Below, one piece after another: positions 1 to 64,000 of a stretch of DNA of 64,000 nucleotides. The notes below the pieces were generated by a model. That model made no database searches. It saw only the letters and a program-made list of their open reading frames with translations, and was not told the origin of the DNA. Source of the DNA: a virus (lineage: Duplodnaviria > Heunggongvirae > Uroviricota > Caudoviricetes); IMG/VR virus record IMGVR_UViG_3300042486_001111. One strand, given 5' to 3'. Numbering within the stretch: position 1 is the first letter of the stretch; the number at the start of each line of letters is the position of its first letter. The position numbers and the translations under genes are program-made.

Positions 1-230
1 CTTTCATTCCACCACCTGAGTATTTATAATTAAATTGATTTACATACAATAAGTGTTGTATCATTTTTACAACGTCTCCTTTTGAACCATATTTAGCAAC
101 TTTTTCGTTACAAATAATTACACATATAGTGTCTTGATATGTGACAGATCCCATAACACTTTCGACTAAAAATCTTTTACCTAACCTATTAATTTGACTT
201 TCAGTAAGTCTAAATATTCTTTTTTTCATA

Positions 231-503
231 TTAATTTTGTTTGTATTCTTCATAATTTTCACCCATATCATCACTACGCATCCAATCGTTAAATAACGTT
301 GCATATTCTTCGTCAGTCATCCTATCTTTTATTACACCTACCCAACCATCAAACTCTTCAACGGTTTCTGGTGCTATATCCCCTGAACCAAATTTAAATT
401 TCATTAAGTGAAGTACATTATCAATATCAACCATAGATTCGCCTAATAACTTTTTATTTACTCCTTCAATGATTAATCTTTTTTGTTTTGCTAGTCTTCC
501 CAT
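231..503 (-). CDS. hypothetical protein (90 aa)
   Basis: Intact ORF in the minus-strand gene train; no recognisable motif. Confidence 0.45.
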   Translation of the reverse strand: MGRLAKQKRLIIEGVNKKLLGESMVDIDNVLHLMKFKFGSGDIAPETVEEFDGWVGVIKDRMTDEEYATLFNDWMRSDDMGENYEEYKQN

Positions 504-559
504 AATATTTTTATTTATATATAAATATATGATAATTATTAAAATGATACTAAAAAAGT

Positions 560-973
560 TTATTTAATAAATCTCATTCTATAATAATCTCTACCTTGTT
601 TATAAATTTCTTCATGATTTAACAAAACTGAAAGATTAATTAATTTTTCGTATTGATCAGTAGGTACCATCATCAATTTGGTACCGTATTCTAATTTATC
701 TTTTACGATACCATCGTTATTGTAAATATTTTCCCATATACTTATATCACCCTCTCTGTTATCTATAACCCCCTTTGGGTATGTGAACATAAGTGTTGCC
801 TCTAATATTGTTGTATCGTATCCTTCTTCTGAAGCAAACATATCAAAAATAAATGAATCTTTATCCTCAATCAAACCTACAAATGCTAAAACCTCATCGT
901 TGTCAATATCAATTATTGTTAACGAATTATTATGGTGAGATAACACCGTAGTACGATTAGGTATATTAATCAT
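560..973 (-). CDS. hypothetical protein (137 aa)
   Basis: Intact ORF; no motif recognised. Confidence 0.45.
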   Translation of the reverse strand: MINIPNRTTVLSHHNNSLTIIDIDNDEVLAFVGLIEDKDSFIFDMFASEEGYDTTILEATLMFTYPKGVIDNREGDISIWENIYNNDGIVKDKLEYGTKLMMVPTDQYEKLINLSVLLNHEEIYKQGRDYYRMRFIK

Positions 974-982
974 TTTTACATA

Positions 983-1279
983 TTATTTACAAAAAGAACC
1001 CTGTATAGATGCCCACCAAGTATCTGACTCATCAACCTCAGAGTCACCCGTCATACCGTCACTATCCAGTTCTTTTCTTATCTCAACGGCAGAATCTCTC
1101 CACATTTTTAAAGGTTGTTCTATCAACCCCCATGCCTTAGGATTCTCTTTTATACTACCTAAGTATTTTTTTAAAATTTTAATACCCTCCTCATAAGTGT
1201 CGACAGTCATTATATTACAAATACCAAGTTCTTTTCTTTCAATTTCTTCTTTTAATATCTTTCTAATTATGTTTTTCAT
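983..1279 (-). CDS. leader family B protein (N-term MKNIIRKILKEE...)
   Basis: N-terminus matches the 'MKNxIRxILKEE' leader shared by 3138..3398, 15983.., 17156.., 18013.., 24549.., 26428.., 30398... Confidence 0.6.
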   Translation of the reverse strand: MKNIIRKILKEEIERKELGICNIMTVDTYEEGIKILKKYLGSIKENPKAWGLIEQPLKMWRDSAVEIRKELDSDGMTGDSEVDESDTWWASIQGSFCK

Positions 1280-1505
1280 ATATTATAAATATTATTTTTT
1301 ATGTAAAATTTGTATGATTGAATTATTTTTTATACATTTGACTTAAAATAGATAATTATGAATATGATTGTTTTTAGAAATCTTAATAGTACAGATAGAA
1401 TGGTGACTAAATTTTTAGTATTACCTACTAAGATTGGTGGTGTTTGGAAATGGTTACAGGTTGTAACCTTTAGAGAAGATTTTGTTAATAATAAATGGAT
1501 AATAA

Positions 1506-1796
1506 TTGAGTAATATGAAATTAAGTGATTTATGTGAAATTAAAACTAATTTTCCTGAAGCGGATTTTTGGTTGGTTAGAAAGGGTAGTGAAGATAGTGT
1601 AGGTTATCCTGTGAAAGATTTTAATCCAGAACATATTGGTATTAAAGTGACTGCGACTGATATACTTCTACCAGAATACCTTTACTACGTTATGTTGAAC
1701 CTATTTAATCAAGGAGTGTTTAAAAACAACTCTTATGGTACATTGAATTTAAAGAACATACGGGTTGAGGATGTTAGGGGAATTCGTCTAAGATAA
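1506..1796 (+). CDS. hypothetical protein (96 aa), plus-strand island
   Basis: Plus-strand ORF after a 225-bp intergenic region and followed by a hairpin terminator. Confidence 0.4.
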   Translation: MSNMKLSDLCEIKTNFPEADFWLVRKGSEDSVGYPVKDFNPEHIGIKVTATDILLPEYLYYVMLNLFNQGVFKNNSYGTLNLKNIRVEDVRGIRLR

Positions 1797-1834
1797 AAAA
1801 ACCCACTATGGTAGCGAACCTAGTGGGTTTAAAA
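1794..1834. terminator. bidirectional intrinsic terminator (A-run, cccacta/tagtggg hairpin, T-run)
   Basis: The motif aaaaaacccactatggtagcgaacctagtgggttt is seen directly. Confidence 0.55.
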
Positions 1835-1939
1835 TTGTCCGTAGACAATAACGGTCCTAATCCGTTTCTCTTTAAATTTTATTATAAATATTTTGTTTTT
1901 ATAAAATTTTTTATTAAATTTGTTTAAAATTATAAAGTT

Positions 1940-2413
1940 ATGAAAAAGTTAGTTTTTATTTTAGTAGTCTTAGTTACTAATAGTTTATATTCTCAGATTA
2001 ATTTTGATACACTATTTGTAATCAATGTTGAATCATCGGTAGATAGTAGGAGTAATCTATATCTTCTGAAAATCGATAATGGTTTAGAATACACCTCAAA
2101 CGTTAAACATAATGTTGGTGATATCTTTGGTTATTATGATCCTATTGCCAACAATTTTATCCCTAAATGGGTATATGAAAATAGTTTATTTGGTAGACTT
2201 TATTTTTCTGAACATCTGTGGACATATGATAGTAAACCTGTTATTGTTGTGTCTATAAACACTAAAACCAATAGTGAATATAAATACGAAATAGTAACAG
2301 ATACTAATATTACTTATTACTGTAACTACCCACCAAATGTAGGGGATGTAGTATTCCACACCAATAATTCAGGAGAACTAATTAACGTTGTTAAACCGTT
2401 TAAACTAAGGTAA
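1940..2413 (+). CDS. secreted/exported protein with N-terminal signal peptide (MKKLVFILVVLVTNSLYSQ)
   Basis: Hydrophobic signal-like N-terminus; convergent with the next minus-strand gene at zero spacing. Confidence 0.5.
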   Translation: MKKLVFILVVLVTNSLYSQINFDTLFVINVESSVDSRSNLYLLKIDNGLEYTSNVKHNVGDIFGYYDPIANNFIPKWVYENSLFGRLYFSEHLWTYDSKPVIVVSINTKTNSEYKYEIVTDTNITYYCNYPPNVGDVVFHTNNSGELINVVKPFKLR

Positions 2414-3127
2414 CTATTTGTTAGTACTTAGTATATCATTTATTGGTTTATCGAATCCAATACCAATACCGTTATTTGATATTAATACACCACCATTACA
2501 AATTTTGTTAGATTTAGTAACTGGTCCTCCTTCTAAGAAAAATATATCTGTCGCTAAAACATCATCACCTAATTTGTCATACTTGGCGTTAACACCCACA
2601 CATCCTGCGTCACCACTATTACTCGAAACATTTAACCTTTTCCAAGACATTATATTTGGGTTACTTAATGGTTTTAACCATAATAAAATTTTACCGTTAG
2701 TCATTAAATCTCTCAGAGATTTATCTGGAAATTTTTTAATAGTCCCAGCCTGATCAAAAGTAGTCAACTCTTCTGTAGTTAAACTACTCTCAACATCGTC
2801 AATATAATCAACAGAATTAATTTCCTTTAAGTAGGTGATAGGTTGTCTAAAATCAATTGTAGCACCCTCCCAAGCACTTGACTTATCATCAAATGTTAAA
2901 ATATTACCAACACTATCATAAATTTCAAATTGTTTTTGTGGGTTAAACCCAAACTTTACTTTAATATCGCTAACATAATTAGGTAACTCACTATTTAGGG
3001 CGGATACCAATTCACCGTTTATTTTTCTAAGTAATGTAGTTATATCGACAACAGATTCGTTTTCACTTATAACTCTTTTAACTATTCTGTTAAGATCACT
3101 TTCAGTTAATCTAATAATTTTTTTCAT
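2414..3127 (-). CDS. leader family A protein (MKKIIRLTESDLNRIVKRVISE...)
   Basis: Start moved to the internal Met that begins the conserved family A leader. Confidence 0.6.
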   Translation of the reverse strand: MKKIIRLTESDLNRIVKRVISENESVVDITTLLRKINGELVSALNSELPNYVSDIKVKFGFNPQKQFEIYDSVGNILTFDDKSSAWEGATIDFRQPITYLKEINSVDYIDDVESSLTTEELTTFDQAGTIKKFPDKSLRDLMTNGKILLWLKPLSNPNIMSWKRLNVSSNSGDAGCVGVNAKYDKLGDDVLATDIFFLEGGPVTKSNKICNGGVLISNNGIGIGFDKPINDILSTNK

Positions 3128-3137
3128 AATTTTTATT

Positions 3138-3398
3138 TTAACAACCGTCAAATTTAACTCTATTTTTAACTCTAAGAACTTCTCCTGGACTTATGCTATC
3201 ATTTCTCTTACCATTTAAAGCCTTAATATCGTCTAAAGTGATTCCGAAAGCCAATGCAATTTTTAACATTTGATCCCCACTGTTAACTTTATAACAACCA
3301 GTTTTATTCCCTCTTTTTATTTCTTCTGCGTTTGGGTGTTTTTCACCAGATGTCTCTTCGACTTCTTCTTTTAATATTCTTCTAATTAAATTTTTCAT
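3138..3398 (-). CDS. leader family B protein with C-terminal LysM domain
   Basis: N-term MKNLIRRILKEEVEE; C-term CYKVNSGDQMLKIALAFGITLDDIKALNG...PGEVLRV matches the LysM consensus. Confidence 0.65.
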   Translation of the reverse strand: MKNLIRRILKEEVEETSGEKHPNAEEIKRGNKTGCYKVNSGDQMLKIALAFGITLDDIKALNGKRNDSISPGEVLRVKNRVKFDGC

Positions 3399-3401
3399 AT
3401 C

Positions 3402-4262
3402 TTATCTTCTTCTTCTTACTTTAAATGGATTTCCACCTGACTTACTTTGGTACCTATCAAAAATTCTTCTAGACGTTTCTTCGTCACTAGTATTTAAATC
3501 CCATTTATTTTTCCCATCTCTTCCATATTTACTTTTTCTGAATGAATCAAAATCTTCAAACTCATCCTCATCAAAGTCATCATAATCTAATTTACCTGAT
3601 CTATTATTTCTATCCACTTTATATTCATCATCGAATGTACCGTAGTATTCATCGTCATCGTTTACATCCTTATCACTAACTCTGTAATATTTATTCACTC
3701 TTTCTTTTTCTTCAGGTGATAAGTTACCAAAATTTAAATCACCTAAAACTGGATGTCCATCGTCCATACCACCTAATTCACTTAACATAGTTTCATTAGT
3801 TCTTTTTCTATGTACATTAGATATCAATGTATTACCAATTACTCCACCACCTAATGCAGTACCTAAAGCCATTTGTAATACGTCTTCCGCAGAAATACCA
3901 CCTGCCATTGCAATACCACTAACTAAACCAACTAAACTAGTTAAACCTACTGTTGACATTTTTCTCTTCCAATACTCACCTTTACTTATTTTTTTTGGTT
4001 GCGCATCAGTATAATCGGAATATTCATAATCTTCATTCATTGAGTCTAAGTTATCTGATAATTCAGATGCAATTTCTGGATTATTCTGAAATATTGTTAC
4101 TAATTTTTGGAAATCTGGATTATTTTCTATTGACATTCCACTAAAGTCAGTTTCATTGCCTAGTTCTTCAGATGATGATACCCATTCCTCTTCACTTTCT
4201 CTTATTACTCTTTTTACAATTCTATGTAAGTCTGATTCTTTTAATTTTACAATTTTTTTCAT
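3402..4262 (-). CDS. leader family A protein with central Gly-rich hydrophobic segment and acidic C-terminus
   Basis: N-term MKKIVKLKESDLHRIVKRVIRE; glycine-zipper-like stretch GLVSGIAMAGGI...ALGGGVIG. Confidence 0.6.
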   Translation of the reverse strand: MKKIVKLKESDLHRIVKRVIRESEEEWVSSSEELGNETDFSGMSIENNPDFQKLVTIFQNNPEIASELSDNLDSMNEDYEYSDYTDAQPKKISKGEYWKRKMSTVGLTSLVGLVSGIAMAGGISAEDVLQMALGTALGGGVIGNTLISNVHRKRTNETMLSELGGMDDGHPVLGDLNFGNLSPEEKERVNKYYRVSDKDVNDDDEYYGTFDDEYKVDRNNRSGKLDYDDFDEDEFEDFDSFRKSKYGRDGKNKWDLNTSDEETSRRIFDRYQSKSGGNPFKVRRRR

Positions 4263-4315
4263 ATCAATTATTTTATTTATAAATATATTATGACTCTAAA
4301 AAGTTTTATCTTTTA

Positions 4316-5005
4316 TTATTGATCATACTTTAATTTTATCTCATCTAATAAAATATCCTTTAATTTTAGAATATATTTTCGGAAAACTATTTCTGACTCA
4401 TTCCAGTCTAAACCATAATTATCGTAAAAATAGTTGAATTCTTTATCATTAATTTCTGCAGAAGTCCAATCCTCTATCTCGTAATCAGGATATTTTCCAC
4501 TACCGTCATACATTGGGAATTCTATAATTACATTAATTTCTCTATAATTGGGGCTAAACCCTAATGTGGTACGTTTGATATCGTATTTAGTATCCTTTAA
4601 TAGAAAATCAACTACTTTATCTAAATATATATCTATTTTTTTATCACTACTTTCAGTTATATCCGTTTTTTCTGTTGTATCCACAAAACCGTTTGCATCT
4701 TCGTACCCTAATTTATGTCCCCTATCATTAAGTATCATCTCAACCCAGTCACCATCCCATCCTTCATAATATACCATTACACTTCCTACATTAGGGAAAA
4801 TTTTTCTAACAGTAAAGAAAAAGTATTGGTTTGGTGTAACTATTCCATCTGCGTAGTCAGTCTCAATTTCTGTAGTAGTAACATCACCATATATTTTTTT
4901 AAATATTGCGTCCCAATACTTCTGAGGTACCGCCAAACTCAATAAATCAGAAACATATGGTTTCTTTATTACCTTAGATATTTTATCTATTAATGATTTA
5001 TCCAC
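4316..5005 (-). CDS. hypothetical protein carrying the 'KKPYVSDLLSL..P..W' module
   Basis: Has one copy of the PPY-x-x-DL-x-SLG-x-P-x-x-EW module also present in 12172.., 26428.. and 41044... Confidence 0.5.
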   Translation of the reverse strand: MDKSLIDKISKVIKKPYVSDLLSLAVPQKYWDAIFKKIYGDVTTTEIETDYADGIVTPNQYFFFTVRKIFPNVGSVMVYYEGWDGDWVEMILNDRGHKLGYEDANGFVDTTEKTDITESSDKKIDIYLDKVVDFLLKDTKYDIKRTTLGFSPNYREINVIIEFPMYDGSGKYPDYEIEDWTSAEINDKEFNYFYDNYGLDWNESEIVFRKYILKLKDILLDEIKLKYDQ

Positions 5006-5014
5006 CGATTAAAA

Positions 5015-5548
5015 TTATTTACATATTGGAGCAACCTCAACTCCTAATTTTTGGAATATCTCTGATAACAATGAGTTTATTTTACCTTGTCCATATTCAC
5101 CCCTCATTAAGTCTTCAATAGAGTCAATAATTTCTTTAGAAACTACTGCACCACCCATTTTTTTAACAATAGGTGAAGCAATACTAATAATAGCCTTACC
5201 TAAACCACCATCAAATTTTCCGTATAAATCCTCCAACACTGCTGCAGGTGTAGATTTTGAATCTGCTGCCAATCTTTCTAAAAAATCTTTAATTTTTTTA
5301 GATGCGTCTTCACCAGCCGCCTTAGGGTTTTTACAGAACTCTTCTTCATTTTCTAAATTACTACTAAGTTGTTGTATTATACCTTCTAAACCAGCCCTAT
5401 ATTTTGTAACTAATTTAATTATACCTATGTTAACATCTTCTTCTTCCGTTAAATAAAATTTAGGAGTTTTAAAATCCTCTCTTTCACCCTCAACAATGAG
5501 AGATCTTTTTTTCATTAATTCATTTTTTTCGTTAATTCTTTTTTTCAT
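5015..5548 (-). CDS. hypothetical protein (177 aa)
   Basis: Intact ORF. Confidence 0.45.
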   Translation of the reverse strand: MKKRINEKNELMKKRSLIVEGEREDFKTPKFYLTEEEDVNIGIIKLVTKYRAGLEGIIQQLSSNLENEEEFCKNPKAAGEDASKKIKDFLERLAADSKSTPAAVLEDLYGKFDGGLGKAIISIASPIVKKMGGAVVSKEIIDSIEDLMRGEYGQGKINSLLSEIFQKLGVEVAPICK

Positions 5549-5571
5549 TTTATTACTATTAAATTTTCTTA

Positions 5572-6093
5572 TTATTCTGTAGGATAATCTATATACAATT
5601 CAACAATATCGTATGTTCTAATATTATTGAATAAATTGGATTCTTCTGTTAGTATCATATCTATGATCATTTCTTTTATTTCACCCTCTATTTCCCAACC
5701 AACATCACTATCCATAATTAGTTCATCAGTTATATTAATAGGTTTGGTTTCACCATCTTCTGTTAAATCTACAGTACCACCTTGTTCAATTTTAACATAT
5801 ATTCTAATCATTTCACCAAATGTACTATGTTCTAATGAAACAGATGCTTTAGTATATTGAACGAAATCTATTTCAGTTACTTTAAATAAAAATTCATATG
5901 ACCCTGAATATTGGTACGATGTAGTATCAAATAATTCACCCTCTAATTTTTTTAAACTATTAACCTCAAAACCTACGACACCGTTTAAGTATTCATCCTC
6001 AGATAAACCATATACATCTACAAAATCACTTCTATTTTCTAAAGCCCAAGATGGATTAGATAATTTACTCAGTATTTTTTTTATGTAGTTCAC
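5572..6093 (-). CDS. hypothetical protein (173 aa)
   Basis: Intact ORF. Confidence 0.45.
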   Translation of the reverse strand: MNYIKKILSKLSNPSWALENRSDFVDVYGLSEDEYLNGVVGFEVNSLKKLEGELFDTTSYQYSGSYEFLFKVTEIDFVQYTKASVSLEHSTFGEMIRIYVKIEQGGTVDLTEDGETKPINITDELIMDSDVGWEIEGEIKEMIIDMILTEESNLFNNIRTYDIVELYIDYPTE

Positions 6094-6132
6094 TTATAAT
6101 ATAATTTATATTAATAAATATAAGGAAGGTAT

Positions 6133-6166
6133 AAAAAAACCCCTTAAAGAGAGGTAAGGGTTATAG
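6133..6166 (-). terminator. intrinsic terminator (minus strand: cccttacc..aagggg + T7)
   Basis: Hairpin plus T-run immediately downstream of the gene 6180..6794. Confidence 0.55.
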
Positions 6167-6179
6167 GGTTATTTAACTA

Positions 6180-6794
6180 TCAAAAAGATAGTTCAATAGT
6201 TTTTAAATCGTATGTTGGGTTAATCAATGTAAAATTATTGGATCTAACTGTGGTTGACAAAACAATTCGTTTATGTCGATCGGTTTCTTCTTTATTAGTA
6301 TATAAATCATATACAAACACATCATAAATTTTGTTATAGTTAGGTAACAGTAAAAGATTAATATCAACAGGTTTACAAACCCTATCCTTAAAAATTAATT
6401 TAATTGATTTTTCCTTTATTACTTTATTCATATCGTTAACAAATAAATCCCAAACATATCTAAATTCATCATTACTCACACTCATTTCATCAACAAAATA
6501 TGTGTATACTTTAGAAATTACTTCTTTTACATACTCACTAAATTTTACTTTATTACTTTTATGTGGGTATGGGAATGACTTACTCCTATCTTCTGTTAAA
6601 TCGTGTCTATAAACCGTTTCACTTAAGGTTATAAGATTCATAACTGAACCCCATTCCACTAAATCTAAATTACTAAAGAATATGACATATATTTGTCCAT
6701 CATCACTACAACGATAATTATTTGGGGTACAATCAACCTCAACGTTAAAATTATGAAACTTATAAATTTTCTCTACAAACTTTCTATTAACCAT
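6180..6794 (-). CDS. hypothetical protein (204 aa)
   Basis: Intact ORF. Confidence 0.45.
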   Translation of the reverse strand: MVNRKFVEKIYKFHNFNVEVDCTPNNYRCSDDGQIYVIFFSNLDLVEWGSVMNLITLSETVYRHDLTEDRSKSFPYPHKSNKVKFSEYVKEVISKVYTYFVDEMSVSNDEFRYVWDLFVNDMNKVIKEKSIKLIFKDRVCKPVDINLLLLPNYNKIYDVFVYDLYTNKEETDRHKRIVLSTTVRSNNFTLINPTYDLKTIELSF

Positions 6795-6834
6795 ATAACA
6801 AATATAGTAAAAATTTGTTATATCGTCAAATGAA

Positions 6835-7488
6835 TTATTCGTAAAATGTTACGAAGTATTCTATAATACCTCCAGAAGAGTATCTCACAGGCATCACTTT
6901 CTTATCGTAACCAGGCATATTCTCATATTTTCCGATAACCTCTTCCTTACCAGCCTCACCACCATTCCATCTTCCTCTTCTTTCTAGTTTATAACTTTTA
7001 TCAGATGATTCTAAAGGAACACCAATAGTGAATTCGTTACCCGACTTTTCATAATCTATATTATTTATGTCTGGTTTTAATTTCTTTCCTTTAAGGTACT
7101 TGTTTATTTCATATGTTAAAACATTACATAACTGATGTATTGAATCACCAGTACCACCACCATTTTCACACTTACCGTGTTTTATTAAATACCCTGTGGT
7201 TGGTCCATCGTATGATACTGAAAAATAACTATCACTCTTAGATATAACAATTTTAGGTCTACCATTGGTTCCATTGAAATAAGATTCTCCACCACAATCT
7301 GCCCAACAGTTACAACTAGTACAACAACTTGGTTTAGCGGATTCAGATTCCTCACCTTCAACTGGTTCTTCTGTATCACCTTCATATGTTTCGATATCGT
7401 CAACTAAATTACCGAACATTCTCTCTTCAGTAAAAAGAGATTTCATCCTTTCGATAGTTTCGTTTAAATTTTTATTAATTCTTCCCAT
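6835..7488 (-). CDS. Cys-rich protein with family C-like N-terminus (..NLNETIERMKSLFTEE)
   Basis: N-terminal resemblance to family C; cluster CCTSCNCWADCGG. Confidence 0.5.
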   Translation of the reverse strand: MGRINKNLNETIERMKSLFTEERMFGNLVDDIETYEGDTEEPVEGEESESAKPSCCTSCNCWADCGGESYFNGTNGRPKIVISKSDSYFSVSYDGPTTGYLIKHGKCENGGGTGDSIHQLCNVLTYEINKYLKGKKLKPDINNIDYEKSGNEFTIGVPLESSDKSYKLERRGRWNGGEAGKEEVIGKYENMPGYDKKVMPVRYSSGGIIEYFVTFYE

Positions 7489-7577
7489 TTTTAGTTTTTA
7501 TATAAATATATTAGATTTAACAAAAATATCCCATCAAGAGGGGTTGGGGTGATTGAACAGTTCGGACGTACAAAGGT

Positions 7578-8180
7578 TTAACGGTAAACAGGATCCTTAA
7601 CACCAAATTCATATTTAAGAATAGAATCAATTTCATTTAGATAGTCACCCCATAAGTATTCAGATTCCTTTCTGGTTAAACCATAAGTGTTCTTACAATA
7701 ATCAATAAAAAATCCTGGATTAAAATGTCTGATTCTATTATACCGAAAATCTGAAAATGGTACCGATATCATAACGTCACCATAAGACGAATCATCCATT
7801 ATAGAAGTATCCGCCACCAAATACCTAAGAACCTTATCCATATAGTTAGAAACTTTCTCACCAAATATATCGTGATAGATATTCTCATTTATCGTATTAT
7901 CATATAATTTATTAGATATAATATTTTCGTAAGAACTGTATAAGTAATCAATCTCTTTATTATCTTTTATACCATAGGTATATTCTACATAAGATTTAAA
8001 AGATGGCATCCTACTACCTACCGCATTATTACCAAACCAACGTTTTGTAAGATAACCATCCATAACAGGAAAAGGTGTGATTACTATATCATCACCCTCA
8101 CCTTTATCGTATGTAATGGTACTATCCTTAACCAAACGACTAACGATTTTATTTAATAATATATACCTACCTTCGTCCAT
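7578..8180 (-). CDS. single-module member of the DKVVDFLVKDT / YGLT..E..YVW repeat family
   Basis: Contains NKIVSRLVKDSTITYD...PFP... and YGLTRKESEYLWGDY, matching the repeat unit of 9352..11235. Confidence 0.55.
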   Translation of the reverse strand: MDEGRYILLNKIVSRLVKDSTITYDKGEGDDIVITPFPVMDGYLTKRWFGNNAVGSRMPSFKSYVEYTYGIKDNKEIDYLYSSYENIISNKLYDNTINENIYHDIFGEKVSNYMDKVLRYLVADTSIMDDSSYGDVMISVPFSDFRYNRIRHFNPGFFIDYCKNTYGLTRKESEYLWGDYLNEIDSILKYEFGVKDPVYR

Positions 8181-8186
8181 ATAGAA

Positions 8187-8672
8187 TTACATCGATTTAG
8201 CCAACTTATCACTCACATCCAAAAAGAAGTGTGTTAATCCATCTTCCAAATCCTCATTTAAATTTACATAGTCATTACCATCATGTAAATCGAAATGCAT
8301 AAAGTTATAATCTGCGTCAGTATATATCTCAGCGTAATAATCTATTTCATCATCACCGTTCATAAAATTAAATATACCTATGTGTTTATATTCCTTAGGA
8401 TTGTCATCCCACTCCTCTGTGGACTCATAGGTGAACTTAACAGGTACTTCATCCACCTCACCAGAGAACTCGTAACCTGAGTCCATACTAAGTAAATTTT
8501 CGATATGTGGATCAACCTTACCCTTAGACATATTGTTTAAGAACATTCTTTCGTTGTCCGTTAACGAATCCATACCGTAATCATTAATCTTATCGAGAAT
8601 CTTATTTAGTAGTTCCTCATTCTCATTAATGAATAAATGTTTAACCTGATTTTCTGTTACAATTATTTTCAT
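8187..8672 (-). CDS. leader family D-like protein (MKIIVTENQVKHLF...)
   Basis: N-terminus resembles the MKIKLTETQYNRLL leaders. Confidence 0.5.
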   Translation of the reverse strand: MKIIVTENQVKHLFINENEELLNKILDKINDYGMDSLTDNERMFLNNMSKGKVDPHIENLLSMDSGYEFSGEVDEVPVKFTYESTEEWDDNPKEYKHIGIFNFMNGDDEIDYYAEIYTDADYNFMHFDLHDGNDYVNLNEDLEDGLTHFFLDVSDKLAKSM

Positions 8673-8684
8673 ATAATAATTTTA

Positions 8685-9167
8685 TTATTGTCTATTCATA
8701 TATTCCCCACTATAATATTTTTTGTATGCGTGTGGATTTCTTCTAATATGAACTTTACCTGTCTCAGGATTTCTTAATTTATCAAAATCTCTTCTAGTTC
8801 TTAACGGTTTAAAATTATCATTAGGTATTTCACTTCTTTTTAATTCTGTGAAATCATCAAACTCATAATCTTCCCATTCTCCAGAATACTTTGGGTCATT
8901 GTGAAATGACCAATGTCCTCGATTTGTCATATACCTACCATATGGGTTTGAACTTAACGGATCATACCAAGAGTATGTACTATCCCATCCTTCAGGATCC
9001 CATCTATCTCTGACAGGTTTGGGTTCGTACTTAAAATCTGGAAAAGGTAGATCTTTTTCAAGCCAAGGTCTATTCTGATTTTTTTGAGTAAAGTCATCAG
9101 ATTCGTTAATAACTCTTCTAACGATTCTTTGTAAATCTGATTCAGTTATTCTTACAATTTTTTTCAT
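8685..9167 (-). CDS. leader family A protein (MKKIVRITESDLQRIVRRVINE...)
   Basis: Start set at the internal Met (ATG at 9165-9167) that begins the conserved leader. The longer ORF (to 9281) would run through the terminator at 9200-9226. Confidence 0.6.
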   Translation of the reverse strand: MKKIVRITESDLQRIVRRVINESDDFTQKNQNRPWLEKDLPFPDFKYEPKPVRDRWDPEGWDSTYSWYDPLSSNPYGRYMTNRGHWSFHNDPKYSGEWEDYEFDDFTELKRSEIPNDNFKPLRTRRDFDKLRNPETGKVHIRRNPHAYKKYYSGEYMNRQ

Positions 9168-9199
9168 AATTATATTTTTATTTATAAATATTACGAAAA

Positions 9200-9226
9200 A
9201 TAAAAAAACCCACTCCGTAAGTGGGT
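9200..9226 (-). terminator. intrinsic terminator (cccact/agtggg hairpin + T7 on minus strand)
   Basis: aaaaaaacccactccgtaagtggg; the A-run becomes a T-run on the transcribed strand. Confidence 0.55.
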
Positions 9227-9351
9227 TGCCCATCTTTAGGTAATGGGAGTGTAAGAACAAGTCTCTAACCAAGTCCATCACAATTTTTGCACGGACACAA
9301 ATTCCATATTAGAGGGGCTGGGGTGATGGGACAGTTCGGTCGTACAACCGA

Positions 9352-11235
9352 TTAAAATCCCCAATCATAAGACTCCTTTAATTTCTTCATATAGTCGTAC
9401 CAAACAATTTTAGTCTCCTCACCAGTAAGCCCATAATTATTCTTACAGTAACTATCAAAATAAATTAACTGAGAATCTAACCCACTATAAGTATTATTTG
9501 TCGATAAACCAAATGTGTGTTCATAAACCGATTTAAATCCAGTCCTACCTGCGGAACTGCCTGGATAATAATAAGGAGGGTTAAACCAACTATTACCAAC
9601 TTCGGTATCCTTAAACAACCAATCAACAATCTTATCTAAATAAGCCTGTTTCTTATCGTCAGATTCATTTATGGGTTTAAGATCATACATTATAGATTCT
9701 TTATTGTACCTATCCTTAATAATTTTTTTATAGTTATTCCAAATGTATTTTGTCTCATCATAGTTTAACCCATAAGTATCCCTACAAGTTATCTGTATAT
9801 CCGAAGACATACCCCACGAAAGTTTATTTTTTAAATCATCAATAAAACTAGGTAACGGTTTACCATTCGGACCTATCTGAGAAAAAGGATATATTATAAC
9901 ACCCGTTTCATATCTAATTATAGTATCGTCAACAAACCACTTAAGAATCTTATCCAAATATTTTTGTTTCCTAACTTCAGATTCATTTAAAGAATTGTAT
10001 TTTTCAGATTCATATAAATCTTTCATAAACCCTTTCCACACATATTCAGTCTCATCTTCTGTAAGTCCATATTGTTCCTCACAGAATTTTTTAAAATAAT
10101 TCTTCTGAATTGCGAATTTTACAGATTCTACATCAGTAACGTATTTTAATAAACCAAACGTTTGTTTATAAAGAGAAGAAAGTGTGATACTATTTTCTGC
10201 GTACAAATTACCAGTTTTATATGGGGGTTCAAACCAAAGACTATTCACGTCTGTATCACTAACCAACCAATCAATAATCTTATTAAGGTAATTCTGTTTC
10301 TTATCATCAGATTCATAGATAGGTTCATTAGTAGGATCGTCACCAAACATAGTGTTCCTCATTATATCCTTATATTTCCCCCATACATAAGAAACATCTT
10401 TTATATATGTTATACCATATATTTCCTCAATGTATTCCATAAAACCACCTATAGGAATAACACTATCCTTATGAAAAAGAATTTTATGGAACGGTGTAGA
10501 ATTATCAGTATTTCGTCTAGTTGCAATCTTTTGAGTAAAAGGAAAAAATATTTCCCTTTCCTCATAATCCACTTTGGTATCCTTAACTAAAAAATCTACA
10601 ACCTTATCTAAGTACTTTATTTTTCTATCGTCAGACTCATTAAAGTAGAGGGGACTGACATTATTACCAAATACAATATTATACATAATAACCTTATATG
10701 TCTCCCAAACATAATCAATGTCCTCCGTTAAATTAATTCCATACATTTCCTCAATGTATTCCGTAAAACCATCAATAGGAATATATGTATCAAAAAGACG
10801 TTTATGAAAAGTTGTGAGATTACTACTACCTTGTCTAAGTGAGTTATTATATGTAAAAGGAAAAAATAACGTCTTATTATCATAATTTACTTTGGTGTCC
10901 TTAACTAAAAAATCAACAACCTTATCTAAAAAGTTTTTTCTTCTGTCATCAGACTCATTGATAGAACCACCTTTATTATTAATCTTTTCTTTAATCATAT
11001 CAATATAAATACCCCAAACATACAGAGATTCTTCATGAGTTAAACCATAGTTGTCTTTACAGTATTGAGAGTATCTACCCTTATGAAAAAAATAATCTAA
11101 ATTGGCGTCACTAATATATAATCTGTACGATGGAAAAAAAGGAAAATCTATATGGTTATCCCCATAGTCTATAATAGTGTCCTTAACCAGAAACTCTACC
11201 ACCTTATGTAAAAAATTTTTTCTATTGTTCTCCAT
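9352..11235 (-). CDS. 627-aa protein made of six tandem ~100-aa modules (DKVVDFLVKDT...FFPF...YGLT.E..YVW.Y)
   Basis: Six recognisable repeats, each starting R/K-K-x-x-[FY]L[DHN]K[VI][VI][DE][FW]LV[KS]DT and ending [YE]YGLT..E..YVW..Y. Confidence 0.6.
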   Translation of the reverse strand: MENNRKNFLHKVVEFLVKDTIIDYGDNHIDFPFFPSYRLYISDANLDYFFHKGRYSQYCKDNYGLTHEESLYVWGIYIDMIKEKINNKGGSINESDDRRKNFLDKVVDFLVKDTKVNYDNKTLFFPFTYNNSLRQGSSNLTTFHKRLFDTYIPIDGFTEYIEEMYGINLTEDIDYVWETYKVIMYNIVFGNNVSPLYFNESDDRKIKYLDKVVDFLVKDTKVDYEEREIFFPFTQKIATRRNTDNSTPFHKILFHKDSVIPIGGFMEYIEEIYGITYIKDVSYVWGKYKDIMRNTMFGDDPTNEPIYESDDKKQNYLNKIIDWLVSDTDVNSLWFEPPYKTGNLYAENSITLSSLYKQTFGLLKYVTDVESVKFAIQKNYFKKFCEEQYGLTEDETEYVWKGFMKDLYESEKYNSLNESEVRKQKYLDKILKWFVDDTIIRYETGVIIYPFSQIGPNGKPLPSFIDDLKNKLSWGMSSDIQITCRDTYGLNYDETKYIWNNYKKIIKDRYNKESIMYDLKPINESDDKKQAYLDKIVDWLFKDTEVGNSWFNPPYYYPGSSAGRTGFKSVYEHTFGLSTNNTYSGLDSQLIYFDSYCKNNYGLTGEETKIVWYDYMKKLKESYDWGF

Positions 11236-11542
11236 ACTTTGATATTAATAAAGTTGCCAATTTTATTCCGTACATATCCATAACTCTACGACACTCATCT
11301 TCTGTTAACCCATAATATCCCACAAGGTATTTAATGTCATCGGTACCGATTAACCATCCACTATGTAACCACTCCTTTAGTTCATCTTCCGTATAATAAA
11401 ATTCTAATTCCTCAATACCATACATTGGAAAATTCACACCTATGTGATCTCTGTTGGAAGGTTTTGTCCAGTGTTTGGTTCTCTTAACTAAATCGTCAAC
11501 AACATAATTGAAATATCTTCCTAATTTATCCTCCATATACAT
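11222..11542 (-). CDS. single-module member of the same repeat family (YVVDDLVKRTK...YGLTEDECRRVMDMY)
   Basis: Shares the module; overlaps the upstream gene by 14 nt. Confidence 0.5.
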   Translation of the reverse strand: MYMEDKLGRYFNYVVDDLVKRTKHWTKPSNRDHIGVNFPMYGIEELEFYYTEDELKEWLHSGWLIGTDDIKYLVGYYGLTEDECRRVMDMYGIKLATLLISKYGEQ

Positions 11543-11569
11543 AATATAAATATTGAAATATTTGGAAAC

Positions 11570-11852
11570 GAAAAAATTCCTGGAAAATTTTGAAGGGTAC
11601 CCCTAACCCCACCAGAAATGGGTGTTGTTTGTGGGGGATATAAAATAAAAAAAGGTTCATTTCTAAACCTTAAAATTTCCTGGAAAATTTGTGGACAACA
11701 TCACCTACCCCCTTTACGTCAAAACACCCCCAGAGGGAAGGGGGGTGATGTAGGGGTACCTGAGGGGGGACTCCCCTCTAGGGGAGAGGTATTGTATATA
11801 TTACTGTACACAAAGTACCCCCCTCCCCCTACGGACTATATATATGGTTTAG
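11570..11852 (-). ncRNA. candidate structured non-coding RNA (GC-rich island downstream of an orphan promoter)
   Basis: A TTGACA-17-TATATT promoter is followed by a 4-codon mini-ORF (ATG AAA AAT ACC TAA). After it lies a G/C-rich region, unusual for this genome, with duplicated ttcctggaaaattt boxes and palindromes (gggtacccc, tcccctctagggga). No plausible CDS. Confidence 0.25.
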
Positions 11853-11858
11853 GTATTT

Positions 11859-11887
11859 TTCATACTACAAATATAAGGATAAAATAT
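11859..11887 (-). promoter_or_regulatory. sigma70-like promoter TTGACAttgt-17-TATATT (orphan)
   Basis: Minus strand reads TTGACATTGTAATATTTTATCCTTATATTTGTAGTATG. It is nearly identical in architecture to the promoters at 15809..15837 and 29513..29541. Confidence 0.45.
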
Positions 11888-12171
11888 TACAATGTCAAAT
11901 TATAGGGAATAAAAAAAGGGATAATTTTTTTCGTTTTACAGATCACACTGTTACGATGATTATATTATCCCTTCTTATGTGATGAAGTGTAACCATATCT
12001 TTTGTTCAATACGTTACGTCCCTTCATCTAATCTACGTTGTCCAGTGATGACAAACAATTGTTCATCCATAATCACCTTTTCCTTCCATAGGGTGGGGAG
12101 GAAGGAAGGAACCCCGTAGATTAATATATCAAACAACTATGATACAATATTAACTATATTAAATTAAAAAG

Positions 12172-13044
12172 TCAATACCCATATCTCTTTTTTACACTCT
12201 CTTTTCTAGTATAATATTCAGAGGATCTTAAATACTGATCCAACCCTCTACCATTACTATCTATATAGTCTATAAGTTTTCCATCACCATATGTAAACCA
12301 TTCTTTATATTTAGTACCAGAGTTAGGATAATTACTTTCCTTATATATTACATTACCATCATCATCGTATTCATCAATAAAATAATTACCGTTTCTAGAT
12401 TCCATATATCTAGATTGTCCATATATATCTGTAACGTATATGGCGTCTACTACATCCTTCACCACTAAGTCCTCATTAAATACTTTAGATATAATACCAT
12501 CCCATTCATCTCTTGGTATCCCTAATGATTCTAGATCATACCTAAATGGTGGTTTCAATGTATCTATTATTTTATCTATTAGTTTATCACTATACACAGA
12601 CTCATTGAGATCATAATCTGGATCCTTTACATCAGATATTTTACCCTCAGAGTTTTCATAGTATATAGATTCACCCTTATCATTAAATATTGATTTCTCC
12701 CAATATTCATTTCCTTTACCATCTGTTTTAAATAGATATGTTACATTATCGTTCTTATCGAATTCTCTGATCACATAGTCACCACCTTCACCTTCATAGT
12801 ATAATATATTAGTTCCCTTATCTGTTACTATACCACCTGTTATTTGTTCATCACGATAGAATGAAGACACTAATACATTTTGATTATATAATGTATAAAA
12901 CACACCTCTCCATTCATCCTCTGGTACACCTAATCTTTGTAGATCCAAAAAGTATGGTGGACGTATTACCTTAGATAGTTTATCATAATATCTTTGTTTA
13001 TAATCATTCGATTCCTTAATGATTCCTTTAATTGTTACCTTCAT
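12172..13044 (-). CDS. protein with two PPY..DL.SLG.P..EW modules and MORN/YwqK-like Gly-Tyr repeats
   Basis: YYDKLSKVIRPPYFLDLQRLGVPEDEW and LIDKIIDTLKPPFRYDLESLGIPRDEW; YYEGEGGDY...YYENSEGK repeats. Confidence 0.5.
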   Translation of the reverse strand: MKVTIKGIIKESNDYKQRYYDKLSKVIRPPYFLDLQRLGVPEDEWRGVFYTLYNQNVLVSSFYRDEQITGGIVTDKGTNILYYEGEGGDYVIREFDKNDNVTYLFKTDGKGNEYWEKSIFNDKGESIYYENSEGKISDVKDPDYDLNESVYSDKLIDKIIDTLKPPFRYDLESLGIPRDEWDGIISKVFNEDLVVKDVVDAIYVTDIYGQSRYMESRNGNYFIDEYDDDGNVIYKESNYPNSGTKYKEWFTYGDGKLIDYIDSNGRGLDQYLRSSEYYTRKESVKKRYGY

Positions 13045-13104
13045 TTTTTTATAAAATATATTAATAAATATTTGGTAGTGTCAAAAATTCTTCGTACCTT
13101 TGTT

Positions 13105-13287
13105 ATGTTGGTGAGGGTATCCTCGAAACGGGTCAGAGAAACAGGTTCTTCTCTAAGAGGGTATACTCCGACCTGTCTTATATTTTTTTATAAGGGAAAC
13201 TTTAGACCAACCGACCTTTGATCCCTTCATACTATATATCTATATGTACGCCTGTTTCGGTATTACCACCAACAATACAAAGGTAGT
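13105..13287. repeat. intergenic element bounded by a 19-bp imperfect inverted repeat (tacctttgttatgttggtg / caccaacaatacaaaggta)
   Basis: The IR arms flank ~145 bp containing further complementary blocks (cgaaacgggtcagagaaacagg ... cctgtttcgg). Confidence 0.4.
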
Positions 13288-13313
13288 AATAAAAAACGAC
13301 ATACACAAATAAA

Positions 13314-14306
13314 TTAATAAGTTTTTTTTAATCTATGAAAGTTCTCCATAAGGAATACTCTATACTGATCCCATAATGAATTAATGGTTTGTGGATCCAA
13401 TCCATAAGTTTCAATACAGTAATGAGTAAATGGTTTAGGTGGTTCATCTATAAACATTATAATCTCTATTACGGTATGTACTCTTTTACTCTTATAACTA
13501 ATAGATACTGGTTGATCTAAGAATGGTACACGTATTAAATCTTCTCCTATCTGATATGTATCATCCTTTAAGAACTGTAATACCTTATCAACAAAACGAT
13601 CCATTCTCTCATCTGATTCATTAATATTAAACTTCTTTTGAAGTATTCTATTTTCAAATACATTCTCATAGATATATTTTAATATCATATCAGTTAAAGT
13701 GATAGATACATATTGTCCACCATCTGGTAATCCTTCAGTCATTAACTGTATACAACATCTGAATATATAATCAGTATACCTATTAGAAAATGATTTAAAA
13801 TCTTCACGTGGATCACCATCCTCCAACCATACATTTAAACCTAACAAACCTTCTCTAGTTCTACCGAATTCATTAATGTATAATATATCTACATTATCAC
13901 CAAAACTATGTACCAACCCTATTGAGTCAATGATCCTATTATATACTCTCATAAAGAATTTATAATGTCCCTCACTGTTGAAACCGTATATTCTTAATGT
14001 CTGTCTCGGATCACTTTCGGATGGTTCTAAATTACCGTGTAGATATAATTCATTTATACTACCACTAAAATCATAATTAATTGAATCACTATATCTATAC
14101 CATAGTTCTTTACACTCTACTAAAGATAACCCATACTGATCCTTACAGTATTCATAGAAGTTTTTATGTAGTGGTAAATAGAAATTTGTTTGTAACGCAT
14201 ACAAAGGTTGATTAAAAGGATATACTATTCTCAGATCCTTCTTATCTATCTGTGTATCCTTAATAATCGTATCTAATACTCTCTCTATATATCTCTCTCT
14301 ATTCAT
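13314..14306 (-). CDS. two-module member of the DKV..DT / YGL repeat family
   Basis: RYIERVLDTIIKDTQ...YGLSLVECKELWYRY and RFVDKVLQFLKDDTY...YGLDPQTINSLWDQY. Confidence 0.55.
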   Translation of the reverse strand: MNRERYIERVLDTIIKDTQIDKKDLRIVYPFNQPLYALQTNFYLPLHKNFYEYCKDQYGLSLVECKELWYRYSDSINYDFSGSINELYLHGNLEPSESDPRQTLRIYGFNSEGHYKFFMRVYNRIIDSIGLVHSFGDNVDILYINEFGRTREGLLGLNVWLEDGDPREDFKSFSNRYTDYIFRCCIQLMTEGLPDGGQYVSITLTDMILKYIYENVFENRILQKKFNINESDERMDRFVDKVLQFLKDDTYQIGEDLIRVPFLDQPVSISYKSKRVHTVIEIIMFIDEPPKPFTHYCIETYGLDPQTINSLWDQYRVFLMENFHRLKKTY

Positions 14307-14770
14307 ATAATATAAATATAGAGAACCATATTAAAATGAAATATTATCTCCGTGTTCCCAATCTACTAATTCATCTTCCATAGTATTAAATATACGGTGT
14401 GGTAAAAAGTGGTAAGGTACAGTTTTTTGTTAATAACTTTTATACTAAAAAGTTGATTTTTACGTTTTTTTTCCGTATATTTGTAATAGGTTTTTTGTAA
14501 ATTTCAGAAAAAATATAGGGTAAATCTACGGTCAACGCAATGTTTTCTATCCCTTTATGATTAAACGTTAACCAAATTCCCACAATTTACCACCGTAGAC
14601 ATCGATTATTAAAATAACCGTATTTTAATGAGGCAAACACATTTTATACTAAAGGTACAGTTTATAGATTTAATTGTGGGGGTTTCTGGTACACTGTATT
14701 AAACGATCTTTTAAAATATATTATAGTATACCATACAGATAATATAGTGTCTCAAATAGTCTTATTCGAA

Positions 14771-15031
14771 CTATAAACCTATGTACATTTCTTTGTTATT
14801 ATCCAACACTATTTTAGTACATAGTTGTCCACAAAAATCTATTTCTTCTACGGATACAATTTTATTTATACCACTTAGATATTTTGTTTTATAGGATTCT
14901 TTTTCTATAAGTCTACGTTTTCTTACACCACTTAATTTATCGGTATCAATGTCTTTACCGTTCAATACGAATCCATCGAAGTAGTGTCCTTCCCATTTAT
15001 AGTCATCTCCGACTTTTATATTTTTATTCAT
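14771..15031 (-). CDS. hypothetical protein (86 aa) adjacent to the HNH gene
   Basis: Intact ORF set apart by non-coding flanks. Confidence 0.4.
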   Translation of the reverse strand: MNKNIKVGDDYKWEGHYFDGFVLNGKDIDTDKLSGVRKRRLIEKESYKTKYLSGINKIVSVEEIDFCGQLCTKIVLDNNKEMYIGL

Positions 15032-15079
15032 ATACTTTTTTATTTTATCGTAATCCCCGTTACTGTAATTTCTATTACG

Positions 15080-15802
15080 TTAATTTATTTTATCTCTCTT
15101 TACACACCTATTAACATAAGAACATAATGGTTGTAAATTACTATGGTGATTTAATCTAATGATATCTTCCACACACTTACCAGATGATACAGGTATTATA
15201 TGATCTAAATCCCACCCATATCTTTCTTCTCCATTATACTTACCATAGTTATCCCAATTCATCCATTCTTCCCATTGTGATTCTATTTGTGTTTTAAATT
15301 CTTCGTATGTACAACCTAATATCTTATATGATTTAGTTTTTTTAGTGTAACCTTTTAGTCTAAAGGATTGTTTTAATAAGTTTCTAATATTAGTAGTAAG
15401 TTTATAAAGTGAATCAGATTGTCTCCTTACTTTATTATATTCTTTTATTTTATCTTTATTATTTTCCCTGTATTCTTTATTATATTCTTTCATTTTATCT
15501 TTATTATTTCCCCTGTATTCTTTACCATATTCTTTTACTTTATCTTTATTGTTCTGTTTATATTCTTTATCATATTCTTTTAATTTATCTTTATTGTTCT
15601 GTTTATATTCTTTATCATATTCTTTTATTTTATCTTTATTATTTTCCCTGTATTCTTTTTTACCTTTTTTTATTTTATCTTTATTATTTTCATAGTATTC
15701 TTTCTTGTATTCTTTACTACATAGTCTACATTCAGACCTACCTTTATTAAACTCAGATAATTCTTTTTCTTCTTTACATTTGGTACATACTTTCTTTTCC
15801 AT
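15080..15802 (-). CDS. HNH endonuclease with N-terminal zinc ribbon and 8 tandem 11-aa KEYxxNNKDKxKEY repeats (likely homing endonuclease)
   Basis: CTKCK...CRLC near the N-terminus; repeats; DHIIPVSSGKCVEDIIRLNHHSNLQPLC resembles an HNH motif. Confidence 0.75.
   Translation of the reverse strand: MEKKVCTKCKEEKELSEFNKGRSECRLCSKEYKKEYYENNKDKIKKGKKEYRENNKDKIKEYDKEYKQNNKDKLKEYDKEYKQNNKDKVKEYGKEYRGNNKDKMKEYNKEYRENNKDKIKEYNKVRRQSDSLYKLTTNIRNLLKQSFRLKGYTKKTKSYKILGCTYEEFKTQIESQWEEWMNWDNYGKYNGEERYGWDLDHIIPVSSGKCVEDIIRLNHHSNLQPLCSYVNRCVKRDKIN
15410..15750. repeat. tandem ~33-bp DNA repeats (coding, inside the HNH gene)
   Basis: Repeating tattctttattatattcttttattttatctttattatt units seen directly. They give a spurious poly-Tyr/Leu antisense ORF (15409..15750 +). 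Confidence 0.6.
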
Positions 15803-15808
15803 ACCACA

Positions 15809-15837
15809 ATTATAATAATTTCATATTACAATGTCAA
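15809..15837 (-). promoter_or_regulatory. consensus sigma70 promoter TTGACA-17-TATAAT, 6 nt before the ATG (leaderless)
   Basis: Minus strand reads TTTTTGACATTGTAATATGAAATTATTATAATTGTGGTATG(gaaaag). Confidence 0.5.
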
Positions 15838-15982
15838 AAACGAATGATACCCCTTTTGTCCGATCATCCCAACCCTTCTTGTGGGTTTTACTTTACATAT
15901 TATAAGGATTTCATTTTACATATTATAAAAAAACCCCTACAGTAATGTAGAGGTTCAAATATTCTTCATATGTATTTATATC

Positions 15983-16447
15983 TTATCGTCTTTGGAAGTC
16001 TTTCTTTTTTCTAATGGTATTAAATATTTCGTATATAACACCATCATCAAATTCCTTTGATTCATTTATATAATTGGCAACCTCTTCATTATAACCGTAA
16101 TGTCCCCTCTCATATTCTGTTACCTCAATCTCTAGTAAATTACCATCACTGATTACTTTATCTATAACTTTTAAACCTGTCAAATATAAATTAATATCTA
16201 CATATAATTCACCTTCCTCACCATAATAATCTTTTGTACCTTCATCCATTATGAAATCTATGATGTATCGTTCTATTATATCTCTCGGTAGTTCACCTAT
16301 TTTAAGTAATATATTTGTAAGTGACATTTGTGTTGTCTCCATAAAATAATACAACCCAAACTTTTTTATTCTAGATAAAAATAAATTCTTATCAACCCCA
16401 TCGGATTCCTCCTTCAATATTCTTTTTATATTTTCTTTTAGGTTCAT
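15983..16447 (-). CDS. leader family B protein (MNLKENIKRILKEE...)
   Basis: Conserved leader. Confidence 0.6.
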   Translation of the reverse strand: MNLKENIKRILKEESDGVDKNLFLSRIKKFGLYYFMETTQMSLTNILLKIGELPRDIIERYIIDFIMDEGTKDYYGEEGELYVDINLYLTGLKVIDKVISDGNLLEIEVTEYERGHYGYNEEVANYINESKEFDDGVIYEIFNTIRKKKDFQRR

Positions 16448-16457
16448 ATTCTTTTAA

Positions 16458-16826
16458 TTACACATCTTTAATCTCATCACCAATAACATCTAATGTTTCT
16501 TTGTTTGTTGCGTTTTTTATCACCTTTGGTGCAACTCCTTCATCATACGCCTCTTTCCATCTTTTTGCACATAAACACCATCTATCCCCACTTTTTAACA
16601 TAGATAAATCATTTCCTTTTGACTTTGTAAACTCAAGAAATCGATCATCAACTTCACTACAAACTGTGTGTGTTCCTTTATCAGAACTACCTGTCTTACA
16701 ATATCCATCTCTGTAATATCCTGTCATTGGGCTTTCTCCACATATTTGTAATGGTTCGTCTAATATATTCATATCAGATATGTCCATCATTTCTATAATT
16801 CTATGTATTTGTTCTTGTAGATTCAT
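16458..16826 (-). CDS. leader family C protein (MNLQEQIHRIIEMM...), Cys-rich
   Basis: Conserved leader; five Cys residues spread over the C-terminal half (Cys-rich). Confidence 0.6.
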   Translation of the reverse strand: MNLQEQIHRIIEMMDISDMNILDEPLQICGESPMTGYYRDGYCKTGSSDKGTHTVCSEVDDRFLEFTKSKGNDLSMLKSGDRWCLCAKRWKEAYDEGVAPKVIKNATNKETLDVIGDEIKDV

Positions 16827-16827
16827 A

Positions 16828-17154
16828 TTATGACATACTTCTAATTATTTGATTATACTTGTGAACCCCTAATCCTTTTTGTATTCCGTCCCAATTTTCT
16901 TTCCACCCTATTAATTTTTCTTCAGGTAATTCTTCCCATTCATACCATGCATTTGTATTTTCAGGTGTAACAATTGATATTAAATCAGGGTTCCATTCAC
17001 CACCTGTTTGAGTACCTTCAGGTGTATGAACTATTTTAAATGAATTACCATAGTTTTCATCCCAATCAATATATAATCTTTCTATATAATCATTTGATTC
17101 GGTTATTAAACCCATCATAGATTTTATTCTATGTATTTGTTTTTGTAGATTCAT
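16828..17154 (-). CDS. leader family C protein (MNLQKQIHRIKSMMGLITES...)
   Basis: Start set at the conserved leader Met; 1-nt gap to the upstream gene. Confidence 0.55.
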   Translation of the reverse strand: MNLQKQIHRIKSMMGLITESNDYIERLYIDWDENYGNSFKIVHTPEGTQTGGEWNPDLISIVTPENTNAWYEWEELPEEKLIGWKENWDGIQKGLGVHKYNQIIRSMS

Positions 17155-17155
17155 A

Positions 17156-17572
17156 TTACCAAATACTTTTACCACTTCCTTTATAAATTAATTTTATACA
17201 GTTAGACGGTATATTCTCAAATGTTACTATGTGATGTTCGTAATCACCCCCTTCAAAATGTGTATCCCTATACCAAGTAACTCCCGCACATTCTGTATCT
17301 ATTAACCATATATCATCATCGTAACCATCATCAAACATATCTTCTTTATTTAGAGAATCTGTAGCAAAAATTGATGGTTGACATTCCACATCACCACCTA
17401 CATAACTTTGATAACATTCTCCCACCGATGTTTGTAAACCAGTAAGTTTTATATTATCTCTCCACACAGGATTTGACTGGTGAACAACGAACTTATTAGG
17501 TGTCATTTCAGTACCTTTAGGTGAGTATAGTTCTTCCTTTATTATTCTTCTTATTTGTTCTTGTAGTTTCAT
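17156..17572 (-). CDS. leader family B protein (MKLQEQIRRIIKEE...)
   Basis: Start set at the conserved leader Met. Confidence 0.55.
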   Translation of the reverse strand: MKLQEQIRRIIKEELYSPKGTEMTPNKFVVHQSNPVWRDNIKLTGLQTSVGECYQSYVGGDVECQPSIFATDSLNKEDMFDDGYDDDIWLIDTECAGVTWYRDTHFEGGDYEHHIVTFENIPSNCIKLIYKGSGKSIW

Positions 17573-17573
17573 A

Positions 17574-18011
17574 TTAATTATAAAATTCAACATTAAGTTT
17601 TGTATCACCCCACAAAGGATTATTAGAATCTAAATGGTTCTGTAATAAATATAATGCCGATAATCTATGTGCCCCATCTTGTAGTGTTCCATTAACTATT
17701 ATTATTGGGGGAAGATTGTATATTGATTCAGGGTTCTTTTTTAAGTAATCTGCATATTCCATAACCTTTTTTGTTACACCCCAATCATATTCTTTGTTTT
17801 GAACATCCTGTAAAACTTCTTTGTAGTATGGAATATAATCTAACATCTCAATTAATTCATTTAATGTAAGTTGTTCCGTATATTTGTCCATACTTTCTTT
17901 TTCTTCGTCTGAAATTGGTTTACCACTTGACATACCAAGTTGTGGAATGTTTTCAGATATAACTCCCATCATTGATTGTATCCTTGATATTTGTTCTTGT
18001 AGATTTTTCAT
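17574..18011 (-). CDS. leader family C protein with possible ParB-like nuclease motif (LQDGAHRLSALYLL)
   Basis: MKNLQEQISRIQSMMGVISE leader; a DG.HR motif suggests a ParB/sulfiredoxin-like fold (weak). Confidence 0.5.
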   Translation of the reverse strand: MKNLQEQISRIQSMMGVISENIPQLGMSSGKPISDEEKESMDKYTEQLTLNELIEMLDYIPYYKEVLQDVQNKEYDWGVTKKVMEYADYLKKNPESIYNLPPIIIVNGTLQDGAHRLSALYLLQNHLDSNNPLWGDTKLNVEFYN

Positions 18012-18012
18012 A

Positions 18013-18636
18013 TTATATTAGTTTATAACCTGATTTTATCTTCCACATATTTTTTTCTGGTACTTCTGTTGGTGGGATGTAATCTTCATCTGGACCCAAT
18101 CTTACTGCCAAACCTTTACTAACTAAATCTTCCCACATATTAAAACCATCATACTGACCTGTTTGTGTATTATATAAAAATATAAAGTCAGATGTGAACA
18201 TATCAAAGTTCTCAAAATTATCTTTTAACCATTGGTTGAAATCAATATAGAATTTTCTCATTATACCTTTACCTCTATACTTAGGATAGATATCTACTTT
18301 TTGTATTTGTAGTGAAAATAAACCTGTCATACTATCTTTATAAACAAAGGCAACAAATCTACCAACCTTATCATTTGTAGTATTATCAATAATATCTATT
18401 ATAATTTGGTTTGATGCATCAGTACCTCTACTATAACGAAGTGAAAAGTCATCAAAAGATACTACTGTTTGTATTTTTTTTAAGAAGTTGTGTAGTTCTT
18501 CCCCTTTAACAAATCTACTTATAGATGATAATAGTTTACCGTATATACTACTCTCATCTTTCATTTCTTCAGATTTAACTTCTTCAGTTAAAAGTTCTTC
18601 CCTTAATATTCTTTTTATGTTTTCCTGTAAATTCAT
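18013..18636 (-). CDS. leader family B protein with possible GNAT acetyltransferase fold
   Basis: MNLQENIKRILREE leader; IYPKYRGKGIMRKF resembles GNAT motif A. Confidence 0.5.
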   Translation of the reverse strand: MNLQENIKRILREELLTEEVKSEEMKDESSIYGKLLSSISRFVKGEELHNFLKKIQTVVSFDDFSLRYSRGTDASNQIIIDIIDNTTNDKVGRFVAFVYKDSMTGLFSLQIQKVDIYPKYRGKGIMRKFYIDFNQWLKDNFENFDMFTSDFIFLYNTQTGQYDGFNMWEDLVSKGLAVRLGPDEDYIPPTEVPEKNMWKIKSGYKLI

Positions 18637-19298
18637 TATGTAAGTTTAAATATAACCTCATCAACTAATTCGTCTGTTGATTTACTTTCCCCATTTTCAT
18701 TACGTGGATTGATGGTTGTTTTACCTTTATAAAATTCCCTAATACTATTAATAGATTGTTGTATTTCTTCATCATTCGTATCATCCTCCAATTCAGGTTG
18801 ACCCATTTCTTTTGCCCTTTTGATTCTCCTATCTTTTATAAATTGAATATATGGTCCATCATCTTCAGGTGTTGTTGGTAATCCGAAAACAAATAGATTT
18901 GGTAAATCTTCTAATAAGTCAGGATTTTTTATACTGTCCCCACCTATATCAAAAATTACTTTTTCATTACCATATTTATCTAATAGTTTAGTAAGAACAC
19001 ATCTTTTATATTCATCATTCGATTCACCGTAATTATGACCATCTTCAGTTCTTGTAATATTAACTTCCACACCAGGTTCATCCTTACACAAATTTTCATA
19101 TTCTTCACTACCTTCCATTTTATCCACATCAATACGTGATATACCCAATTTTTTAGATAAGGCTTCTGCGGTGGTAGATTTACCACTACCTGCAGTTCCA
19201 ATAAAGACAATTGGTTTATTTTCATAAGACTTCTGTTCTTCTGTAAGAAGTCCCATCATTTGTTTCATCCTATTAACTTCTTCGTTTAAATTTTTCAT
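18636..19298 (-). CDS. leader family C protein, P-loop nucleotide kinase-like
   Basis: MKNLNEEVNRMKQMMGLLTEE leader; Walker A IVFIGTAGSGKST. Confidence 0.6.
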   Translation of the reverse strand: MKNLNEEVNRMKQMMGLLTEEQKSYENKPIVFIGTAGSGKSTTAEALSKKLGISRIDVDKMEGSEEYENLCKDEPGVEVNITRTEDGHNYGESNDEYKRCVLTKLLDKYGNEKVIFDIGGDSIKNPDLLEDLPNLFVFGLPTTPEDDGPYIQFIKDRRIKRAKEMGQPELEDDTNDEEIQQSINSIREFYKGKTTINPRNENGESKSTDELVDEVIFKLT

Positions 19299-19361
19299 AT
19301 CTAATATTTCATTATATTATAACAAAAATTCCCAATTAAAAAATATGGGGGTGTTTAAAAT

Positions 19362-19799
19362 TTACTTCAATGGTGGAAGATTGTCATATTCATCCTGAGC
19401 ATTACCAAAATCAATTGCCCCTTGTATTAATCTGGTTATTCCATTATAGTCATTAGTTGATAATACCATACTGTTTGTTCCTTTAACTTCTTCTAAATAG
19501 TTAATACTTTTTCCCATTGGGAATTTAAGGAAAATAGCAAGTGATACTTTAGATGGGTCGTTCACTGATTTTGTTGCAACCATCACTTTAAATCCCCTTT
19601 TTGGAAGGGAATAAATTTCCATACCATCAATGTTTTTAACATAATTAAACCCATGTTTTACCGTAAATAAATCACTTAATAATTTATTATTGATTTGACT
19701 AAAATCGGAAGATTGTTCACCACCTTCTTCGTTTTCTCGAATAACCCTTCTAACGATTCTATTTAAATCTGATTCCGTAAGTTTTATAATTCTTTTCAT
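19362..19799 (-). CDS. leader family A protein (MKRIIKLTESDLNRIVRRVIRE...)
   Basis: Conserved leader. Confidence 0.6.
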   Translation of the reverse strand: MKRIIKLTESDLNRIVRRVIRENEEGGEQSSDFSQINNKLLSDLFTVKHGFNYVKNIDGMEIYSLPKRGFKVMVATKSVNDPSKVSLAIFLKFPMGKSINYLEEVKGTNSMVLSTNDYNGITRLIQGAIDFGNAQDEYDNLPPLK

Positions 19800-20020
19800 A
19801 ATAATATTTTATTATAAATATATTATATATACAAAAAATCCCCACTTATGAGGTGAGGATTTATCTTTTTCCGTAATAATCGAAATAGTCTTTTCTGTCT
19901 TTAAGTACCGTTACTATCAGAAACGTTATACTTAGTATACTTAATATAATCATATCGTATATATACTAAGATAAACTATATTGTGTAACCTTTGTATATT
20001 ATGAAATTGTTATGATATAA

Positions 20021-20335
20021 TCACCAAAAGGTAATTATATTATCACTACTAGTTTGTCTCCATTGACCTTTACCTGTGGGTTTTTTAAGTTTATCCGATT
20101 CAGGATATTCATTATTATCATATGTTGCCAACATTTTACCTTTACTAGAATTTGGAAGCATCTCATAAAAGGTTAATTTGGTATCATCTTTTTCCCAAAG
20201 TCCTACACCATATCCTGGGTTCCATTTTGATGGTGCGGGTATTTTCATCACCCACTGATTGGGGTCACCTTCATTGATAACTCGTTTAACAATATTAACC
20301 AAATCTGATTCTCTAAGTTTAACTATTCTTTTCAT
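20021..20335 (-). CDS. leader family A protein (MKRIVKLRESDLVNIVKRVINE...)
   Basis: Conserved leader. Confidence 0.6.
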   Translation of the reverse strand: MKRIVKLRESDLVNIVKRVINEGDPNQWVMKIPAPSKWNPGYGVGLWEKDDTKLTFYEMLPNSSKGKMLATYDNNEYPESDKLKKPTGKGQWRQTSSDNIITFW

Positions 20336-20386
20336 ATCTAATATTTTATTATAAATATATGTTAAAAAGAAAAAACCCCTATATTC

Positions 20387-21088
20387 CTATATAGGTTTAA
20401 TCATCTCTTTTAATTCCCATTTACCCTTATCGTAGATAATATAACTATTGTTCTCAATCCAATCACCACAATTTAGATAATGTATTCCATCTATGTATTT
20501 ATTTTCTGGTGTATGTATATGTCCACAAATAACTCCCTTACAGTTTCTTTTCTTAGATTGGTACACCAACTGTTCTTCAAAGTTAGTTATGAACTTAACC
20601 GCATCCTTTACTTTCTTTTTTAAGAACTTACTTAATGACTTCTTATAACCAAACTTCTTCATTAACATATCTAAACTTATCGCCAACTCATACCCAAATG
20701 ATCCCAACTTACCCAACCATTTCATTTGTACTATACCATCATATAAATCTCCGTGGGTTATGAAGTAATCTTCCCATATCATCTCATTCACCACAGTAAT
20801 ATTCTCACCAAAGTATAATGGAATATAACTCCTTAAAAAATCATCATGATTGCCAGTGATATAAGTTACCTTAGTTCCCTTTTTTGTATATGATAAAATC
20901 TTACGAATAACATTAGAAAAGGATTGATTCCAATAGTGTCTCTTCTTCAATAACCAACCATCTATAAAATCACCTACTATGATTAATTCTTTAGGTTCAT
21001 ATTTTTTTAACATCTCCAATAGTAATTCGGCATTGGATCCCTTACTACCTAAATGTACATCCGATATAAATAACGCGTCAACTTTCAT
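20387..21088 (-). CDS. calcineurin-like metallophosphoesterase, LpxH-like (UDP-2,3-diacylglucosamine hydrolase family)
   Basis: ISDVHLGSKGSN...IIVGDFIDGW...GNHDD...GHIH motifs. Confidence 0.65.
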   Translation of the reverse strand: MKVDALFISDVHLGSKGSNAELLLEMLKKYEPKELIIVGDFIDGWLLKKRHYWNQSFSNVIRKILSYTKKGTKVTYITGNHDDFLRSYIPLYFGENITVVNEMIWEDYFITHGDLYDGIVQMKWLGKLGSFGYELAISLDMLMKKFGYKKSLSKFLKKKVKDAVKFITNFEEQLVYQSKKRNCKGVICGHIHTPENKYIDGIHYLNCGDWIENNSYIIYDKGKWELKEMIKPI

Positions 21089-21787
21089 TTAAAAATAATT
21101 TATTTCTTTTCTAAAATGATCTTCATCATTTCTTTTTTTATAGTTATTAACCAAAAATTTCACATAGAACCAGTACCCCATCTTCTTAAACCTTCTATCA
21201 TCTTGTGTGACATATCTGTTTATGATTTTAAATTTATCTATTGGGTATTTTTTACTTAGGATAAAATCTTCACTTTGTTTTATCGTCTCATCGAATCCAC
21301 CATAACTATTAAATGATTCTATAGATGTCATAAAGTATGCACCCATAGAAAAGGAAGTTTTTAGTTTTGGGTGTATTTTATTGAATAGATAAAATCCTAA
21401 GTTAAGTGGGAAACCCGATCTACTTTTTAACTTACACGTAACTAAATCGTAATCATTTTCTAATTCATTAAGGGATGACAATATTGTATCATCATCAGTA
21501 AATGTTACATCAGCATCCAAAAATAATACATATTTTGTATTAACCATAGATGCACCCTTATTACGTGCGTACGAAACTTTACCACCTTCCTCAATAAGGA
21601 TTTCATACTTAACTTTTTTCTTAATGTTATTTATTATATCAATAGTATTATCGGTAGAATCACCGTCCAAAATAATAACTTTTGTACCTTCTATGTTTTT
21701 TTGATTGTTTAGTGATAATAGTGTATCACCTATATAATTCTCCTCATCCTTACAAGGTATTATTACTGTTATAAAACTTGATATCAT
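21089..21787 (-). CDS. family 2 glycosyltransferase
   Basis: VIIPCKDEENYI...ILDGDSTDNT...FLDADV motifs typical of GT2. Confidence 0.7.
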   Translation of the reverse strand: MISSFITVIIPCKDEENYIGDTLLSLNNQKNIEGTKVIILDGDSTDNTIDIINNIKKKVKYEILIEEGGKVSYARNKGASMVNTKYVLFLDADVTFTDDDTILSSLNELENDYDLVTCKLKSRSGFPLNLGFYLFNKIHPKLKTSFSMGAYFMTSIESFNSYGGFDETIKQSEDFILSKKYPIDKFKIINRYVTQDDRRFKKMGYWFYVKFLVNNYKKRNDEDHFRKEINYF

Positions 21788-21843
21788 ACTAATAAATACG
21801 TGTGTTTTTTTGTTGTTAGGTTTGTTAATGATTTATTAACAAT

Positions 21844-21873
21844 AAAAAACCCCTATATTTTTATAGGGGTTTT
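21844..21873. terminator. bidirectional intrinsic terminator (cccctata-tttt-tatagggg)
   Basis: Perfect 8-bp hairpin flanked by an A-run and a T-run. Confidence 0.6.
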
Positions 21874-21889
21874 ATTGTAGTAGTAGTTA

Positions 21890-22114
21890 TTATTCTTCAT
21901 CATCTTCTTCACCTACCCAAAAGTCCATAACATAATCATCATAGACATATTTAAGTTCATCTAACTCTTCTTCACTCAGATCATCCATTAGATGAGATTC
22001 GGCATAACTAAATACATCCGTCATCCAATCATATATAAAATCGTAGTCCTCTTGTGGTGCCTCATCGATACAACGATCAAGTACACCGTAAATCAATTCT
22101 TCTTTCTCACTCAT
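21890..22114 (-). CDS. small acidic protein (74 aa)
   Basis: Intact ORF. Confidence 0.4.
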   Translation of the reverse strand: MSEKEELIYGVLDRCIDEAPQEDYDFIYDWMTDVFSYAESHLMDDLSEEELDELKYVYDDYVMDFWVGEEDDEE

Positions 22115-22143
22115 AATTTATAATTTATTTACAAATATAGTAT

Positions 22144-22335
22144 TTATTTTTTAATATTATGATTTTCATATGAAATAATTATTTCTTCACCCACTTGTAT
22201 TGATACTATATGTGTTGGTGTAGTGTCTTTATACACTTCTTCTGTAATATAAAGGTTCTCCCACTCTACATCAGTGTTCTTCATAACCCATTGTACTCTT
22301 TCTTCCCAAGTCATTTCTCTTTTAAACCTACTCAT
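22144..22335 (-). CDS. small hypothetical protein (start uncertain)
   Basis: The longer ORF (to 22392) overlaps the upstream gene by 56 nt. An internal Met start gives the abutment typical of this region. Confidence 0.3.
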   Translation of the reverse strand: MSRFKREMTWEERVQWVMKNTDVEWENLYITEEVYKDTTPTHIVSIQVGEEIIISYENHNIKK

Positions 22336-22336
22336 A

Positions 22337-22603
22337 TTATTCTGATTTAAATTTTGTATCATAATAATGTTTAGAATTAAAGACTGGATCAATAATCTTT
22401 TCCTCTCTGGTTCTTAACCCCTTTTCATAACCATCGTCCCAACTTTCACATACCATATTTTCTTCCATCTGTTTGGCTTGATTAACAATTTCTACAATAG
22501 AAACCTCATCATCCCATATCCATCCGTCTAAATTGATGATACCTTTACTCATTAATTCACTAACCAACCATTCTACTGATGTCTGTTTTTCCATTCCTTC
22601 CAT
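22337..22603 (-). CDS. hypothetical protein (88 aa)
   Basis: Intact ORF. Confidence 0.45.
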   Translation of the reverse strand: MEGMEKQTSVEWLVSELMSKGIINLDGWIWDDEVSIVEIVNQAKQMEENMVCESWDDGYEKGLRTREEKIIDPVFNSKHYYDTKFKSE

Positions 22604-22716
22604 GTTTCAAAGTCTTTAAGTTTTTCTAATTTTTCTTTCTTCCATTCTTTTACTATAACATAAGCAGTTGCCCATGTAACAAAAGCACCTGTAAAGAATC
22701 CTATTGCAAAATCCAT
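22573..22716 (-). CDS. small single-TM membrane protein (start uncertain)
   Basis: Hydrophobic segment FAIGFFTGAFVTWATAYVIV. Confidence 0.3.
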   Translation of the reverse strand: MDFAIGFFTGAFVTWATAYVIVKEWKKEKLEKLKDFETWKEWKNRHQ

Positions 22717-22717
22717 A

Positions 22718-22921
22718 TTACTTCTTTTTGAATTGTTGAAACCATTCTTCAACTTTATTGATATCTGCTTTGTAATCGTACATCCATTTTGCAAATGCTA
22801 TAACTTCTTCCTCACTATACATTCTTTCAGCTTGCCATTTAGCGCCTGCTATCCAGTTATCAGTTTTACATAAATTAGGGTCTGCGAGATTAGCAGCTGC
22901 TTCTTCTATTTCTTTACTCAT
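22718..22921 (-). CDS. hypothetical protein (67 aa)
   Basis: Intact ORF. Confidence 0.4.
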   Translation of the reverse strand: MSKEIEEAAANLADPNLCKTDNWIAGAKWQAERMYSEEEVIAFAKWMYDYKADINKVEEWFQQFKKK

Positions 22922-23074
22922 CTTTGTTTAATCTCCTTTCAATTATAGATTCAAGTTCTGTCACTATTTCTTCCTCAATGTCATCATCCAAGTTATACCA
23001 CCAATCATCAAATCCCTTTCTATTACCTAATGAATCTATAATCTCCAAAACACATTTTTTGATTTCTCGTTTAC

Positions 23075-23293
23075 TCATATTGTAATGATTTTACAATTAC
23101 TTTTATCTATGTCATGTAGTTTACCATCAACCTTTACTCTATAATAGGACCCATAAAAATTTAACCATTCTTTATCAACTTCAAACTGTTCACCCGTTAC
23201 AAATTTTTTCTCCACAAGTCCCTTTCTATAATATCGTAATAGTTCGTGTAAATATCCTTCACAAAAACAATCTTTTTTTACTTCAATTATCAT
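23075..23293 (-). CDS. hypothetical protein (72 aa)
   Basis: Intact ORF. Confidence 0.4.
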   Translation of the reverse strand: MIIEVKKDCFCEGYLHELLRYYRKGLVEKKFVTGEQFEVDKEWLNFYGSYYRVKVDGKLHDIDKSNCKIITI

Positions 23294-23388
23294 CTTTTAA
23301 ATTTTGATTTAATTTTCATCCAAACTATTTCGGGGTAATTCCATACCCACCAAAAAAACCAATATATTTTATTCATTAGTTAATAATT

Positions 23389-23901
23389 TTAATTAAAGTT
23401 TTTAGTGTAAAAATCTTTTTCAGATATTGTCATATCAGACTCATACTCACCTAACAGTACTCTCAATTCATCAACCTCTTTCCAATATATGGACCCTTCA
23501 CTTTCTGGTGAATAATCATTATCGACTAAGTACTGAACAATTGTGTTTGGTTCGGTGGTAATAAAACCGTGTGCAAATCCTTTGGGAACAAATAGTTCTA
23601 AATTGGGTACCATAATGAATGTATACAATTTCATATAATCAGGTGATTCTGATCTTATGTCAATAATAAAATCCATTATTCTTCCAGTGATTACTTTAAT
23701 GAGTTTGGATTGTGCCTTATCACCTATTTGGAAATGTAATCCTCTAAGTGTGTATTGGTTAGGGTTGAAACTAACGTTACTTTGTACCCAATTCTTTTGT
23801 AACTCTGAATTATCTGAATTATCATAATTTAAAGGTAGTGGTGCGAATACACCTCTATTATCCTCAAAAACTTTATTTTCTATCAAATAAGGTTGTTCCA
23901 T
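23389..23901 (-). CDS. rmlC: dTDP-4-dehydrorhamnose 3,5-epimerase-like cupin (RmlC family)
   Basis: RGLHFQ...KLIKVITGRIMDFIIDIR...FVPKGFAHGF...YW matches RmlC motifs. Confidence 0.75.
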   Translation of the reverse strand: MEQPYLIENKVFEDNRGVFAPLPLNYDNSDNSELQKNWVQSNVSFNPNQYTLRGLHFQIGDKAQSKLIKVITGRIMDFIIDIRSESPDYMKLYTFIMVPNLELFVPKGFAHGFITTEPNTIVQYLVDNDYSPESEGSIYWKEVDELRVLLGEYESDMTISEKDFYTKNFN

Positions 23902-24004
23902 AGTTATTTAGATTATTAATGCAATTGTCCATACTAACGTTAGTACAAACACTATGATTCCTGCCACTTCTATTGGCATCGGTTTTAATTTTCTATTATC
24001 CATT

Positions 24005-24481
24005 TTATTTAGGTTCTTCTTGTGGAATGATTATTTTATGTTGTTTTACTAATGATGTACTTCCTCTTAATACTGGATTATTTTGATCTACTTGAAAATA
24101 ATCATATAGAACTTCAACCCACTCACAATTTGAATTCTTTACAAACCATTCTAAAAACTCATCATCAATAGCTTGTACACCATCTTTGATTAACTCTTGG
24201 TCTGTTGTTAAAATGATTTTTGCTACACCTAATCTTCTTTCTAAGTTTAATTCAGTTGCTTCAATACATTTATGAACTGAATTTGTTCTTGGTAAATAAT
24301 ACCAATCTCCTTCTTTAATTTCTTCATCAGAAGTGATGTAGATGTTTTGGTTTTCACTATCTAAAATGATAGGCATCATCCTATCAAATAAAACTAAATG
24401 GTTAAAAACCTCTTTACCCTTTTTGGTTAAATATCCTATTCTACTAGGTTTGTCTGTTGGTAACAGATACACGTTTTTCAT
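24005..24481 (-). CDS. hypothetical protein (158 aa)
   Basis: Intact ORF. Confidence 0.45.
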   Translation of the reverse strand: MKNVYLLPTDKPSRIGYLTKKGKEVFNHLVLFDRMMPIILDSENQNIYITSDEEIKEGDWYYLPRTNSVHKCIEATELNLERRLGVAKIILTTDQELIKDGVQAIDDEFLEWFVKNSNCEWVEVLYDYFQVDQNNPVLRGSTSLVKQHKIIIPQEEPK

Positions 24482-24548
24482 AGTTGTTTAGATTTAATTA
24501 AACAAATATAAGGACAATTTTTTAAATAATCAAACTAAAAGACAAATA

Positions 24549-25013
24549 TTAATATTCGTACAGTTGTTTTAACTTACTTAATGTTTTGCCAACATTATCG
24601 GAACTGTGTTTAATACCTATACCATCATTACCAACCCATGAGTCTATGTTGGTTTGACTATCATCAATTAGTATTGAATTTTCATTTCCATATTTTATAC
24701 CTTTGTCTTTACCTGATGTGACAAATACAATTGGCGGTATTGGGTTTAAGTAATCTTTAACTTGTTGTCTTTTGGTTTTTTTCGCACCATCAATATCTTT
24801 AGTACCAGTGGATGATAAGATAGTTGGGTTATATTTTTTAATACCTTCCCACAATTCACTCCCAATGTAATCAGTTTCATCTCCTGATCCACCTTCATCT
24901 GCACCCATTTTTTTAAATAAAACACCACCCATATCAACATATAGCGTATATGATTTATTTTTTTGTTCGGTTTCTTCCCTTAATATTCTTCTTATAGATT
25001 CGTGTAGTCTCAT
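24549..25013 (-). CDS. leader family B protein with NT5C/HAD-like fold (5'(3')-deoxyribonucleotidase-like, DxD changed to DxG)
   Basis: MRLHESIRRILREE leader; LYVDMGGVLF versus HAD motif I DMDGVL; C-terminal ILIDDS matches HAD motif IV. Confidence 0.45.
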   Translation of the reverse strand: MRLHESIRRILREETEQKNKSYTLYVDMGGVLFKKMGADEGGSGDETDYIGSELWEGIKKYNPTILSSTGTKDIDGAKKTKRQQVKDYLNPIPPIVFVTSGKDKGIKYGNENSILIDDSQTNIDSWVGNDGIGIKHSSDNVGKTLSKLKQLYEY

Positions 25014-25018
25014 AATAT

Positions 25019-26431
25019 TTAAGCCATATTAGTCGTGTCATTTTTATTAATATCATCACTACCCTTTTCCTTAATTTCATTTTGTGCCAAATCATTAAGT
25101 TCTTTTAAAAACACAGTAAGTTTTGGTGTCATACCACCTATTACCCAACAAGCAATCAAACGTTCAAAATCAAGTGATGGTTCATTATTGTTTATTGTTG
25201 CCTGTATATGAGTCGAAAGTATACTTAGTGGAATATCCTCACCAAGTTTTATCATATTATTGTCAGTTAAATAACTTCTATATCCTGCTAAGTTTGATAG
25301 TTTTTCATTCCAATCACAATTGTATCCACTTTTCCAGTCATCACCAGTAAAATGTTTTTTTAACTTTTCTACATCAATACCTTTAGACTGTAATTCTTTT
25401 TTGGTGTCAGCAGGAATTGATTCAGTTTGTGATAAATTTTTAATATTTACATCATCTTTTCCTTCTAGTTCACCATAATAATCATATGCTGAAGGTAACG
25501 CTTGTTGTATAGTTATTGTCGAATTAAGTTTTCGAACTTTTCTCCATAGTATGTGTTGTATTTCATGAACAAAAGTGTCTTCTGTTTTTTGAGCGACTTT
25601 ACCTATACCACTTTTTTTATACATTCTAAAATATGATTCCATATTAACACATACTGTGTATTCAGGACAATTACCATTAACATACATATTTGCATTTATT
25701 TCTTCCGCCTGTTTAGTATAATCAGTCCACCCTTTTTTTTCTATTTTATCTAATGCAGATAAATAATCATCAATTACATCACTACCAAGAGTAGTTAAAT
25801 AATCCCACATTTCCATGTTAGATCTTATCTTTTTTTGTACTGCTGGAGTTTTCAAATACGATCTCCAATATTTTAGTGCATATTTAAAACTACCATCTAA
25901 TGTTTTAGGTATTATTACTTTTTTTGCTTCAATATCTTCTTTAGGTAATAATTTAAATGACATATCAAATACCGTTTGAGCATCAACCTCACAAGTCTTA
26001 GCCAACTTAGTACATGTTATAACAATCATTGCCCCAACCGCCTTTAACATTTTTGGTCCATATCCAGTAGTTTCACCCACATCATACCCTTGTTTTTTTA
26101 GTTGTAACCACAATTTATTTACAGTATCTATACCTGATTTTGTGCCGTATCTCCAATAACCTAAAGCCTTCGCAGTTTGATTACCGAAATCCCAATCTTT
26201 AGAAATATTCCAACCAATTGCAATTAAAAAATCTTGTACACCACCAGCACCTTCATATGGGTTAGGAACTCTTTCATCACTAAAGAATTTTTTTTCTGCA
26301 ATTTGTTTATAATACCAACATCTTTTACCTGCACTAACCCCTTCAACAAGTAATTGACTTTCACTAATAACCCTCTTTACTATTCTATGTAAATCAGATT
26401 CAGTTAATTTAATTATTTTTTTCCCATTCAT
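25019..26431 (-). CDS. leader family A protein (470 aa) with HExxH zinc-metallopeptidase motif and putative peptidoglycan-binding-like region
   Basis: MNGKKIIKLTESDLHRIVKRVISE leader; TFVHEIQHILW; the N-terminal region resembles PG-binding repeats (weak). Confidence 0.55.
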   Translation of the reverse strand: MNGKKIIKLTESDLHRIVKRVISESQLLVEGVSAGKRCWYYKQIAEKKFFSDERVPNPYEGAGGVQDFLIAIGWNISKDWDFGNQTAKALGYWRYGTKSGIDTVNKLWLQLKKQGYDVGETTGYGPKMLKAVGAMIVITCTKLAKTCEVDAQTVFDMSFKLLPKEDIEAKKVIIPKTLDGSFKYALKYWRSYLKTPAVQKKIRSNMEMWDYLTTLGSDVIDDYLSALDKIEKKGWTDYTKQAEEINANMYVNGNCPEYTVCVNMESYFRMYKKSGIGKVAQKTEDTFVHEIQHILWRKVRKLNSTITIQQALPSAYDYYGELEGKDDVNIKNLSQTESIPADTKKELQSKGIDVEKLKKHFTGDDWKSGYNCDWNEKLSNLAGYRSYLTDNNMIKLGEDIPLSILSTHIQATINNNEPSLDFERLIACWVIGGMTPKLTVFLKELNDLAQNEIKEKGSDDINKNDTTNMA

Positions 26432-26817
26432 AATCTCACATTACTTAAATCTATTGGTTTAACTTCTTCATCATAATAATCGTCACCATCAAAACCATAT
26501 TTTTTTATTGCACTATCTTGTTCATTTCTTTCTACAACTTCCCAACCACGACCATCAAACTCCTCAAAATAAATCCATTGTCCACCCATTTTAGGGTGAA
26601 CAAACACATCACCACCCGTGTCAATTCCATAGATTTTTAACTCCATACCAAATATAACTTCAAGTACTTTTAAAATCTCCTTATTGGTTAAACCCATTGT
26701 ATCCATATCTGTAACATATGGTGGTTTTACTATAGAAGCAATTTTTTTATAGAGTTTATCTTCCGCATCTTCTTTTAGTATTTTTTTAACTATATTTTTT
26801 ATGAGTAATCTATTCAT
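26428..26817 (-). CDS. leader family B protein with PPY..D.D..G module
   Basis: N-term MNRLLIKNIVKKILKEDAED (carries the family B IVKKILKE core); module KKIASIVKPPYVTDMDTMGLTNKEILKVLEVIFG. Confidence 0.55.
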   Translation of the reverse strand: MNRLLIKNIVKKILKEDAEDKLYKKIASIVKPPYVTDMDTMGLTNKEILKVLEVIFGMELKIYGIDTGGDVFVHPKMGGQWIYFEEFDGRGWEVVERNEQDSAIKKYGFDGDDYYDEEVKPIDLSNVRL

Positions 26818-26818
26818 A

Positions 26819-27490
26819 TTAACTACACTTTCCCCAAGAGAAACTTCTAACTCTACATCCCTTTTTTGAAGTGATGTTTATATTTAATGCACATAATATA
26901 GTTTTAAGTAACCATATACCAATCAGTGTAACTAACACTGCACTCGCAATAGTTAACACCAATGCAGGCATTGTAAAGGAACCAAATATTGTTACCAACG
27001 CCATACTGGTACCAAAGAATTCTTTAAGTACTTCTTCCCCTTCAGTTTCTTTCTCCGCCTCAGATTTTTTAGATTTAATATTTTTATAAAGTTTTTTAAG
27101 ATCACCACTACTTAATGTATTAAGGAAATCTACGAACTTATCCAAATATTCTTTGATAGTCTTAAGTGCTTCTTCCGCACCGTCTTTGAATTTCTCTCTA
27201 ACAACCTGTCCGAATTTTTTATCTACATATGCGCCCATATCAGAAAATTGACATATCTCAGTATTGTCTATGGAATCAACCATACTTTGTTCATCTTGAA
27301 CAGTTACACCAATCTCATTCATAATTTCCTCACCACCATCAGACTTTAGTTCATCCATAAATGATTTCATGTTATCATCATCGATATCATATTCTCTAAG
27401 TAAAGTTTTCTGTTCACTTTTAGTTACACCCATTTCATATTCGAAAAGGTATTTAATTTTGTCAATTTGTTGTTCTATATTACGTTTCAT
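26819..27490 (-). CDS. family C-like protein with C-terminal transmembrane segments
   Basis: Start set at MKRNIEQQIDKIKYLFEYEMGVT; hydrophobic C-terminal TM stretch (MALVTIFGSFTMPALVLTIASAVLVTLIGIWLL). Confidence 0.5.
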   Translation of the reverse strand: MKRNIEQQIDKIKYLFEYEMGVTKSEQKTLLREYDIDDDNMKSFMDELKSDGGEEIMNEIGVTVQDEQSMVDSIDNTEICQFSDMGAYVDKKFGQVVREKFKDGAEEALKTIKEYLDKFVDFLNTLSSGDLKKLYKNIKSKKSEAEKETEGEEVLKEFFGTSMALVTIFGSFTMPALVLTIASAVLVTLIGIWLLKTILCALNINITSKKGCRVRSFSWGKCS

Positions 27491-27522
27491 ATTTATTTTA
27501 TATATAAATATACTATTAAACA

Positions 27523-27551
27523 TAAAAATCCGTATGGTTCTCATACGGATC
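27523..27551 (-). terminator. intrinsic terminator (atccgtatg/catacggat 9-bp hairpin + T-run on minus strand)
   Basis: Seen directly. Confidence 0.55.
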
Positions 27552-27756
27552 ATTTGTTTCGACATACCAATAAATTAATATTCGGAATTTACATAAGAAT
27601 CAATAATAATATGTTTATCCTTTAGAACCAATTTAGGGTTGTCCTTTTCTTTTTCATTCAACTTTTTAGTATATTTTATCATCTCATTTATAATATGAGT
27701 ATCCCTTAACTTATATACCTCACACAATTTTTTATTGTCTGTTACTTCCATATCAT

Positions 27757-28008
27757 TTATTTTTCTATATGTTTAACCATTTTGATGTTTAGTGTTGGGG
27801 TATCTAACCATTCACCTCCACACATTTTTATAGTACTCATCCCATTATTATAAGACGCCACTTGAGTTGCCTCTATTTGTGTACCATCATTCATAATGAC
27901 TAATTCATCACAAACTTTATCTTCCTCACCTATTGTGTACGTTAATAACCCGTATACCAATACTATTGATATCACTAATGTTGTAATAATACTAAATTTT
28001 CTTATCAT
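27757..28008 (-). CDS. small membrane-anchored protein (83 aa)
   Basis: N-terminal TM segment FSIITTLVISIVLVYGLL. Confidence 0.45.
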   Translation of the reverse strand: MIRKFSIITTLVISIVLVYGLLTYTIGEEDKVCDELVIMNDGTQIEATQVASYNNGMSTIKMCGGEWLDTPTLNIKMVKHIEK

Positions 28009-28010
28009 AA

Positions 28011-28448
28011 TTAATCAATCACATCGGTTAAATACTGACCAGGTCCTAATTTAACTTTATAAAGATTTTGCCCATCTTGTGATCCCATTGCATCCATCTC
28101 ATCCATCCAGTCATCCCAATTTTTATCCAATAAAGATACAAATGCGTCATTATTACCTCTTTCTTTATATCGTTGGATGTACTCATCTTTTAATGATCTA
28201 TCAGGGTAAACCAATACGAAAGGTATTTCCCTTTTAACTAAAGCATCTCTTACATCTTTATGTGAAGATACTAAAATTTTATCCACATTTGGATCTTTAA
28301 TATTTCTCTCAATATGTTCAATGTAGTTATCAGGAAAGTGTTTTTTATCAAACTTTGAACTATCACTGTCTAATACATTTTTTTCTGTGGTGTTAAAATA
28401 AGTTGTCTTCCCAACACCAGGGAACGCAGAATAAACTTTTGTTTTCAT
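28011..28448 (-). CDS. small P-loop NTPase/kinase-like protein
   Basis: Walker A YSAFPGVGKTT. Confidence 0.5.
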   Translation of the reverse strand: MKTKVYSAFPGVGKTTYFNTTEKNVLDSDSSKFDKKHFPDNYIEHIERNIKDPNVDKILVSSHKDVRDALVKREIPFVLVYPDRSLKDEYIQRYKERGNNDAFVSLLDKNWDDWMDEMDAMGSQDGQNLYKVKLGPGQYLTDVID

Positions 28449-28486
28449 ATTTTTATATTATTTTAATCAGTTTGGGAAATATCATC

Positions 28487-29023
28487 TCAAGAATATGTAC
28501 CTGTTGTGTTAGTAGTATAATTGATGTTACCCGTACCTTGTTTTTTAGGGTTAGGTACCATTTTATTACCCATAACACATCCACATATGCCACTACCTCC
28601 GTTTGATGGGTTACAAGAACAGATAGTCCCATACGGTACTTCGTCAGGTAACCTACCCAAATGATCCTCAATAGGTTTAGTGCCACAAGGTATTGTTAAT
28701 ATATCACCAAAAGGGTACTTTGGTGTTTGTGTCTCATTTACCTTTTCGTATGTTTGGTGGAACACGTCTTCTTTACAAGGATAGTATTCACCTTTCACAC
28801 CTTTTATAATGTAATCCCCAATAGTTGCAACGTGTTCACCTTCCATTGTTTTGATGATTAGTCCACCATCAATTCTACTATGATCAATGTAAAAATGATC
28901 ACCATTTACTGACATAGTTTCATTAACAAATGTATCCGATGTTAGGAAATCAAACATTTCCCTATGATTCGTACCAGTCCATTGGACTGCATCTATTATT
29001 ACAGGTTTTTTTCTATATTTCAT
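28487..29023 (-). CDS. hypothetical protein with C-terminal Cys cluster (CSCNPSNGGSGICGC)
   Basis: Intact ORF; the overlapping 28453..28686 ORF is rejected. Confidence 0.5.
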   Translation of the reverse strand: MKYRKKPVIIDAVQWTGTNHREMFDFLTSDTFVNETMSVNGDHFYIDHSRIDGGLIIKTMEGEHVATIGDYIIKGVKGEYYPCKEDVFHQTYEKVNETQTPKYPFGDILTIPCGTKPIEDHLGRLPDEVPYGTICSCNPSNGGSGICGCVMGNKMVPNPKKQGTGNINYTTNTTGTYS

Positions 29024-29025
29024 TA

Positions 29026-29289
29026 CTATATTTTTTTAAATTCTTTTTCTAACAAACTTAATTCCTCTTTAAGTTTAAGTTCTTCTTTATTTAACATACC
29101 GCTGATTGAGTCTTTATCGTAAATATATAATTCACCTGTCATTCCAGTAGACATCTTAGAGATATTATAGTTTACAGTTACCTTAATACCACAAGTTTGT
29201 TGTGACCTCTCTAACTGAGATATCCTATGTTGTAATTTCTCTATTTTAGAGTGTAAATCCTTCGCAATATTAAATTTCTCAATATTCAT
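29026..29289 (-). CDS. coiled-coil protein (87 aa)
   Basis: Heptad-like sequence. Confidence 0.4.
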   Translation of the reverse strand: MNIEKFNIAKDLHSKIEKLQHRISQLERSQQTCGIKVTVNYNISKMSTGMTGELYIYDKDSISGMLNKEELKLKEELSLLEKEFKKI

Positions 29290-29506
29290 TTATCTTATCA
29301 TTTAATTCGTTTATTTTACTATCCACATAATTTTGGATTTCATCTAATGATGTTAAGAACTTATTCCTAAGTTCATGAAACTTTTCGTCTTTAATCTCTT
29401 CGAAACTAGAGTAATGTTTAAAACAATAATCAATACCTTCATTATCCATTCGGTACCGAACCATTTGCCAGTCTTCTAATTCTTGATATAACTCATTGCT
29501 TTCCAT
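29279..29506 (-). CDS. hypothetical protein (75 aa), first gene after a consensus promoter
   Basis: Directly downstream of TTGACA-17-TATATT. Confidence 0.45.
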   Translation of the reverse strand: MESNELYQELEDWQMVRYRMDNEGIDYCFKHYSSFEEIKDEKFHELRNKFLTSLDEIQNYVDSKINELNDKINEY

Positions 29507-29512
29507 ACGACA

Positions 29513-29541
29513 AATATAGAGATTATATTTAACAATGTCAA
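29513..29541 (-). promoter_or_regulatory. sigma70-like promoter TTGACAttgt-17-TATATT, 6 nt before ATG
   Basis: Minus strand reads TTTGACATTGTTAAATATAATCTCTATATTTGTCGTATG. Confidence 0.5.
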
Positions 29542-29542
29542 A

Positions 29543-29570
29543 TAAAAAAACCCACTTTTGGTGGGTTTTT
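29543..29570. terminator. bidirectional intrinsic terminator (cccac-tttt-gtggg + T5)
   Basis: aaaaaaacccacttttggtgggttttt. Confidence 0.55.
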
Positions 29571-29575
29571 CGTAT

Positions 29576-30394
29576 TTATTTTTTCTTTGATTTTTCATTC
29601 TCCTCAACAAATTCTTCAGGTATCTTAGTGTCCTTTAAAAATTTATTATGTGATGCCTTATAAGATTTTTGTGTTTCATCATCAGCATTTTGTGTATATT
29701 GCCAATTCCAATATAAGTCTTCATTCACTTTAAAACCATAATAATGGTGAACACCCTTTTGTGTTTCAATTACATTTGCACCATTCCAATTCTGTCCAAC
29801 ACATATATACCCAGACTCAATGTCTTTAATAAGATTTGATTCACCTAACGTAGTATGTCTATTTTGAATCCAAGTTAATCTTTCGATTAGATTTTGGTAG
29901 TACATATTTGTTTGTCCCCATCTAACAGATGAAAAGAATACAACTGCGTCAGACTCAAACAATTCCTTACTGATTTTCCAAAGTTCATCAGACGGTTCGT
30001 TAATATTGACCCAACATCTGTGATGTCCTGATGGGTTTTTTGTTTTATCTTTAAGTAATGCCTTTAATAATCCACAAGAGTTACCTTCTGATCTGGAAAC
30101 ATTACCTTCACAAGGTAATATTTTTAATTCCGTAACATCAATAAAAGTTGCCTTATCCCCTAATTCTTCCTGTATGTACATTGCCAACAATTTAGATTTA
30201 GGTATATCAATATTTTTAGGATCAAACTGATATCTATTAGAACAAGATAGTATTAAAACCTTATCTTTTTCTTTTAAAACCTCAATAGTCTTCTTTAATT
30301 TTTTAAAGGTGTCACTCATACCGAATTTTTCCGATTCAGTAATCACACCCATGATAGATTTAATACGACTTATTTCTTCATTTAAGTTACCCAT
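29576..30394 (-). CDS. leader family C protein with flavodoxin-like/NADPH-dependent FMN reductase-like fold (tentative)
   Basis: MGNLNEEISRIKSIMGVITESE leader; KVLILSCSNR...AVVFFSSVRW pattern resembles a flavoprotein fold. Confidence 0.45.
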   Translation of the reverse strand: MGNLNEEISRIKSIMGVITESEKFGMSDTFKKLKKTIEVLKEKDKVLILSCSNRYQFDPKNIDIPKSKLLAMYIQEELGDKATFIDVTELKILPCEGNVSRSEGNSCGLLKALLKDKTKNPSGHHRCWVNINEPSDELWKISKELFESDAVVFFSSVRWGQTNMYYQNLIERLTWIQNRHTTLGESNLIKDIESGYICVGQNWNGANVIETQKGVHHYYGFKVNEDLYWNWQYTQNADDETQKSYKASHNKFLKDTKIPEEFVEENEKSKKK

Positions 30395-30397
30395 ACA

Positions 30398-30928
30398 TTA
30401 ACTATATATTATATCACTTAGTTTAGACTTAGACGCCTTTATTATTTCACCTTGCCCATTCGGTCTCAATTGACTCATTTGTTTGGCGGTTGACATTGAG
30501 TATCTATTTTCATTTTCAAACCATTGCCCATCCTTAAATACAAATATTGGGTACCAATTATATGAATATACTACATACGTCTTACCAACGTATTCTGCAT
30601 GTGTATTACTACCTTTAAACGGTATTTTACTAGAAACTAAATCTCTAGCACTACTATTTGCAGATTTAATTTTTTTAGTGGTATTAACGGTTCTATTCAA
30701 ATCACCATATTCGATGTCACTTTTAAAATTGTTAAGGAATAGTTGGTACATCTCAAATGCTTCCATACCACTTAAGGTGAAATTACTATTTAAAAATTTT
30801 ATAACTTTAACGTAATCCGTAGAAGGGACAAAACCTTCTTTTTTAAGGGTGCTGATAATATATCTATCAAACTTATCTTTCTTATTGTCAACAGTTTCCT
30901 TTAATATTTTTTTAATTGTATTTTTCAT
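30398..30928 (-). CDS. leader family B protein (MKNTIKKILKETVDN...)
   Basis: Conserved leader. Confidence 0.55.
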   Translation of the reverse strand: MKNTIKKILKETVDNKKDKFDRYIISTLKKEGFVPSTDYVKVIKFLNSNFTLSGMEAFEMYQLFLNNFKSDIEYGDLNRTVNTTKKIKSANSSARDLVSSKIPFKGSNTHAEYVGKTYVVYSYNWYPIFVFKDGQWFENENRYSMSTAKQMSQLRPNGQGEIIKASKSKLSDIIYS

Positions 30929-30943
30929 AACTTTTATGCTATA

Positions 30944-31429
30944 TTAACCACCCCATTCATTTTTACAGTAATTTTTTAATCCGTCTGTTCTACCTATTTT
31001 AATTACCGCACCTGACTGTTCTTTACTATAAACCTTATTAGATTCCCATTTTTTTACTAAATCATTTTTCTCATCTTTAGTCAATTTAATTTCATCATAT
31101 AAACTAATAGCATTTACTGGTTCGGCAACCACATTACCTTTCACTCTTTGGACTAATTTTTTTATACCCTGAGCAAAATCTCCACCACCCATATAAAATG
31201 GTTTTTCAACCTTAACACACCCTAATCTATTTTTATTATCTTTTAACCAACCACCAGAAACTTTTATTACGGTATCACCATAAACCATAAAATTTTTATC
31301 ACCTTCATCTTCATTGTCAGTAACATTTTCAGTTTCTTCAGTATCTGTTTCAACATCAGATTTAACTTCAGAGGACTCAAATAACATTAACTTTTTGATT
31401 CTGTCTATTTCTTCATTTAAATTTTCCAT
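30944..31429 (-). CDS. leader family C protein (MENLNEEIDRIKKLMLFESSE...)
   Basis: Conserved leader. Confidence 0.55.
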   Translation of the reverse strand: MENLNEEIDRIKKLMLFESSEVKSDVETDTEETENVTDNEDEGDKNFMVYGDTVIKVSGGWLKDNKNRLGCVKVEKPFYMGGGDFAQGIKKLVQRVKGNVVAEPVNAISLYDEIKLTKDEKNDLVKKWESNKVYSKEQSGAVIKIGRTDGLKNYCKNEWGG

Positions 31430-31525
31430 ATATAAAATATCTTACTACATATAAATACTACACAAAAATAAAAAATCCACACTTTCGTATGGATTTAATT
31501 AAGTTTATATGAGGTATTTTTTATT

Positions 31526-32455
31526 TTAATTCTTTATATTTAAGAAAGTTCCTGATCCACCAGCCATAGTAGTCGGTAGCGCACCATTCCAAGCAGATGC
31601 CTTAACAAACTCAACGTATAAAGGAGTCAATTCCTTTTGTTTAATCTTCATTGCGAGTGCTGCTGCGTTTGCATTGATGATAGTTTTTGCGGAGTCACCT
31701 CTAGCAATTGCCATCTTTTCTTGTGCCTCTGCTTGTGCCACTAATGTTCTTTGTTGTGCGGCTTGTGCCTCTTGTACTGCCTTAGTTTTACCCTCAATAG
31801 CCTGTTGTAAAGATGTTGGTGGAATAATATTAGTTCTTAATTGGGACACTAAAAACCACTGCTCCACTCTCTTATTACACTCTGCCACAATTGCAGCTTC
31901 AAACTGTTCTCTCTGATTAAAAATGGCATCTACTTCCCATCTGTTTGCCACATCATTAACTGAAGATACAATTGCATTTTTCAACCAACCTTGTTCAATT
32001 GCTTTGGTTTCCAATCTTAGATTAACAAACATATCTCCAATAGCATCCTCTCTCAAAGAATAGTTAAAGGATGGTTTAATCGTCGCAGCAAACCCACCTT
32101 TTGTGATAACAGTTTGTTCATCGTATTCGATGTGTTGTTGGTATAGGGGGAATTCTTTAACTTGCTCAGTCCAAGAGTTATACATTACCCATCCTGTTTT
32201 ATACTGATAGTCTGATACACCTCTTTGTCCACCAGTTAGGTTTATCTTTAAACCTTTATAACCTGTATCAACCCTTTCAATAGTGAAAGGTTGTACTAAC
32301 GCAATGATAATGGATAGTAATAAAATACCTATTGGTTTAAGTAACCATTTGAGTTGAAACTCATTCCATTTACCACCAGTCATTTGATTTTTTGTTTTGT
32401 ATGCAGTAAACCCTGCAAATAATAATCCTAAAATAAAAATACTAAGTCCAATCAT
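31526..32455 (-). CDS. SPFH/band-7 (prohibitin/HflK-like) membrane protein
   Basis: N-terminal TM segment followed by an SPFH-like core and a C-terminal Ala/Gln-rich helix (QAAQQRTLVAQAEAQEKMAIARG). Confidence 0.65.
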   Translation of the reverse strand: MIGLSIFILGLLFAGFTAYKTKNQMTGGKWNEFQLKWLLKPIGILLLSIIIALVQPFTIERVDTGYKGLKINLTGGQRGVSDYQYKTGWVMYNSWTEQVKEFPLYQQHIEYDEQTVITKGGFAATIKPSFNYSLREDAIGDMFVNLRLETKAIEQGWLKNAIVSSVNDVANRWEVDAIFNQREQFEAAIVAECNKRVEQWFLVSQLRTNIIPPTSLQQAIEGKTKAVQEAQAAQQRTLVAQAEAQEKMAIARGDSAKTIINANAAALAMKIKQKELTPLYVEFVKASAWNGALPTTMAGGSGTFLNIKN

Positions 32456-32646
32456 TTTTCTTCTTTTTTGTTTTTAAATAATACATTAATTGTTTCGTCT
32501 CCTAAAAATATTAGGGTAATAACCAACAGTGCGAAACCTAAAAGTTGGATAAACCCATTTACCTCTCTACTTACGATGTACTCACCGTATAATGATGTCA
32601 TTACCATAAACCCAAACCACATCAATAAAATTTTAAAATATTTCAT
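32452..32646 (-). CDS. small 2-TM membrane protein paired with the SPFH gene
   Basis: ATGA overlap with the SPFH gene; hydrophobic. Confidence 0.45.
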   Translation of the reverse strand: MKYFKILLMWFGFMVMTSLYGEYIVSREVNGFIQLLGFALLVITLIFLGDETINVLFKNKKEEK

Positions 32647-32705
32647 ATAAACTTTTTAGTGGTACAAATATAGTATTTTATTTTCATAAAAACAAATAAT
32701 TAAGC

Positions 32706-32738
32706 AAAAAAAAATCCATATAGAATTCTATATGGATT
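32706..32738 (-). terminator. intrinsic terminator (atccatatag-aatt-ctatatggat 10-bp hairpin + T9 on minus strand)
   Basis: Seen directly. Confidence 0.6.
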
Positions 32739-32759
32739 AAAAATATTATTTTTTATTTT

Positions 32760-32930
32760 TTTAAGATGCCTTATACTTGTCTATGACTGACCATACGAAA
32801 CCAACCGCAGTCATCAATCCACCAGTAACTTCAGTAACAATCGCCTCATCGAAATAACCCAACATAATTACTGCACCACCCACAGATGTCAATATGTGTC
32901 TGATAAGTCCTAAAATTTGTTCTTTACTCA
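32760..32930 (-). CDS. small membrane protein (56 aa; MSKEQILGLIRHILTSVGGAVIMLGYF...), holin-like?
   Basis: Not in the ORF track (below 60 aa). ATG at 32928-32930, stop at 32760-32762; two hydrophobic segments. Confidence 0.35.
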
Positions 32931-32977
32931 TAATATAAAGTTTTTATAGTTTGTTATTATAATATAAATATAACATA

Positions 32978-33238
32978 CTATTGTTTTTCGCTATAAAATT
33001 TACAACTATCAACCCAAACAGGATCAAAATCTAATGGCCAATTAGCCCAACCATTACTAATACCGTTTGGGTTAAGTTCTACTAAATCCTTTTCATCCGC
33101 AGTTAATCTAACTTGATGTGTAGATAGTAACAACTCCAACATAGACGAATTTTCAGTGTTGGTTTGGGATATCACTTTACAAGAAGAATGTGCACTACCA
33201 ATTACACCACCTCTGAATTTACAATTATAACAATCCAT
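32978..33238 (-). CDS. Cys-containing small protein (86 aa)
   Basis: Intact ORF. Confidence 0.4.
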   Translation of the reverse strand: MDCYNCKFRGGVIGSAHSSCKVISQTNTENSSMLELLLSTHQVRLTADEKDLVELNPNGISNGWANWPLDFDPVWVDSCKFYSEKQ

Positions 33239-33244
33239 ATATAT

Positions 33245-33484
33245 TTAAAGATCATCAACACACCATATAGGTGTTTTATCACCCACATAACTACCCCTAA
33301 CATTAAAGTCAAAAAATTCTACCGCCTCTTCTTCGTTCATATCTCTACATAGTATTTGTATACACTTACTGACTGAGTAAATTAACCTCATTTCATTAGT
33401 TTCAATACCTATGATTGCCTCATCGAAACCATCCGCCTTAAGAATATCTTCTTCAGGAAACCATTCTAAAATTTTATCTAACAT
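33245..33484 (-). CDS. hypothetical protein (79 aa)
   Basis: Intact ORF. Confidence 0.4.
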   Translation of the reverse strand: MLDKILEWFPEEDILKADGFDEAIIGIETNEMRLIYSVSKCIQILCRDMNEEEAVEFFDFNVRGSYVGDKTPIWCVDDL

Positions 33485-33487
33485 ATT

Positions 33488-33613
33488 TTACTTTGTTTTA
33501 TTAGACTTTAACTCTGTTACATTACTCTTACCATATGCATCACATTCAGTTTTTTTTGTAGACGCGCAAGAACACAATAAAAGTATCCCTACAATGATTA
33601 ACATTTTATTCAT
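33488..33613 (-). CDS. putative small lipoprotein (MNKMLIIVGILLLCSCASTKK..., 41 aa)
   Basis: Not in the track. Signal peptide plus lipobox-like LLLCSC; coordinates +/-1. Confidence 0.3.
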   Translation of the reverse strand: MNKMLIIVGILLLCSCASTKKTECDAYGKSNVTELKSNKTK

Positions 33614-34118
33614 ATATTTTAGTTTTTAATTTGTTTTGTATTCTCTTAGTTGCCTTATGTAAATTAGATTTAGATGTACCTTCACAAATACCCAATTTTT
33701 TTGAGATGTCTTTATGTGACATATTTTCTATGTGATAACATTTAAAAACTAAATTATACATAGGACTCAATTTTTCAATTTCTTCATCAATATCTGTCAA
33801 CATATCTTGTTTACAATCTACCTCATCAATAGTATCAAAGTGTAAATTGTCATCATACTCATAAGTATATTTTTTCTTTCTTAAATGATCTAAGGCACAA
33901 TTTCTAAAAATCTTATATAGATAACCGTTTAAATTTTTTACATCTATTGGTGTATCAATTAATTTAAATATTTTTATAAATCCTTGTTGGACAACTTCAT
34001 CCCTATCAAATTCATCTTTAATATATCTTTTAACAGTATCGTACCCTAAAATTTTATATGATTCATAGAATTTAGATTGGGATAGAGTATTACTGTTAAT
34101 GAGATTTAAATTATCCAT
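33606..34118 (-). CDS. sigma-70 family (ECF-like) RNA polymerase sigma factor
   Basis: Region-2-like FIKIFKLID...YLYKIFRNCALDHLRKKK and region-4 HTH ISKKLGICEGTSKSNLHKATKRIQNKL. Confidence 0.6.
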   Translation of the reverse strand: MDNLNLINSNTLSQSKFYESYKILGYDTVKRYIKDEFDRDEVVQQGFIKIFKLIDTPIDVKNLNGYLYKIFRNCALDHLRKKKYTYEYDDNLHFDTIDEVDCKQDMLTDIDEEIEKLSPMYNLVFKCYHIENMSHKDISKKLGICEGTSKSNLHKATKRIQNKLKTKIYE

Positions 34119-34177
34119 ATTTTTTTTAACAAATATACAACATTATATTCTAAAAAACAAATGAGTTTTTAAAAATA

Positions 34178-34585
34178 TTACTTAATTGGGGTTTCTATCA
34201 TACTATCGATTCTTCTTCTAGCCTTTTCACCTAATGGTATAGGGTTACCACCTTCATCTATTTGAACAAATGTTATGTTAGTTTTAAGAACTAAATCTTG
34301 TTTACCTGTGTAAACGTTATGTGCTCTAGCCTCCATATATAGTGTCATAGATGTGGTACCAACCTTCATAGGTTTAGCGTATATTTTTAGTAGTTGACTT
34401 TCCTTTGCAGGCCTCTCAAAATTACATTGATCAATACTTACTGTAACCATTCTGGGTGTATCACATAACTGCATCGAGTAACCTGCAGCAGAAGCATCAA
34501 TCCAAGCAAGTAATTTACCACCAAACAGATTACCGTGAAACCCTAAATCTGATTTTTTAATTGGGTGAGTGTTAAGAATTTCCAT
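34178..34585 (-). CDS. hotdog-fold acyl-CoA thioesterase (YciA-like)
   Basis: GGKLLAWIDASAAGYSMQLCDTPRMVTVSIDQCNFERPA. Confidence 0.6.
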   Translation of the reverse strand: MEILNTHPIKKSDLGFHGNLFGGKLLAWIDASAAGYSMQLCDTPRMVTVSIDQCNFERPAKESQLLKIYAKPMKVGTTSMTLYMEARAHNVYTGKQDLVLKTNITFVQIDEGGNPIPLGEKARRRIDSMIETPIK

Positions 34586-35153
34586 ATTTTTCTTTCATTT
34601 TTTTATAATGTGTTCTACAAACTGGTAAGTAAGAATCATTACCACCTATCATAACTTTATTACCATCAAAAACAGGTATGTCATTATTAAGTCTCATATT
34701 CATAGAGGCTTTACTACCATATTTGCATACTGTTTTTAATTCCTCAATTTCATCTGCCCAAGTCATAAGATAAATTGATCCTTCGAATGGCTCCGCTTTA
34801 AAATCTGACCTCAAACCGTATGTGATAACATCACACTCCAACTCATCCACAATTTTAGTTAATTGCCACACCTGATCTTTAGTTAAGAACTGTGATTCGT
34901 CAATCAACACACAATCACAACCATAACAGTTTTCTGTTACAAATTGGAATATGTTAGTAGTCTCATCAAAAACGTGTGCCTCTCTACTTATTCCTACACG
35001 AGACGCAACTTTTTTAGTTCCATGTCTATTATCTAAACAAGACGTGAAAAGAATTACATTTTTTTCTCTCTCATCATAGTTATATGCAGTTTTCAATAAG
35101 TCTAATGATTTACCAGCACCCATTGTTGAGTACCTAAAATATAATTTTGCCAT
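34572..35153 (-). CDS. tdk: thymidine kinase
   Basis: MAKLYFRYSTMGAGKS...LFTS...DESQFL... and a C-terminal Cys pair; classic TK1 family. Confidence 0.85.
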   Translation of the reverse strand: MAKLYFRYSTMGAGKSLDLLKTAYNYDEREKNVILFTSCLDNRHGTKKVASRVGISREAHVFDETTNIFQFVTENCYGCDCVLIDESQFLTKDQVWQLTKIVDELECDVITYGLRSDFKAEPFEGSIYLMTWADEIEELKTVCKYGSKASMNMRLNNDIPVFDGNKVMIGGNDSYLPVCRTHYKKMKEKYGNS

Positions 35154-35203
35154 CTACAATTTTATTACAATTATAGATATTTATTTTTATAAAATAAAGT
35201 ATT

Positions 35204-36031
35204 TTGGGAATAGATTATATAGATATAGTAAAAAAAAGTGGGTTCGAAAGACTGTTTGAAAAATTATCTGATTTATTGGTAGATAGGTATACTTCTTTAG
35301 ATGGTGAAGATTTTATAAATTTTTGTTTTCGTGATGGTAGTTGTCACAGAACATCTATAAACGTTAGTCAGAATTATTTACAAAATATATTAAGGTACGA
35401 TTCGAAGAGGTTGATAACCGCATCTCATAAATTACCCTCATTGGTGTTTGATAGTTTAAGAAAAGAATATAATGTACCTAACGATAATAATGGGGAATTG
35501 TTAACTATTTTTATGATATACTATTTTTTCCCTAAATTATATAAAAAATATTATGAACCTTTTATTAGTGATAGCCCAATAAATGAAACTATGGAATCTA
35601 ATGTTAGTAAATATAAATTATCTAAAAATGATATTAGTAAACTAATGAAAGATTATGACTATATGGGTTATGATGTAGATTACGCTATTGATGAATTAAT
35701 AGAATTAGTTTCTTATCTAAATAATTTAAAATCCCCTTTAATCTTATATAGGATAATTTGTTCCGATTCTGAAGAAGAAATAAATTTGTCAAAGGTGGGT
35801 TCACACTATTCTTTAAATAAAAACAATCTTAAGAATAATCATTATAGAAAAGGTAGTATCGCAGGTGACTGTAGAGGGGAAAAGGTTTTCTTATTAACTG
35901 TATCTGCAGAAAAATTAATGGTAAATGTTATGGAAACATTATCAAACAATATATTGTACCCACATGAAGAAGAGATTACCCTTAAAAATAAAGGTATGGG
36001 TGTGAAAATAATTAAGGTAGAGGAGTTATAA
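35204..36031 (+). CDS. hypothetical protein (275 aa), plus-strand island
   Basis: Intact ORF; convergent 6-nt overlap with 36026..36415. Confidence 0.45.
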   Translation: MGIDYIDIVKKSGFERLFEKLSDLLVDRYTSLDGEDFINFCFRDGSCHRTSINVSQNYLQNILRYDSKRLITASHKLPSLVFDSLRKEYNVPNDNNGELLTIFMIYYFFPKLYKKYYEPFISDSPINETMESNVSKYKLSKNDISKLMKDYDYMGYDVDYAIDELIELVSYLNNLKSPLILYRIICSDSEEEINLSKVGSHYSLNKNNLKNNHYRKGSIAGDCRGEKVFLLTVSAEKLMVNVMETLSNNILYPHEEEITLKNKGMGVKIIKVEEL

Positions 36032-36415
36032 TTTTTCCCAAGTACCGTTATTTAATAATAAATAGGAACCGACATAACTTTGTTTCCATTCACTAGGTGG
36101 TATAATACTTAAAAATTTACTCCCATTTTTTCTTTCGTATAGATGATAAGTTTCCCCAACTATTGGTTGGAAGTTGTAATCTGATTCATAGACTAATTTT
36201 GTATCAACATATTTACTGACTAATGTTTCGTATTCTTTTTTTAATTCGTTTAGTCTACTATTAAAATATTTATCAGCCTTTACCCCTTCACTTTTATCGA
36301 CAATAATGGGATCAAACTTTTGTGATCCCACTGTTGTCGGATAGTTCTTTAAATTGGCGTCGAATTTACCAGTCTCTTCATTATAAACTATATTGTCAGG
36401 ATATTTTTTTATCAC
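36026..36415 (-). CDS. hypothetical protein (129 aa)
   Basis: Intact ORF; ATGA overlap with the downstream gene. Confidence 0.45.
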   Translation of the reverse strand: MIKKYPDNIVYNEETGKFDANLKNYPTTVGSQKFDPIIVDKSEGVKADKYFNSRLNELKKEYETLVSKYVDTKLVYESDYNFQPIVGETYHLYERKNGSKFLSIIPPSEWKQSYVGSYLLLNNGTWEKL

Positions 36416-37488
36416 AATAAATGTGCTTTAGATTCAGCCATACCCGAAGGTGTGATTTCCACAGTTTCCGATTTTAAATGGAAATTCTTTATGTTGTTAG
36501 AACCACTATAGGACAACGCTGATTTAATACCATCAGTTAATTTCTCTATTATGATATCGACACTACCTTTATAAGGTATTAATGTTGACTCACCCTCTAC
36601 GTGTTTTGTTGATTGACCGTGAGATGATTTAGTTTCTAAACTAGCAGAACCTCTATATTTTTTACATAAAAGTCCATCACCCTTTGTAATAATTTTACCT
36701 GGCGATTCTTTGGTACCAGCCAATAGTGAACCTAACATTACACAATCTGCACCGATTGATAATGCCTTTGCAATATCACCACTACTTCTAATACCACCAT
36801 CCGCCATAACAGGAACTTTAGAACCTTTTACACAATCAATGATAGACGTTACATTTGGTACTCCGTGTCCTGTTTGAATTCTGGTGGTACACAAACTACC
36901 ACCACCAATACCAACTCTTAATCCATCCGCACCCCATTCACATAAATCAATTGCGGACTCCTCCGTTGATATGTTTCCAGCAATAATGTCTATTCTTTCA
37001 GGTAAAACCTCCCTAAGTTTTTGAATCATATTTTTAACATTTTTGTGGTGTCCGTGTGCAACATCAATTAAAATTATATTTGCACCACACTTAACCAAAC
37101 TCTCCGCCCTACTAACATCTGATTCACTAACACCTACGGCAGCCATAACAGGTATGTCCTGTATCTCTGCGTGCCAATTATCGTACATAACACCCCAATT
37201 TTCATGCATATGGTTTGTAGTTATGTATTCCATAACCTTCCCTACTTGTTCACATTGCTCCTCAACAGTCATAAAACGGTGTATACATCCAACACCACCA
37301 AACTCAACCATTTTGATTGCCATCCTATATTCACATACAGTGTCCATACAAGATGCAACATAAGGTTTTAAGATACCATATCTTCTACTGACTAATGTTG
37401 ATAAATCAATACTGTTTCTTGTTTCTATTTCCGAGTACTTAGGTACTAACAGAATATCATCGTAAGTTAATGCTCTCTTCATTTTCAT
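36412..37488 (-). CDS. GMP reductase / IMP dehydrogenase family protein (no CBS insert, GuaC-like)
   Basis: ALTYDDILLVPKYSEI...GGVGCIHRF...GIGGGSLCTTR active-site loop. Confidence 0.8.
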   Translation of the reverse strand: MKMKRALTYDDILLVPKYSEIETRNSIDLSTLVSRRYGILKPYVASCMDTVCEYRMAIKMVEFGGVGCIHRFMTVEEQCEQVGKVMEYITTNHMHENWGVMYDNWHAEIQDIPVMAAVGVSESDVSRAESLVKCGANIILIDVAHGHHKNVKNMIQKLREVLPERIDIIAGNISTEESAIDLCEWGADGLRVGIGGGSLCTTRIQTGHGVPNVTSIIDCVKGSKVPVMADGGIRSSGDIAKALSIGADCVMLGSLLAGTKESPGKIITKGDGLLCKKYRGSASLETKSSHGQSTKHVEGESTLIPYKGSVDIIIEKLTDGIKSALSYSGSNNIKNFHLKSETVEITPSGMAESKAHLL

Positions 37489-37648
37489 TTATTTTTCTAT
37501 TTAACATATTATAACCCAAAAAGTCTTCATACTTTTTATTATATAGTTCTATGAACCTCTTAGCAACTTTCAGTTGTTCTAAGGTTTTACAACTTTCAAT
37601 AACTGCAACACATTTACTTTTTGCCATCATTTGATTTACTATTTCCAT
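37457..37648 (-). CDS. small hypothetical protein
   Basis: Short ORF partly overlapping its neighbours. Confidence 0.3.
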   Translation of the reverse strand: MEIVNQMMAKSKCVAVIESCKTLEQLKVAKRFIELYNKKYEDFLGYNMLNRKINENEESINLR

Positions 37649-37937
37649 TTTTTATTTTTTTTAATAGTTTTTTAACATCAGAACATATCTCATACTCCTC
37701 AACAGACTCAAAATATTCTAAACTTTTACTCAGACTAGAAAACCAATCTTCCTTTCTTAATTCCGAAATCATTATAAAATTACTTAATGGGTTTATGATC
37801 CTGAACAATACAATTTCATCTAACCCATCTTTCATCGACTTTTTAACTCCTTCTATAATCAAACTATGTATCAACCACTTTTGATTTTTTAAAAAATCTT
37901 TTTCCTCCTCTTCATTTGAAAAATAGAAATCTTTCAT
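37614..37937 (-). CDS. hypothetical protein (107 aa)
   Basis: Intact ORF. Confidence 0.4.
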   Translation of the reverse strand: MKDFYFSNEEEEKDFLKNQKWLIHSLIIEGVKKSMKDGLDEIVLFRIINPLSNFIMISELRKEDWFSSLSKSLEYFESVEEYEICSDVKKLLKKIKNGNSKSNDGKK

Positions 37938-38209
37938 ATCGATAGTATTATTTTTTTATAGACACCGTATTTTTCATTACAATAAAATTCTGCAATAGTT
38001 TTAGATTGATCGTTGTCGTAACCAAAATTTGATTTTAGTTCATTAAGTATAACCTTAACCAAATGAACTCTGTCGATAGAACAAGTCAATGAATGATCCT
38101 TATCATTAACAGTAATTAATGAAGGTAACCCTAATCTATCTACTTTAGTAGGATAAAACTTCTCTAAGAACTTCATCACTCTTTCACTTTTCAAAGGGTT
38201 GTTTTCCAT
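37934..38209 (-). CDS. hypothetical protein (91 aa)
   Basis: ATGA overlap with the downstream gene. Confidence 0.4.
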   Translation of the reverse strand: MENNPLKSERVMKFLEKFYPTKVDRLGLPSLITVNDKDHSLTCSIDRVHLVKVILNELKSNFGYDNDQSKTIAEFYCNEKYGVYKKIILSI

Positions 38210-38245
38210 AGTTGTCTTATTTGAAACAAATATAGAAATAATATT

Positions 38246-38665
38246 TTACTTATCCAAATTTATGTCATTAATAATTTTGAATAATTTATAATCATTCAAC
38301 CCCAAATTATCTTTAATGTCTTTAATATCTGAATATTCATTCTCATACTTTTGTAGATACTGTTCATTCAATACTATTAACTCATCAAATATTGTGATGA
38401 AATCATAGAAAACTGATCTGTCTCTAGTGTTCTCCAAAATCTTCAAACTAGTTTCGTTATCACCCCTATGAACTTTATCAATTAATAAGTGTGTACTACT
38501 TTTTATTATGTTAATTTTTAATCTATCTAGTGTACTATCAATCCTTTCTCTTAAATCCCACAACACAGATATTTTTTCTTTCATATCAGATAAGTATTGT
38601 GGTGTTAGTTCACCATTTTTATTGATGAATCTAATCACTGAATTAGTTACTCCTTCATTTTCCAT
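38246..38665 (-). CDS. hypothetical protein (139 aa)
   Basis: Intact ORF. Confidence 0.45.
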   Translation of the reverse strand: MENEGVTNSVIRFINKNGELTPQYLSDMKEKISVLWDLRERIDSTLDRLKINIIKSSTHLLIDKVHRGDNETSLKILENTRDRSVFYDFITIFDELIVLNEQYLQKYENEYSDIKDIKDNLGLNDYKLFKIINDINLDK

Positions 38666-38762
38666 AAAACAATTATATGGATTTTTAATAAAAAAATCAA
38701 CAATCGTTTGTATTAATAAAAAAATTTAGTATATTTGGCGATATTTATAAGATAAATGTTTT

Positions 38763-38972
38763 ATGGAAAAGACAATAAGTGAATTAATTTTAGAATTAAA
38801 GACTGTTTTAGAAAAAACGCACGGTGAACAATTTACTAAATTTTATCTCTGTAAATTTCCTGATGGAAAATGGGAAGCCCTAATTGGTATTAAAGAAGGT
38901 GCCAGTAGAAAAACTGGAAATTACTACAGAATTAATGATGGTGTAGTAGAAGAAGAACACGTAAATTTTTAA
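38763..38972 (+). CDS. hypothetical protein (69 aa)
   Basis: Plus-strand ORF after a divergent intergenic region. Confidence 0.4.
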   Translation: MEKTISELILELKTVLEKTHGEQFTKFYLCKFPDGKWEALIGIKEGASRKTGNYYRINDGVVEEEHVNF

Positions 38973-38974
38973 CT

Positions 38975-39493
38975 ATGAATATTTTTGTTTTGGATTACGA
39001 TCCTAAGTCGTGTGCACAAATGCATTGTGATAAACACGTAGTAAAAATGATTTTGGAGACGGCACAACTTCTTTGTGGTGTTCATCATATGACAAATCAA
39101 GAAACCGAACATGTACCGTATAAGTTATCACATAAAAATCACCCATGTTCCATTTGGACTAGAGAGTGTATTGAAAACTATGTTTGGTTATGTGATTTAG
39201 GTTTAGAGTTATGTGAGGAATATACATACCGTTATGGTAAGAGACATAAGTCACAGGAAATAATTGAATGGTGTCTTTTAAACCTACCAAAAATTAAAGA
39301 GAATGGTACTGTTACAGATTTTAAGTTGGCGATGCCTGATGAATGTAAAATAGATAATAACCCTATACTTTCATATAGGAAGTACTACATTGATTTTAAA
39401 AAGGATTTTGCTAAATGGAAAAATAGGGATGTCCCAAACTGGTTTAGACTTTCAGATGATTCATTAAAACACCACCAATTGATGTTGCTTTAA
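38975..39493 (+). CDS. hypothetical Cys/His-rich protein (172 aa)
   Basis: Intact ORF; Cys/His pattern HCDKH...C...HH...C. Confidence 0.45.
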   Translation: MNIFVLDYDPKSCAQMHCDKHVVKMILETAQLLCGVHHMTNQETEHVPYKLSHKNHPCSIWTRECIENYVWLCDLGLELCEEYTYRYGKRHKSQEIIEWCLLNLPKIKENGTVTDFKLAMPDECKIDNNPILSYRKYYIDFKKDFAKWKNRDVPNWFRLSDDSLKHHQLMLL

Positions 39494-40043
39494 TTGACAA
39501 CCTATTGATGGTGTCATCATTAAGTTTTGTTTTCTTTCCCGTATAGTCTACACCTAATATACCTATAAACTTATCATCAATACTTTTTATTGAGAATAAA
39601 TAACCTGATTTACAACCAGATTCTTCTGCTATATACTTTAACCCAAAAGTTGCAATTGTTTCGTCTTTGAAATCAATTATCTCTATTACATCATTCTTTA
39701 ATAATTCATTTATTGATTTTGAGAATAGACTAACAGGTATATTTTGAAAATTATTTTGTATAGAATTTACTTTGATGTTAACTGTTTCATATATCATTGA
39801 GAATTTTGCCATCGATTTACCTGTTGGATAAAAATGTCCTCCGTTGTGGAACTGTATCAACCAAACTCTATCTGCACTTATTTCTTCTCTAATTTCCTCT
39901 ATTTTATGTGTTACAACCTCACCTAATTCTAATGTATCCGCCACCATATCAGGTTTCTTTTTCTTCTCTAACCAATTCTTAAACAGTAGTATTGTAATCG
40001 GACTTATAACACCTGTTATGAAAGCAATAATTAACTCCATCAT
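39444..40043 (-). CDS. membrane-anchored protein (N-terminal TM)
   Basis: MMELIIAFITGVISPITILLF. Confidence 0.45.
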   Translation of the reverse strand: MMELIIAFITGVISPITILLFKNWLEKKKKPDMVADTLELGEVVTHKIEEIREEISADRVWLIQFHNGGHFYPTGKSMAKFSMIYETVNIKVNSIQNNFQNIPVSLFSKSINELLKNDVIEIIDFKDETIATFGLKYIAEESGCKSGYLFSIKSIDDKFIGILGVDYTGKKTKLNDDTINRLSIKATSIGGVLMNHLKV

Positions 40044-40100
40044 AATTTTAAACTTTTATATTATAAATATAAGTTCAATCATAAAAGTGAAAAAAATATA

Positions 40101-40125
40101 AAAAAAAATGGGGGATAAATCCCCC
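40101..40125 (-). terminator. intrinsic terminator (gggggat-aa-atccccc + T9 on minus strand)
   Basis: Seen directly. Confidence 0.55.
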
Positions 40126-40151
40126 ACCTTTCACAAACAAACAACTATGAA

Positions 40152-40946
40152 TTACAAAACTAATTCCGACATTTCCCACAACATTTTGTTAACCTCAATG
40201 TTCTGATCGATTGATCGAATCGCTCTACTACGAGATCTACGAAGATTACCATTATCTTTCGGTGTAATGGTTATGATACCACCTTGAAGTACATTCTCTT
40301 GTACTCTATTGAATACACTCCATAAATCGGTACCAGCGTCCTCTTCTCTACGAATCTTAAGCATCTGATTCACATCAATCATTTTATCTTCACCCCAATA
40401 GTTGTCCGCAACCATCTTAGCGAAATCATACTGTTGTGCCATAGACAGTTCTTTAGACATCATATCCTGAACTCTACCAACAACCATAGGGATTTTTTCC
40501 GTTGTCATATTAACAACTTTAAGGATATCTTCTTTCTGAAACCCTTTATGCATTACACGGAACTCATCGAAAGTCTTATCCGCAATCACCAATCCATTAG
40601 AACACACCAAACGGAATAAACCAACGTGAAACTTAAACGATGATGAACCATCGTGTGAATTCGTCAAAAGGATTTCTGGGTGTGTGTCCCCAATCTCTCT
40701 GGCGATGTTAATGTTATTTTCATTTCTGAAACGTAACATATGTTTCTTAAACGGCATCTTTGACTCATGTCCCTTACGAGAACGAGTTTGCATCGCCTGT
40801 GTAGGTAACCAACCTTGTTCCCCCAATAAATCAATCACTTCCGTAGTCGGAATGAATCGATAAATGTTCGACAAATGGTTTGACGGTTCTTGTGTCAAAG
40901 CCGAAGGACAACGTTGTCCAATCTCATTAAAATTTAAGTAACTCAT
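40152..40946 (-). CDS. DUF932-like phage/plasmid protein (NSHDGSS motif)
   Basis: ILLTNSHDGSSSFKFHVGLFRLVCSNG resembles the conserved core of the DUF932/TIGR03299 family. Confidence 0.5.
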   Translation of the reverse strand: MSYLNFNEIGQRCPSALTQEPSNHLSNIYRFIPTTEVIDLLGEQGWLPTQAMQTRSRKGHESKMPFKKHMLRFRNENNINIAREIGDTHPEILLTNSHDGSSSFKFHVGLFRLVCSNGLVIADKTFDEFRVMHKGFQKEDILKVVNMTTEKIPMVVGRVQDMMSKELSMAQQYDFAKMVADNYWGEDKMIDVNQMLKIRREEDAGTDLWSVFNRVQENVLQGGIITITPKDNGNLRRSRSRAIRSIDQNIEVNKMLWEMSELVL

Positions 40947-41043
40947 ATCTTTTAGTTTTATATCTACAAATGTAAGGACCTTTTTTCATTCTGCCAAACA
41001 TTTTATACTTTTTTTTTAATATTTATTTCATATATTTATTAAT

Positions 41044-43452
41044 ATGGACAAACTTACGAAATTTGAGATAAAAATACTATCCTATTTAGATAAAAAGATT
41101 GATAACACCTCCAATAAGGATCAAGTGTTTAAAATACTTAAAGATGAATTTGGGTTGGATAAATCTGAGGTACTAGATTTATATAGACTTTGGTACTATA
41201 ATAAGGGTACTGGTGATTACGATACAATAGAAGTAGATAGAGAAGGACCTCTTCTCAATTTTTTGAATAATATATCTTTATTAAATTCAAACGTAAATGA
41301 ATATATAGATGAGTTATATGATAACAATCGTGAAAAATTAGACTCTTTAATCGGTGACTGGTTTGTTTTATGTAATAACTACAATACACCCTGTTTAGAC
41401 TTTGGAAATGAGTCAGTGACAATAACTTTAGATAGAGATGAATGGGAAAAATATTTTTCTGGGTTAGGTGATGATGATTTATGGAAATATTATGAGGCAT
41501 TTAGTTCTTATGGTGATTACTATGAAGAAATAGAAACATCAGAGTTTGATTATGTATATACTAATGATGAGACAGTAGAACACTTAGAAACTTTGGCGAT
41601 ACTGTCAGGGTTATCTGAATGGCCTGGTAAAGATGGTAAAAAGATTGGGGAACAAGAAGTTAACGATTTTTTAGGTGAAGTATTACCTAAAGAATATTAC
41701 GAAAGGATAGTTGATGATTATATAGGTGAGATGAGTATTGTCATAACTAGGGCTAGACAAGATAGTGTAAGAAAAACTTATACAAATGAAATTAAATACG
41801 ATACTAATAAAACTAGATGTAGATTCGGTGATTATTGTATAGAAATACCGTATGTTGAATTAATAGAAATAGTAAAAGAAAGGAATCTACTTAATCTTTC
41901 TGAATTAAAAGATGCGGAAATACAACCTGATGTTGATTTGGAGGATGCTTACTACGGTGAGTGGATTGATAGTGATGGTGTAGATGAGGTGGTTACCGAA
42001 CTAAACAGATCATTAAAATCCACAATAGAAAAAATTACTGAATCAGAAGATATTGACTTAGAGGAGTTAATATTAAATAGAAAGTATGTTTTAGATTTAT
42101 TAAATAAATTAGGTTTTAAAAAAATAACAGACACTTCGCAGGGTGAATATTATATGGCTAGAAATGGTATATTAACACTATATAGTAACGATATCGACTT
42201 TAAAAATAATAAAGTTAAATTCACATACGATGATCAAACACATATAACACCCATAGAAGAATTAACTAATTGGGTTTCAGGTAGTGTTTTAGATTTAAAC
42301 GAAAGTGTTAGATACAATAAGAAAGTAAAATTACTAGTAGAAAGTTATAATCTAATCAACAAAATTTCAATATTTGATTTCGATGGTACATTAATGAAGA
42401 CACCACACCCTGAAGAAGGTAAGAAACAGTGGGAGGAATTTACTGGTAAAGAATATCCACATATAGGATGGTGGAGTAAACCAGAGTCTTTAGATGATGC
42501 AGTATTCGACATACAACCTATAGAAAATACTGTTGCAGATTACCTAAGAGAGAAATCTAATCCTAGTACTTTAGTAATAATGTTAACAGGTAGAATACCA
42601 CATCAGTCAGAACAAATAGAAGAATTATTACTATTACATAACATATCTTTTGATGAATATCACTATAAAGGTAATGGCGATACTTTGACTAGTAAATTTA
42701 ATACCATTAAAAGTCTACTGAATAGATTCCCTAATGTTAATCAGATAGAAATGTGGGAAGATAGAGAACCACACGCCATTGAGTTTAAACAGTGGGGAAA
42801 AGAAAATGGAGTAAACTTAAAAGTTAATTTAGTCACTAGTGATGGGCAAATTATAAAAGGTGGTGTAAATGATTTAGTCAACGAGTCTATCGATAAAAAA
42901 AAAATTTTATTCGATAAAATTTCAAAATTAATCAATCCACCTTATTTTTCTGATTTAGAATCTTTAGGTATACCACAATCTGAATGGGATACAATACTTA
43001 GTGTTGTTTTTAGTAAAGAAGTACATTTGGATTTTTACCAACAATTCATTGAAGTTAGGGATAGAAATAATGGTAGACTAACCTATAGGGAATGGCCTAA
43101 CGGTGATTGGGCAGATTTCGATAAAGGTGTTGAGAATTTACAGATTCATACGATGGGTGATATAAACGAATCAGTTACCAATGACTTAATAGATAAAGTA
43201 GTACCCAAATTAGAACCACCTTACATATACAATTTATATTCTATGGGGTTTGACTCAACAGATTCTGAAAAAATACTGTCTAAACTATTTGGTAAAATGG
43301 TTCATATATATGATGACAGTGTATATAATTCTTCCACAAATTCTGTTAGTAAACCAACAGAATCTAGAGTTCAGGATATTGAGACTGACGATGTACTATA
43401 TGTAGAATACTATAAAGGTGACTCTATAGATTGGATAGATTGGAGATACTAA
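41044..43452 (+). CDS. large multidomain protein (802 aa) with central HAD-like hydrolase motif and two C-terminal PPY..DL.S.G modules
   Basis: IFDFDGTLMKT (DxDGT); KISKLINPPYFSDLESLGIPQSEW and VVPKLEPPYIYNLYSMGFDSTDSE. Confidence 0.55.
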   Translation: MDKLTKFEIKILSYLDKKIDNTSNKDQVFKILKDEFGLDKSEVLDLYRLWYYNKGTGDYDTIEVDREGPLLNFLNNISLLNSNVNEYIDELYDNNREKLDSLIGDWFVLCNNYNTPCLDFGNESVTITLDRDEWEKYFSGLGDDDLWKYYEAFSSYGDYYEEIETSEFDYVYTNDETVEHLETLAILSGLSEWPGKDGKKIGEQEVNDFLGEVLPKEYYERIVDDYIGEMSIVITRARQDSVRKTYTNEIKYDTNKTRCRFGDYCIEIPYVELIEIVKERNLLNLSELKDAEIQPDVDLEDAYYGEWIDSDGVDEVVTELNRSLKSTIEKITESEDIDLEELILNRKYVLDLLNKLGFKKITDTSQGEYYMARNGILTLYSNDIDFKNNKVKFTYDDQTHITPIEELTNWVSGSVLDLNESVRYNKKVKLLVESYNLINKISIFDFDGTLMKTPHPEEGKKQWEEFTGKEYPHIGWWSKPESLDDAVFDIQPIENTVADYLREKSNPSTLVIMLTGRIPHQSEQIEELLLLHNISFDEYHYKGNGDTLTSKFNTIKSLLNRFPNVNQIEMWEDREPHAIEFKQWGKENGVNLKVNLVTSDGQIIKGGVNDLVNESIDKKKILFDKISKLINPPYFSDLESLGIPQSEWDTILSVVFSKEVHLDFYQQFIEVRDRNNGRLTYREWPNGDWADFDKGVENLQIHTMGDINESVTNDLIDKVVPKLEPPYIYNLYSMGFDSTDSEKILSKLFGKMVHIYDDSVYNSSTNSVSKPTESRVQDIETDDVLYVEYYKGDSIDWIDWRY

Positions 43453-43775
43453 TCTACCTTTGGTGAAGGTAAGGTTCTCAAATCTGAATAGTTCTCATAT
43501 AAGTATTCAATAATCATATCCTCATTGGAGTAATACATATTCCATTTGTCGTGATTAAAGAAGTCTGACATATATTCATCTTCATCATCGTAACGATCAT
43601 AGTCTACTAAGTTTTCACCTTCGGTAATGTAATGTTCGTTACACCAATTATAATATTCACTGTCAATTAATTCCCTATAAGAATCTTCAATGTCACCCTC
43701 AACCTTAAAGGTTACTGTAAGTAGTTTGTCTGTATCACAAAAAATTTCATAAATTTCATCTATAATATAATCCAT
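43449..43775 (-). CDS. acidic hypothetical protein (108 aa)
   Basis: Intact ORF. Confidence 0.45.
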   Translation of the reverse strand: MDYIIDEIYEIFCDTDKLLTVTFKVEGDIEDSYRELIDSEYYNWCNEHYITEGENLVDYDRYDDEDEYMSDFFNHDKWNMYYSNEDMIIEYLYENYSDLRTLPSPKVD

Positions 43776-43799
43776 AACATATTTTTGAAAATAAATATG

Positions 43800-44147
43800 C
43801 TAAAACATCACAATGCGCAATTTTAAATTATATTTTTTTGAGATATCTATCATATGTTTGGACCCTTTACTCTTACCGTCCCAAAATATTATAGCCGCAT
43901 CTGCGACTTTAGCCATCTCTTCGTTTCTCATATACCCAGCCTTCTTACCGAATAAATCCCACATCGCAGGATACTGTTCTAACTTAAGGTGATTTTCATT
44001 TGCATACCATTCACCCATCTTATCTGCACCATTTGCAGTACCAGATATTATAGTAACATCTTTTTGATTTTCGAGAATTGCATTTAATTTTTTCTTTAGT
44101 TTTTCGTAGTCATTAAAGTCCCTACTACCTGCAATTATTACTCTCAT
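43800..44147 (-). CDS. SLOG/DprA-LOG-like Rossmann protein (DUF2493-like)
   Basis: VIIAGSRDF...ISGTANGADKMGEWYA...AAIIFWDGKSKGSKHMI. Confidence 0.5.
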   Translation of the reverse strand: MRVIIAGSRDFNDYEKLKKKLNAILENQKDVTIISGTANGADKMGEWYANENHLKLEQYPAMWDLFGKKAGYMRNEEMAKVADAAIIFWDGKSKGSKHMIDISKKYNLKLRIVMF

Positions 44148-44352
44148 TTAATTCGATAAGTTTATCTAAATATTGTTTTGCCTTTTTTAAATCTTCGATA
44201 CCGTTTTTCTGTTTCCATCTAGTAACATATTTAACAATGTTGCCCTCAAAAAAATCTAAATTATGTGAATGTGCATAATCCCACATTTCAATACCTCTGT
44301 TATAATGAGTCGGGTGAACTACCCTTTCGTTTGGGTTAATTGGTTTATCCAT
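44125..44352 (-). CDS. DUF3310-like phage protein
   Basis: HPTHYNRGIEMWDY...GNIVKYVTRWKQKNGIEDLKKAKQYL. Confidence 0.5.
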   Translation of the reverse strand: MDKPINPNERVVHPTHYNRGIEMWDYAHSHNLDFFEGNIVKYVTRWKQKNGIEDLKKAKQYLDKLIELNESNNCR

Positions 44353-44365
44353 ATCTTTTTATACA

Positions 44366-44394
44366 AAAATAAGGATTTTTTCTTAAAATGTCAA
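44366..44394 (-). promoter_or_regulatory. sigma70-like promoter TTGACAtttt-17-TATTTT
   Basis: Minus strand reads TATTGACATTTTAAGAAAAAATCCTTATTTTTGTATAAAAAGATATG. Confidence 0.35.
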
Positions 44395-44396
44395 TA

Positions 44397-45623
44397 TTAC
44401 CAAAGAACGTAATATTCCTCACCGTTATAAATAAAAACATCTTTTGTTAAGTCACCAATGAAATATTCAGGACCATCTTTTTCTATTGCCTCACTTATTA
44501 TGTACTCTTCATCTACAATTAAAATGTTATCGGATATTGCCTCACCTAAAGTTAAACCTAATTCATCTACATACCCTTCAATATCATAACTATAATCTTC
44601 TTTTAATTTTTCTTTCCTAATAGTCATATATAACTTTTCGAAATTATCTCCCTCATATTTGGATAAATCTTCGGTTACATCTTCTAATTCATCTACTAAT
44701 GAATCATAATCTTTATAATGTTGGTTATATTCATACTCAGCCTCTTCTAATCTGTTTTCAATTTTATTTAGTTTATTTTCTAAATCCTCTATTTCTCCCT
44801 CAAATTCTGTTGAGTAACTATCTTCATCATCACCATAATCTGTAATATCAGATAACCTTTCTATTTCTATCTCAATAATTCTTTTTTCTTTCTCTAATTT
44901 ATTGATGTTATTATCTAACCCTAAAAAAGTTTTATCTATTTCTTTTTTAGTTTCAGTCAATTCATCAAACGTATACTTTAAATCTTCGTATTCATCATAT
45001 TTATCAATATTTTTTAAAAGATTTTCTTTTGATTCCACATTAAATTTAGAACTACCTATTTCACGTTCATATTCTTCTTTAGCAATTTCAGTTACGTTAT
45101 AATCTAAATATTGACGATTAATTTCGACATAATCAATTAAAAAACTATGACTAAAAAAATCCCATCCTTCCTCATCTAATTTTTCACGAATTTTCATTTC
45201 CGATTCTCTATATACCGCATAAAAGTCACCTATATAATAAACATATCTAGTACTATAACTAATCGAAGGTATTAATACTTTAAAAGAAGAAAGATTAGAA
45301 AGATATGTTGCGAATGGTTTTACAAAAACAGGATCAACGTTAATAAATTCCGCAAACGCCAATCTTTTTTCATCATAGGATGAGTAATCGATGTTTGGTG
45401 TGTGTATATCGTTAACGTTCTTAAAATCTATATTTTCATTTTTTACATCACTATAAATTAGGATAATTTTTTGTGTGTCCTCAGGATCAGTATTAAAATT
45501 ATTGATCAAATAGTTATAAAGTGGTTCCCACTCATCTGTTACCGAATTCTTTCTTAAATGATTTAATATCCTTAAATCTAATGGTGTTATGTTACTGAAA
45601 TCTATTTCCATATCACAATACAA
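44397..45623 (-). CDS. acidic coiled-coil protein (408 aa)
   Basis: Intact ORF, Glu/Asp-rich heptads. Confidence 0.5.
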   Translation of the reverse strand: MYCDMEIDFSNITPLDLRILNHLRKNSVTDEWEPLYNYLINNFNTDPEDTQKIILIYSDVKNENIDFKNVNDIHTPNIDYSSYDEKRLAFAEFINVDPVFVKPFATYLSNLSSFKVLIPSISYSTRYVYYIGDFYAVYRESEMKIREKLDEEGWDFFSHSFLIDYVEINRQYLDYNVTEIAKEEYEREIGSSKFNVESKENLLKNIDKYDEYEDLKYTFDELTETKKEIDKTFLGLDNNINKLEKEKRIIEIEIERLSDITDYGDDEDSYSTEFEGEIEDLENKLNKIENRLEEAEYEYNQHYKDYDSLVDELEDVTEDLSKYEGDNFEKLYMTIRKEKLKEDYSYDIEGYVDELGLTLGEAISDNILIVDEEYIISEAIEKDGPEYFIGDLTKDVFIYNGEEYYVLW

Positions 45624-46425
45624 TATATCTTATTCCAAACCTATTTGCCTCACTGACATCATAATCTAAAATTTCTGAATCTTCTGGTAGTTGGGATTCA
45701 TAATTTTCAGTCTTAGTATCCCAGAAAGAATTCATTTCAGTCATCATATATACTTTGTCTTTATAATTTTCAATAAAATAAGTACCATAATCTATTTGAC
45801 TAAGATTAGGTTTTTCAGTCATAATCATATTCCACTTTTCTATATGTTTAGTGTATCTTTCTTCTTCCTCATCATACTCACCATCACCCCCACAATATGA
45901 ACATTCTTCCTCATTTTCTCCCGAACCATTGCAGTCATCACAGGCAAATGTTTCATCTTCTTCATTACTAATTTCACCAGTACCTTCACAATAAGGACAT
46001 TCATATGTTTCACTACCTCTTCCATTACATTCATCACAGGTTACACGATTTGTTTCTGTTTCATATTCACTACCTTCTTGCGCAACTTCTAAAGTAACAA
46101 AATACAACCCATCCCCAACATTTAATTTTTCAGTTAAAAAATCATTAACATTTAAATTAATGATAAAAAGAAATATTAAATCACTTTTTTCTTCAACATC
46201 CAAATTAAAAAAGTCTGCACCAAAGAAATCAAACATTTTTTTATATGGTTTACTATCATTAAATTCTACACCCCACTCATTATTAGGGTAAACATATTTC
46301 TTAACTTCGTTTTGTATTTCTGGATATTTTTTATTAAGGACATTTAAGTATTTCCTATAAACTTTATTATCTAAATAAGATAAATTACTCTCAGATTCTT
46401 TTAATATGTTAGTTAACTTAATCAT
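45613..46425 (-). CDS. protein with DnaJ-type CxxCxGxG zinc-finger repeats (4 copies), no J domain
   Basis: CDECNGRG, CPYCEGTG, CDDCNGSG, CSYCGGDG. Confidence 0.55.
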   Translation of the reverse strand: MIKLTNILKESESNLSYLDNKVYRKYLNVLNKKYPEIQNEVKKYVYPNNEWGVEFNDSKPYKKMFDFFGADFFNLDVEEKSDLIFLFIINLNVNDFLTEKLNVGDGLYFVTLEVAQEGSEYETETNRVTCDECNGRGSETYECPYCEGTGEISNEEDETFACDDCNGSGENEEECSYCGGDGEYDEEEERYTKHIEKWNMIMTEKPNLSQIDYGTYFIENYKDKVYMMTEMNSFWDTKTENYESQLPEDSEILDYDVSEANRFGIRYIVL

Positions 46426-46684
46426 TTAATTTTTTTATTCTAACTGTTAATTCACCAGTACCTTTAATTACTCTGTGATATACTTCTTTTGGTATAAGTA
46501 CTGTTTCTGTTAATGGGATAGGTAGTTGGTTATCTAATTGAACCATCCAATCCGTATGTCCAACACTCTCAACAATCCTATCTTCTTTATCTCTATGCCA
46601 AACCAATTCACTATTCTCTACATTATCAGAAAATTTACGAACATAAAAACCATTTATTTTATTTTCTTCAAACGGAAAATCCAT
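46418..46684 (-). CDS. hypothetical protein (88 aa)
   Basis: Intact ORF. Confidence 0.45.
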   Translation of the reverse strand: MDFPFEENKINGFYVRKFSDNVENSELVWHRDKEDRIVESVGHTDWMVQLDNQLPIPLTETVLIPKEVYHRVIKGTGELTVRIKKLND

Positions 46685-46685
46685 A

Positions 46686-47117
46686 CTATCTTTTCTTACG
46701 ACCTTGACAATGTGCTCTCTGAGAGAACCCTTTTGGGTTATTACAATCTATGGAATTTTTATATTCTTTACTCCACTTTTCATTCATCATATCACTATCA
46801 TCTATATTCATAGATAACTCCATACCATACTTTTTACTTTCATTCATTAAGAAATCAAATACTTGATCCATATTGTTTTTTGCTTCCGCAATGTGATCTT
46901 GAGCCCAATCGTGTCCATTTTCTAAAACACCCTCAACCATTTCTGGATCCATATCTAATAATATATCACATTGTCTTCTCATTTGTTGTAAGTTTGAGAA
47001 GAACATATATCTATTTCCTCTATCGTGATGTTCATTACCTTGTACATTAATTTGGTCCATAGTTTTTCTAACCATGTTTTTAATGTCTTCTTCCGTTAAT
47101 TTAACTATTCTTTTCAT
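46686..47117 (-). CDS. leader family A protein (MKRIVKLTEEDIKNMVRKTMDQ...)
   Basis: Diverged family A leader. Confidence 0.55.
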   Translation of the reverse strand: MKRIVKLTEEDIKNMVRKTMDQINVQGNEHHDRGNRYMFFSNLQQMRRQCDILLDMDPEMVEGVLENGHDWAQDHIAEAKNNMDQVFDFLMNESKKYGMELSMNIDDSDMMNEKWSKEYKNSIDCNNPKGFSQRAHCQGRKKR

Positions 47118-47139
47118 ATCATTAATTTTTTATTTTTAT

Positions 47140-48705
47140 TTACCACCAAGTACCTCCACCTGATAATCCTAATTGTTTTGCATATCTCGGTAATCTACAA
47201 CTCCAATAACCAGCACTACATTTATCATTTTTCTGTGGACAATTGTGTCTATCTGAAAACGCCTTTTTAGCCTTAGGGTCTCTAAGTTTTACTGACAAAT
47301 TTGATCCACCAGATTTTGCCCCAAAGGAAACTTTTCTAACCTTACCATTACACATCACATAAACATAAAACTTTTTACTACCACCTCTTTTAGGTTTACT
47401 CAACTCAACTGTCTTACCTTTATATTCTGCCTCATTTATTTCCATATACTCATTTGGTATGTCCAACCAAACCTTTCTACCCTCATAGATACCTTGTTTA
47501 CCAATATCGGTTCTTATAATCTCCTCATCATTAAATGATAAATCAATTTTACCGTTTGTATATAATTCTCTAACTTCGTTTATTAAGTTAAAGAAAGATT
47601 CACTACCATATCTATAAACTGATTCAGTTAATGGTATTTCATTATCTATATGATATCTTAAACCTTCACTAATGATAGTCCTGTTTTCAGTAATTAACAT
47701 TCTATCGTAGTTTAATGATTCATTCTTTTTAGGTTTATAGTTTTTAACTTTAATAGGACTTGGTGATTGTCCTTTTCCTGATTTACCATCATTTTTTTCT
47801 TTTTCTCTCTTACGTCTACACGCAGAATCTTTAGCCTCCTGACTCATATTCGCAGCAACACTCTTTGCCCTACAAACTGGATATCCACCTTTATCGGAAT
47901 CACTTCTACCACACTCAGGATGTCCACCACCTTCTTTTTTTCTACATATGTTAACCCAAGGTCCTTGTGGTTGTTTAGTACCTTTACCCTTTTTTTTAGT
48001 ACCAAACCAAACTGCCAAATCTTCATCTAATCTTTCCGCAACTTCTATATCGTCAAAATTATATGATTCATTTCTTTTACCACTGCAGTAACTTCCACTA
48101 CATCTTTTTTGACCATCCAATCCTTTAATCTTACCTTTACATACCTGAACTGCATAACCATTAGCGTATGCAGAAGGATAAACATCGTATTTAGATTTTG
48201 CAGCACTTACACCTCTAGCACACAATGTATTTTTCTTTTTCTTTTTACCTTCATTAATTTCTTCAGTACTTTCTTCACTACCCAATTCTTTATGACTACT
48301 AGGCATTATAGATATACCGTATTTATTTAAAACCTTTTCCAACAATAGTGGTATTGCCATTGATACTGCTCCCATACCCATAACCGCAACTATCTTTACA
48401 ATATCTTTAGACTGTGCCTTCAATAGTTTTATTTCATTTTCAGTTACTTCTTTACCACTTACAAGTTTTTGTAATACTTTAAGTAACTCAATTGTTTCAC
48501 CCTTTTCTCTTTTCGCCACACTAACAAAAGTTTTCCAAGAATTTTTTAATTCATCACTTTTATCATTAACATACGATTTCATTTTTTTACCGAATTCATT
48601 AACCACTTTAGGTTCTTCATCCGCAAATAAACCAGTGGACTTACCATCATGTCTCATTTCTGATAGTAATCTTTTATATTGACTTACGTTTAATTTTATC
48701 TTCAT
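47140..48705 (-). CDS. leader family D protein (521 aa; MKIKLNVSQYKRLLSE...) with internal TM segment and Lys/Cys-rich region
   Basis: Leader; VAVMGMGAVSMAIPLLL; long basic low-complexity stretch. Confidence 0.55.
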   Translation of the reverse strand: MKIKLNVSQYKRLLSEMRHDGKSTGLFADEEPKVVNEFGKKMKSYVNDKSDELKNSWKTFVSVAKREKGETIELLKVLQKLVSGKEVTENEIKLLKAQSKDIVKIVAVMGMGAVSMAIPLLLEKVLNKYGISIMPSSHKELGSEESTEEINEGKKKKKNTLCARGVSAAKSKYDVYPSAYANGYAVQVCKGKIKGLDGQKRCSGSYCSGKRNESYNFDDIEVAERLDEDLAVWFGTKKKGKGTKQPQGPWVNICRKKEGGGHPECGRSDSDKGGYPVCRAKSVAANMSQEAKDSACRRKREKEKNDGKSGKGQSPSPIKVKNYKPKKNESLNYDRMLITENRTIISEGLRYHIDNEIPLTESVYRYGSESFFNLINEVRELYTNGKIDLSFNDEEIIRTDIGKQGIYEGRKVWLDIPNEYMEINEAEYKGKTVELSKPKRGGSKKFYVYVMCNGKVRKVSFGAKSGGSNLSVKLRDPKAKKAFSDRHNCPQKNDKCSAGYWSCRLPRYAKQLGLSGGGTWW

Positions 48706-48717
48706 TTTTTTATATAT

Positions 48718-49800
48718 TTAATCTGTTCTATAAATATAATAAGTTACCCCATTATAATATTCTTCATTTTCACTACCATCATAACCAGATAAAGTATTAC
48801 CTCTGTCTTCATTTTCTGCGAGATATCTCTCTAAACCAGACTCATCGAATGTACAATAATATTCTACTGCCTCCTTAAAACTTAACCCTAAATTATTTAC
48901 AAAATAATCTACACCATCATTATCAATTTCACTAATTATCTCACTCACCATTGTGTCACGTAACTCTTCTCTCGCAGTGTCAAATAGTTCTCTTAACTCA
49001 TCTCCCAATCCTTCATATGTAGTTTGTTTATCCGAAAGTTCTATTTCTAAGTCATTAATCTCTTCTTTCAATTCTTCATATTCTTCAGTACCAAAAAAAT
49101 CTTCATCGTCATCTAACCTCTCTTCTAATTCACTTTCTTTTTCTTCTAAAAGGTTATTTAACTCATCAATTCTTTCCTCTAATATTACCATCCTTTCTTC
49201 ATACTCTTCTCTACTGTCATATCCTGCCTCTGATATTACATCTTCTTCAGTCATATCATCGAGCCTATAATCTGCAGTTTCTTCTGCGTATTGATCAACA
49301 CTATATTGGTCTAACTCTATAAAGTCATCAACGGTATATCTATCTATATTATCTACCCCACCAACTTCATCAACATACCCATCAAAATAGTCTTCCATCG
49401 CACTACTAACCTCATCGTCATCACCTACCGCATAAACCTCATCTGAAGTTAAATCCCTATAAGTATCTAAACCATGATGACTACCTTCGTGTTCTATTAA
49501 AATCGGTGGTATATCTAAAAACATTGACAAAGCAACTAATTCATTATTATATGAAGAAGTATCGTTCACACCTTCTAAATCTGCATCAGTTAAATTATCG
49601 TAATTACCTAATTCATCATAATGATTAGTATAAAGATGTAATATTTCTATTTTAGTATCTGTATCATCTATCGATAATTCATTAGATAGTATATCCCAAA
49701 CTACGCTGGCATCCTCACCTTCACCCAACTTTTTATTAAGTAACTTTAAAACCCTTTTATAAAAGGGAGTTATTTCATTTTCTAATATTAATCTTCTCAT
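48718..49800 (-). CDS. acidic coiled-coil protein (360 aa)
   Basis: Intact ORF. Confidence 0.5.
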   Translation of the reverse strand: MRRLILENEITPFYKRVLKLLNKKLGEGEDASVVWDILSNELSIDDTDTKIEILHLYTNHYDELGNYDNLTDADLEGVNDTSSYNNELVALSMFLDIPPILIEHEGSHHGLDTYRDLTSDEVYAVGDDDEVSSAMEDYFDGYVDEVGGVDNIDRYTVDDFIELDQYSVDQYAEETADYRLDDMTEEDVISEAGYDSREEYEERMVILEERIDELNNLLEEKESELEERLDDDEDFFGTEEYEELKEEINDLEIELSDKQTTYEGLGDELRELFDTAREELRDTMVSEIISEIDNDGVDYFVNNLGLSFKEAVEYYCTFDESGLERYLAENEDRGNTLSGYDGSENEEYYNGVTYYIYRTD

Positions 49801-50616
49801 CTAATAATCTATTTTAATCATATAATATGTACCATCATTGTCATAACCACCACCATACTTATAAACTTGCCCATAATCACTAAGTTGATCGAAATGAACG
49901 TGTTTTGATTCGTCATCAATAAATTCATCCCAATCGAATTTAAAATAAGGTGGTATTTCATTTATAACAATTCTACCCTTTTCATTAACTTCTATAAACT
50001 CATTTTCTAATAAATATTCGAAAATATCCATTTCTTTAGGTATTATATCTTTATCTTCAACATAAAGGTAACCTATGTAATTTTCTATACCAATACTTTG
50101 TATAATTTCATTTCTATCCCAATAACGATCTTTAAGAAATTCCTTTGTTGCGTCAACCATTTGATGGAAATCCCCAAAACAAAAGAAATTTTCTTCTTCA
50201 TAAACATAATATATAGGCAAACCATAATATAATGAAGATTCTTTACTAATTAAAAATGGTGATGTTCTAAAATATTTAGATAAGATAATAACTTCATCGG
50301 AAAACATAGACTCCAATTCACTTTCACTTATTTTTACTAATGAATCAACATTTTCATAGTTACCTTCAGTATTGTACTCTACTATGAAAGTGTAAAATAT
50401 ATTCATCATATCAGAATATTCTGTCGTTATGAATTCTTTGATGAAATCAAATAATGGTATATATACAGAATCTACCTTTACCATAGACCCATCAAACGGG
50501 TACAATGAATTAGGTTTTTTTTCTAATTTATCTATAAAACGTCTCTGAATTGTATTGAGTACTCTCCTAATTCCGTTTCTATCTAACTCCTCACTTAATA
50601 TTTCACTAAATTTCAT
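49801..50616 (-). CDS. hypothetical protein (271 aa)
   Basis: Intact ORF abutting the downstream gene. Confidence 0.5.
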   Translation of the reverse strand: MKFSEILSEELDRNGIRRVLNTIQRRFIDKLEKKPNSLYPFDGSMVKVDSVYIPLFDFIKEFITTEYSDMMNIFYTFIVEYNTEGNYENVDSLVKISESELESMFSDEVIILSKYFRTSPFLISKESSLYYGLPIYYVYEEENFFCFGDFHQMVDATKEFLKDRYWDRNEIIQSIGIENYIGYLYVEDKDIIPKEMDIFEYLLENEFIEVNEKGRIVINEIPPYFKFDWDEFIDDESKHVHFDQLSDYGQVYKYGGGYDNDGTYYMIKIDY

Positions 50617-50690
50617 TATTAACCTTTACATTTTACTAATAAATATTAATTTTTGAGTAAATAACCATATTTAATAATAAAAATAAATAA

Positions 50691-50879
50691 ATGTTAATAG
50701 TACAAATTAAAAACGGTAACATCGAAAGAGGTTTAAAGGAGTTGAAAGGTAAATTCGTAAAAACCAAAATTGTGAAAGAATGTAAAGACAGAGAGGAATA
50801 TTTAAAAGAATCTGTCAGAAAAAGAGAAGAGAAAATTAAGGCAATATATAATCAGAAAAAAAAAGAACAAAACAATTAA
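50691..50879 (+). CDS. rpsU: ribosomal protein bS21-like
   Basis: MLIVQIKNGNIERGLKELKGKFVKTKIVKECKDREEYLKESVRKREEKIKA follows the S21 pattern (MxxVxVxxxExxxxALxxFKxxxxxxGxxxExRxRxxYxKPS..RK). Very basic, 62 aa. Confidence 0.55.
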   Translation: MLIVQIKNGNIERGLKELKGKFVKTKIVKECKDREEYLKESVRKREEKIKAIYNQKKKEQNN

Positions 50880-50880
50880 C

Positions 50881-51378
50881 ATGAATGAAGAAGTTTTATC
50901 GTTATTAAACGAACAAATATGGTTAGAGAATACGGCATCGTATTTTTACCTAAACCTATCTAAAAAATTTAGTGAAAATCATTATTACGGTATATCTAAA
51001 TTTTTCCTAAATCAATCAAATGAAGAAAGAGAACATATGGTTAAATTGTTTGAGTATGTTTTAGAACAAGAAGGAAATCCAATAGTACCAAATTATAACT
51101 ATATGGATGACGAAGAATTAGAATTTAATATCCTCTATCTTTTTCAGATGTCATTATCCAACGAAAGAAAGGTTACTAATTCAATTAATAAGATTATTAG
51201 TAAATGTAAAGAAGTTGGTGATTACACAACAGAAAACTTCTTACAGTGGTTTGTTACTGAACAAAGAGAAGAAGAAAATAAATTTAAAGAGATTATTGAC
51301 AACTTAAAGATTGTCGGTAACGATAAGGTTGGATTGTATGAGATAAACAAATCATTAAACGTTTCTAAAACAATCTAA
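50881..51378 (+). CDS. ftn: ferritin (non-haem, FtnA-like)
   Basis: LNEQIWLENTASYFYL...EEREHMVKLFEYV...ENFLQWFVTEQREEENKFKEIIDNLKIVGNDKVGLYEINKSL closely parallels bacterial FtnA. Confidence 0.8.
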   Translation: MNEEVLSLLNEQIWLENTASYFYLNLSKKFSENHYYGISKFFLNQSNEEREHMVKLFEYVLEQEGNPIVPNYNYMDDEELEFNILYLFQMSLSNERKVTNSINKIISKCKEVGDYTTENFLQWFVTEQREEENKFKEIIDNLKIVGNDKVGLYEINKSLNVSKTI

Positions 51379-51407
51379 GAAATTTTAACATATATATAGA
51401 TAGTTTC

Positions 51408-51451
51408 AAGGGATTCTACGAATTTAATTTCACCTAAGAATCCCTTTTTTA
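51408..51451 (+). terminator. strong intrinsic terminator (aagggattct ... agaatccctt 10-bp hairpin + T6)
   Basis: Ends the plus-strand rpsU-ftn island. Confidence 0.6.
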
Positions 51452-51629
51452 TTGCTAAAAATTTGTAGATGTCATATATTCGATCAAAATTTGACATAAG
51501 TTCTTCTTCTTTGGTTTTACCAAGATAGAATAGGACACACCCCTTATTTTCCTTTGTTCCCATCTCCCCATATTTTAATAATAAATATCTGGGAGAATGG
51601 GAATATTGTTATATTTTATACATAAATTT

Positions 51630-53696
51630 CTAAGCCCTGTGATCAGGATATTCGTACCCATACCCATCTACCTCATTATCACGTACTTCATTATCAGGAC
51701 CTATATTTGGTAAAAGTGCCTCCAGTTCCATTCTAATATTTCTATTGTGTGGGTAATACTCTTCATTTTGATTATGTGCCCTTCTAAGAAATCCATTGTC
51801 ATCTCGTACCATATGTACTACTGGCACTTGTTCCTGTTCCATTATAGGTTCATCCATTGGTACTGGTTCTTCAAACCCCTCAAATTCATCTATCATCCCC
51901 AAACCAAACGACTGTCTATTTTTTGAGGTGTCTTCATCTTTTACATTAACGAGAATACCTCTATTCAACATATCAATAGTTATGAAATTATTAATCTTAC
52001 TTTCATAAGTTTTTCTCAAATGTATCATATTGACATAGTTTGTAAAAATAGTAGAAATAATTCTGTGATACTCACTACTCACTCTATTACAATATGATAA
52101 TAATTGTACTTCTTTATAAACTGAGTCTTCGACTAACCTTAGTTCTAAACCTGACATATTGTTCGGTGTTATAATTACAAATAGTTTAGTATCACCCTTT
52201 ATAATTTTATCTTTATAATTTTGTCCAGGATTGTTCATACAATTTTTTAGTTTTTTACCCGCCCATTGTAAATCTAACTCAGTACTCAACTCTTTTATTT
52301 TTACACCTTCAGGTAAAGTTAAATCACTAAAATCTAATGGTTCATAAAGGTTGACGCAGAATTTCTCTTTATCTTTCCTAATACCCTCAACAATACTTTC
52401 ATATGTAACTTTATAAAATTTATTAACGGTAGTTAAGTATCCTGATACTAATTCTGAAACCCACTCACCTTCGTTGTTATAAACCCGTTTAATCTCTCTA
52501 CTTAAATTTAATGATTCTTGTAGGTTTAATCTATTCTTTGCGATATATGGTACTACCCATCTATCCTTATCCATAAAAGATTCTAATTCTTTAACGTGTG
52601 AAGAATCGAAATCACAGTTGTAGAAATTATTATCCACCAAAGAGATAACCTTACATAGGTAGTAATCACCCATAACAACTTTCTCCGCCTTAGACTTTAA
52701 CTTTTTATTAGTTTTACCCTTAACTATGTTATATGCGTTCATGAATGTTAAAGGGTTGAAACTGATACCGAATAAAACTTTTCTGATCTCAGGATCTACA
52801 TCAACATATTTTTTGGGTGTAAGTGTCCACATTATATCATTGTTTTTAGCCCAATTACTTAATACCTCTGTTGGTATATTCGCATTTGGGTTCAACCAAT
52901 TTGCCACATGATTAGAGTTATCAACCTGACTAACACCATTTCTTAAATTCCACATACTCTTCTTATGATCGAAGAATTTAGTTAATTTAAAATATTCTCT
53001 TATTTTATTGTAATATGTGAAATACATTTCTTTATACTTTGTACTAAAATATAAACCAAAATGTCTAGGACTTAAATTGATTATGTTTTCCATTAATAAC
53101 GGTTGAGATAACAGATTCATTGACTCCTCAACATTACAATAACATTTAAGTTCATCTAATTTTTTAAACAATCTAATGGCAGTGTGTGCTGGCGTATAAA
53201 TTGCAGTAACCTCTAACTGTTTGTTATTAAGGAAATTCTCAAAAGATTCTGTATAACACATAGTGTTATTATCTAAATCAATCCCAACTTGACAACAATT
53301 AAAATCGAATCCGTTAAGGATATATGAATAACCAACATTTTGTCGAGCCGAATGTATAAATATCGTATTCAAAAACCCTTCTCTTTCCACAGACGCTATT
53401 TGATAGTTACTTCCGTGATCGTAGGATAATTTAGTAACCATATAACCATCACCCTCAATGATTAATTTATTTGATCTCAATGGTGTAGTTACGGTACGGA
53501 ATAACATATTATCAGTATCGTCAATAAAAATATCTAAGTCATTAATAGGGTATTCTCCGTCCCACACATAACCCATTAGTGTATTCGCAACTGCCCCACC
53601 AGATAAAAATCCTTTATTGGGTATCTCACCGTACTTAGATAAATCATTAAGGATTCTATCTACAATGTTTTTTTCTTTTAAGATGTCACTATTCAT
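51630..53696 (-). CDS. large hypothetical protein (688 aa)
   Basis: Intact long ORF. Confidence 0.5.
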   Translation of the reverse strand: MNSDILKEKNIVDRILNDLSKYGEIPNKGFLSGGAVANTLMGYVWDGEYPINDLDIFIDDTDNMLFRTVTTPLRSNKLIIEGDGYMVTKLSYDHGSNYQIASVEREGFLNTIFIHSARQNVGYSYILNGFDFNCCQVGIDLDNNTMCYTESFENFLNNKQLEVTAIYTPAHTAIRLFKKLDELKCYCNVEESMNLLSQPLLMENIINLSPRHFGLYFSTKYKEMYFTYYNKIREYFKLTKFFDHKKSMWNLRNGVSQVDNSNHVANWLNPNANIPTEVLSNWAKNNDIMWTLTPKKYVDVDPEIRKVLFGISFNPLTFMNAYNIVKGKTNKKLKSKAEKVVMGDYYLCKVISLVDNNFYNCDFDSSHVKELESFMDKDRWVVPYIAKNRLNLQESLNLSREIKRVYNNEGEWVSELVSGYLTTVNKFYKVTYESIVEGIRKDKEKFCVNLYEPLDFSDLTLPEGVKIKELSTELDLQWAGKKLKNCMNNPGQNYKDKIIKGDTKLFVIITPNNMSGLELRLVEDSVYKEVQLLSYCNRVSSEYHRIISTIFTNYVNMIHLRKTYESKINNFITIDMLNRGILVNVKDEDTSKNRQSFGLGMIDEFEGFEEPVPMDEPIMEQEQVPVVHMVRDDNGFLRRAHNQNEEYYPHNRNIRMELEALLPNIGPDNEVRDNEVDGYGYEYPDHRA

Positions 53697-53697
53697 A

Positions 53698-53883
53698 TTA
53701 TTTATTTTTATAGTTTTTATAAAGGAAATAAGATGGTATTACTATACCTAAGAATACAATTATATAAAAAATTATTGGGAAAATCAAAAGTATTGCAACA
53801 ATACTAAAAAAAACTAAAACTGCAATTAAAACAAATGTTCTAATTTGACTTCTATCCAATTCGTCAAAATCAAAATTAAACAT
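53698..53883 (-). CDS. small membrane protein (61 aa)
   Basis: Hydrophobic LIAVLVFFSIVAILLIFPIIFYIIVFLGIVI. Confidence 0.4.
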   Translation of the reverse strand: MFNFDFDELDRSQIRTFVLIAVLVFFSIVAILLIFPIIFYIIVFLGIVIPSYFLYKNYKNK

Positions 53884-53887
53884 AATA

Positions 53888-54898
53888 TTAATAATTAGTA
53901 TAATAGTCTCTTAGGTACTTTGAAACTTCTTCGTAAATATCTTTCTCACCAATACCACCAATAAACATAGTTATAACCATTTCACTGACTTCTGCACCCA
54001 TCTCATCAAACTCATCTTTAAAAACATCGTCATCGAAGTCACCAAATTTATCGTAATCTACATTACTGTAATACCCATTACCATAACTTTCATTTAATAT
54101 AGGTTTAACCTCAACTTTTTTATGGATATATTTTTTGCTACTTAATTTAGAAATAAGGTTTACACCTGCAACCAAAGAATCCTCAACCTCACTAATCACT
54201 ACAAATTCCAAATCACTGTGTTGTCTGTAATAACCACAACCTAAATTCAAACAGTTAAAGTCATATTTCTTAGCCAATTGATTAACATCGGTAAATGGGT
54301 CAATACTAAATTTATGGTAACCCGATTCATTTAAGACACCTTTAATCTCAGTTTTAAAGTCTTCATCGAATAATTTAACACCACTACATACTTCCGTTAT
54401 CCAGTTTGATGATGGTGCGTCGAATTGGATTGCATATCCCACATTCTCAAAGAATCTATCATCAGATTCCTTAGAACCTAACATCCCTATTTCTTCCTCA
54501 ACAAAAAAGGCACCCTTTAATTTATCAAAGTTGTTGAATAACTCTAAACAAACATAGACACCACATTTATCATCACCACCAATACCAGTTTGTTTATCCG
54601 TTTCTGGGTGATGTGCAGTTAACACACCTAGATTATCTTCTTTAATGGTTAACCTAACTTTATTTTCAATTAGATTTCTATGTGTTCTATGTACGGTGTC
54701 CATATGGGAAACGACACAAGGAAAATATTCGTCCGTAGAATCTAACATACCCTTAGTGAGATAGAGATTACCTTTTTTATCGGTGTAATACTCTATGCCG
54801 TTAGTTTTTGCAAACTCTATAATGTAATCTCTAACCATACTTTCATCACCAGATATTGATGGTAGGGACAAAACTTCTTTCAAAAAATCTAAATTCAT
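53888..54898 (-). CDS. M42/M20-family co-catalytic metallopeptidase (aminopeptidase/deacylase-like)
   Basis: VVSHMDTV...GGDDKCG...EEEIG metal-ligand pattern. Confidence 0.6.
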   Translation of the reverse strand: MNLDFLKEVLSLPSISGDESMVRDYIIEFAKTNGIEYYTDKKGNLYLTKGMLDSTDEYFPCVVSHMDTVHRTHRNLIENKVRLTIKEDNLGVLTAHHPETDKQTGIGGDDKCGVYVCLELFNNFDKLKGAFFVEEEIGMLGSKESDDRFFENVGYAIQFDAPSSNWITEVCSGVKLFDEDFKTEIKGVLNESGYHKFSIDPFTDVNQLAKKYDFNCLNLGCGYYRQHSDLEFVVISEVEDSLVAGVNLISKLSSKKYIHKKVEVKPILNESYGNGYYSNVDYDKFGDFDDDVFKDEFDEMGAEVSEMVITMFIGGIGEKDIYEEVSKYLRDYYTNY

Positions 54899-55026
54899 AT
54901 GTTATATTTTCTACAAATATAGGCAATGTTTCGCAAACTACCAAATTTTTAGTGTGAAATATTTACAATTAAAAAAAATAGATGATATTTATATTAAAAT
55001 AATACTATAAAAAACATTAGAAATTA

Positions 55027-55131
55027 TGGGATGCGGATGTAAAAACAAAAAACCAGTTGCTAAACCAGCAGCACAAAGTAGTAATCAAACCACTACACAA
55101 CAAACCACACAAAACAATAACGGTAAATAAC
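55027..55131 (+). CDS. possible 34-aa peptide MGCGCKNKKPVAKPAAQSSNQTTTQQTTQNNNGK
   Basis: The only ORF in a 240-bp gap; low-complexity Thr/Gln tail; speculative. Confidence 0.2.
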
Positions 55132-55137
55132 GTTTAA

Positions 55138-55560
55138 TTACGTTAATTGATTTGCGGGCCCTCTAGTCGGACTTACACCCCACGGTGTACTATCTATAGG
55201 GTTCGCAGGTCCTCTACCAACATCGGTAAGTGGCCAAACTGTAGAAGATCCACCTGCAGGTGCATCTCCACCAGCCGCATCTTCTTCGTCTAATATCTCT
55301 TCAGTATAATCATCTACACCGATACCATATTCGGTAACAACGAAACCATACCCACCTTCTTTATCGTAATAACCTAAGTATATACCTTTATCATCGTAGG
55401 CAATAGTTTCATATTCCTTACTATCAAAACTTAACCTTTTAGGATCATTACCTACCCACTTAAGTATCATTCTATACCATTTCTTAGGATCACTTACGGT
55501 TTCACCAAATTCTCTTAGTAAAACTTTTTTATATTGACTTTCAGTTATTATTATTTTCAT
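55138..55560 (-). CDS. leader family D protein (MKIIITESQYKKVLL...)
   Basis: Start set at the conserved leader Met. Confidence 0.55.
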   Translation of the reverse strand: MKIIITESQYKKVLLREFGETVSDPKKWYRMILKWVGNDPKRLSFDSKEYETIAYDDKGIYLGYYDKEGGYGFVVTEYGIGVDDYTEEILDEEDAAGGDAPAGGSSTVWPLTDVGRGPANPIDSTPWGVSPTRGPANQLT

Positions 55561-56129
55561 ATTTTTAAATTTACTCTCCAATCAACCTCATCTTCATCAC
55601 TCCAATCCACATCTCTAAAATTATCTAATGTCATCTCCTCCATTATTTCTCCATCATCAGGTAAATCAAAATCTAATTCAGGATTCATAAAATCTAAAGA
55701 ATTCGTATCTAAATACATTCTTTCATAAGTACCATTTTCTACCTTATTTATTGCATCTTCTTTTGAATTGGCAGTAACTTCAACAAATCCATCTATATAT
55801 GTCCTACAAGATACTACTGTTGGCATATTAACTGCAATTTTATATGTACCTACAAATTCTATTGGTTCCCCAATTAGACTATCATATTCTGTGATAGGTA
55901 ATGGTCGGAATTTATTTTTATAGTTATATAAAAGGATATTAGTTTCATGATCAGACAAACCTAAATCCCCTTTAATTATTTTTTTCATTCCCTCGTCAGA
56001 TAAGTTTTTCTTACCTAATAATTTAAATACCCTAACCATATATTGTTGGAAGGTGTCCCCTAACCTACCGTAGTTTTTATCTTCAGTAAGTAATCTGTTG
56101 TATTGTGTTTCGGTTAATTTTATTTTCAT
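55557..56129 (-). CDS. leader family D protein (MKIKLTETQYNRLLTE...)
   Basis: Conserved leader; ATGA overlap with the previous gene. Confidence 0.55.
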   Translation of the reverse strand: MKIKLTETQYNRLLTEDKNYGRLGDTFQQYMVRVFKLLGKKNLSDEGMKKIIKGDLGLSDHETNILLYNYKNKFRPLPITEYDSLIGEPIEFVGTYKIAVNMPTVVSCRTYIDGFVEVTANSKEDAINKVENGTYERMYLDTNSLDFMNPELDFDLPDDGEIMEEMTLDNFRDVDWSDEDEVDWRVNLKI

Positions 56130-56131
56130 AA

Positions 56132-56746
56132 TTACCCATTAAAGTATATACTATCTAAATCAAAATCTATTTCACTTAGATTCTCATAGTCCCAATCATA
56201 ATTTCTCTCCCAATGTATGTCTCGATCATCATAATCGATTTCACCATTTTCATAATCTATCTCAACATCCCCACCATCTATCTTTTCTTGAAAATTTTCA
56301 TAACTAGATGCGTATGCAGATATACTACCACTACCGTAACCAGTTAAATATCCTGTCCAACTTACTGAATGTGGGAGATTCATTTTACCGTAATATTCTA
56401 AAGGTATTCCCACCAAAGATTTCCAATCATCAGTATTATTAATATTTTCCCATATAACAGTACTATAATTATGTGTTAGTAATATAACTTCATCGTTTTC
56501 ATATCCAGTCAAAGTTCTTAACTCTTCCGCAATCTTTCTGAATGATTGGGACTCTATAGGATTTTTCATTCTGAGGTAATCACCACTAGGTTCAAAGTTT
56601 TTATTTTTTAATACTATGAATATTTTTGCAATAACAGGTGTAACTTTATTATCAATATTGGTAAAATCAACGTCACCACTCAAAAATTCTTTATCATTTT
56701 CTTTAAGTAGTCTTTTATATTGATTCTCTGTTAACCTAATTTTCAT
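56132..56746 (-). CDS. leader family D protein (MKIRLTENQYKRLLKE...)
   Basis: Start set at the conserved leader Met. Confidence 0.55.
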   Translation of the reverse strand: MKIRLTENQYKRLLKENDKEFLSGDVDFTNIDNKVTPVIAKIFIVLKNKNFEPSGDYLRMKNPIESQSFRKIAEELRTLTGYENDEVILLTHNYSTVIWENINNTDDWKSLVGIPLEYYGKMNLPHSVSWTGYLTGYGSGSISAYASSYENFQEKIDGGDVEIDYENGEIDYDDRDIHWERNYDWDYENLSEIDFDLDSIYFNG

Positions 56747-56747
56747 T

Positions 56748-57062
56748 TTAATTACCTTCTTCTTCTTCTTTTTTATTGTCTTTTCTATGAGTACCAATAG
56801 TTTTAATAACCCCTAAGAATTTACCACCGAAGGTATATCCTGCAAAAAGAACCATTGCATATTCAAGTGCATCAATAATAATTTTAAATTTTTCAATATC
56901 TAACTGAGTAGTTTTATTCATACCAGCAACCAATAATACACCTAATGTAACATAGTAAGCAATAATCGCCCATAACAGATATATTCTACTTTGAGAATAT
57001 ATTCCTTTTTCTGTTAGAATATCTTTAAAGATTTTCATAATTTTTTGTATTAATTTTCTCAC
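56748..57062 (-). CDS. 2-TM membrane protein (104 aa)
   Basis: LLWAIIAYYVTLGVLLVAGM and AMVLFAGYTFGG. Confidence 0.45.
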   Translation of the reverse strand: MRKLIQKIMKIFKDILTEKGIYSQSRIYLLWAIIAYYVTLGVLLVAGMNKTTQLDIEKFKIIIDALEYAMVLFAGYTFGGKFLGVIKTIGTHRKDNKKEEEEGN

Positions 57063-57108
57063 ACAAAAAAACTTTATTATTGTTATTATCTATAAATATT
57101 CTATAAAA

Positions 57109-57134
57109 TAAAAAAACCCACATCAGTGGGTTTT
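57109..57134. terminator. bidirectional intrinsic terminator (cccac-atca-gtggg + T-run)
   Basis: aaaaaaacccacatcagtgggtttt. Confidence 0.55.
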
Positions 57135-57137
57135 ATT

Positions 57138-57428
57138 TTAAAGTACTTCTTTTATTCTATCTGTTAACATTTGTTCATTAAGTACACCACTATTTCTCCA
57201 TATTGGTTTACCTTCTTTAAATAATACTAATGTTGGTATACTTCTTATTTGGTATTTAACTGCCAATTCCCTTTCCTCGTCAACATTAACTTTAACAACC
57301 TCTAAGTTTTCATTTTTACTTTTCACTTGTTCTATCACTGGGTTCATCATTTTACATGGACCACACCAAGCCGCCCAAAAATCAACCAAAACTGGTTTAT
57401 CGGATTTTAAAATTTCATCTAAATTCAT
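57138..57428 (-). CDS. trxA: thioredoxin
   Basis: VLVDFWAAWCGPCKM active site; 96 aa. Confidence 0.85.
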   Translation of the reverse strand: MNLDEILKSDKPVLVDFWAAWCGPCKMMNPVIEQVKSKNENLEVVKVNVDEERELAVKYQIRSIPTLVLFKEGKPIWRNSGVLNEQMLTDRIKEVL

Positions 57429-57466
57429 TTTTTTTATTTTTTATCTTTTTATTATTATATAAATAT

Positions 57467-57494
57467 AAAAGGGGGGTACAAAATGTACCCCCCC
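57467..57494 (-). terminator. intrinsic terminator (ggggggtaca-aaa-tgtacccccc)
   Basis: 10-bp GC-rich hairpin followed by a T-run on the minus strand. Confidence 0.55.
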
Positions 57495-57516
57495 TTCAAA
57501 CAAAAACTTTAGAGAA

Positions 57517-57717
57517 TTAGGCTTTCTCACCTACCCACTTAACTACAGAATTAAGTCCATAAATTTGAGTTATCTTTTGAACAAATCTTTTAGGATTTTT
57601 TCTAATGTAACTTAATGATTCTGTAGGGACATTTGTTTTAGAGGGTCCGAATAGAGAAAGTAATTCCTCTTCTCTGTTTTTAACTGCCTTTTGAGACACT
57701 TTTTTGACGTTTTTCAT
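57517..57717 (-). CDS. small basic protein (66 aa)
   Basis: Intact ORF; Lys/Arg-rich. Confidence 0.4.
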   Translation of the reverse strand: MKNVKKVSQKAVKNREEELLSLFGPSKTNVPTESLSYIRKNPKRFVQKITQIYGLNSVVKWVGEKA

Positions 57718-57740
57718 AATGTGATTATTAATTTTTTATA

Positions 57741-57769
57741 ATGTTAATGAAAAAAATCTACAATGTCAA
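57741..57769 (-). promoter_or_regulatory. sigma70-like promoter TTGACAttgt-17-TAACAT (weaker -10)
   Basis: Minus strand reads TATTGACATTGTAGATTTTTTTCATTAACAT; 23-nt leader to the ATG. Confidence 0.3.
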
Positions 57770-57783
57770 TACCCCTAATAAAA

Positions 57784-58209
57784 TTATTCTACCTCTAGAA
57801 TTTCAATATCAAAAATTAGTTTTTTACCAGCCATAGGGTGATTAGCGTCTATTGTAACACCATCATCAGTAATTTCTGTAACAGTTACCACCATAGTACC
57901 TCTTTCACTCTCAGATTGTAAAACGTCACCAACACTGACACCCATAGGGAATCTACCTTTCTCTAACGTAGTCACTAAACCATCTAAGTATTCTCCATAC
58001 GCATCTGAAGGTTCAATTTCTACGGTGACTTTATCACCAACACTTTTATCTAAAATACCTTTTTCAAAACCAGGAATTAAATTACCTTGACCTAAAATAG
58101 TTCTTAATGGTTCTCTTCCTTCACTTAGTGATGAATCGAATACTGTTCCGTCCTCTAATCTTCCTGTGTAATGGACTGTTACACTCTTATTTAGTTCAAC
58201 TTTACTCAT
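57784..58209 (-). CDS. slyD: FKBP-type peptidyl-prolyl cis-trans isomerase, SlyD-like (no His-rich tail)
   Basis: VTVHYTGRLEDGTVFDSS...G.G.LIPGFE...VGDK..V...P.DAYGEY...ANHP.AGK.L.F...L. Confidence 0.75.
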   Translation of the reverse strand: MSKVELNKSVTVHYTGRLEDGTVFDSSLSEGREPLRTILGQGNLIPGFEKGILDKSVGDKVTVEIEPSDAYGEYLDGLVTTLEKGRFPMGVSVGDVLQSESERGTMVVTVTEITDDGVTIDANHPMAGKKLIFDIEILEVE

Positions 58210-58258
58210 AATATTTTTTTATTTAATTATATAATACTCCACCACATAGTAAAGTATT

Positions 58259-58681
58259 TTATAGACTTATTTCAAATCTGTCTTTCATTATCTGAATTTT
58301 GTCTTCAGGTACACCGTGTTCATTTATACCATTATGTCTGTTCTCTACGATTATTGAAAACACTTTATATTCATATTGTTTCGCCAACTCATAATAACGA
58401 TCCATTTCCCATTCTTGTGTGAAGGTATTCGAAACGGCAATCTCTCTGTAGAAGTTATCATTAACCAACGAATCCTTCATATATGTTTCGACAGTATCCT
58501 GACAAAATTTATGGGCATCTTTGATTTTGGTAAAATCAAAATTATACTCCCCAGTTTCTTTATCGACAAAATATTTGTCTGCCTCACAAACTAAGAAATC
58601 GTCTCCCACTAATCTTTTAGCGAATGTAGATTTACCTGAACCAGGTACACCTCTTACAATATATAAAATTTTTTCACTCAT
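58259..58681 (-). CDS. P-loop polynucleotide 5'-kinase-like protein (T4 Pnk kinase-domain-like)
   Basis: Start set at MSEKILYIVRGVPGSGKSTFAKR; CEADKYF, IAVSNTF and ENRHNGINEHGVPEDKI parallel the T4 Pnk kinase motifs. Confidence 0.55.
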   Translation of the reverse strand: MSEKILYIVRGVPGSGKSTFAKRLVGDDFLVCEADKYFVDKETGEYNFDFTKIKDAHKFCQDTVETYMKDSLVNDNFYREIAVSNTFTQEWEMDRYYELAKQYEYKVFSIIVENRHNGINEHGVPEDKIQIMKDRFEISL

Positions 58682-58860
58682 CGTTTTAAAATTAAATAAC
58701 CTATCACCAAAAAGATAATGAATAATAAGAATGGTATCCACAAAGGACTTGTGATCCACCACCAACTCCAATCAATATGGTTTGTCAATTTTAAAACCAT
58801 AAAAATAAGGAAAAGAACCATCCCGATTCCAATTCCACTAGAACTACTTTCTCTACTCAT
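58678..58860 (-). CDS. small membrane protein (60 aa, Trp-rich TM)
   Basis: GIGMVLFLIFMVL...WWWITSPLWIPFLLFIIFLVIGYLIL; ATGA overlap with the kinase. Confidence 0.4.
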   Translation of the reverse strand: MSRESSSSGIGIGMVLFLIFMVLKLTNHIDWSWWWITSPLWIPFLLFIIFLVIGYLILKR

Positions 58861-58875
58861 ATATATTAATTTAAT

Positions 58876-59532
58876 TTAAATTCTTTTTTCGTGATGATCC
58901 TTTGGTAAGGATAATTTTCTAATAGGTTGGTTTTTAACGATAGATAAAACCTCGTCCAAAGATATTGGGTGTAAGTTGTTACCGTCTACTCCAACATCTA
59001 ATGATTTACCCTCACCCAATCGTAAATTAGGTGGTAAATGTACGTGACCGTGTAAATGAATTACACCGTCATTCATACTATCCCAAGACGCAATTGGATA
59101 GTGCATACACACAAAAGAGTATTTATCCATTTGTCCTTTACCAACAATAGATGGGCGACGAATATCTAAAAACAAATAATCGTGTGTAGAACTGAAGATA
59201 TCCTTTATGTCTTCTTTATTATTACGAATATGGTGATCGTGATTACCATACGTTAAATGAATGTTCTTACAGACAATACGATTACGGAATTCAGAAATTT
59301 TTTCAAACCCACCAAAACTCCAATCGCCTAAATGGACTAACACATCATTTTCACCAACAACTTCATTAATATTATTCACCAATGCATCATTCATCTGACT
59401 AAGAGACTTAAACTTACGAGTTAGATTCTCCGCACCAACCCAAGTTGTAGTCGCAGAACAAATATTAGCGTGATTGTAATGTGTGTCACTTGTAAAAAAT
59501 ATACGTTGACCTTTTTCTAAAACTAATTTCAT
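58876..59532 (-). CDS. calcineurin-like metallophosphoesterase
   Basis: FFTSDTHYNH...LGDWSFGG...GNHDHH...HGHVH. Confidence 0.7.
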   Translation of the reverse strand: MKLVLEKGQRIFFTSDTHYNHANICSATTTWVGAENLTRKFKSLSQMNDALVNNINEVVGENDVLVHLGDWSFGGFEKISEFRNRIVCKNIHLTYGNHDHHIRNNKEDIKDIFSSTHDYLFLDIRRPSIVGKGQMDKYSFVCMHYPIASWDSMNDGVIHLHGHVHLPPNLRLGEGKSLDVGVDGNNLHPISLDEVLSIVKNQPIRKLSLPKDHHEKRI

Positions 59533-59555
59533 ATTGTAAAAGTAATGATTAATTT

Positions 59556-60206
59556 TTAATTATCCAAACAATCAGGTAAAAAAAGTAATGTTGGGTTCTT
59601 TTTTTGTATGTCTACGTCAGGATACTTATCTTTGAACTTCTTTACATCGAACTTTTTTGTGATTAAATGGTGTCCATTTTTAGTTGGTATAATTGCCTCT
59701 ATTTTGGGTCCAACTTCATGTCCAATTGGCATTCCTACCTCGTCAAATTTAACTTTGGTAATTGGATCACATTTATATTCAATAAATGCTATCATCACAG
59801 GACTATAAAGGTGTTCACCATCTACATCTACAATCCATCTCTTCTCCTGTGTTTTAATTTGTCCAACAACAGAATCAAACAAACCTTTCTGATTTGTCAC
59901 ACCGTCTCTAATACGTTCCGCAAGTAATGACAACATATTCAAAGAAACATCATTATGATTTTGTTTCTGAACGTGAATGTATGCCCTAGCCTTAAACATC
60001 TCACATAATTGTTTTACCTCATCGTATCTTCTTTCTAAATGTTCTACCGAATCAATACAATAAGTTTTGATAGTACGAACTGATTGGTGGTTATCTCTTT
60101 CACCTTCTGGTTGATCCTTCTTTCTTTTAAAGACATACAACATATAAAAGTCACCTTTTTCTGTGAAATTTAATAACGGTTTAATTAATTCTATATTATC
60201 TATCAT
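59556..60206 (-). CDS. hypothetical protein (216 aa) inside the RNA-repair gene neighbourhood
   Basis: Intact ORF; ATGA overlap with the RNA ligase gene. Confidence 0.45.
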   Translation of the reverse strand: MIDNIELIKPLLNFTEKGDFYMLYVFKRKKDQPEGERDNHQSVRTIKTYCIDSVEHLERRYDEVKQLCEMFKARAYIHVQKQNHNDVSLNMLSLLAERIRDGVTNQKGLFDSVVGQIKTQEKRWIVDVDGEHLYSPVMIAFIEYKCDPITKVKFDEVGMPIGHEVGPKIEAIIPTKNGHHLITKKFDVKKFKDKYPDVDIQKKNPTLLFLPDCLDN

Positions 60207-61273
60207 AACTTTTTAAATTCTGGTTTAAGTGCCTTCCAAATAATCTTATCATAATCTTTTCCATCCCACATCGCAAACATTATTGCCTTAACGATTGGGT
60301 GTTTATCTTTAATAAATTCCGCAAACTCTTTCTTAGTCGGTTCCACTTCTATGTCACCATATTTACCAAACCTAAAGTAATCATATGTTTTACCTAATTG
60401 ATTCCAGTATTGGTAATACCCATAGTTTAAAGAACTAACATATAATTTAATTTTATTGTAGAATTCATCTGGTACATCTTTTAATAACTCCAACACATCT
60501 TTACCCTCACTTAACATTTCCCATATTGCAGTGGTAGATACGTTAGTCATTATCTTATGTAGACGAAGATACTCCTCACCCTTAACTTTCATCCTATCAC
60601 CGTTAGAGAACTGAACAACGAAACCTTCTTCATCGTCTCCTATCATTCCCTTCAATAATGAATAGTCTTTTATACCATCGTATTGTTTTACTACCTTAAA
60701 ACCAATATTAGTTATTAAATTTTTTAATCTGATATCATTCTCTTCATTACATAAATCAACTTCATAACCAGTTTTAGTTTCTATCATACCCAATAAAACC
60801 AAATCCTCAAATGAGTATTTTACCACAATACGATTCTCATCATATATTATCTCAAACAGATATGTATAATCTTTATGAAGTTTCTCATAGCCATAGTTCT
60901 TCAACATCTCAAACCCTTTAACTGCCTGATCAGAAGTAAAGGAACCTCTAGTCGCCAAAACCCAAACATCATTATAAGAAAATAGAATACCCAAAGAACC
61001 ATCCATCTTTTCGTAGACACTAAATTGTTCTGTAGGTGTATGTCTACCCTCTTCTATGTTAAAGAATTTACGGAATGGTCTTGCCACAATATCCCCATTA
61101 GAGTTTGTAACTAATCCACGACACATTAATGTGATGTCATCCCATAGTCCTTCGTACTGAACCTTTTCAGAATAATTCCAAATATCTAAATCCAATGTCT
61201 GATGGGATTGTCTGTATAACAATCCATCCTCTTCATATTTTTTAAGTATCTCTTTCATATCCTTATTTTTCAA
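60203..61273 (-). CDS. ATP-dependent RNA ligase (covalent nucleotidyltransferase, KxDG)
   Basis: Motif I YEKMDGS, motif IV EEGFVVQF, motif V RMKVKGEEY. Confidence 0.65.
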   Translation of the reverse strand: MKNKDMKEILKKYEEDGLLYRQSHQTLDLDIWNYSEKVQYEGLWDDITLMCRGLVTNSNGDIVARPFRKFFNIEEGRHTPTEQFSVYEKMDGSLGILFSYNDVWVLATRGSFTSDQAVKGFEMLKNYGYEKLHKDYTYLFEIIYDENRIVVKYSFEDLVLLGMIETKTGYEVDLCNEENDIRLKNLITNIGFKVVKQYDGIKDYSLLKGMIGDDEEGFVVQFSNGDRMKVKGEEYLRLHKIMTNVSTTAIWEMLSEGKDVLELLKDVPDEFYNKIKLYVSSLNYGYYQYWNQLGKTYDYFRFGKYGDIEVEPTKKEFAEFIKDKHPIVKAIMFAMWDGKDYDKIIWKALKPEFKKL

Positions 61274-61997
61274 ATGTTGGTTTTAACCACATATCCCCAC
61301 CAAACATAATGTCCAAAATTTTAGGGTTAACTGTTTTTATTCTAGAAAACAATTCCAAAGACTTTAACGTATCGTGTTTTAACATCTTTAAAAGTTCTTC
61401 TCTGATTCTTTCCTTTGATACTACCAGCTCTAATTTATCTACAACACTATCCATTAAACAAGTCTCCCAAATCGTAGGTGATATCTCAAAACCTTTGGTG
61501 ATTGAGAATCTAAATGCCCTAATCAATCTTAATGGATCATCTAACATAGTTACTCTTGCATCTAATGGAGTTAACAGTAGTTTATTTTCTAATGCCCAAA
61601 TACCATCGAACAAATCTATAATTGCACCGTTCTCATCTTTCGCCAATGCGTTCAACGTAAAGTCTCTACGAACCAAATCATCTTCCAACCTACCCAATTC
61701 TAAAATAGGTTTTCTTGTACCTTCAACATATCCCACCTCTTTTCTTGCGAGAACAAAATCTGCAACCAAACCATAATGGAAGTGATCTTTAGGGAACTTT
61801 GCCCTAATAGTAAAACAGTCGGGTGTACTTAAGAAAATAGTAAATTCCTTATGTAATAGCCAATCAGTCATTATTTGGAATCCCTCCTCTACGGTTCGAT
61901 TCAAATTGTCTAAGACAAATGTAAAATCGATGTCGTTTGTTTCCACACCCATCAATTCATCTCTAACACAACCACCTACTTCATATATTTTTGGCAT
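61263..61997 (-). CDS. cca: tRNA nucleotidyltransferase (CCA-adding enzyme), class II head domain
   Basis: Start set at MPKIYEVGGCVRDELMG...DIDF; RRDFTLNALA; DPLRLIRAFRFS. The longer ORF (to 62021) is less likely. Confidence 0.8.
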   Translation of the reverse strand: MPKIYEVGGCVRDELMGVETNDIDFTFVLDNLNRTVEEGFQIMTDWLLHKEFTIFLSTPDCFTIRAKFPKDHFHYGLVADFVLARKEVGYVEGTRKPILELGRLEDDLVRRDFTLNALAKDENGAIIDLFDGIWALENKLLLTPLDARVTMLDDPLRLIRAFRFSITKGFEISPTIWETCLMDSVVDKLELVVSKERIREELLKMLKHDTLKSLELFSRIKTVNPKILDIMFGGDMWLKPTFEK

Positions 61998-61999
61998 AA

Positions 62000-62236
62000 T
62001 TAAAAATTTACATTTACACATTCCTCACCATTCCAATCGGCAGTAACTCTATCCCATATACCCTCAGTATCTCTATAAATTATATCCATTCCAACAATAC
62101 TTTCACCAATTACTTCCCTTATCTCAGTTAGGACATTTTCAAAGTTATTCGTCACCGACATAAAATTACCATACCACTCATCAACAATCTTTAATTCATT
62201 ACCATCAATGGTGAAACTATAGTTTGACTTTCTCAT
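62000..62236 (-). CDS. hypothetical protein (78 aa)
   Basis: Intact ORF. Confidence 0.4.
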   Translation of the reverse strand: MRKSNYSFTIDGNELKIVDEWYGNFMSVTNNFENVLTEIREVIGESIVGMDIIYRDTEGIWDRVTADWNGEECVNVNF

Positions 62237-62274
62237 ATGTTATTATTGAAGAACAAATATAGTAAAAATGTTTT

Positions 62275-62306
62275 ATATAAACAAAAAAAAGGTGATTAAA
62301 AATCAC
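62275..62306 (-). terminator. intrinsic terminator (aggtga...tcacct hairpin + T8 on minus strand)
   Basis: aaaaaaaaggtgattaaaaatcacct. Confidence 0.5.
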
Positions 62307-62520
62307 CTTATATCGAAATTATTTAGTTTCTTCTTTCTTTTTGGTTTTCCTCACCTTTTTTTCCTTAACTTCCTCTATCTCATCATTAGGTATTTCTATT
62401 AATGCGTATTCAGGAAAAAACTGATTCATACCGATACCCACACAAACTTCTACAAATTTTTTGTTATTACTCATTTTTTTATTTTTATTTTTTGTTATCA
62501 GGTTAATACTTTATTTTTAG

Positions 62521-62598
62521 TAGTCAGGGTAGGATTCGAACCTACAATGAGCAACCTTTTTACGGGATTCGGCACCGCGCCTCATTACACTCCTGACT
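62521..62598 (-). tRNA. aberrant tRNA-like element (canonical acceptor stem and T-arm; non-canonical D/anticodon region; anticodon unassigned)
   Basis: Minus strand reads AGTCAGG-AG-TGTAATGAGGCGCGGTGCCGAATCCCGTAAAAAGGTTGCTCATT-GTAGG-TTCGAAT-CCTAC-CCTGACT-A. No standard cloverleaf; contains a 6-bp AATGAG/CTCATT stem enclosing 29 nt. Confidence 0.35.
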
Positions 62599-62754
62599 AA
62601 ATTATGATGATAGTGTTGGGATACCCATCTCGTCCCAATCTTAACTGCTTAACCCTAGTTTTACGATGCATCGGCAGGGGGTGCTGAATTCCGAATCCAT
62701 TCTGAATTGTCGACATCCGTTGAATGGGGAAAACCACTATCATTATCTTACTAT

Positions 62755-62828
62755 GTGGTCCCTGTTGGGATCGAACCAACCACCTACTGATTATGAGTCA
62801 GTTGCTCTAACCGAATGAGCTAAGGGAC
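62755..62828 (-). tRNA. tRNA-Met (CAT) (elongator or Ile2-lysidine type)
   Basis: GGTCCCT-TA-GCTC-ATTCGGTTA-GAGC-A-ACTGA-CTCATAA-TCAGT-AGGTG-GTTGG-TTCGATC-CCAAC-AGGGACC-A folded by hand; 74 nt. Confidence 0.8.
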
Positions 62829-62908
62829 CTAATGGGTAGAATCAGACGCGTTCTGTCTACCGAGACCTTGTCGTTAACTTTCGTCAGAGCGGAACAAGAC
62901 ACTATTAG

Positions 62909-62982
62909 TGATCCCGAATGGATTCGAACCATTGACCTACTGCTTAGAAGGCAGTTGCTCTATCCAGCTGAGCTACGGGACC
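62909..62982 (-). tRNA. tRNA-Arg (TCT)
   Basis: GGTCCCG-TA-GCTC-AGCTGGATA-GAGC-A-ACTGC-CTTCTAA-GCAGT-AGGTC-AATGG-TTCGAAT-CCATT-CGGGATC-A; 74 nt. Confidence 0.8.
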
Positions 62983-63153
62983 AATTTTAAAAGATGATGA
63001 ATGACTTTATCAGGAATCTCGCCTTCGACTTCACACACCATTAGAGAGTCGGGAATTACGACAATACAATTAAGAATGTCAACCTATCCTTAGTGTGTAC
63101 CCTTGCGTCACGTCTCTCCACGCTTATCATTCTACGCTTTGTATCACCTTTTG

Positions 63154-63238
63154 TAGTCGGGGCGGGAATCGAACCCGCACGGACGCAATGTCCATTGGAT
63201 TTTAAGTCCAACGTGTCTACCTATTCCACCACCCGACC
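63154..63238 (-). tRNA. tRNA-Leu (TAA), type II with long variable arm
   Basis: GGTCGGG-TG-GTG-GAATAGGTAGA-CAC-G-TTGGA-CTTAAAA-TCCAA-TGGACATTGCGTCCGT-GCGGG-TTCGATT-CCCGC-CCCGACT-A; 85 nt. Confidence 0.75.
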
Positions 63239-63273
63239 AAAAGTATTAACCAATAAATTAAAGAACATTCTAG

Positions 63274-63345
63274 TACTGCCACGGGGAATCGAACCCCGCT
63301 TTTATGGATGAAAACCATAGGTCCTAACCGATAGACGATGGCAGC
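63274..63345 (-). tRNA. tRNA-Glu (TTC)
   Basis: GCTGCCA-TC-GTCT-ATCGGTTA-GGAC-C-TATGG-TTTTCAT-CCATA-AAAG-CGGGG-TTCGATT-CCCCG-TGGCAGT-A; 72 nt. Confidence 0.75.
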
Positions 63346-63351
63346 GGTTTG

Positions 63352-63426
63352 CGGTGCGTATGGGATTCGAACCCATGACCTCTGCCGTGACAGGGCAGCA
63401 TTCTAACCAGGCTAAACTAACGCACC
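63352..63426 (-). tRNA. tRNA-Asp (GTC)
   Basis: GGTGCGT-TA-GTTT-AGCCTGGTTA-GAAT-G-CTGCC-CTGTCAC-GGCAG-AGGTC-ATGGG-TTCGAAT-CCCAT-ACGCACC-G; 75 nt; 6 nt from tRNA-Glu. Confidence 0.8.
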
Positions 63427-63877
63427 ATACCCCCTTTATTAACCCCATTCTGATTATCTTTATACTACAATCAGACGTTACTAATGTAGTCCTTATCGTA
63501 TTGTCTGACACCACTATCATATTACCCTAGTGACTTAGGCATCCACAGTGAGGAGTTAGGGGGACTAGTATTATAAAACCAACAGGACTATCAAACACCT
63601 TTACTCCGTAGTCTTAGTATTTTATCGACTTTAAGAGATCTGTACTCGATTCTTTTCGATTAGACTTTTAATCCTTATCGATTATACCTTTCCTCCCAGA
63701 CTTCGTATTCTTTGCGCAAACCTATCCGAAGTTCAAAGGGTCAGGTCCTTTAGTGATGAAAAATTAGTCATCTTATTTGATAGAACACTGTTGGTTTAAA
63801 TATGTTTCAAAGAACGCTTTCTTTTTTTCTTTTACAATTATAACTACTATTTTTTAAAAAAACAATAGATATGACAA

Positions 63878-64000
63878 TTATTTTTCAGATATTTTATCTA
63901 AGATTTTAGACAAAGAATGGACTATCTGAGATTTAATCTCATTCTCATAACCCATTCTAAGATCTTCAGTCTTTTCGTTATAACTACGAATAAGTTTATT
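63878..64000 (-). CDS. 5'-truncated CDS running off the window end (C-terminal ...RMGYENEIKSQIVHSLSKILDKISEK)
   Basis: Open frame from the window edge to the stop at 63878-63880. Confidence 0.3.
   Translation of the reverse strand, partial: NKLIRSYNEKTEDLRMGYENEIKSQIVHSLSKILDKISEK

Follow-up and report, generated by a model that had tools for sequence, protein, structure and literature searches.

Why should so many otherwise unrelated proteins of a single phage begin with nearly the same short peptide? The question is raised by a 64-kb stretch of DNA from an uncultured freshwater T4-like phage (hereafter the window), in which 29 of roughly 111 genes (~26%) encode a near-identical helical tag of ~13-22 residues exactly at the N-terminus, eight each in classes A, B and C and five in class D (Table 1). 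Every one of these motifs opens an ORF on the minus strand, and each member was located by the first base of its ATG, which is the upper coordinate of the gene; across a broader collection of 470 such ORFs, the leader methionine follows the preceding in-frame stop by a median of 5 codons. A first-pass annotation of this DNA had described near-identical N-terminal leaders on unrelated proteins, which our counts here and in the profile searches below bear out, and had put their number at more than 30. That figure is slightly too high for the window, where 23 of the 29 leader genes fall within 983-31429 and six outside it, but it holds for the genome, as at least six clear extra leader genes, with two weaker candidates further on, lie in the leftward stretch beyond the window. 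The reported alternation of classes B and C with 0-1 nt spacing stands in part: between 15983 and 19298 the order is C-B-C-B-C-C-B, and at five junctions the neighbouring genes overlap by a single base or lie no more than 1 base apart, but one junction has a 10-nt gap and one pair is C-C.

Table 1. Leader genes of the window, ordered by class.
Coordinates	Strand	Class	Length (aa)	Sequence and body	Remark
1..229	-	A-like	partial, off window edge	MKKRIFRLTESQINRLGKRFLVES...	full protein 249 aa, PG_binding_1 domain (L083:10745-11494)
2414..3127	-	A	237	MKKIIRLTESDLNRIVKRVISE	missing from sister strains L083/L084
3402..4262	-	A	286	hydrophobic Gly-rich segment and acidic tail	
8685..9167	-	A	160	leader ends RVINE, followed by SDD	
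19362..19799	-	A	145		
20021..20335	-	A	104		
25019..26431	-	A	470	MNGKKIIKLTESDL...; HEIQH motif, weak PG_binding_1 match	
46686..47117	-	A, degenerate	143	body YMFFSNLQQMRRQCD...GHDWAQDHI	clade-wide body conservation
983..1279	-	B	98	MKNIIRKILKEE	
3138..3398	-	B	86	LysM body, residues 36-78	E 2.2e-10
15983..16447	-	B	154	MNLKENIKRILKEE	
17156..17572	-	B	138	MKLQEQIRRIIKEE	
18013..18636	-	B	207	MNLQENIKRILREE	
24549..25013	-	B	154	MRLHESIRRILREE	
26428..26817	-	B-like	129	…IVKKILKED; R2 'PPY..D…G' domain	
30398..30928	-	B	176	MKNTIKKILKET	
16458..16826	-	C	122	complete DUF2237 from residue 20	E 4.6e-40, profile positions 2-107/115
16828..17154	-	C	108	MNLQKQIHRIKSMMGLITE	
17574..18011	-	C	145	MKNLQEQISRIQSMMGVISE	of all leaders nearest to T4 CTS
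18636..19298	-	C	220	P-loop NTPase/kinase-like body from residue 30	
29576..30394	-	C	272	MGNLNEEISRIKSIMGVITE	
30944..31429	-	C	161	MENLNEEIDRIKKLMLFES	
6835..7488	-	C, weaker	217	MGRINKNLNETIERMKSLFTEE	
26819..27490	-	C-like, weak	~223	MKRNIEQQIDKIKYLFEYEMG; hydrophobic segment at C-terminus	
8187..8672	-	D	161	MKIIVTENQVKHL; DUF6576 body from residue 18	
47140..48705	-	D	521	conserved body	syntenic with sister-clade capsid gene
55138..55560	-	D	140	MKIIITESQYKKVLLRE	
55557..56129	-	D	190	MKIKLTETQYNRLLTE	
56132..56746	-	D	204	MKIRLTENQYKRLLKE	

The same leaders recur in related phages: in a scan of 2.4 Mb of related DNA, an HMM of class A picked up 258 instances at N-termini. Run against 1.84 billion public metagenome proteins, it matched 6,470 cluster representatives, and nearly all of the best matches listed fall at residues 1-25; numbers of this size are not the product of chance. 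Cellular genomes were essentially without class A matches, none was detected in cultured phages, and none was found to Pfam or PHROGs families. Judged by these searches, the leader is almost entirely restricted to sequence from uncultured viruses and metagenomes.

The class A consensus, MKK-I-I-R-LTESDL-x-RIVKRVI-x-E, has a net charge of ~+4 and the character of a basic amphipathic helix, and its information content is high over positions 1-22 before collapsing sharply, such that conservation stops after the invariant Glu of V-I-x-E (Glu22 98%, Ile20 79%). Class B ends in ILKE followed by a second E and class C in G[LV][IL][TS]E. An [LIV]-x-E motif had been claimed for every leader, and indeed each class has one, with conservation ending there in A, B and C; in class D, however, it extends beyond the I-T-E motif, which counts against the capsid-targeting reading set out below. 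The claim also carries less weight than implied, since [LIV]-x-E occurs about once per 40 residues in the phage proteome (449 sites), so that its mere presence says little, and only its constant location where conservation ends is informative; this frequency, too, counts against capsid targeting. Rather than the four separate families first proposed, the leaders form one continuum: classes B and C both contain MNLQE.I.RI, class A looks like class D in its N-terminal half and like class B in its C-terminal half, and relatives carry a fifth class, E (ITEEEKxRILxLH). An AF2 model of one tagged protein was of low confidence (pLDDT 55), a further point against capsid targeting.

Selection on the leader acts at the level of the peptide, not the DNA, because codon entropy at most of its conserved residues is close to the genome-wide value; Leu7, for example, is encoded by TTA, CTT and CTA, and Ser10 by six codons. 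Among published phages, this one is related to the "bS21 phages" of Bacteroidetes; it encodes bS21 itself, and its predicted hosts do not use Shine-Dalgarno sequences. These circumstances, together with a codon 2 that is always AAA and a cassette content that differs among strains, could suggest that leader conservation reflects a 5' RNA or DNA signal, either an element for translation initiation, perhaps read by ribosomes with phage bS21, or a site at which cassettes are shuffled by recombination. We find this scarcely credible, as the codon analysis largely refutes it, identical DNA runs between window leaders are short, and conservation is in register with the amphipathic helix. The earlier suggestion that the shared 5' ends supply homology for shuffling is likewise not supported, given leader synonymous sites that are nearly as variable as those genome-wide.

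Several lines of comparison show that the leaders are separable modules on unrelated bodies, as the first-pass annotation had supposed. In related contigs, 465 tagged ORFs resolve into 246 body clusters with undetectable mutual similarity, 145 of them joined to a class A leader; Pfam domains begin just past the leader (DUF6576 at residue 18, DUF2237 at 20, P-loop at 30, LysM at 36); leader and body are separated by a linker whose length varies, reaching 34 residues; and, depending on the phage, orthologues of the 46686 body are joined to leader A, to a truncated form of it or to leader B. In the window's own lineage the 46686 protein has lost Glu22 (…KTMDQ…), which counts against the capsid-targeting reading. 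Some proteins carry two or three leader copies, including internal ones, and the tag therefore does not need a free N-terminus, an arrangement that would suit polyprotein processing.

Among the folds claimed for the bodies, only LysM, DUF2237, DUF6576, a P-loop NTPase/kinase-like motif and, weakly, PG_binding_1 were confirmed by sequence searches. LysM and P-loop had been named at first pass, but the flavoprotein, NT5C, ParB and HExxH-peptidase assignments found no support in Pfam and PDB sequence searches, nor did GNAT in a Pfam search. Many bodies belong to peptidoglycan-binding or peptidoglycan-cutting types (LysM and PG_binding_1, with OmpA-like and lysozyme-like plus SH3 recognised by eye), others have hydrophobic segments, and none has a signal peptide, a combination that fits virion-borne delivery through the envelope. 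The same bodies, together with the basic amphipathic helix, might instead point to a membrane-targeting helix or an unconventional export signal that sends proteins into the periplasm or envelope of the Bacteroidetes host during infection. We regard this as very improbable: the leader lacks a hydrophobic core and has a charged residue every 2-3 positions, its invariant acidic E9, D11 and E22 are atypical of lipid-binding helices, other bodies look cytoplasmic (DUF2237, P-loop NTPase/kinase-like), and leader copies also occur internally.

The lineage of the window possesses T4-type head-assembly genes. The window is 99.9% identical in nucleotides to L082, and this in turn 99.9% identical to IMG/VR contig 3300042562_002564, which encodes a T4-type TerL and portal ~34 kb from the window. 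An 88%-identical contig of 166 kb encodes Portal_T4 (E 2e-76), a Peptidase_S77 (E 9e-25) prohead protease that is 34% identical to T4 gp21 with its His and Ser motifs aligned, an acidic scaffold of 477 aa and a major capsid protein (MCP) 58% identical to a Gp23-family MCP; the gp21-type protease and T4-like capsid protein to which the first-pass annotation had looked are thus both present in the lineage. In a sister clade, leader genes directly adjoin genes for baseplate, protease, scaffold and MCP or stand in a row with them, and the window genes 46686 and 47140 are syntenic with the MCP of that clade, where the 46686 body adjoins the capsid gene. Leader A and MCP also occur together on one 296-kb contig (L049 and L133).

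Because the lineage has a T4-type portal, S77 protease, acidic scaffold and Gp23-type capsid protein, it is coherent to read the leaders as capsid-targeting propeptides of the T4 internal-protein type, greatly expanded in number and length; this is our preferred explanation, and we give it an even chance of being correct. We infer scaffold binding, cleavage, encapsidation, ejection and the cargo roles alike: the basic amphipathic helix would dock the new protein on the very acidic scaffolding core during T4-type prohead assembly, a gp21-family serine protease would cleave C-terminally to the invariant Glu in the final [IVL]-x-E, and the mature body, freed within the head, would stay with the DNA and enter the Bacteroidetes host at infection. 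Modularity, peptide-level selection, the sharp boundary at a protease-type motif and the T4 machinery in the lineage argue for it, as do leader genes near head genes, the body types, the internal leader copies and precedent. The cleavage motif of T4 gp21 is L/I-x-E (PMC9026906).

The T4 capsid-targeting sequence (CTS; MKTYQEFIAE, on IPI-III and removed by gp21) is similarly a short N-terminal peptide on otherwise unrelated proteins, with an L/I-x-E-type motif at its end, in a phage with a gp20/gp21/gp22/gp23-type head module and with cargo genes in variable accessory regions. It has 10 residues and a single class, whereas the leaders have 13-22 residues and at least five related classes and, unlike the CTS, are basic and amphipathic; once multiple testing is allowed for, even the leader nearest to the T4 CTS shows no significant similarity to it, which counts against capsid targeting. 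So does the unprecedented scale of tagging, at ~26% of window genes compared to three IPs and Alt in T4; the handful of T4 cargoes contrasts with 29 in 64 kb and thousands clade-wide here. In giant phages, the large capsid contains dozens of internal proteins, which a prohead protease processes and which pass into the host on ejection (PMC10052503, PMC7411985). Paralogous expansions occur there as they do here (SPN3US gp245 and phiKZ gp175 being the proteases). To our knowledge, the propeptides of these ejection or inner-body proteins are not a single conserved sequence common to numerous unrelated proteins, and at P3 their cleavage motif carries a small residue, in contrast to I/L/V at P3 and a tag near-identical across cargoes in the leaders. 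Encapsulin cargo-loading peptides resemble the proposed function in that they too are short and conserved and bring diverse enzymes into a shell of HK97 fold, but they usually sit at the C-terminus and are not cleaved off by a protease, their shell is a nanocompartment of bacteria, and an encapsulin gene is absent here.

Leader genes reach 37.5 per 100 kb in the accessory island compared to 1.9-7.3 per 100 kb around head genes, and this sparseness near head genes counts against the capsid-targeting reading. Clustering in accessory islands, not beside head genes, would suit a leader that is an uncleaved docking helix for a non-capsid hub, gathering phage proteins on a common partner or intracellular body, as would its working at internal positions and the strong conservation of an amphipathic helix in which charged residues are invariant, a pattern typical of specific protein-protein contact. 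We nonetheless hold a docking role to be unlikely, given that a conserved candidate hub was not found, that the six-repeat R1 family beside leader genes is present only in the close lineage of the window whereas leaders span the whole clade, and that the stop of conservation exactly at the Glu of a protease-type motif would be left unexplained.

Another possible leader receptor, and hence a further point against capsid targeting, is a conserved ClpC-like AAA+ unfoldase: a two-ring Clp ATPase (AAA_2, AAA_lid_9, ClpB_D2-small) occurs clade-wide, with 424 IMG/VR relatives. By eye, it has a G-V-G-F-G loop at what is presumably the site of ClpP-docking loops. Chaperone ATPases are among the common protein families of these phages, some of which have Clp protease genes (Chen et al.). 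The leader could then be a recognition tag for timed unfolding or degradation, with ClpP, or for remodelling. This strikes us as decidedly unlikely, as it is hard to see why a phage would mark a quarter of its accessory proteome for destruction, bodies that bind peptidoglycan or have membrane segments do not fit, and the sole link between tag and ATPase is co-occurrence in one clade, which always has the S77 protease too.

Many small accessory genes of the window each have, in their flanks, a hairpin with a T-run and the conserved motif ATATTTAT[AT], which resembles a promoter. This motif is common to the portal and protease genes but also precedes thioredoxin and other non-structural genes, and it therefore does not establish late timing of the leader genes. 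The arrangement recalls the PeSL promoter-stem-loop cassettes in hyperplastic regions of T4-like phages (PMC4122927), although the window's motif differs from T4 promoters, and the hairpin and ATATTTAT[AT] elements are an intergenic, DNA-level feature separate from the peptide leader.

Regular-expression and HMM scans of the window in all six frames located leader motifs exclusively at the starts of minus-strand open reading frames, in DNA that has a GC content of 28-33% across most of its length and holds approximately 111 genes, the minus strand encoding 98. Twenty-nine genes are tagged, comprising eight of class A (one of them partial, at 1-229), eight of class B, eight of class C (two of them weak) and five of class D. 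The first-pass annotation had placed more than 30 such genes between 983 and 31429; the tagging itself was borne out, but this region holds 23 of the tagged genes and the other six lie in other parts of the window. To the left of the window are at least six additional clear tagged genes, followed by two weaker candidates. An alternation of classes B and C described between 15983 and 19298, with a spacing of 0-1 nt, likewise mostly holds: five junctions in this block overlap by 1 base or are separated by no more than one base, but the order is C-B-C-B-C-C-B and one gap measures 10 nt.

The class A consensus, drawn from 183 non-redundant in-register copies, is M-K-K-[IV]-[IV]-[RK]-L-T-E-S-D-L-x-R-I-V-K-R-V-I-x-E. 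Positions 1-22 are rich in information content, with Ile20 conserved at 79% and Glu22 at 98%, and past Glu22 conservation drops to background over approximately three, mostly acidic or polar, residues. Class B (M-N-L-Q-E-x-I-R-R-I-L-K-E-E) resembles the second half of class A and has its first ten residues in common with class C (M-N-L-Q-E-Q-I-x-R-I-K-S-M-M-G-L-I-T-E), class D (M-K-I-I-I-T-E-S-Q-Y-x-R-L) resembles the first half of class A, and a fifth class, E (…I-T-E-E-E-K-x-R-I-L-x-L-H…), is present in related phages. What had been taken for four separate leader families is thus a single continuum built on [LI]-x-E … φ-x-R-[IL]. The leader ends in an L/I-x-E-type motif, namely Ile20-x-Glu22 in class A, L-K-E in class B and I-[TS]-E in class C, the boundary being less clear in class D. 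At most of the conserved leader residues, the spread of synonymous codons is approximately as wide as genome-wide usage, indicating that selection acts on the peptide; this largely refutes the idea that leader conservation reflects an RNA- or DNA-level signal, whose probability we consider close to negligible. It is also very improbable that the leader is a membrane or export signal: Sec, Tat and lipoprotein signals must lie at the N-terminus and contain a core of approximately 7-15 uninterrupted hydrophobic residues as well as a cleavage site or lipobox, whereas the leaders are charged every two to three positions and also exist as internal copies.

The proposal that the leaders form a separable module found support in the proteins that carry them. 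Known domains start just past the leader (at residue 20 for DUF2237, which aligns from profile position 2, 36 for LysM, 30 for a P-loop domain and 18 for DUF6576), the bodies are unrelated to one another, and leaders are swapped on one orthologous body. The same leaders, sought in related phages as the earlier annotation had proposed, tag 470 ORFs in approximately 2.4 Mb of related contigs; the 465 usable bodies fall into 246 clusters without detectable mutual similarity, 145 of which are joined to class A. The body of the degenerate class A gene at 46686 is conserved clade-wide and bears a full class A, a truncated class A or a class B leader depending on the phage, and the leader-to-body linker of its orthologues varies by indels of up to 34 residues. 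Some proteins also contain two or three leader copies, the extra ones being internal. Together, the domains that follow the leader, the 246 body clusters, the leader swaps, the linker indels and the internal copies led us to reject an alternative set out beforehand, in which all tagged proteins would share a single fold with the leader as its opening helix. Four bodies were searched by sequence against the PDB without a match, and an AF2 model of a conserved tagged protein is of low confidence (pLDDT 55). Among metagenome proteins carrying leader A, P0132-P0137, P0150, P0156, P0200 and P0245 possess two to three copies of it, one N-terminal and the internal ones often without Met, and resemble either natural polyproteins or tagged genes fused in frame.

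A class A profile matches at least 397 places in IMG/VR (on contigs of up to 296 kb among the matches listed) and 6,470 cluster representatives among 1.84 billion proteins, and in 185,579 species genomes it recovers three short MAG contigs only. Among cultured phages there was no match to the window DNA, a tagged protein or a bare leader, the last being a weak negative given a short and low-complexity-filtered query. Querying IMG/VR for exact matches to the window likewise gave no hit. Pfam yielded no match to the leader peptides (the DUF6576 match falls on the body), PHROGs no relevant family for the tagged proteins, and literature text searches no description of the tag motif; an initial large-scale search for homologues of the leader profile brought up nothing beyond short fragments and names that carried no information.

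A gp21-type prohead protease and a T4-like major capsid protein (MCP), both sought on the strength of the earlier annotation, were found outside the window, on an 88%-identical relative and in a sister clade. Leftward, a chain of identity connects the window to an ENA contig (99.9% nucleotide identity) and to IMG/VR contig 3300042562_002564 (99.9%), and these contigs place a T4-type terminase (TerL) and portal approximately 34 kb from the window. The 88%-identical relative, 166 kb in length, encodes Portal_T4, a Peptidase_S77 protease (E 9e-25) with 34% identity to T4 gp21 and aligned His and Ser motifs, an acidic scaffold of 477 aa, and a capsid protein with 58% identity to a Gp23-family MCP. 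The scaffold has a conserved N-terminal helix at residues 6-46. The sister clade, with at least 570 MCP relatives in IMG/VR (contigs of up to 321 kb among the matches listed), possesses the same head module with tagged genes directly beside it. The nearest cultured MCP is 41% identical, and the clade is known from uncultured sequence. Proteins of the window phage occur in freshwater samples from JGI and in both ENA and Logan assemblies. The window itself encodes an ECF-type sigma factor, five tRNAs, ribosomal protein bS21 and ferritin. The latter two link it to published freshwater bS21 phages, and the features of its lineage match these Bacteroidetes-infecting phages, in whose description the tags go unmentioned (Chen et al. 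2022). In the published phages bS21 lies among the head genes, whereas here it is approximately 85 kb from them. A phage closely related to that of the window has its thymidylate synthase gene interrupted by an HNH-type endonuclease gene, which leaves two ORFs.

Coordinates of features in the window and in related contigs (L handles)
Feature	Position	Strand	Remark
Five tRNA genes (Met, Arg, Leu, Glu, Asp)	62755-63426	-	Right end of window
bS21 and ferritin	50691-50879 and 50881-51378	+	Strand opposite to neighbours
Degenerate class A tagged gene	46686-47117	-	
ClpC/ClpB-like AAA+ ATPase	L171:9041-11551; L165:14605-16155; L064:13824-15875		Two-ring
Split thymidylate synthase gene	L171:5531-7474		
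S77 protease of the lineage	L274:10001-10690		
[LIVFM]-N-E-S loci	9352-11235(-), 12172-13044(-), 13314-14306(-), 41044-43452(+), 53888-54898(-); L274:12265-14064		
R1 domains	4316-5005, 7578-8180, 9352-11235, 11222-11542, 13314-14306		Paralogous, ~105 aa, 'YLDKVVDFLVKDT…YGLT..E..YVW'
R2 domains	12172-13044, 26428-26817, 41044-43452		Paralogous, 'PPY..DL..LGIP'
ATATTTAT[AT] motif	4278-4286, 9183-9191, 19813-19821, 20350-20358, 57458-57466		Examples from ~25 gene starts; in L248, upstream of portal and protease genes
Strain-specific segment	1940-3127		A-tagged gene 2414-3127; 157-aa gene 1940-2413
240-aa repeat protein	15080-15802	-	

In T4, a 10-residue N-terminal sequence sends internal proteins to the scaffolding core, gp21 cuts after L/I-x-E, and the targeting sequence alone is enough to load foreign proteins (PMC9026906, PMC8442874). 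By analogy, the leaders are candidate T4-like capsid-targeting propeptides, the reading we favour, whose support is circumstantial and to which we assign roughly even chances. The tag would bring proteins into the T4-type capsid and would then be cut at [IVL]-x-E by the gp21-family protease, and the cargo would be delivered from the virion at infection. The lineage has a protease of the right family, its scaffold is very acidic, and its tag is basic and amphipathic with an [IVL]-x-E end. Many cargoes are peptidoglycan-binding or peptidoglycan-cutting, or contain membrane segments, yet possess no signal peptide, which is consistent with virion delivery. In the T4 targeting sequence, a Glu-to-Asp change blocks cutting. 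When leaders were compared with the T4 targeting sequence MKTYQEFIAE, the best, MKNLQEQISR, scored 21, which 0.17% of background N-termini equal; this similarity is not significant over the approximately 29 leaders, the remainder of which score at background. Counting against capsid targeting, besides this lack of significant similarity, are its unprecedented scale, the scarcity of tagged genes near head genes, the loss of Glu22 in one conserved tagged member (the 46686 protein) and the commonness of [LIV]-x-E in this proteome. A docking helix for a non-capsid partner is an alternative reading of the same peptide, and we judge it distinctly unlikely.

The principle of capsid targeting is already known from T4 and from the processed ejection proteins of giant phages; what is new is the form, a near-invariant tag of 22 residues that comes in several classes and is carried by thousands of unrelated proteins of an uncultured clade. 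Propeptides of phiKZ/SPN3US-type inner-body and ejection proteins have a cleavage motif with a small P3 residue (S/A/G-x-E) and are not known to share a leader sequence, whereas here P3 is I, L or V and a near-identical leader is found across cargoes. If the tags load capsids, dozens of different proteins would be injected per infection, far above any studied phage, and the 6,470 or more tagged clusters would constitute a labelled catalogue of putative effectors, drawn from abundant freshwater phages, for host takeover and anti-defence. The T4 capsid-targeting principle would then be ancient and scalable, and protein delivery would gain a portable tag of natural origin. Should the tags have another function, they represent a protein-sorting signal for which the literature searched has no description.

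Throughout the clade there is a conserved AAA+ ATPase of ClpC/ClpB-like type, with two rings and 424 relatives in IMG/VR; judging by its sequence, its G-V-G-F-G loop might be a ClpP dock. That the leader serves as a tag for this ATPase strikes us as quite improbable.

The motif [LIVFM]-N-E-S is over-represented 7.5-fold in the window proteome (15 observed versus 2.0 expected, z 8.8), a count that is inflated because repeats share ancestry. It falls at repeat or domain junctions, including four of the five junctions of a six-repeat protein, and the capsid protein of the lineage has ALLNE|S in its propeptide region. These sites may be places where the prohead protease cuts polyproteins, or else a linker habit that paralogous repeats inherited. 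A broader and unlikely scheme is that the tags are not simple T4-style propeptides and instead form a multi-class address code (A-E) that would sort much of the accessory proteome of widespread large Bacteroidetes phages to different destinations or partners, for example capsid interior layers, the infected-cell envelope or a ClpC-driven translocation step, with [ILV]-N-E-S junctions as polyprotein processing sites.

Two paralogous domain families, R1 and R2, have no Pfam match. R1 reaches six tandem copies in one protein and was dropped as a candidate leader receptor because its distribution does not extend beyond the window's close lineage. Upstream of genes, a hairpin and T-run precede ATATTTAT[AT], which lies 2-30 nt ahead of the ATG (31 matches versus 16.6±4.1 expected), an arrangement that resembles the terminator-promoter cassettes of T4-like hyperplastic regions. 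This promoter-like motif is common to tagged, non-structural and head genes, and it was set aside as a sign of late co-expression because non-structural genes are also preceded by it.

An A-tagged gene and an adjacent gene with a signal-peptide-like start are both absent from the near-identical sister strains L083 and L084, which carry a PG_binding_1 and GH19 gene at another place; this difference is cassette-level strain variation. Finally, a 240-aa protein has a run of 'NNKDKIKEY.KEY' repeats and then an HNH-like C-terminus, and many related contigs encode homologues of it, often located immediately downstream of the capsid gene.

Follow-up and report, generated by a model that had tools for sequence, protein, structure and literature searches.

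Phage sigma cascades are known from Bacillus subtilis phage SPO1, with gp28 and gp33/34, and from phiEco32, with gp36. At T4 late promoters recognition falls to gp55, a protein that resembles sigma-70 in domain 2 only (PMC2988020). Transcription in the Bacteroidetes is unusual in itself, as promoters are built from -33 and -7 elements and Shine-Dalgarno sequences are missing. In F. johnsoniae the -7 box hardly varies at T-12, A-11, T-8, T-7, T-6 and G-5, the AT-rich signals around -18 and -28 are stronger than the one at -33, transcription starts 4–5 nt after the -7 box, and translation in the phylum favors A-rich, unstructured leaders (PMC6847099). For phages of these bacteria the record is thin: the sigma factors of jumbo phages have been listed only (Iyer et al., PMC7824862), and our full-text search found no literature on promoter classes, sigma specificity or transcription programming of large Bacteroidetes phages. 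Here we describe a short AT-only element, class A, which probably works like a -10/-7 core and lies outside the T4 late, the canonical Bacteroidetes sigma-A and the classic ECF promoter families; in function, the closest analogy is with the sigma cascades of phages such as SPO1 and phiEco32.

The window, i.e. the whole stretch of 64,000 nucleotides that was analyzed, covers accessory genes of an uncultured Bacteroidetes phage of ~166 kb. Its G+C content is ~30%, with intergenic DNA still more AT-rich, and 98 of its 112 crude ORFs lie on the minus strand. The genes encode RNA and nucleotide functions (an RnlA-type RNA ligase, a CCA-adding enzyme, a PNK/HAD protein and a thymidine kinase) as well as a thioredoxin, a ferritin, an FKBP, a glycosyltransferase, a dTDP-sugar epimerase, a peptidase, a Band_7 protein and a holin-like protein; none of the annotated ORFs of the window is a recognizable virion protein, and an Rfam scan of the window returned five tRNAs and nothing else. 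No near-identical DNA was found among cultured phages, and the relatives come from metagenomic contigs of 125–170 kb, from IMG/VR and elsewhere. The best cultured relative for the RNA ligase is Tenacibaculum phage pT24 (36% identity), which otherwise shares almost nothing with the window, lacks the box described below and served as a control only, and a thymidine-kinase search for Flavobacteriia phages returned unrelated phages only. Loci around the genes at the window ends added ~18 kb, with accessory or unknown genes throughout. A scan of the window for E. coli-type sigma-70 promoters gave 132 matches where 135 were expected, and hence no enrichment, whereas the Bacteroidetes consensus TTTG-N19-21-TAnnTTTG was matched 21 times against 1.9 expected, which identifies the source as a large uncultured Bacteroidetes (Flavobacteriia-like) phage. 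Upstream of the start codons in the window no Shine-Dalgarno sequence was seen.

An earlier note on this DNA had described a palindromic AT-rich box in front of many minus-strand genes, had stated that it contains TATAAATA, the T4 late core, and had proposed that it forms a second, late-like promoter class. The observation is real, yet it was mis-described. A box is present at 10/10 of the places originally cited, and what is conserved there is an oriented 9-mer, ATATTTATA, on the coding strand, the core of which can be written (T)ATATTTAT(A). Of the copies of ATATTTATA in the window, 17 are on the minus strand, the coding one, and 2 are on the plus strand; for TATATTTATA the respective numbers are 11 and 0. 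One of the two plus-strand copies of ATATTTATA, at 38741, precedes a plus-strand gene, as does a ATATTTATT variant at 41032, so the orientation of the box follows the gene. The 19 copies of ATATTTATA compare with 7.8 ± 2.7 in dinucleotide shuffles of the window, where 19 was reached in 0/100. When the 60 nt before every ORF were scanned without bias, ATATTTAT came out as the top 8-mer (22 genes vs 1.6 expected). It occurs at 4.34 per kb in sense intergenic DNA vs 0.068 per kb in coding sense (64-fold). Against shuffled intergenic DNA its 22 sense copies exceed an expectation of 2.7 ± 1.6, and this count was reached in 0/300 dinucleotide-preserving shuffles.

Neither the palindrome nor the T4 core survived this analysis. 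The 12-bp TATTTATAAATA is exact at 4274 and 9179 only, and conservation is asymmetric by strand. TATAAATA itself is not enriched (30 copies vs 22 ± 5, with 30 reached in 10/100 shuffles); the plus strand has 22 of these copies, the gene strand 8, and it is in sense orientation at 3/10 of the cited sites. The earlier reading had used the plus strand of minus-strand genes, so that its 'T4 core' is inverted relative to transcription: the non-template strand reads TATTTATA, the reverse complement of TATAAATA. This is a caution: when read on the wrong strand, an AT word that resembles a palindrome can pass for a well-known consensus. In a window that holds no structural genes, those downstream of the box do not point to a temporal class, and the label 'late-like' is supported by one holin-like gene only. 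The association with most leader-family genes was confirmed, as four of the six MKKIVKLxESDLxRIVKRVI genes stand directly behind a box and two in box-headed units; the box is not confined to this family and is also found before the thioredoxin, holin-like and PNK/HAD genes, among others.

The intergenic regions of the window contain two discrete promoter-like classes. Anchored alignment of 12 class G sites gave the consensus aTTTG-N20-TATATTTGT (short form TTTG-N20-TATATTTG), with an extended -33 element, TTTGACATTGT, at several of them. The earlier note had called these a 'TTGACA' class; they are indeed a class apart, and their actual identity is that of the Bacteroidetes -33 TTTG / -7 TAnnTTTG promoter, of which they are textbook members. 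Anchored alignment of 24 class A sites gave TTTT-N12-ATATTTATA, followed by A-rich sequence, and when 38 non-redundant sites, those of the window together with those of close relatives, were combined into a matrix, the result was aTTTTT-N12-A-TATTTATA, in which no upstream element containing G or C is found. The distinction from the 'TTGACA' class was upheld when boxes within 45 nt of an ORF start were compared. TTTG at N19-21 occurs at 10/11 TATATTTG sites vs 0/11 TATATTTAT sites (Fisher p = 3e-5), and TTTT at N9-13 occurs at 10/11 TATATTTAT sites vs 2/20 TAnnTTTG sites, a wider set than TATATTTG (p = 1.5e-5; background rate 9.3%). The -33 TTTG and the T-tract near -26 are mutually exclusive between class G and class A, and the T-tract is one helical turn nearer to its box than the class G -33 element. 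Class A shares the TATATTT core of the Bacteroidetes sigma-A promoter, keeping A-11 and the T run of the host -7 box and adding a conserved T-A, but differs in having A-T-A for G-5, with A at the position of the host G at every site, and in its variable T-12 (conserved in only 14/24 class A sites, invariant in class G).

Both classes stand at the same distance from start codons in a setting without Shine-Dalgarno sequences. The ATG follows the class A box after 3–32 nt, mostly 13–19 nt (53 nt at one site), and the class G box after 4–21 nt. The spacing between box and ATG never falls below ~3 nt, and 13 of the 38 class A sites form a sharp cluster at 1–6 nt; such a minimum and such a cluster fit a start 4–5 nt beyond the box and are expected if transcription starts at the ATG, and the class A boxes 3–5 nt before an ATG suggest leaderless mRNAs. 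At two class G sites the ATG lies exactly 4 nt after the G, matching the 4–5 nt rule of F. johnsoniae (PMC6847099). A hairpin and T-run stand directly before 8–9 of 23 class A boxes, giving these units the order terminator, promoter, gene. There the terminator T-run supplies the class A T-tract at its usual spacing, and at these ~9 sites conservation of the T-tract may come in part from the role of the U-tract in terminators. Together class A and class G fill most gene-preceding intergenic gaps of at least 35 nt, and several ORF starts in the window were corrected from the position of the box (Table 1).

In relatives with a 58–65% identical sigma factor neither the box nor the T-tract varies, in contrast to the diverged spacer and flanks (alignments A1 and A2); in A1 (site 40063..40070) this holds for the T-tract and box against a diverged spacer in five relatives. 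The tandem class G and class A promoters at 38707-38749 are kept in relatives as well. A relative whose sigma is 44% identical has five boxes in 5.8 kb, every one just before a gene, and sequence of the 166-kb contig to the left of the window carries 11 sense vs 1 antisense copies, again before leader-family genes. Sense-specific intergenic enrichment, an orientation that follows the gene and conservation in relatives all support the idea of a second promoter class, and on this sequence evidence class A is very probably a phage-specific one.

Table 1. Class A boxes and associated promoter and sigma-factor features in the 64,000-nt window (core+A, core with the following A)
Feature	Position	Strand	Context
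Class A box ATATTTAT(A), site flagged originally	4279..4286 (core+A 4278-4286)	-	ATG of leader-family gene 3402-4262 lies 16 nt downstream
T-tract of the originally flagged site	4298-4302	-	Upstream of box 4279..4286
Class A box	521..528 (core+A 520-528)	-	Before gene 231-503 (MGRLAKQ...)
Class A box	1285..1292	-	5 nt before ATG of 983-1279; leaderless-like spacing
Class A box	1884..1891	-	No ORF downstream; followed by three-hairpin structure ending in a terminator
Class A box	6114..6121	-	Directly after terminator hairpin; 20 nt before GTG start of 5572-6093
Class A box	7502..7509 (core+A 7501-7509)	-	Before gene 6835-7488
Class A box	9184..9191 (core+A 9183-9191)	-	Directly after terminator 9207-9227; before leader-family gene 8685-9167
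Class A box	11546..11553	-	3 nt before ATG of 11222-11542; leaderless-like spacing
ATATTTATT variant	13064..13071	-	Before 12172-13044; overlaps TTGACA-N18-TATATT, class ambiguous
Class A box	14312..14319	-	5 nt before ATG of 13314-14306
Class A box	19814..19821 (core+A 19813-19821)	-	After terminator 19836-19862; before leader-family gene 19362-19799
Class A box	20351..20358 (core+A 20350-20358)	-	After hairpin and T-run; before leader-family gene 20021-20335
Class A box	27504..27511 (core+A 27503-27511)	-	After terminator; before 26819-27490; kept in L004 and L006
Class G example TTTGACATTG...TATATTTG	29511..29542	-	ATG 4 nt after G, predicted leaderless; 'TTGACA class' of the earlier note
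Class A box	32964..32971	-	Before holin-like gene 32761-32931; invariant although the rest of the upstream region has diverged (alignment A2)
ECF-type sigma gene, 170 aa	33606..34118	-	Sigma70_r2 and Sigma70_r4_2; candidate class A reader
Class G promoter TTTG-N20-TATATTTG of sigma gene	34130..34161	-	11 nt before ATG
Class A box	38741..38748	+	Before plus-strand gene 38763-38972; tandem with class G promoter 38707-38737
Class A box	40063..40070 (core+A 40062-40070)	-	Before gene 39444-40043 (alignment A1)
Class A box	41032..41039	+	4 nt before ATG of PNK/HAD gene 41044-43452; second copy at 41019-41026
ATATTTATT variant	43791..43798	-	Before 43449-43775; kept in L004, L006 and L014
Class A box	48730..48737	-	Before 521-aa gene 47140-48705; within 3' end of upstream ORF
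ATATTTATT variant	50639..50646	-	Before 49801-50616
ATATTTATT variant	51581..51588	-	Before 51375-51563; kept in L017
Class A box	57092..57099	-	After terminator; before 56748-57038
Class A box	57459..57466 (core+A 57458-57466)	-	Directly after G7/C7 terminator hairpin; before thioredoxin gene 57138-57428

The sigma-70-family gene that had been put forward as the reader of the box is present and proved to be ECF-type, as its product has regions 2 and 4 and is not gp55-like; that it reads the box is plausible, with evidence pointing both ways. Its nearest cellular relatives are ECF sigmas of the Flavobacteriales (37–40% identity), and its homologues are named 'ECF subfamily'. The class G promoter of the gene is conserved in the related loci L004, L006, L012 and L014 (the last with TACATTTG), so early production by the host enzyme is expected. 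When 40-nt upstream regions with TATTTAT[AT] were counted in sense and antisense orientation, we obtained 19/6 for the window, 63/27 for 15 loci of its lineage and 111/45 for 37 loci with distant sigma homologues, and class A is enriched across the 52 loci carrying this sigma family. The sigma-negative controls were three cultured Flavobacteriia phages, none of which has a homologue of the sigma, and none of them shows enrichment of the box: sense/antisense counts are 1/4 in pT24 and 0/1 in phi38:1, each sampled over its first 50 kb only, and 2/4 in Flavobacterium phage 11b. Host-type boxes in the same three phages gave 10/4, 5/3 and 8/2, respectively, the excess in phi38:1 being weak. We also tried 48 CCA-enzyme loci of other lineages as controls and rejected them, as they have neither a class A nor a host-type excess (sense ~ antisense) and probably belong to non-Bacteroidetes phages. 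The co-occurrence of sigma and box in these counts may reflect shared ancestry only.

Three other sigma-bearing lineages have very abundant bipartite promoters of their own, namely GAGGAAT-N19-CGTATATTTAA in L069 (30 sense vs 7 antisense), GGAAT-N19-CGTATATTAAAA in L097 (25 sense vs 2 antisense) and TAGGATTACA...TATATTTAT in L094, and a TATATT(T)A core is common to these and class A. In L069 the sigma gene itself is preceded by the abundant promoter type of that lineage, an arrangement compatible with autoregulation and equally with a host enzyme that reads it. Upstream of the cellular homologues of the sigma we find CAACC-N16/17-CGTCT, in keeping with the classic ECF promoter (AAC -35, CGT -10, spacer of 16–17 nt). 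Class A resembles that family in that its candidate reader is ECF-type and encoded by the same genome, and elements related to the AAC/CGT type occur in L069 and L097 as GGAAT-N19-CGTATATT, the 3' part of which overlaps the class A core TATATT. It differs in that the 38-site matrix contains neither an AAC-type -35 nor a CGT-type -10, and in that its T-tract is only ~12 nt from the box. A search of the window for classic ECF promoters (AAC[CT]-N15-19-CGT) gave a single intergenic case, at ~21790-21826, a hybrid site reading AAACC-N18-CGTATTTATT before the glycosyltransferase gene. The recognition helix of region 4.2 (GTSKSNL[HFA]KA; GTSKSNLHKA) is nearly the same in all compared sigmas, so a similar -35 element is to be expected, which counts against a link between this sigma and class A. 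In region 2.3 the sigma of the window lineage has a W to Y exchange.

Reading of class A by the phage ECF-type sigma is our leading idea, to which we give slightly less than an even chance. Early in infection the host sigma-A holoenzyme would transcribe the class G units, among them the phage sigma gene at 33606-34118, and later the host core enzyme, redirected most probably by the phage ECF-type sigma, would read class A. The class A box would be the core (-10/-7-type) element within aTTTTT-N12-ATATTTATA; on the model of the host -7 box, it would occupy -11 to -3 and the T-tract about -28 to -24, with the start ~5–6 nt after the position matching the host G, giving mRNAs with very short leaders (about 10–16 nt) or none. 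Class A would drive single-gene or short units, many of them bracketed by terminators, with leader-family, thioredoxin, holin-like and PNK/HAD genes. In its specific form, in which a phage ECF-type sigma without AAC/CGT recognition reads the AT-only, extended -10-like ATATTTATA derived from the Bacteroidetes -7 element, with a T-tract at ~-26 aiding and short-leader or leaderless mRNAs as products, the proposal is tentative and less probable than the reading by this sigma as such.

The likeness to SPO1- or phiEco32-type cascades is that a phage sigma gene stands behind a promoter of host type, presumably active as such, and that a further abundant class of promoters departs from the host consensus; the differences are that the sigma is here ECF-type and nearest to cellular ECF sigmas of the Flavobacteriales, that the host phylum uses an unusual -33/-7 promoter, and that the dependence of class A on the sigma is hypothetical. 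If true, the specific form of the proposal would establish, for a widespread and uncultured lineage of Flavobacteriia phages of ~166 kb, a sigma cascade that runs from host to phage, and assign the first promoter specificity to a Bacteroidetes phage sigma. A host-type and a phage-specific promoter class, together with the sigma gene behind a host-type promoter, make a directly testable model of temporal control. Both classes improve the calling of gene starts and operons in metagenomic phage genomes and are candidates for promoter parts in Flavobacteriia that are strong, compact and perhaps orthogonal.

Class A could instead be read by host sigma-A, either alone, as a -33-independent variant of the -7 element helped by the T-tract, or through a phage appropriator or activator, for which T4 AsiA/MotA, which make a -33-type contact unnecessary at middle promoters, are a model; the targets of the ECF sigma would in that case be different ones, beyond the window. 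Several observations speak for this reading: the common TATATTT and equal distance to the ATG, the absence from class A of the AAC/CGT pattern of the sigma's relatives, the conserved region 4.2 helix, and the sigma gene of L009, whose hybrid promoter TTTG-N20-TATTTTTAT has A at the G position. The class A T-tract near -26, not far from the AT-rich -28 signal of F. johnsoniae promoters, also favors it (PMC6847099). On the other side, G-5 is near-invariant in that species (PMC6847099) and is replaced at every class A site. Class A has lost this G and the -33 element together, although a weakened -7 box ought to depend on -33 all the more; this disfavors host sigma-A, as do the loosened T-12, the lack of box enrichment in three Flavobacteriia phages that use host-type boxes, and the conserved tandem of class G and class A promoters, which 11 nt apart would be redundant for one holoenzyme. 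We regard reading by host sigma-A as rather unlikely. Were the box the operator of some DNA-binding regulator of the phage, or an RNA signal such as a nuclease cleavage site or translation enhancer, its AT-rich composition, its place just before start codons and the two perfect 12-bp palindromes would be accounted for, and A-rich unstructured leaders are favored in Bacteroidetes translation (PMC6847099). However, conservation is asymmetric and the palindrome exceptional, and boxes lie anywhere from 1 to 31 nt before the ATG, which leaves no fixed register for a ribosome signal. Most of these intergenic regions are without another conserved promoter element and many boxes stand directly behind a terminator, so that the box would often not be transcribed from upstream; the positioned upstream T-tract fits a signal at the DNA level. 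Such a role is very improbable. That AT-rich intergenic composition produced the box by chance, as the 30% G+C of the window, its AT-richer intergenic DNA and the unenriched TATAAATA might suggest, is refuted by the intergenic shuffles, the strand bias of 17 to 2 and the conservation of orthologous sites, and we consider it next to impossible.

The T4-type late promoter was rejected as an identification, given the inverted word and the r2 + r4_2 sigma in the window. It could still apply if a gp55-like minimal sigma, gp33 and a sliding clamp were encoded elsewhere in the ~166-kb genome and the recognized word had shifted from TATAAATA to TATTTATA, a combination we find improbable, if somewhat less so than an operator or RNA signal. 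Like a T4 late promoter, class A has a single AT-only box of 8–9 bp about one helical turn before the expected start and no -35 element, and its duplex holds the same 8-mer, but the late consensus is reported to be highly similar among T4 relatives (PMC2988020) and the word conserved here is not TATAAATA in sense orientation (8 sense vs 22 antisense). The window has T4-style genes (RnlA-like ligase, PNK, thymidine kinase, thioredoxin and tRNAs), relatives have a Pyr_excise gene and contigs of 125–170 kb, and group 2 jumbo phages, those of Bacteroidetes included, are stated to encode sigma factors and gp33 (PMC7824862). Against this, no gp55, gp33, gp45 or structural gene was found among the annotated ORFs of the window and of ~40 kb of additional sequence from the same lineage. 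The genes behind the box are the accessory ones (thioredoxin, PNK/HAD, leader-family, unknowns and one holin-like gene), none of them structural, and a positioned T-tract is foreign to T4 late promoters.

One box, at 1884-1891, is followed by a three-hairpin structure, a candidate small RNA, that is conserved in the related locus L066. The copy in L066 is without the box, so the structure may be a terminator module.

At six sites in the window, two belonging to class G (the putative host-type Bacteroidetes sigma-A promoter) and four to class A (the candidate phage-specific promoter, a T-tract followed after 12 nt by an AT-rich box), the gap between box and start codon is only 3-5 nt. The ATG at these sites coincides with the predicted transcription start or lies no more than 2 nt from it. 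Leaderless mRNAs may therefore make up a considerable share of the phage's transcripts.

The two classes also meet in a tandem arrangement that is kept in the related phages L004, L006, L012 and L014, and this arrangement suggests that the downstream gene, which encodes 69 aa, would be expressed from both promoter classes. A hybrid site directly ahead of a glycosyltransferase gene (21089-21787) is the sole one to combine the ECF-like pattern with the class A core.

Candidate promoter sites and other features of the window
Feature	Position	Strand
Class G box, start codon 3-5 nt downstream	6795-6806	
Class G box, start codon 3-5 nt downstream	29507-29518	
Class A box, start codon 3-5 nt downstream	1280-1292	
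Class A box, start codon 3-5 nt downstream	11543-11553	
Class A box, start codon 3-5 nt downstream	14307-14319	
Class A box, start codon 3-5 nt downstream	41032-41046	
Tandem TTTG-N19-TATATTTG, 3 nt, ATATTTATA, before gene 38763-38972	38707-38749	plus
Hybrid of ECF-like AAACC-N18-CGT and class A core (CGTATTTATTAGT-ATG)	21790-21826	minus
Class A box, then ~85-nt three-hairpin structure, no ORF	1790-1891	minus
Leader-family gene	1-229	
Leader-family gene	2414-3127	
Leader-family gene	3402-4262	
Leader-family gene	8685-9167	
Leader-family gene	19362-19799	
Leader-family gene	20021-20335	
Unusually long intergenic region	11906-12171	
Unusually long intergenic region	14307-14770	
Unusually long intergenic region	15803-15982	
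Unusually long intergenic region	19800-20020	
Five-tRNA cluster (Met, Arg-TCT, Leu-TAA, Glu, Asp)	62755-63426	minus

The three-hairpin structure behind the ORF-less class A box folds with an MFE of -27.8 kcal/mol (z -4.2) and is closed by an intrinsic terminator. The compared phage locus L066 carries it at 94% identity (9092-9186), with no class A box at that copy. The element would be a small RNA or else a terminator module common to the two loci.

Leader-family genes share the N-terminus MKKIVKLxESDLxRIVKRVI and have unrelated C-terminal parts. The family is also listed for L066, L072, L088 and L092, and in a 166-kb relative it is expanded past the window's left end. N-terminal variants (MKIIxTES…) occur in distant sigma-bearing phages, there too directly behind TATTTAT boxes.

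In two more distant lineages, L069 (IMGVR_UViG_3300008267_000022) and L097 (IMGVR_UViG_3300032287_003808), whose sigma factors are 37-38% identical to that of the window, almost all genes have A(G/A)AGGAAT-N19-(T)CGTATATT(T)AA upstream, together with the conserved start context AAAGGTTATG, and there are hardly any Bacteroidetes-type promoters; this upstream architecture looks ECF-like. In Cellulophaga phage phi38:1 (1-50000), CACTATCAAAA is repeated within 40 nt upstream of 8-9 genes and may be a phage-specific regulatory motif separate from the class A box.

Two mutually similar stretches of ~50 nt on the minus strand (7529-7577 and 9303-9351; common pattern …TTGTACG[TA]CCGAACTGT[TC]C[AC]ATCACCCCA[AG]CCCCTCT…) each lie directly past the upstream gene's stop codon and before a candidate class A promoter. 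The four long intergenic regions (180-464 nt) gave no Rfam matches. The tRNA cluster adjoins genes for a CCA-adding enzyme and an RNA ligase.

Follow-up and report, generated by a model that had tools for sequence, protein, structure and literature searches.

Unexplained intergenic islands are numerous in large uncultured aquatic phages, and the one studied here raises the question of what a 629-bp gap (11543-12171) between the minus-strand ORFs 11222..11542 and 12172..13044 is for. The gap lies in a 64-kb stretch of viral DNA, all of which was analyzed and which we refer to as the window. No conserved ORF was found in window positions 11543-12171. The genome has a GC content of ~30%, nearly all genes of the window lie on the minus strand, and the locus is part of a long one-directional gene array. 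A preliminary description, made from the sequence alone, had reported an ORF-poor gap of ~630 bp with an anomalous G/C-rich stretch at 11580-11850 and had proposed that it gives rise to one minus-strand transcript of ~280 nt or contains an origin or packaging site. The gap and the compositional anomaly were confirmed. The anomaly is shorter than described, with a GC content of 50-56% at about 11700-11850 and of 35-43% at 11550-11700. The two copies of TTCCTGGAAAATTT, the palindromes GGTACCCCTA/TAGGGGTACC and the TCCCCTCTAGGGGA dyad listed in that description are all present in the sequence. So are the inverted repeats AAGGGATAAT/ATTATCCCTT and TTCCTTCC..GGAAGGAA, which had been slightly misplaced and map to 11913-11925 and 11964-11976, and to about 12081-12108, respectively.

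Based on protein similarity, the nearest cultured relatives are the Flavobacterium phage vB_FspM_immuto (160 kb) and the Tenacibaculum phage pT24. The window contains five tRNA genes (62755-63426; identified using Rfam 15 at gathering threshold and ARAGORN) and genes for an Rnl1-type RNA ligase, a HAD/Pnkp-like protein, a GMP-reductase/IMPDH homologue, and a DUF932 protein, while most remaining window proteins gave no family match. One large window protein without an assigned function matches huge uncultured phages only. This content suggests that the window covers the early or accessory part of the genome of a large lytic phage, and the matches point to Flavobacteriia as the probable hosts. 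We keep this host assignment tentative because the TAnnTTTG motif is merely modestly enriched ahead of ORFs (10 of 68 ORFs versus 5% of random 60-nt windows).

In a promoter scan, the top site was the minus-strand TTGACA-17-TATATT sequence (11898..11870) that had already been noted. It matches the consensus at 11 of 12 positions, is kept in every relative with enough upstream sequence, and is predicted to drive the synthesis of an RNA that we refer to as RNA-B; the 4-codon mini-ORF described downstream of it (ATG AAA AAT ACC TAA, 11863->11849) is present as well. A second promoter, assigned to RNA-A, overlaps the stop codon of ORF 12172..13044; its sequence is identical in the related loci L001 and L002, and its arrangement is shared by type II and type IV relatives. 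The extended promoter motif TTGAC-N17-21-TAnnTTTGT occurs four times in the window versus 0.2 expected (20-fold), recurs as the repeat families D9, D17, and D19, and fits sigma-70 and also the -7 box TAnnTTTG of Bacteroidota sigma-A. Based on the position of this box in Flavobacterium, where it sits at -12 to -5 (PMC9723704), RNA-A is predicted to start at the A at 12140; the predicted start of RNA-B is the A at 11863.

A simple terminator scan picked up neither the RNA-A nor the RNA-B terminator because one has a 38-nt loop and the other just two G-C pairs. With both in place, the gap holds two promoter-to-terminator units and not one, and the order on the minus strand is promoter A, RNA-A, promoter B, RNA-B, a third element (element C), and the ATG of the next gene at 11542 (Table 1). 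The proposed minus-strand transcript downstream of promoter B thus stands, at a predicted size of ~217 nt, ending at the predicted terminator at 11671->11647, and the inverted repeats thought to lie beyond the island are the terminator and a hairpin of RNA-A. An own promoter upstream and, in the window, a 3' intrinsic terminator, as expected for independent bacterial-type small-RNA genes, were found for both RNAs.

Table 1. Predicted features of the gap, listed in the 5' to 3' direction of the minus strand
Feature	Position	Strand	Characteristics
RNA-A promoter	12145..12175	-	TTGACT (12175-12170), 17 nt, TAATATTG (12152-12145); TTGACT-17-TAATAT(TG)
RNA-A	about 12140->11911, ~230 nt	-	Promoter, covariation, terminator; both ends predicted
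RNA-A closing helix	12122-12115 with about 12036-12029	-	Encloses two hairpins
RNA-A hairpin with conserved loop UCCCCACCCUA	about 12110-12080	-	Inside closing helix
RNA-A long hairpin	about 12077-12043	-	Inside closing helix
RNA-A further hairpin	about 12027-11981	-	3' of closing helix
RNA-A terminator hairpin	11976-11913, U-run to 11911	-	-19.8 kcal/mol, z -4.9, then U7
RNA-B promoter	11868..11898	-	TTGACA (11898-11893), 17 nt, TATATT (11875-11870); TATATTTG through 11868
RNA-B	about 11863->11647, ~217 nt	-	Promoter, hairpins, terminator; both ends predicted
RNA-B P1 hairpin	11829-11781	-	Forms in 41/41 variants
RNA-B P2 hairpin	11778-11762	-	G-run pairs with adjacent C-run; base covaries
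RNA-B 3' domain	11759-11692	-	Near-invariant; CCCCCC-UUCCCUCU-GGGGG-UGUUUUGAC...GGGGGUAGGUGAUGUUGUCCAC
RNA-B palindrome AAAUUUUCCAGGAAAUUUU	11690-11672	-	3' of near-invariant domain
RNA-B terminator	hairpin 11671-11654, U7 11653-11647	-	-7.3 kcal/mol, z -2.4
Element C	11571..11640	-	Degenerate copy of RNA-B 3' module

Conservation in relatives, the absence of which had been named beforehand as a reason to abandon the RNA proposal, was evident in two IMG/VR contigs identified via the flanking proteins: their gap is ~88% identical in DNA to that of the window, compared with 88% and 69% identity for the flanking proteins. A 20-nt core of RNA-B matched a 64-kb, 29%-GC contig filed under a Prochlorococcus single-cell genome, which is a mis-filed phage contig and is also present in IMG/VR as a viral contig; the DNA shared between the window and the Prochlorococcus-filed contig/L005 is essentially limited to the RNAs. 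In species-representative bacterial and archaeal genomes, the exact 20-nt core gave this phage contig and one chance match only. Using a gapped pattern search, we identified a fourth IMG/VR contig (159.6 kb) and 70 metagenome loci, and the four IMG/VR contigs carrying the two RNAs are 54-166 kb long. We counted as homologues the 63 loci in which the RNA-B core has the exact 33-nt spacing; these comprise 53 distinct sequences from marine and freshwater samples. One of the loci, L055, does not differ from the window over the stretches compared. The clade carrying the cassette consists of AT-rich aquatic phages, with the longest related contigs at ~160 kb.

RNA-A lies directly upstream of RNA-B in 44 of the 45 loci with enough upstream sequence, while the flanking protein genes represent five or more different families, with several unrelated sets of small paralogues among them. 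Across the loci compared, the order A->B is fixed while the neighboring protein genes change, and the constancy of the pair amid changing neighbors argues for a joint function under selection. The Rfam scan suggested in the preliminary description gave no family match in the gap: at gathering threshold, Rfam 15 identified only the five tRNAs in the window, an Rfam 15 E-value search of 11400-12300 reached at best 18.8 bits against a 60-bit threshold, and Rfam searches of six relatives yielded no match in the RNA region. ARAGORN found no tRNA or tmRNA at the gap, blastn of the window region and of a type II cassette against GenBank phages returned chance matches only, and a literature search for the RNA sequences gave no match. 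The best reading of these comparisons is that RNA-A and RNA-B represent two new phage small-RNA families with no match in Rfam 15 or GenBank phages.

Next to its covarying helices, RNA-A has a conspicuously constant 5' end. All 37 distinct RNA-A sequences begin with YAUAGUUGUUUGAUA, and the 16-nt 5' tail AUAGUUGUUUGAUAUA (12140-12125) is invariant and single-stranded in the predicted fold. For 11 window-like RNA-A sequences, RNAalifold, an analysis also suggested beforehand, returned 57 pairs, 14 of them compensatory, and left a 19-nt 5' tail unpaired. A covariance model built from window-like (type I) sequences only recovers the diverged marine type II/III RNAs full-length with 24-46 bits. 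In the alignment fitted to this model, 87% of cells are paired, both sides change in 38 of 47 pairs, and the covariation score is 0.51 versus 0.19 for shuffled and ~0.1 for slid partners. Many of the pair changes convert G-U to A-U or G-C, and in 35 of 37 sequences folding favors the sense over the antisense strand, by 8.8 kcal/mol; these two observations argue that the structure is that of a minus-strand RNA and not of a DNA cruciform. These data show a multi-helix fold of RNA-A that is backed by covariation and preceded by 16 invariant, unpaired nucleotides at the 5' end.

RNA-B makes up the G/C-rich portion of the gap. Its 5' leader is variable and starts with an AUG followed by one to seven codons that differ between loci; this AUG lies within a promoter context used by other genes here for very short leaders. 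Among the 41 RNA-B variants, P1 differs in stems, lengths, inner hairpins, and sequence. A model built on a nested fold detects a single strong copy at each locus (94-201 bits). In the alignment fitted to this model, 92.5% of cells are paired, two-sided changes occur in 15 of 30 pairs, mostly in P1, P2, and P3 but also in four of the seven X:S7 pairs, and the covariation score is 0.25 versus 0.13 and 0.02-0.10. Compensatory changes that keep the structure, a further mark of small-RNA genes, were thus observed for both RNAs on model-fitted alignments. RNAalifold on a plain MAFFT alignment of RNA-B gave a weak signal, which we attribute to the ambiguous alignment of the G/C runs, and the two strands of RNA-B differ little in folding (1.6 kcal/mol; 28 of 41 sequences).

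The 3' part of RNA-B is an almost frozen stretch of ~90 nt that includes the terminal palindrome AAUUUUCCAGGAAAUUUU and is followed by the terminator. Across the relatives, its domain has the pattern CCCCCC-UUCCCUCU-GGGGG-UGUUUUGA(Y)-N5-7-G-run-UGAUGUUGUCCAUGA-AUUUUCCAGGAAAUUUU. An all-column pair scan of the ungapped alignment of this domain revealed no convincing covariation. The candidate pairings are nested X:S7 plus S5:S6, or S5:S7 with a pseudoknot; the comparison favors neither in a domain that hardly varies. An HDV-like double pseudoknot considered by eye was ruled out since the order of the G and C runs is unsuitable. Overall, RNA-B is rich in G/C runs and combines two covarying hairpins with a near-invariant 3' domain, and the two units correspond to one clearly structured RNA (RNA-A) and one partly structured RNA (RNA-B). 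The conserved region, the covarying helices, and the minus-strand-specific G-U pairs support the noncoding RNA that had been proposed downstream of promoter B.

It is extremely unlikely that the gap instead encodes small proteins. ORFs are present in it, and the candidates are the plus-strand ORF of 95 aa (11618..11905), the 4-codon ORF, and an ORF of 10-33 codons that starts at the (GTG)ATG in GUGAUGUUGUCC, reads M-L-S-x-N-F-P-G-N-F through the palindrome, and has its NFPGNF frame open in most relatives. The 95-aa ORF had been regarded as an artefact of composition, and its frame is indeed not kept: indels between relatives are of 1-3 nt, those of 1-2 nt break the frame, and the stop-free stretch on this strand varies from 38 to 81 aa among 49 homologues. 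The mini-ORF at the 5' end of RNA-B is different from locus to locus. In the MLSxNFPGNF micro-ORF, AAT TTT CCA GGA AAT TTT is without a single synonymous change in 53 distinct sequences, on which ground we ruled this micro-ORF out; substitutions beside the NFPGNF codons alter the encoded residue (T/M/I/V, L/F), the C-termini are not the same, and several sequences have ATA in place of the ATG. The lack of synonymous changes and the broken frames support that the constraint is on the nucleotides and not on a peptide.

The other proposal of the preliminary description, a replication origin or a pac/cos packaging site, also fared poorly. A GC-rich, dyad-rich island in AT-rich DNA beside promoters is what such a site might look like, and two related contigs end 1-2 kb away (L001 at contig position 1; L005/L007 core at ~1.1 kb). 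However, the cumulative GC skew is monotonic across the locus, without an inflection; there is no iteron array, the only repeats of this kind being the two palindromes, and no repeat-flanked AT-rich unwinding element. The locus lies inside a one-directional array and, in a 166-kb contig, is internal (~111 kb), and no terminase was recognized near it. Adjacent arrays of paralogous genes, together with a loss of coverage at the G/C runs, account for these contig ends more simply, and the G-U pairs among the covariation point to RNA. We consider an origin or packaging site very improbable.

The two copies of TTCCTGGAAAATTT are located at 11572-11590 and 11672-11690 and are 95% identical. Allowing up to one mismatch, the palindrome core TTTTCCAGGAAA, which is exactly symmetric and invariant, occurs at just these two sites in 64 kb. 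The copy at 11572-11590 is part of element C, which has the dyad CACCC-AUUUCU-GGUG, as in RNA-B, and a second palindrome AAAAUUUUCCAGGAAUUUUUU (11591-11571) and which lies 29 nt upstream of the ATG at 11542. Element C is conserved in L001, L002, L005, and L008, follows RNA-B at a distance of up to 120 nt in 18 of 48 loci, and in relatives gives weak matches to the RNA-B model. The module also lies ahead of another gene (L020:505-590), and in relatives the palindrome/element C precedes the start codons of different genes by 39-56 bp. As an RNA hairpin, the palindrome AAAUUUUCCAGGAAAUUUU reaches -1.4 kcal/mol, worse than shuffled sequences, and we rejected it as such. TTTTCCAGGAAA forms no stable RNA hairpin and recurs ahead of gene starts, and its most likely role is therefore to bind a dimeric regulator as DNA.

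This raises the alternative that the 3' part of RNA-B and element C function mainly as DNA, that is, as paired operator or enhancer sites in which the dyad CACCC..GGGTG and the palindrome are bound by a phage or host regulator of the neighboring promoters and the RNA is incidental. The symmetry, invariance, and rarity of the palindrome, its poor folding as RNA, its recurrence near gene starts, and the near absence of covariation in the RNA-B 3' domain are all in agreement with this idea. It leaves unexplained the conserved promoter and terminator that bracket the sequence, the covarying P1 and P2 with their G-U pairs, and all of RNA-A, and for the palindrome alone it is compatible with two RNA genes. 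We therefore rate DNA sites as the main function of this sequence as quite improbable.

A cis-acting role of the RNA is unlikely as well, though it deserves more weight. RNA-B, and possibly RNA-A, could be an antitermination leader of the downstream early genes, in which the nascent RNA modifies RNA polymerase so that it reads through the next terminator much as with HK022 put, lambda nut, or EAR; element C would then be a second copy, comparable to putL/putR or nutL/nutR. RNA-B indeed lies straight after a strong promoter and straight before an intrinsic terminator in a one-directional gene array, its terminator is weak, and contact with a conserved host machine would be expected to keep the sequence near-invariant in diverged phages, as observed; the partial second copy ahead of other genes also fits. 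A T-run is found within 60 nt of RNA-B in 41 of 48 loci and is missing in L005-type loci; in these relatives, which lack the RNA-B terminator, RNA-B runs into element C and the next gene, an arrangement that, as far as the sequences go, suits a leader better than a free-standing small RNA. Against a leader, the downstream genes vary between loci and usually have their own AT-rich promoter-like motifs, and we found no consistent link to one downstream gene family as would characterize a gene-specific cis-leader; the first ORF downstream falls into five or more unrelated families. Moreover, the RNA-A terminator is strong and conserved, there is no sequence or Rfam likeness to known antiterminator RNAs, and element C is located upstream, not downstream, of the apparent promoter of the next gene.

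Taken with the promoters, terminators, and covariation, the reading that we favor and consider reasonably probable is that the gap contains two adjacent minus-strand noncoding RNA genes, each predicted to be independently transcribed, which form a conserved cassette and act in trans. Both RNAs would be stable and made early from host-type promoters. RNA-A would most likely base-pair via its 5' seed, and may in addition use its C-rich loop CCUCCCCACCC, on a conserved target outside the sequences examined. RNA-B would most likely be bound, as ligand or scaffold, by a conserved partner (protein or RNA) via its invariant single-stranded stretches UUCCCUCU, UGUUUUGA, and UGAUGUUGUCCAUGA, and a regulator bound to the palindrome DNA would link the downstream promoter to the 3' end of RNA-B. 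Searching the window and the related loci gathered by then for targets of the RNA-A seed returned solely the RNA-A genes themselves, and in an IMG/VR scan with the RNA-A 5' 14-mer, chance matches swamp the signal among the matches listed. Pairing between RNA-A and RNA-B, noted by eye for GUUGUCCA with UGGACAAC, was rejected: the two are complementary in the window, and changes on the RNA-A side are uncompensated in relatives.

A bolder version, which we regard as rather unlikely, is that RNA-B belongs to a new RNA class that binds a conserved host machine and that RNA-A is its seed-bearing partner, so that the two RNAs would make up an early takeover module. In the most appealing form of this idea, RNA-B would act in phages of Bacteroidota as a put-like modifier of RNA polymerase that needs no further factor, the regulator bound to the palindrome would serve as its switch, and RNA-A would be a riboregulator of a host target. 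If either RNA acts on the host transcription or translation machinery, this would be a rare case of RNA-based takeover in Bacteroidota phages. Gene-expression signals in Bacteroidota differ from those in model systems. PMC6847099 describes these bacteria as mostly lacking Shine-Dalgarno sequences. At present, we regard the pair as solid new small RNAs and not as a new principle. An unexplained island has been converted into two defined RNA families. RNA-A offers a handle for further work in its invariant 16-nt 5' end, and RNA-B brings together the almost frozen ~90 nt and the DNA-type palindrome shared with downstream promoters.

Several known systems resemble the cassette in part. The stable small RNAs C and D of phage T4 (species 1 and 2) lie within the tRNA cluster and are processed from its precursor. 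Like them, RNA-A and RNA-B are a pair of small, seemingly stable structured RNAs, apparently from the early or accessory part of a large lytic phage whose genome also encodes tRNAs and enzymes of RNA repair (Rnl1, Pnkp-like); unlike them, they are located 50 kb from the tRNAs and each has its own predicted promoter and terminator, and there is no sequence relation. The put RNA of HK022 is a cis-acting antitermination RNA of ~70 nt with two stem-loops. As for put and nut, the structured RNA-B lies directly downstream of a predicted early promoter and upstream of terminators, has two related copies per genome (RNA-B and element C), and is under strong sequence constraint; unlike put, RNA-B is ~217 nt long, has G/C-run helices, usually has its own predicted terminator, and shows no sequence similarity. 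The phi29 pRNA (RF00044) is likewise a phage-encoded structured RNA with an early promoter and a self-complementary element that possibly mediates RNA-RNA dimerization, while RNA-A and RNA-B have no Rfam match, come from a different phage type and genome position, and have no link to packaging genes. A catalogue of candidate structured RNAs from IMG/VR exists (PMC10690425), and the RNAs described here are of a similar kind, as conserved intergenic structured motifs in uncultured phage contigs. With its invariant unpaired 5' end, structured body, and Rho-independent terminator, RNA-A resembles 5'-seed small RNAs such as RybB and OmrA, and the C/U-rich loops of RNA-A and RNA-B (CCUCCCC, UUCCCUCU) recall the C-rich-loop small RNAs RsaE and RoxS; RNA-A is, however, much longer (~230 nt) and more elaborately folded than typical seed small RNAs. 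To our knowledge, Bacteroidota, the presumed hosts, lack Hfq. A second RNA-A paralogue is present in some relatives.

Beside the RNA cassette, which consists of the two predicted minus-strand ncRNA genes RNA-A and RNA-B, ORF 9352..11235 (minus strand) is made up of tandem modules of ~318-330 nt each. These modules are related to the 106-aa ORF 11222..11542 (9352-11542 together, minus strand), and they are likewise akin to ~90-aa 'MxNKKYLDKV..LVRGTKIDY' genes, arrays of which border the RNA cassette in relatives. The corresponding genes of L001, an IMG/VR relative with ~88% identical gap DNA, form a single fused 534-aa ORF.

Some marine relatives contain a second RNA-A paralogue (locus L028, 3193-3426; also locus L038). 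In both loci (L028, 2990-3426, minus strand), a different short unit lies 3' of this paralogue. Because this unit has its own promoter-like and terminator-like signals, our data suggest that it forms a second small-RNA pair with the paralogue.

Elsewhere in the window, GC-rich hairpins followed by T-runs are present amid AT-rich DNA at 57470-57497 and 57108-57131, and these are likely terminators. One of them reads GGGGGGTAC-N4-GTACCCCCC; it is similar to the P1 hairpin of RNA-B and weakly matches the RNA-B model (20.7 bits).

Several metagenome contigs (L027, L034, L037, and L052) end within the G/C runs of RNA-B. These breaks probably reflect a loss of coverage where AT-rich genomes contain GC-rich hairpins, and the ends of two larger contigs, 1-2 kb away from the cassette, may have the same cause. 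The 63,985-bp contig QCKH01000009.1 (L005/L007; IMGVR_UViG_2716884754_000003; 29% GC) carries the phage RNA cassette and was deposited under the single-cell genome Prochlorococcus sp. AG-409-L21; IMG/VR lists it as viral. Either the phage was infecting the sorted cell or was co-sorted with it, or the deposit is a clue to the host.

Together, the tRNA genes, the RNA ligase, and the kinase-like protein of the window are similar to a T4-style tRNA-repair toolkit (see table). The IMP dehydrogenase/GMP reductase homologue is an auxiliary nucleotide-metabolism gene of the phage.

Additional features of the window
Feature	Position	Strand	Remark
Five-tRNA-gene cluster (Met, Arg, Leu, Glu, Asp)	62755-63426	-	
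Rnl1-type RNA ligase	60203-61273	-	adjoins tRNA cluster
HAD/polynucleotide-kinase-like protein	41044-43452	+	away from tRNA cluster
IMP dehydrogenase/GMP reductase homologue	36412-37488	-	full-length; Pfam E 1e-103
68-nt repeat, example copies	3076-3143, 4211-4278, 9116-9183, 19748-19815, 20284-20351, 26374-26441, 47066-47133		at minus-strand gene starts

The 68-nt repeat is present in eight copies that are 63-100% identical, belong to different genes, and each extend across the start codon and first codons. These genes appear to represent paralogous early-gene families with N-termini and upstream regions in common. Separately, ORF 15080..15802 contains a 45-nt tandem repeat of ~7 copies with 61-100% identity (15385-15789).

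Follow-up and report, generated by a model that had tools for sequence, protein, structure and literature searches.

The 64,000-nt stretch of phage DNA analysed here (the window) probably carries host-polymerase promoters of the Bacteroidota type, in an uncultured large phage, that are positioned to give leaderless mRNAs. Three near-identical elements in it are probably promoters of the Bacteroidota sigma-A type, with TTG at -35 to -33, a 20-nt spacer, and TAnnTTTG at -12 to -5; incidentally, they also match TTGACA-17-TATAAT. Transcription would start on the A of the ATG, a point predicted from promoter geometry alone, and the product would be a leaderless mRNA with a 5'-terminal AUG. The putative leaderless set comprises an HNH endonuclease gene, three small genes of unknown function, and a phosphoesterase-like gene, while a sixth transcript, the orphan, would consist of a 4-codon ORF and a structured RNA. 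Translation would begin at the 5' AUG, presumably along the 70S/IF2-dependent pathway by which leaderless mRNAs are known to be translated.

An initial annotation had described three near-identical promoters directly before an ATG, and this was borne out. The pattern TTGACATTGT-N13-TATAWT has three exact matches in the window, all on the minus strand (11870..11898, 15809..15837, and 29513..29541), against an expected count of 0 in 100 dinucleotide-preserving shuffles. Each copy is followed by 6 nt (TGTNGT) and then by ATG. The third locus had been placed at 11859..11887, which is 11 nt off; 11870..11898 is correct. The promoters and what lies downstream of them are the following.

15807..15837, minus strand: HNH promoter, TTGACATTGT..TATAATTG with N20 after TTG, then tggt and the ATG at 15802..15800; minus-strand reading TTGACATTGTAATATGAAATTAT TATAAT TGTGGT ATG
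15080..15802, minus strand: HNH / endonuclease VII-like gene, 240 aa, phrog_1035, predicted leaderless
29511..29541, minus strand: promoter of the 75-aa gene, TTGACATTGT..TATATTTG, then tcgt and the ATG at 29506..29504; minus-strand reading TTGACATTGTTAAATATAATCTC TATATT TGTCGT ATG
29279..29506, minus strand: 75-aa gene, phrog_17752, weak DUF5595 match, predicted leaderless
11868..11898, minus strand: orphan promoter, TTGACATTGT..TATATTTG, then tagt and the ATG at 11863..11861; minus-strand reading TTGACATTGTAATATTTTATCCT TATATT TGTAGT ATG
11640..11863, minus strand: predicted orphan transcript, a 4-codon ORF followed by about 200 nt of non-coding sequence

These elements had been labelled sigma70-type. 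In terms of hexamers the label holds, since the HNH promoter at 15809..15837 matches the sigma70 consensus at 12/12 positions with a 17-nt spacer, and the elements at 11870..11898 and 29513..29541 both match at 11/12. However, the hexamers leave part of the conservation unexplained, since it extends past them into TTG at -7 to -5, which is present in 6/8 TTGAC sites, and the ACA of the -35 hexamer is missing from the wider family. For the Bacteroidota primary sigma factor the consensus is TTTG at -33 and TAnnTTTG at -7, and promoters of this -33/-7 type have been described in B. fragilis, F. johnsoniae, B. thetaiotaomicron, and F. psychrophilum (PMC6847099, PMC7366714, PMC9723704). In F. johnsoniae the -7 box is T-12 A-11 T-8 T-7 T-6 G-5, with no G at -10/-9 (PMC6847099).

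Judged from sequence, the elements in the window fit a Bacteroidota -33/-7 promoter in every feature tested. The HNH promoter also fits TTG-N20-TAnnWTTG, with A rather than T at -8. TTG occupies -35 to -33 in all six sites with the leaderless layout, and their -7 boxes are TATATTTG (at 11868, 29511, and 6799), TATAATTG, with A at -8 (at 15807 and 38670), and TACTTTTA (at 59537). Two features count against the Bacteroidota reading: the A at -8, where T is near-invariant, in two of the predicted leaderless promoters (15807 and 38670), and TTGACA, which has not been described as part of the -33 element in Bacteroidota.

The same signals recur across the window. In the regions upstream of about 97 minus-strand ORFs, TAnnTTTG is recurrent, with TTG 20 nt further upstream and with A-rich leaders that lack Shine-Dalgarno (SD) sequences. 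TTG-N20-TAHHTTTG occurs 14 times on the coding strand, where 0.8 +/- 0.9 are expected, the optimum -33/-7 spacing being taken from this window and from Tenacibaculum phage pT24. When sites near ORF starts are anchored on the -7 box alone, T is found in 22/30, T in 21/30, and G in 17/30 at -35, -34, and -33, respectively, against a background G content of 19%. By comparison, TTGACA-N16-18-TAnnnT is barely enriched (7 vs 3.2 expected), and loose sigma70-like matches within 5000..17000 are not enriched (79 vs 77.5 expected). Most other promoters of the window have the common TTG at -35 to -33 and TAnnTTTG, not TTGACA/TATAAT. Members of this family with a predicted leader, and further sites of the same kind, are listed below.

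44364..44394, minus strand: leadered member, TTGACATTTT..TATTTTTG, 11 nt to the ATG, predicted leader about 7 nt
44125..44352, minus strand: DUF3310 gene behind this promoter
57739..57769, minus strand: leadered member with TTGACATTGT and a poor -7 box (TAACATTA), ATG 21 nt away; gene 57517..57717 lies behind it, predicted leader about 17 nt
62254..62284, minus strand: representative ordinary member, TTG-N20-TATATTTG, 17 nt to the ATG of gene 62000..62236
54914..54944, 40967..40997, 38227..38257, 34130..34160, 32665..32695, 24503..24533, minus strand: similar ordinary sites
1310..1340, 1893..1922, 38708..38737, plus strand: similar ordinary sites
63835..63865, minus strand: TTG-N20-TATAATTG site upstream of the tRNA array 62755..63426, probably the promoter of the array

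Weaker relatives had also been proposed at 44366..44394 and 57741..57769, both of which belong to the family, though leadered, and in the tRNA-array spacer. The spacer site at 63055..63085 (TTGACA-17-GTAATT) was rejected as a member, having no usable -10/-7 box.

The initial annotation had named an absence of SD sequences as something to check, and SD-like motifs, defined as GGAG/GAGG/AGGA at -20 to -4 of starts, are indeed scarce in the window. The proportions of starts with such motifs are as follows.

This window: 3% of starts, background 10%
Piece of a related contig (L001): 6%, background 12%
Flavobacterium phage immuto: 3-5%, background 17-19%
Flavobacterium phage elemo: 8%, background 13%
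Tenacibaculum phage pT24: 3%, background 6%
Methylophilales phage Melnitz: 52-58%, background 8-11%
Prochlorococcus phage P-SSM2: 26%, background 12%

The depletion thus resembles that of the Flavobacterium and Tenacibaculum phages, not Melnitz or P-SSM2. The promoter motif is likewise enriched in pT24 (TTG-N20-TAHHTTTG, 9 vs 0.5; with N19-21, 16 vs 2.1). Phage elemo has only two promoter sites, both N19, and immuto has 0 TTG-N20-TAnnTTTG sites and shows no enrichment; since immuto is the closest cultured relative for two of the proteins, the motif is not universal among Flavobacterium phages.

Best cultured-phage protein matches are to Flavobacterium, Cellulophaga, and Tenacibaculum phages: elemo for the HNH gene, Cellulophaga phages for a peptidase, and pT24 for an RNA ligase. 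The 218-aa phosphoesterase is 68% identical to its immuto counterpart and at most 41% to anything else; a 521-aa protein matches immuto and, equally, Melnitz. At the DNA level, similarity to known phages is confined to the HNH gene and the tRNAs. Three observations point away from Bacteroidota: the lack of the promoter motif in immuto, tRNAs that resemble those of cyanophages, and the closest genome match (70%) of the GuaC-like protein, which lies on a contig of a Prochlorococcus single-cell assembly. The scan of genome contigs with this protein also matched a Magasanikbacteria MAG; neither of its two matches is informative on the host, and the SD statistics argue against a cyanobacterial host (P-SSM2 control). 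Taken together, the sequence evidence makes a member of the Bacteroidota the likely host, and this member probably belongs to the Flavobacteriia.

It is quite improbable that the elements are instead canonical sigma70 promoters (TTGACA/TATAAT), read by a proteobacterial- or Firmicutes-type polymerase, with the TG after the hexamer having no role. Besides the hexamer matches at the three sites, the enrichment of TTGACA-N16-18-TAnnnT in Melnitz, which has a proteobacterial host (11 vs 1.9), speaks for this possibility, as does the occurrence of the pattern elsewhere. Across IMG/VR, TTGACATTGT-N13-TATAWTTG occurs at 71 distinct sites; an ATG at offset 4 is the joint commonest arrangement (11 sites) and includes three or four lineages unrelated to this phage, and many of the others are ordinary sigma70 promoters that precede SD leaders. 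In those settings the same 31-nt pattern is evidently a classical sigma70 promoter. In the window, however, TTG at -7 to -5 accompanies most TTGAC sites and is kept in relatives, though a sigma70 -10 hexamer needs none; most promoters consist of TTG at -35 to -33 and TAnnTTTG only, with just the slight excess of TTGACA-N16-18-TAnnnT given above. SD motifs are depleted, not enriched, and the nearest cultured relatives infect Flavobacteriia.

Canonical -35/-10 recognition by the host RNA polymerase, as proposed initially, is thus not supported: the family shares TTG and TAnnTTTG, and the genome avoids SD sequences as Flavobacteriia phages do. The separate TGT.GT block that had been proposed also falls apart. 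TG is the end of the -7 box, whereas the four bases after it vary between window and relatives (TCGT/ACAT/TTAT, TGGT/TGGA, TTTT/TAAT, and TTAT/TTAC). Since TG completes TAnnTTTG and the next four bases are free, TGT.GT is two things, not one conserved element. Because the TG completes the -7 box, because a wider TTG/TAnnTTTG family exists, and because SD sequences are avoided, the three loci are members of a Bacteroidota-type family. They are its best-matching members, with the unusual TTGACATTGT extension, among at least 20 promoters of this type.

In Flavobacterium johnsoniae, 4-5 nt separate the -7 box from the transcription start in bona fide promoters (PMC6847099). At five sites of the window, and at one more whose box is weaker, the -7 box and the ATG are exactly 4 nt apart. 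Counted from G-5, this distance places the predicted +1 on the A of ATG. Sigma70 numbering puts +1 at the same A. Three of the six sites are absent from the initial annotation and came from a simple mismatch scan.

6799..6829, minus strand: promoter of the 204-aa gene, TTGACG-17-TATATT (TATATTTG box), then ttat and the ATG at 6794..6792
6180..6794, minus strand: 204-aa gene downstream of it
38670..38700, minus strand: promoter of the 139-aa gene, TTG(ATT)-N20-TATAATTG, then tttt and the ATG at 38665..38663
38246..38665, minus strand: 139-aa gene downstream of it
59537..59567, minus strand: weaker promoter, TTG-N20-TACTTTTA, then caat and the ATG at 59532..59530
58876..59532, minus strand: phosphoesterase-like gene, 218 aa, downstream of it

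Among the 22 coding-strand sites with TTG-N19-21-TAHHWTTG, an ATG stands at offset 4 in five, where 0.58 are expected (P=2e-4), and the remaining G-to-ATG distances are spread over 11-21 nt. The predicted +1 is an A in 14 of the 22. All six leaderless candidates use ATG, and in the coding cases the ORF offers no earlier start codon. The N-termini of these genes agree with those of homologues, leadered ones included: that of the HNH protein (MEKKVCTKCKEE) aligns with MKVCSKCKEE of the HNH protein of elemo, and in distant leadered homologues of the 75-aa gene the N-terminus coincides to within about 1 residue. For most proteins, the products of the leaderless genes included, no function emerged from Pfam or PHROGs. 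The HNH gene carries seven tandem repeats of 45 nt. Two promoters, those at 29541 (a hairpin at about 29544..29572, before promoter 29511..29541) and 11898, have a strong intrinsic terminator directly upstream. Upstream of the HNH promoter, a strong terminator lies at a distance of ~95 nt (15931..15956), and the adjoining hairpin is weaker.

The layout is kept in related IMG/VR contigs, one of which is 166 kb long. Both boxes and the distance of 4 nt are retained there, while the sequence of these 4 nt and of the spacer varies, as the following comparisons illustrate.

75-aa gene: TATATTTG-TCGT-ATG in the window; TATATTTG-ACAT-ATG and TATAATTG-TTAT-ATG in relatives
139-aa gene: TATAATTG-TTTT-ATG in the window; TATAATTG-TAAT-ATG and TATTATTG-TAAT-ATG in relatives
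204-aa gene: TATATTTG-TTAT-ATG in the window; TATATTTG-TTAC-ATG in a relative (61% aa identity)
HNH gene (syntenic): TATAATTG-TGGT-ATG in the window; TATAATTG-TGGA-ATG in a relative, with a nearly identical promoter

The HNH relative is the 166-kb contig (L102), in which the promoter differs by one changed spacer base and by t to a at -1. In relative L004, the 204-aa gene is preceded by TTGACGTTGT..TATATTTG ttac ATG. The strongest test of conservation of the 4-nt layout is provided by the 218-aa gene (58876..59532): among 79 homologous IMG/VR loci (65-91% aa identity), 45 have a TAnn[AT]TT[GA] box that is separated from the ATG by exactly 4 nt. The loci with this layout have more than 20 distinct upstream sequences, in which the 4 nt and the spacer have freely diverged; the rest of the 79 show leadered arrangements.

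One could suppose that the promoters are real but that the genes are expressed mainly from longer, leadered read-through transcripts, or from another start codon, the box-adjacent ATG being incidental. Such an arrangement would suit the close packing of the genes on one strand, the weakness of the hairpins that precede 6829 and 15837, and the orphan site, which has an ATG at +1 without a real ORF. It is nevertheless quite unlikely, given the enrichment of ATG at offset 4 and its retention while the 4 nt vary, including in more than half of the loci of the 218-aa family. The agreement of the ATGs with first possible ORF starts and with homologues' N-termini, and the terminators directly upstream of two promoters, also argue against it. 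The expectation of the initial annotation that transcripts begin at or near the ATG is thus supported, in that promoter-like elements are placed accordingly and the exact 4-nt offset is enriched, with the start itself predicted. By geometry and conservation, five or six of the promoters should yield leaderless mRNA from this predicted start.

The orphan site had been taken for a promoter with no gene. It does have a promoter and an ATG without an ordinary ORF: the ATG opens a 4-codon ORF (ATG AAA AAT ACC TAA, 11849..11863; MKNT or MKNI in relatives), and a conserved non-coding region follows. The orphan ATG indicates that an ATG at +1 alone is no proof of a gene. The predicted transcript begins AUGAAAAAUACCUAA, continues into a stretch rich in G- and C-runs with several long hairpins, and ends in a terminator-like hairpin near 11645..11665. 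The promoter is conserved in relatives L001 and L003 with changes confined to the spacer, and two relatives share the region of about 220 nt downstream at 88-96% identity. Across these three near-identical sequences the predicted stems are invariant and variation falls in a hairpin loop. The fold is not clearly better than that of shuffled sequences (z = -1.66), and Rfam gave no match for the transcript, either at the gathering threshold or at E<=1. The orphan is best described as a conserved non-coding predicted transcript, not coding in the ordinary sense.

Conservation at -35 beyond the hexamer, also noted initially, is confirmed. The 10-mer TTGACATTGT occurs four times in the window, every copy on the minus strand and in a promoter-like position (the fourth at 57769), and it is kept in relatives while the remaining spacer varies. 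Of the sites with a TTGAC-type -33 box, 4/6 have the leaderless layout, vs 1/16 of the others (Fisher p=0.009). The extended -33 box, TTGAC(A/G)TTGT, probably arose in one of two ways, by duplication of a single promoter module or through selection for very strong initiation. Such selection could offset weak leaderless translation, and a regulator binding site is another option.

The regulator option can be put more specifically: the TTGACATTGT sites would form a separate regulatory class under a phage-encoded factor (an activator, a repressor, or a sigma-like protein) that binds the extended -33 region. The restriction of the 10-mer to promoter positions, its retention in relatives, the reading TTGACGTTGT of the 6829 promoter in L004, and the association of the TTGAC type with the leaderless layout are all compatible with this class, and pT24 has no TTGACA-type sites. 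Even so, its probability appears low: the window yielded no candidate factor, the element has no palindromic structure, the number of sites is small, and the -7 box is of the ordinary host type. In addition, the HNH and orphan promoters are 82% identical over 44 nt, which fits simple duplication. It is unlikely, too, that TTGAC(A/G)TTGT promoters firing on the A of ATG are a distinct expression class in Bacteroidota phages, with a dual consensus (sigma70 and sigma-ABfr) coupled to leaderless translation. If they were, the mobile HNH gene and a few early genes would be expressed independently of the SD-free, leader-dependent initiation of the host, which might allow expression across host phyla or under phage-altered host translation.

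The preferred reading, that of Bacteroidota-type promoters placed for leaderless mRNAs, has several consequences. It corrects the earlier picture of host and polymerase: the signals for transcription and translation alike indicate a host among the Bacteroidota, useful information on an uncultured phage group (about 166 kb) without a close cultured relative. It suggests that in a Bacteroidota-type phage a considerable share of the promoters can be positioned right at start codons and that the layout is kept across a clade. The genes would form a compact natural set of predicted leaderless genes in a phylum in which initiation is still being worked out (no SD, sequestered anti-SD). Gene-calling programs are prone to place such starts wrongly, and the 31-nt modules could serve as strong expression parts without a leader in Flavobacteria. 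Overall, the arrangement is of a known kind in a new setting, and no new mechanism is revealed.

Compared with Bacteroidota sigma-A promoters, the elements are alike in having the -7 box at -12 to -5 of the predicted start and TTG exactly at -35 to -33, an AT-rich spacer, a preference for A at +1, and a genome without SD motifs. They differ in that the strongest members have a -33 box lengthened to TTGAC(A/G)TTGT and therefore also match the sigma70 consensus, and in that several sites have A where F. johnsoniae has the near-invariant T at -8. The predicted leaders are 0, about 7, or 11-17 nt, whereas medians in Bacteroidota hosts are 24-32 nt. The canonical sigma70 promoter, TTGACA-17-TATAAT, shares its hexamers and spacing with three sites, but the conserved TTG at -7 to -5 and the lack of ACA in the rest of the family set the window apart, and typical sigma70/SD hosts have translation signals different from those of this genome. 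Tenacibaculum phage pT24, a cultured jumbo phage with a Flavobacteriaceae host, is similar in promoter enrichment, SD-like motifs, and low GC (28%); unlike the window, it has no TTGACA-type -33 boxes, and its G-to-ATG distances are 12-32 nt at annotated gene starts, so it has no leaderless class.

Leaderless mRNAs are rare in those Bacteroidota for which data exist, which counts against the preferred reading. Among Bacteroidota hosts, 5' UTRs shorter than 10 nt make up 3.7% in B. thetaiotaomicron, and leaderless mRNAs make up 5.5% of those of F. psychrophilum (PMC7366714, PMC9723704). A computational survey based on Pribnow-box-like signals reported leaderless genes in only 1/37 Bacteroidetes/Chlorobi genomes, with a method that, according to its authors, may miss them there (PMC3160421). 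A full-text literature search combining leaderless, phage, Bacteroidetes, and promoter found no paper that describes leaderless genes in any phage of the phylum. In phages of other phyla leaderless mRNAs are known, for example lambda cI transcribed from PRM; unlike that example, the leaderless genes here include no recognisable repressor. As in known leaderless mRNAs of Bacteroidota hosts and of other phages, the AUG would be at the 5' end, a predicted position that leaves no room for a leader or SD sequence. In contrast to them, the leaderless layout here concerns about one in five promoter-proximal genes (5/22 sites) and is kept across a clade.

A second orphan promoter lies within 11905..12175, and two further promoter-like sites, which are convergent, occupy the gap separating genes 12172..13044 and 13314..14306:

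12145..12175, minus strand: second orphan promoter, TTGACT..TAATATTG
13072..13102, plus strand: promoter-like site, TTG-N20-TACCTTTG
13278..13308, minus strand: promoter-like site, TTG-N20-TACCTTTG

Downstream of the first of these, about 235 nt contain no convincing open reading frame. This stretch is closed by a long terminator hairpin, GGGATAAT...ATTATCCC followed by a T-run (about 11908..11968), which is located immediately 5' of the orphan promoter at 11898, and both L001 and L003, which are pieces of related phage contigs, keep the promoter together with its stretch. A similar sequence, T[TA][AT]TGTTGGTG..GAAAC.GG, comes after each of the two convergent sites, from which a pair of overlapping small transcripts may be produced (13072..13308). 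In the region 62755..63865 (minus strand), five tRNA genes (Met, Arg, Leu, Glu, and Asp) are found downstream of a TTG-N20-TATAATTG site, the site and the first tRNA being separated by about 400 nt of non-coding DNA with a relatively high GC content; a spacer of 170 nt is present at 62983..63152, and no Rfam family matched.

A second recurring upstream string, (A)TATATTTATA(A/T)ATAAAATATT..AT-ATG, precedes six genes on the minus strand:

231..503, minus strand: gene with the string
3402..4262, minus strand: gene with the string
6835..7488, minus strand: gene with the string
19362..19799, minus strand: gene with the string
20021..20335, minus strand: gene with the string
39444..40043, minus strand: gene with the string

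Its box ends in A, not G, and the leaders are about 17-20 nt long; the string either represents a variant class of promoter or arose as a by-product when genes were duplicated.

Three copies of a C-rich element are present in intergenic regions, where 0.03 would be expected:

7537..7553, minus strand: C-rich element ATCAYCCCARCCCYTCT
9311..9327, minus strand: C-rich element ATCAYCCCARCCCYTCT
15863..15879, plus strand: C-rich element ATCAYCCCARCCCYTCT

The last copy, in reversed orientation, adjoins the promoter of the HNH gene and forms a terminator-like hairpin on the plus strand. Inside the HNH gene itself, seven tandem repeats of 45 nt (15385..15789) each encode 15 amino acids of the type EY(K/R)xNNKDKxKEYxK, and the homologue in the 166-kb relative has 186 amino acids and lacks the repeat expansion. 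Repeated ~120-aa modules, ESDD(R/K)K.(F/Y)LDK(V/I)VD(F/W)LVKDT...YG(L/I)T..E...VW..Y, make up a set of large proteins with no assignment in Pfam or PHROG:

9352..11235, minus strand: large modular protein
11222..11542, minus strand: large modular protein
12172..13044, minus strand: large modular protein
13314..14306, minus strand: large modular protein

The N-terminal motif M(N/K)LQE(Q/N)I(H/R)RI..(M/E)M is common to a series of small proteins at 15983..19298 (minus strand) and also begins several open reading frames of the 166-kb relative (L036); it appears that these proteins are a paralogous family sharing an N-terminal module.

The GMP reductase/IMPDH-family gene at 36412..37488 (minus strand) has a 70% identical copy on a 15-kb Prochlorococcus sp. 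AG-409-L21 contig (QCKH01000017.1), where the copy is followed by a homologue of the window's gene 23389..23901. This contig is probably phage DNA within a single-cell assembly.

The phosphoesterase gene 21337..22017 of Flavobacterium phage immuto (MW353176.1) is annotated to start 30 nt 5' of the aligned ATG, which corresponds to residue 1 of the phosphoesterase-like protein of the window and of roughly 80 homologues; this annotation may place the start too far upstream. In Tenacibaculum phage pT24, a cultured phage of a Flavobacteriaceae host, a TTG-N20-TACATTTG site followed by 5 nt and an in-frame ATG (30922..30960) lies 36 nt within the annotated gene gp262, and this internal ATG may be the gene's true, near-leaderless start.
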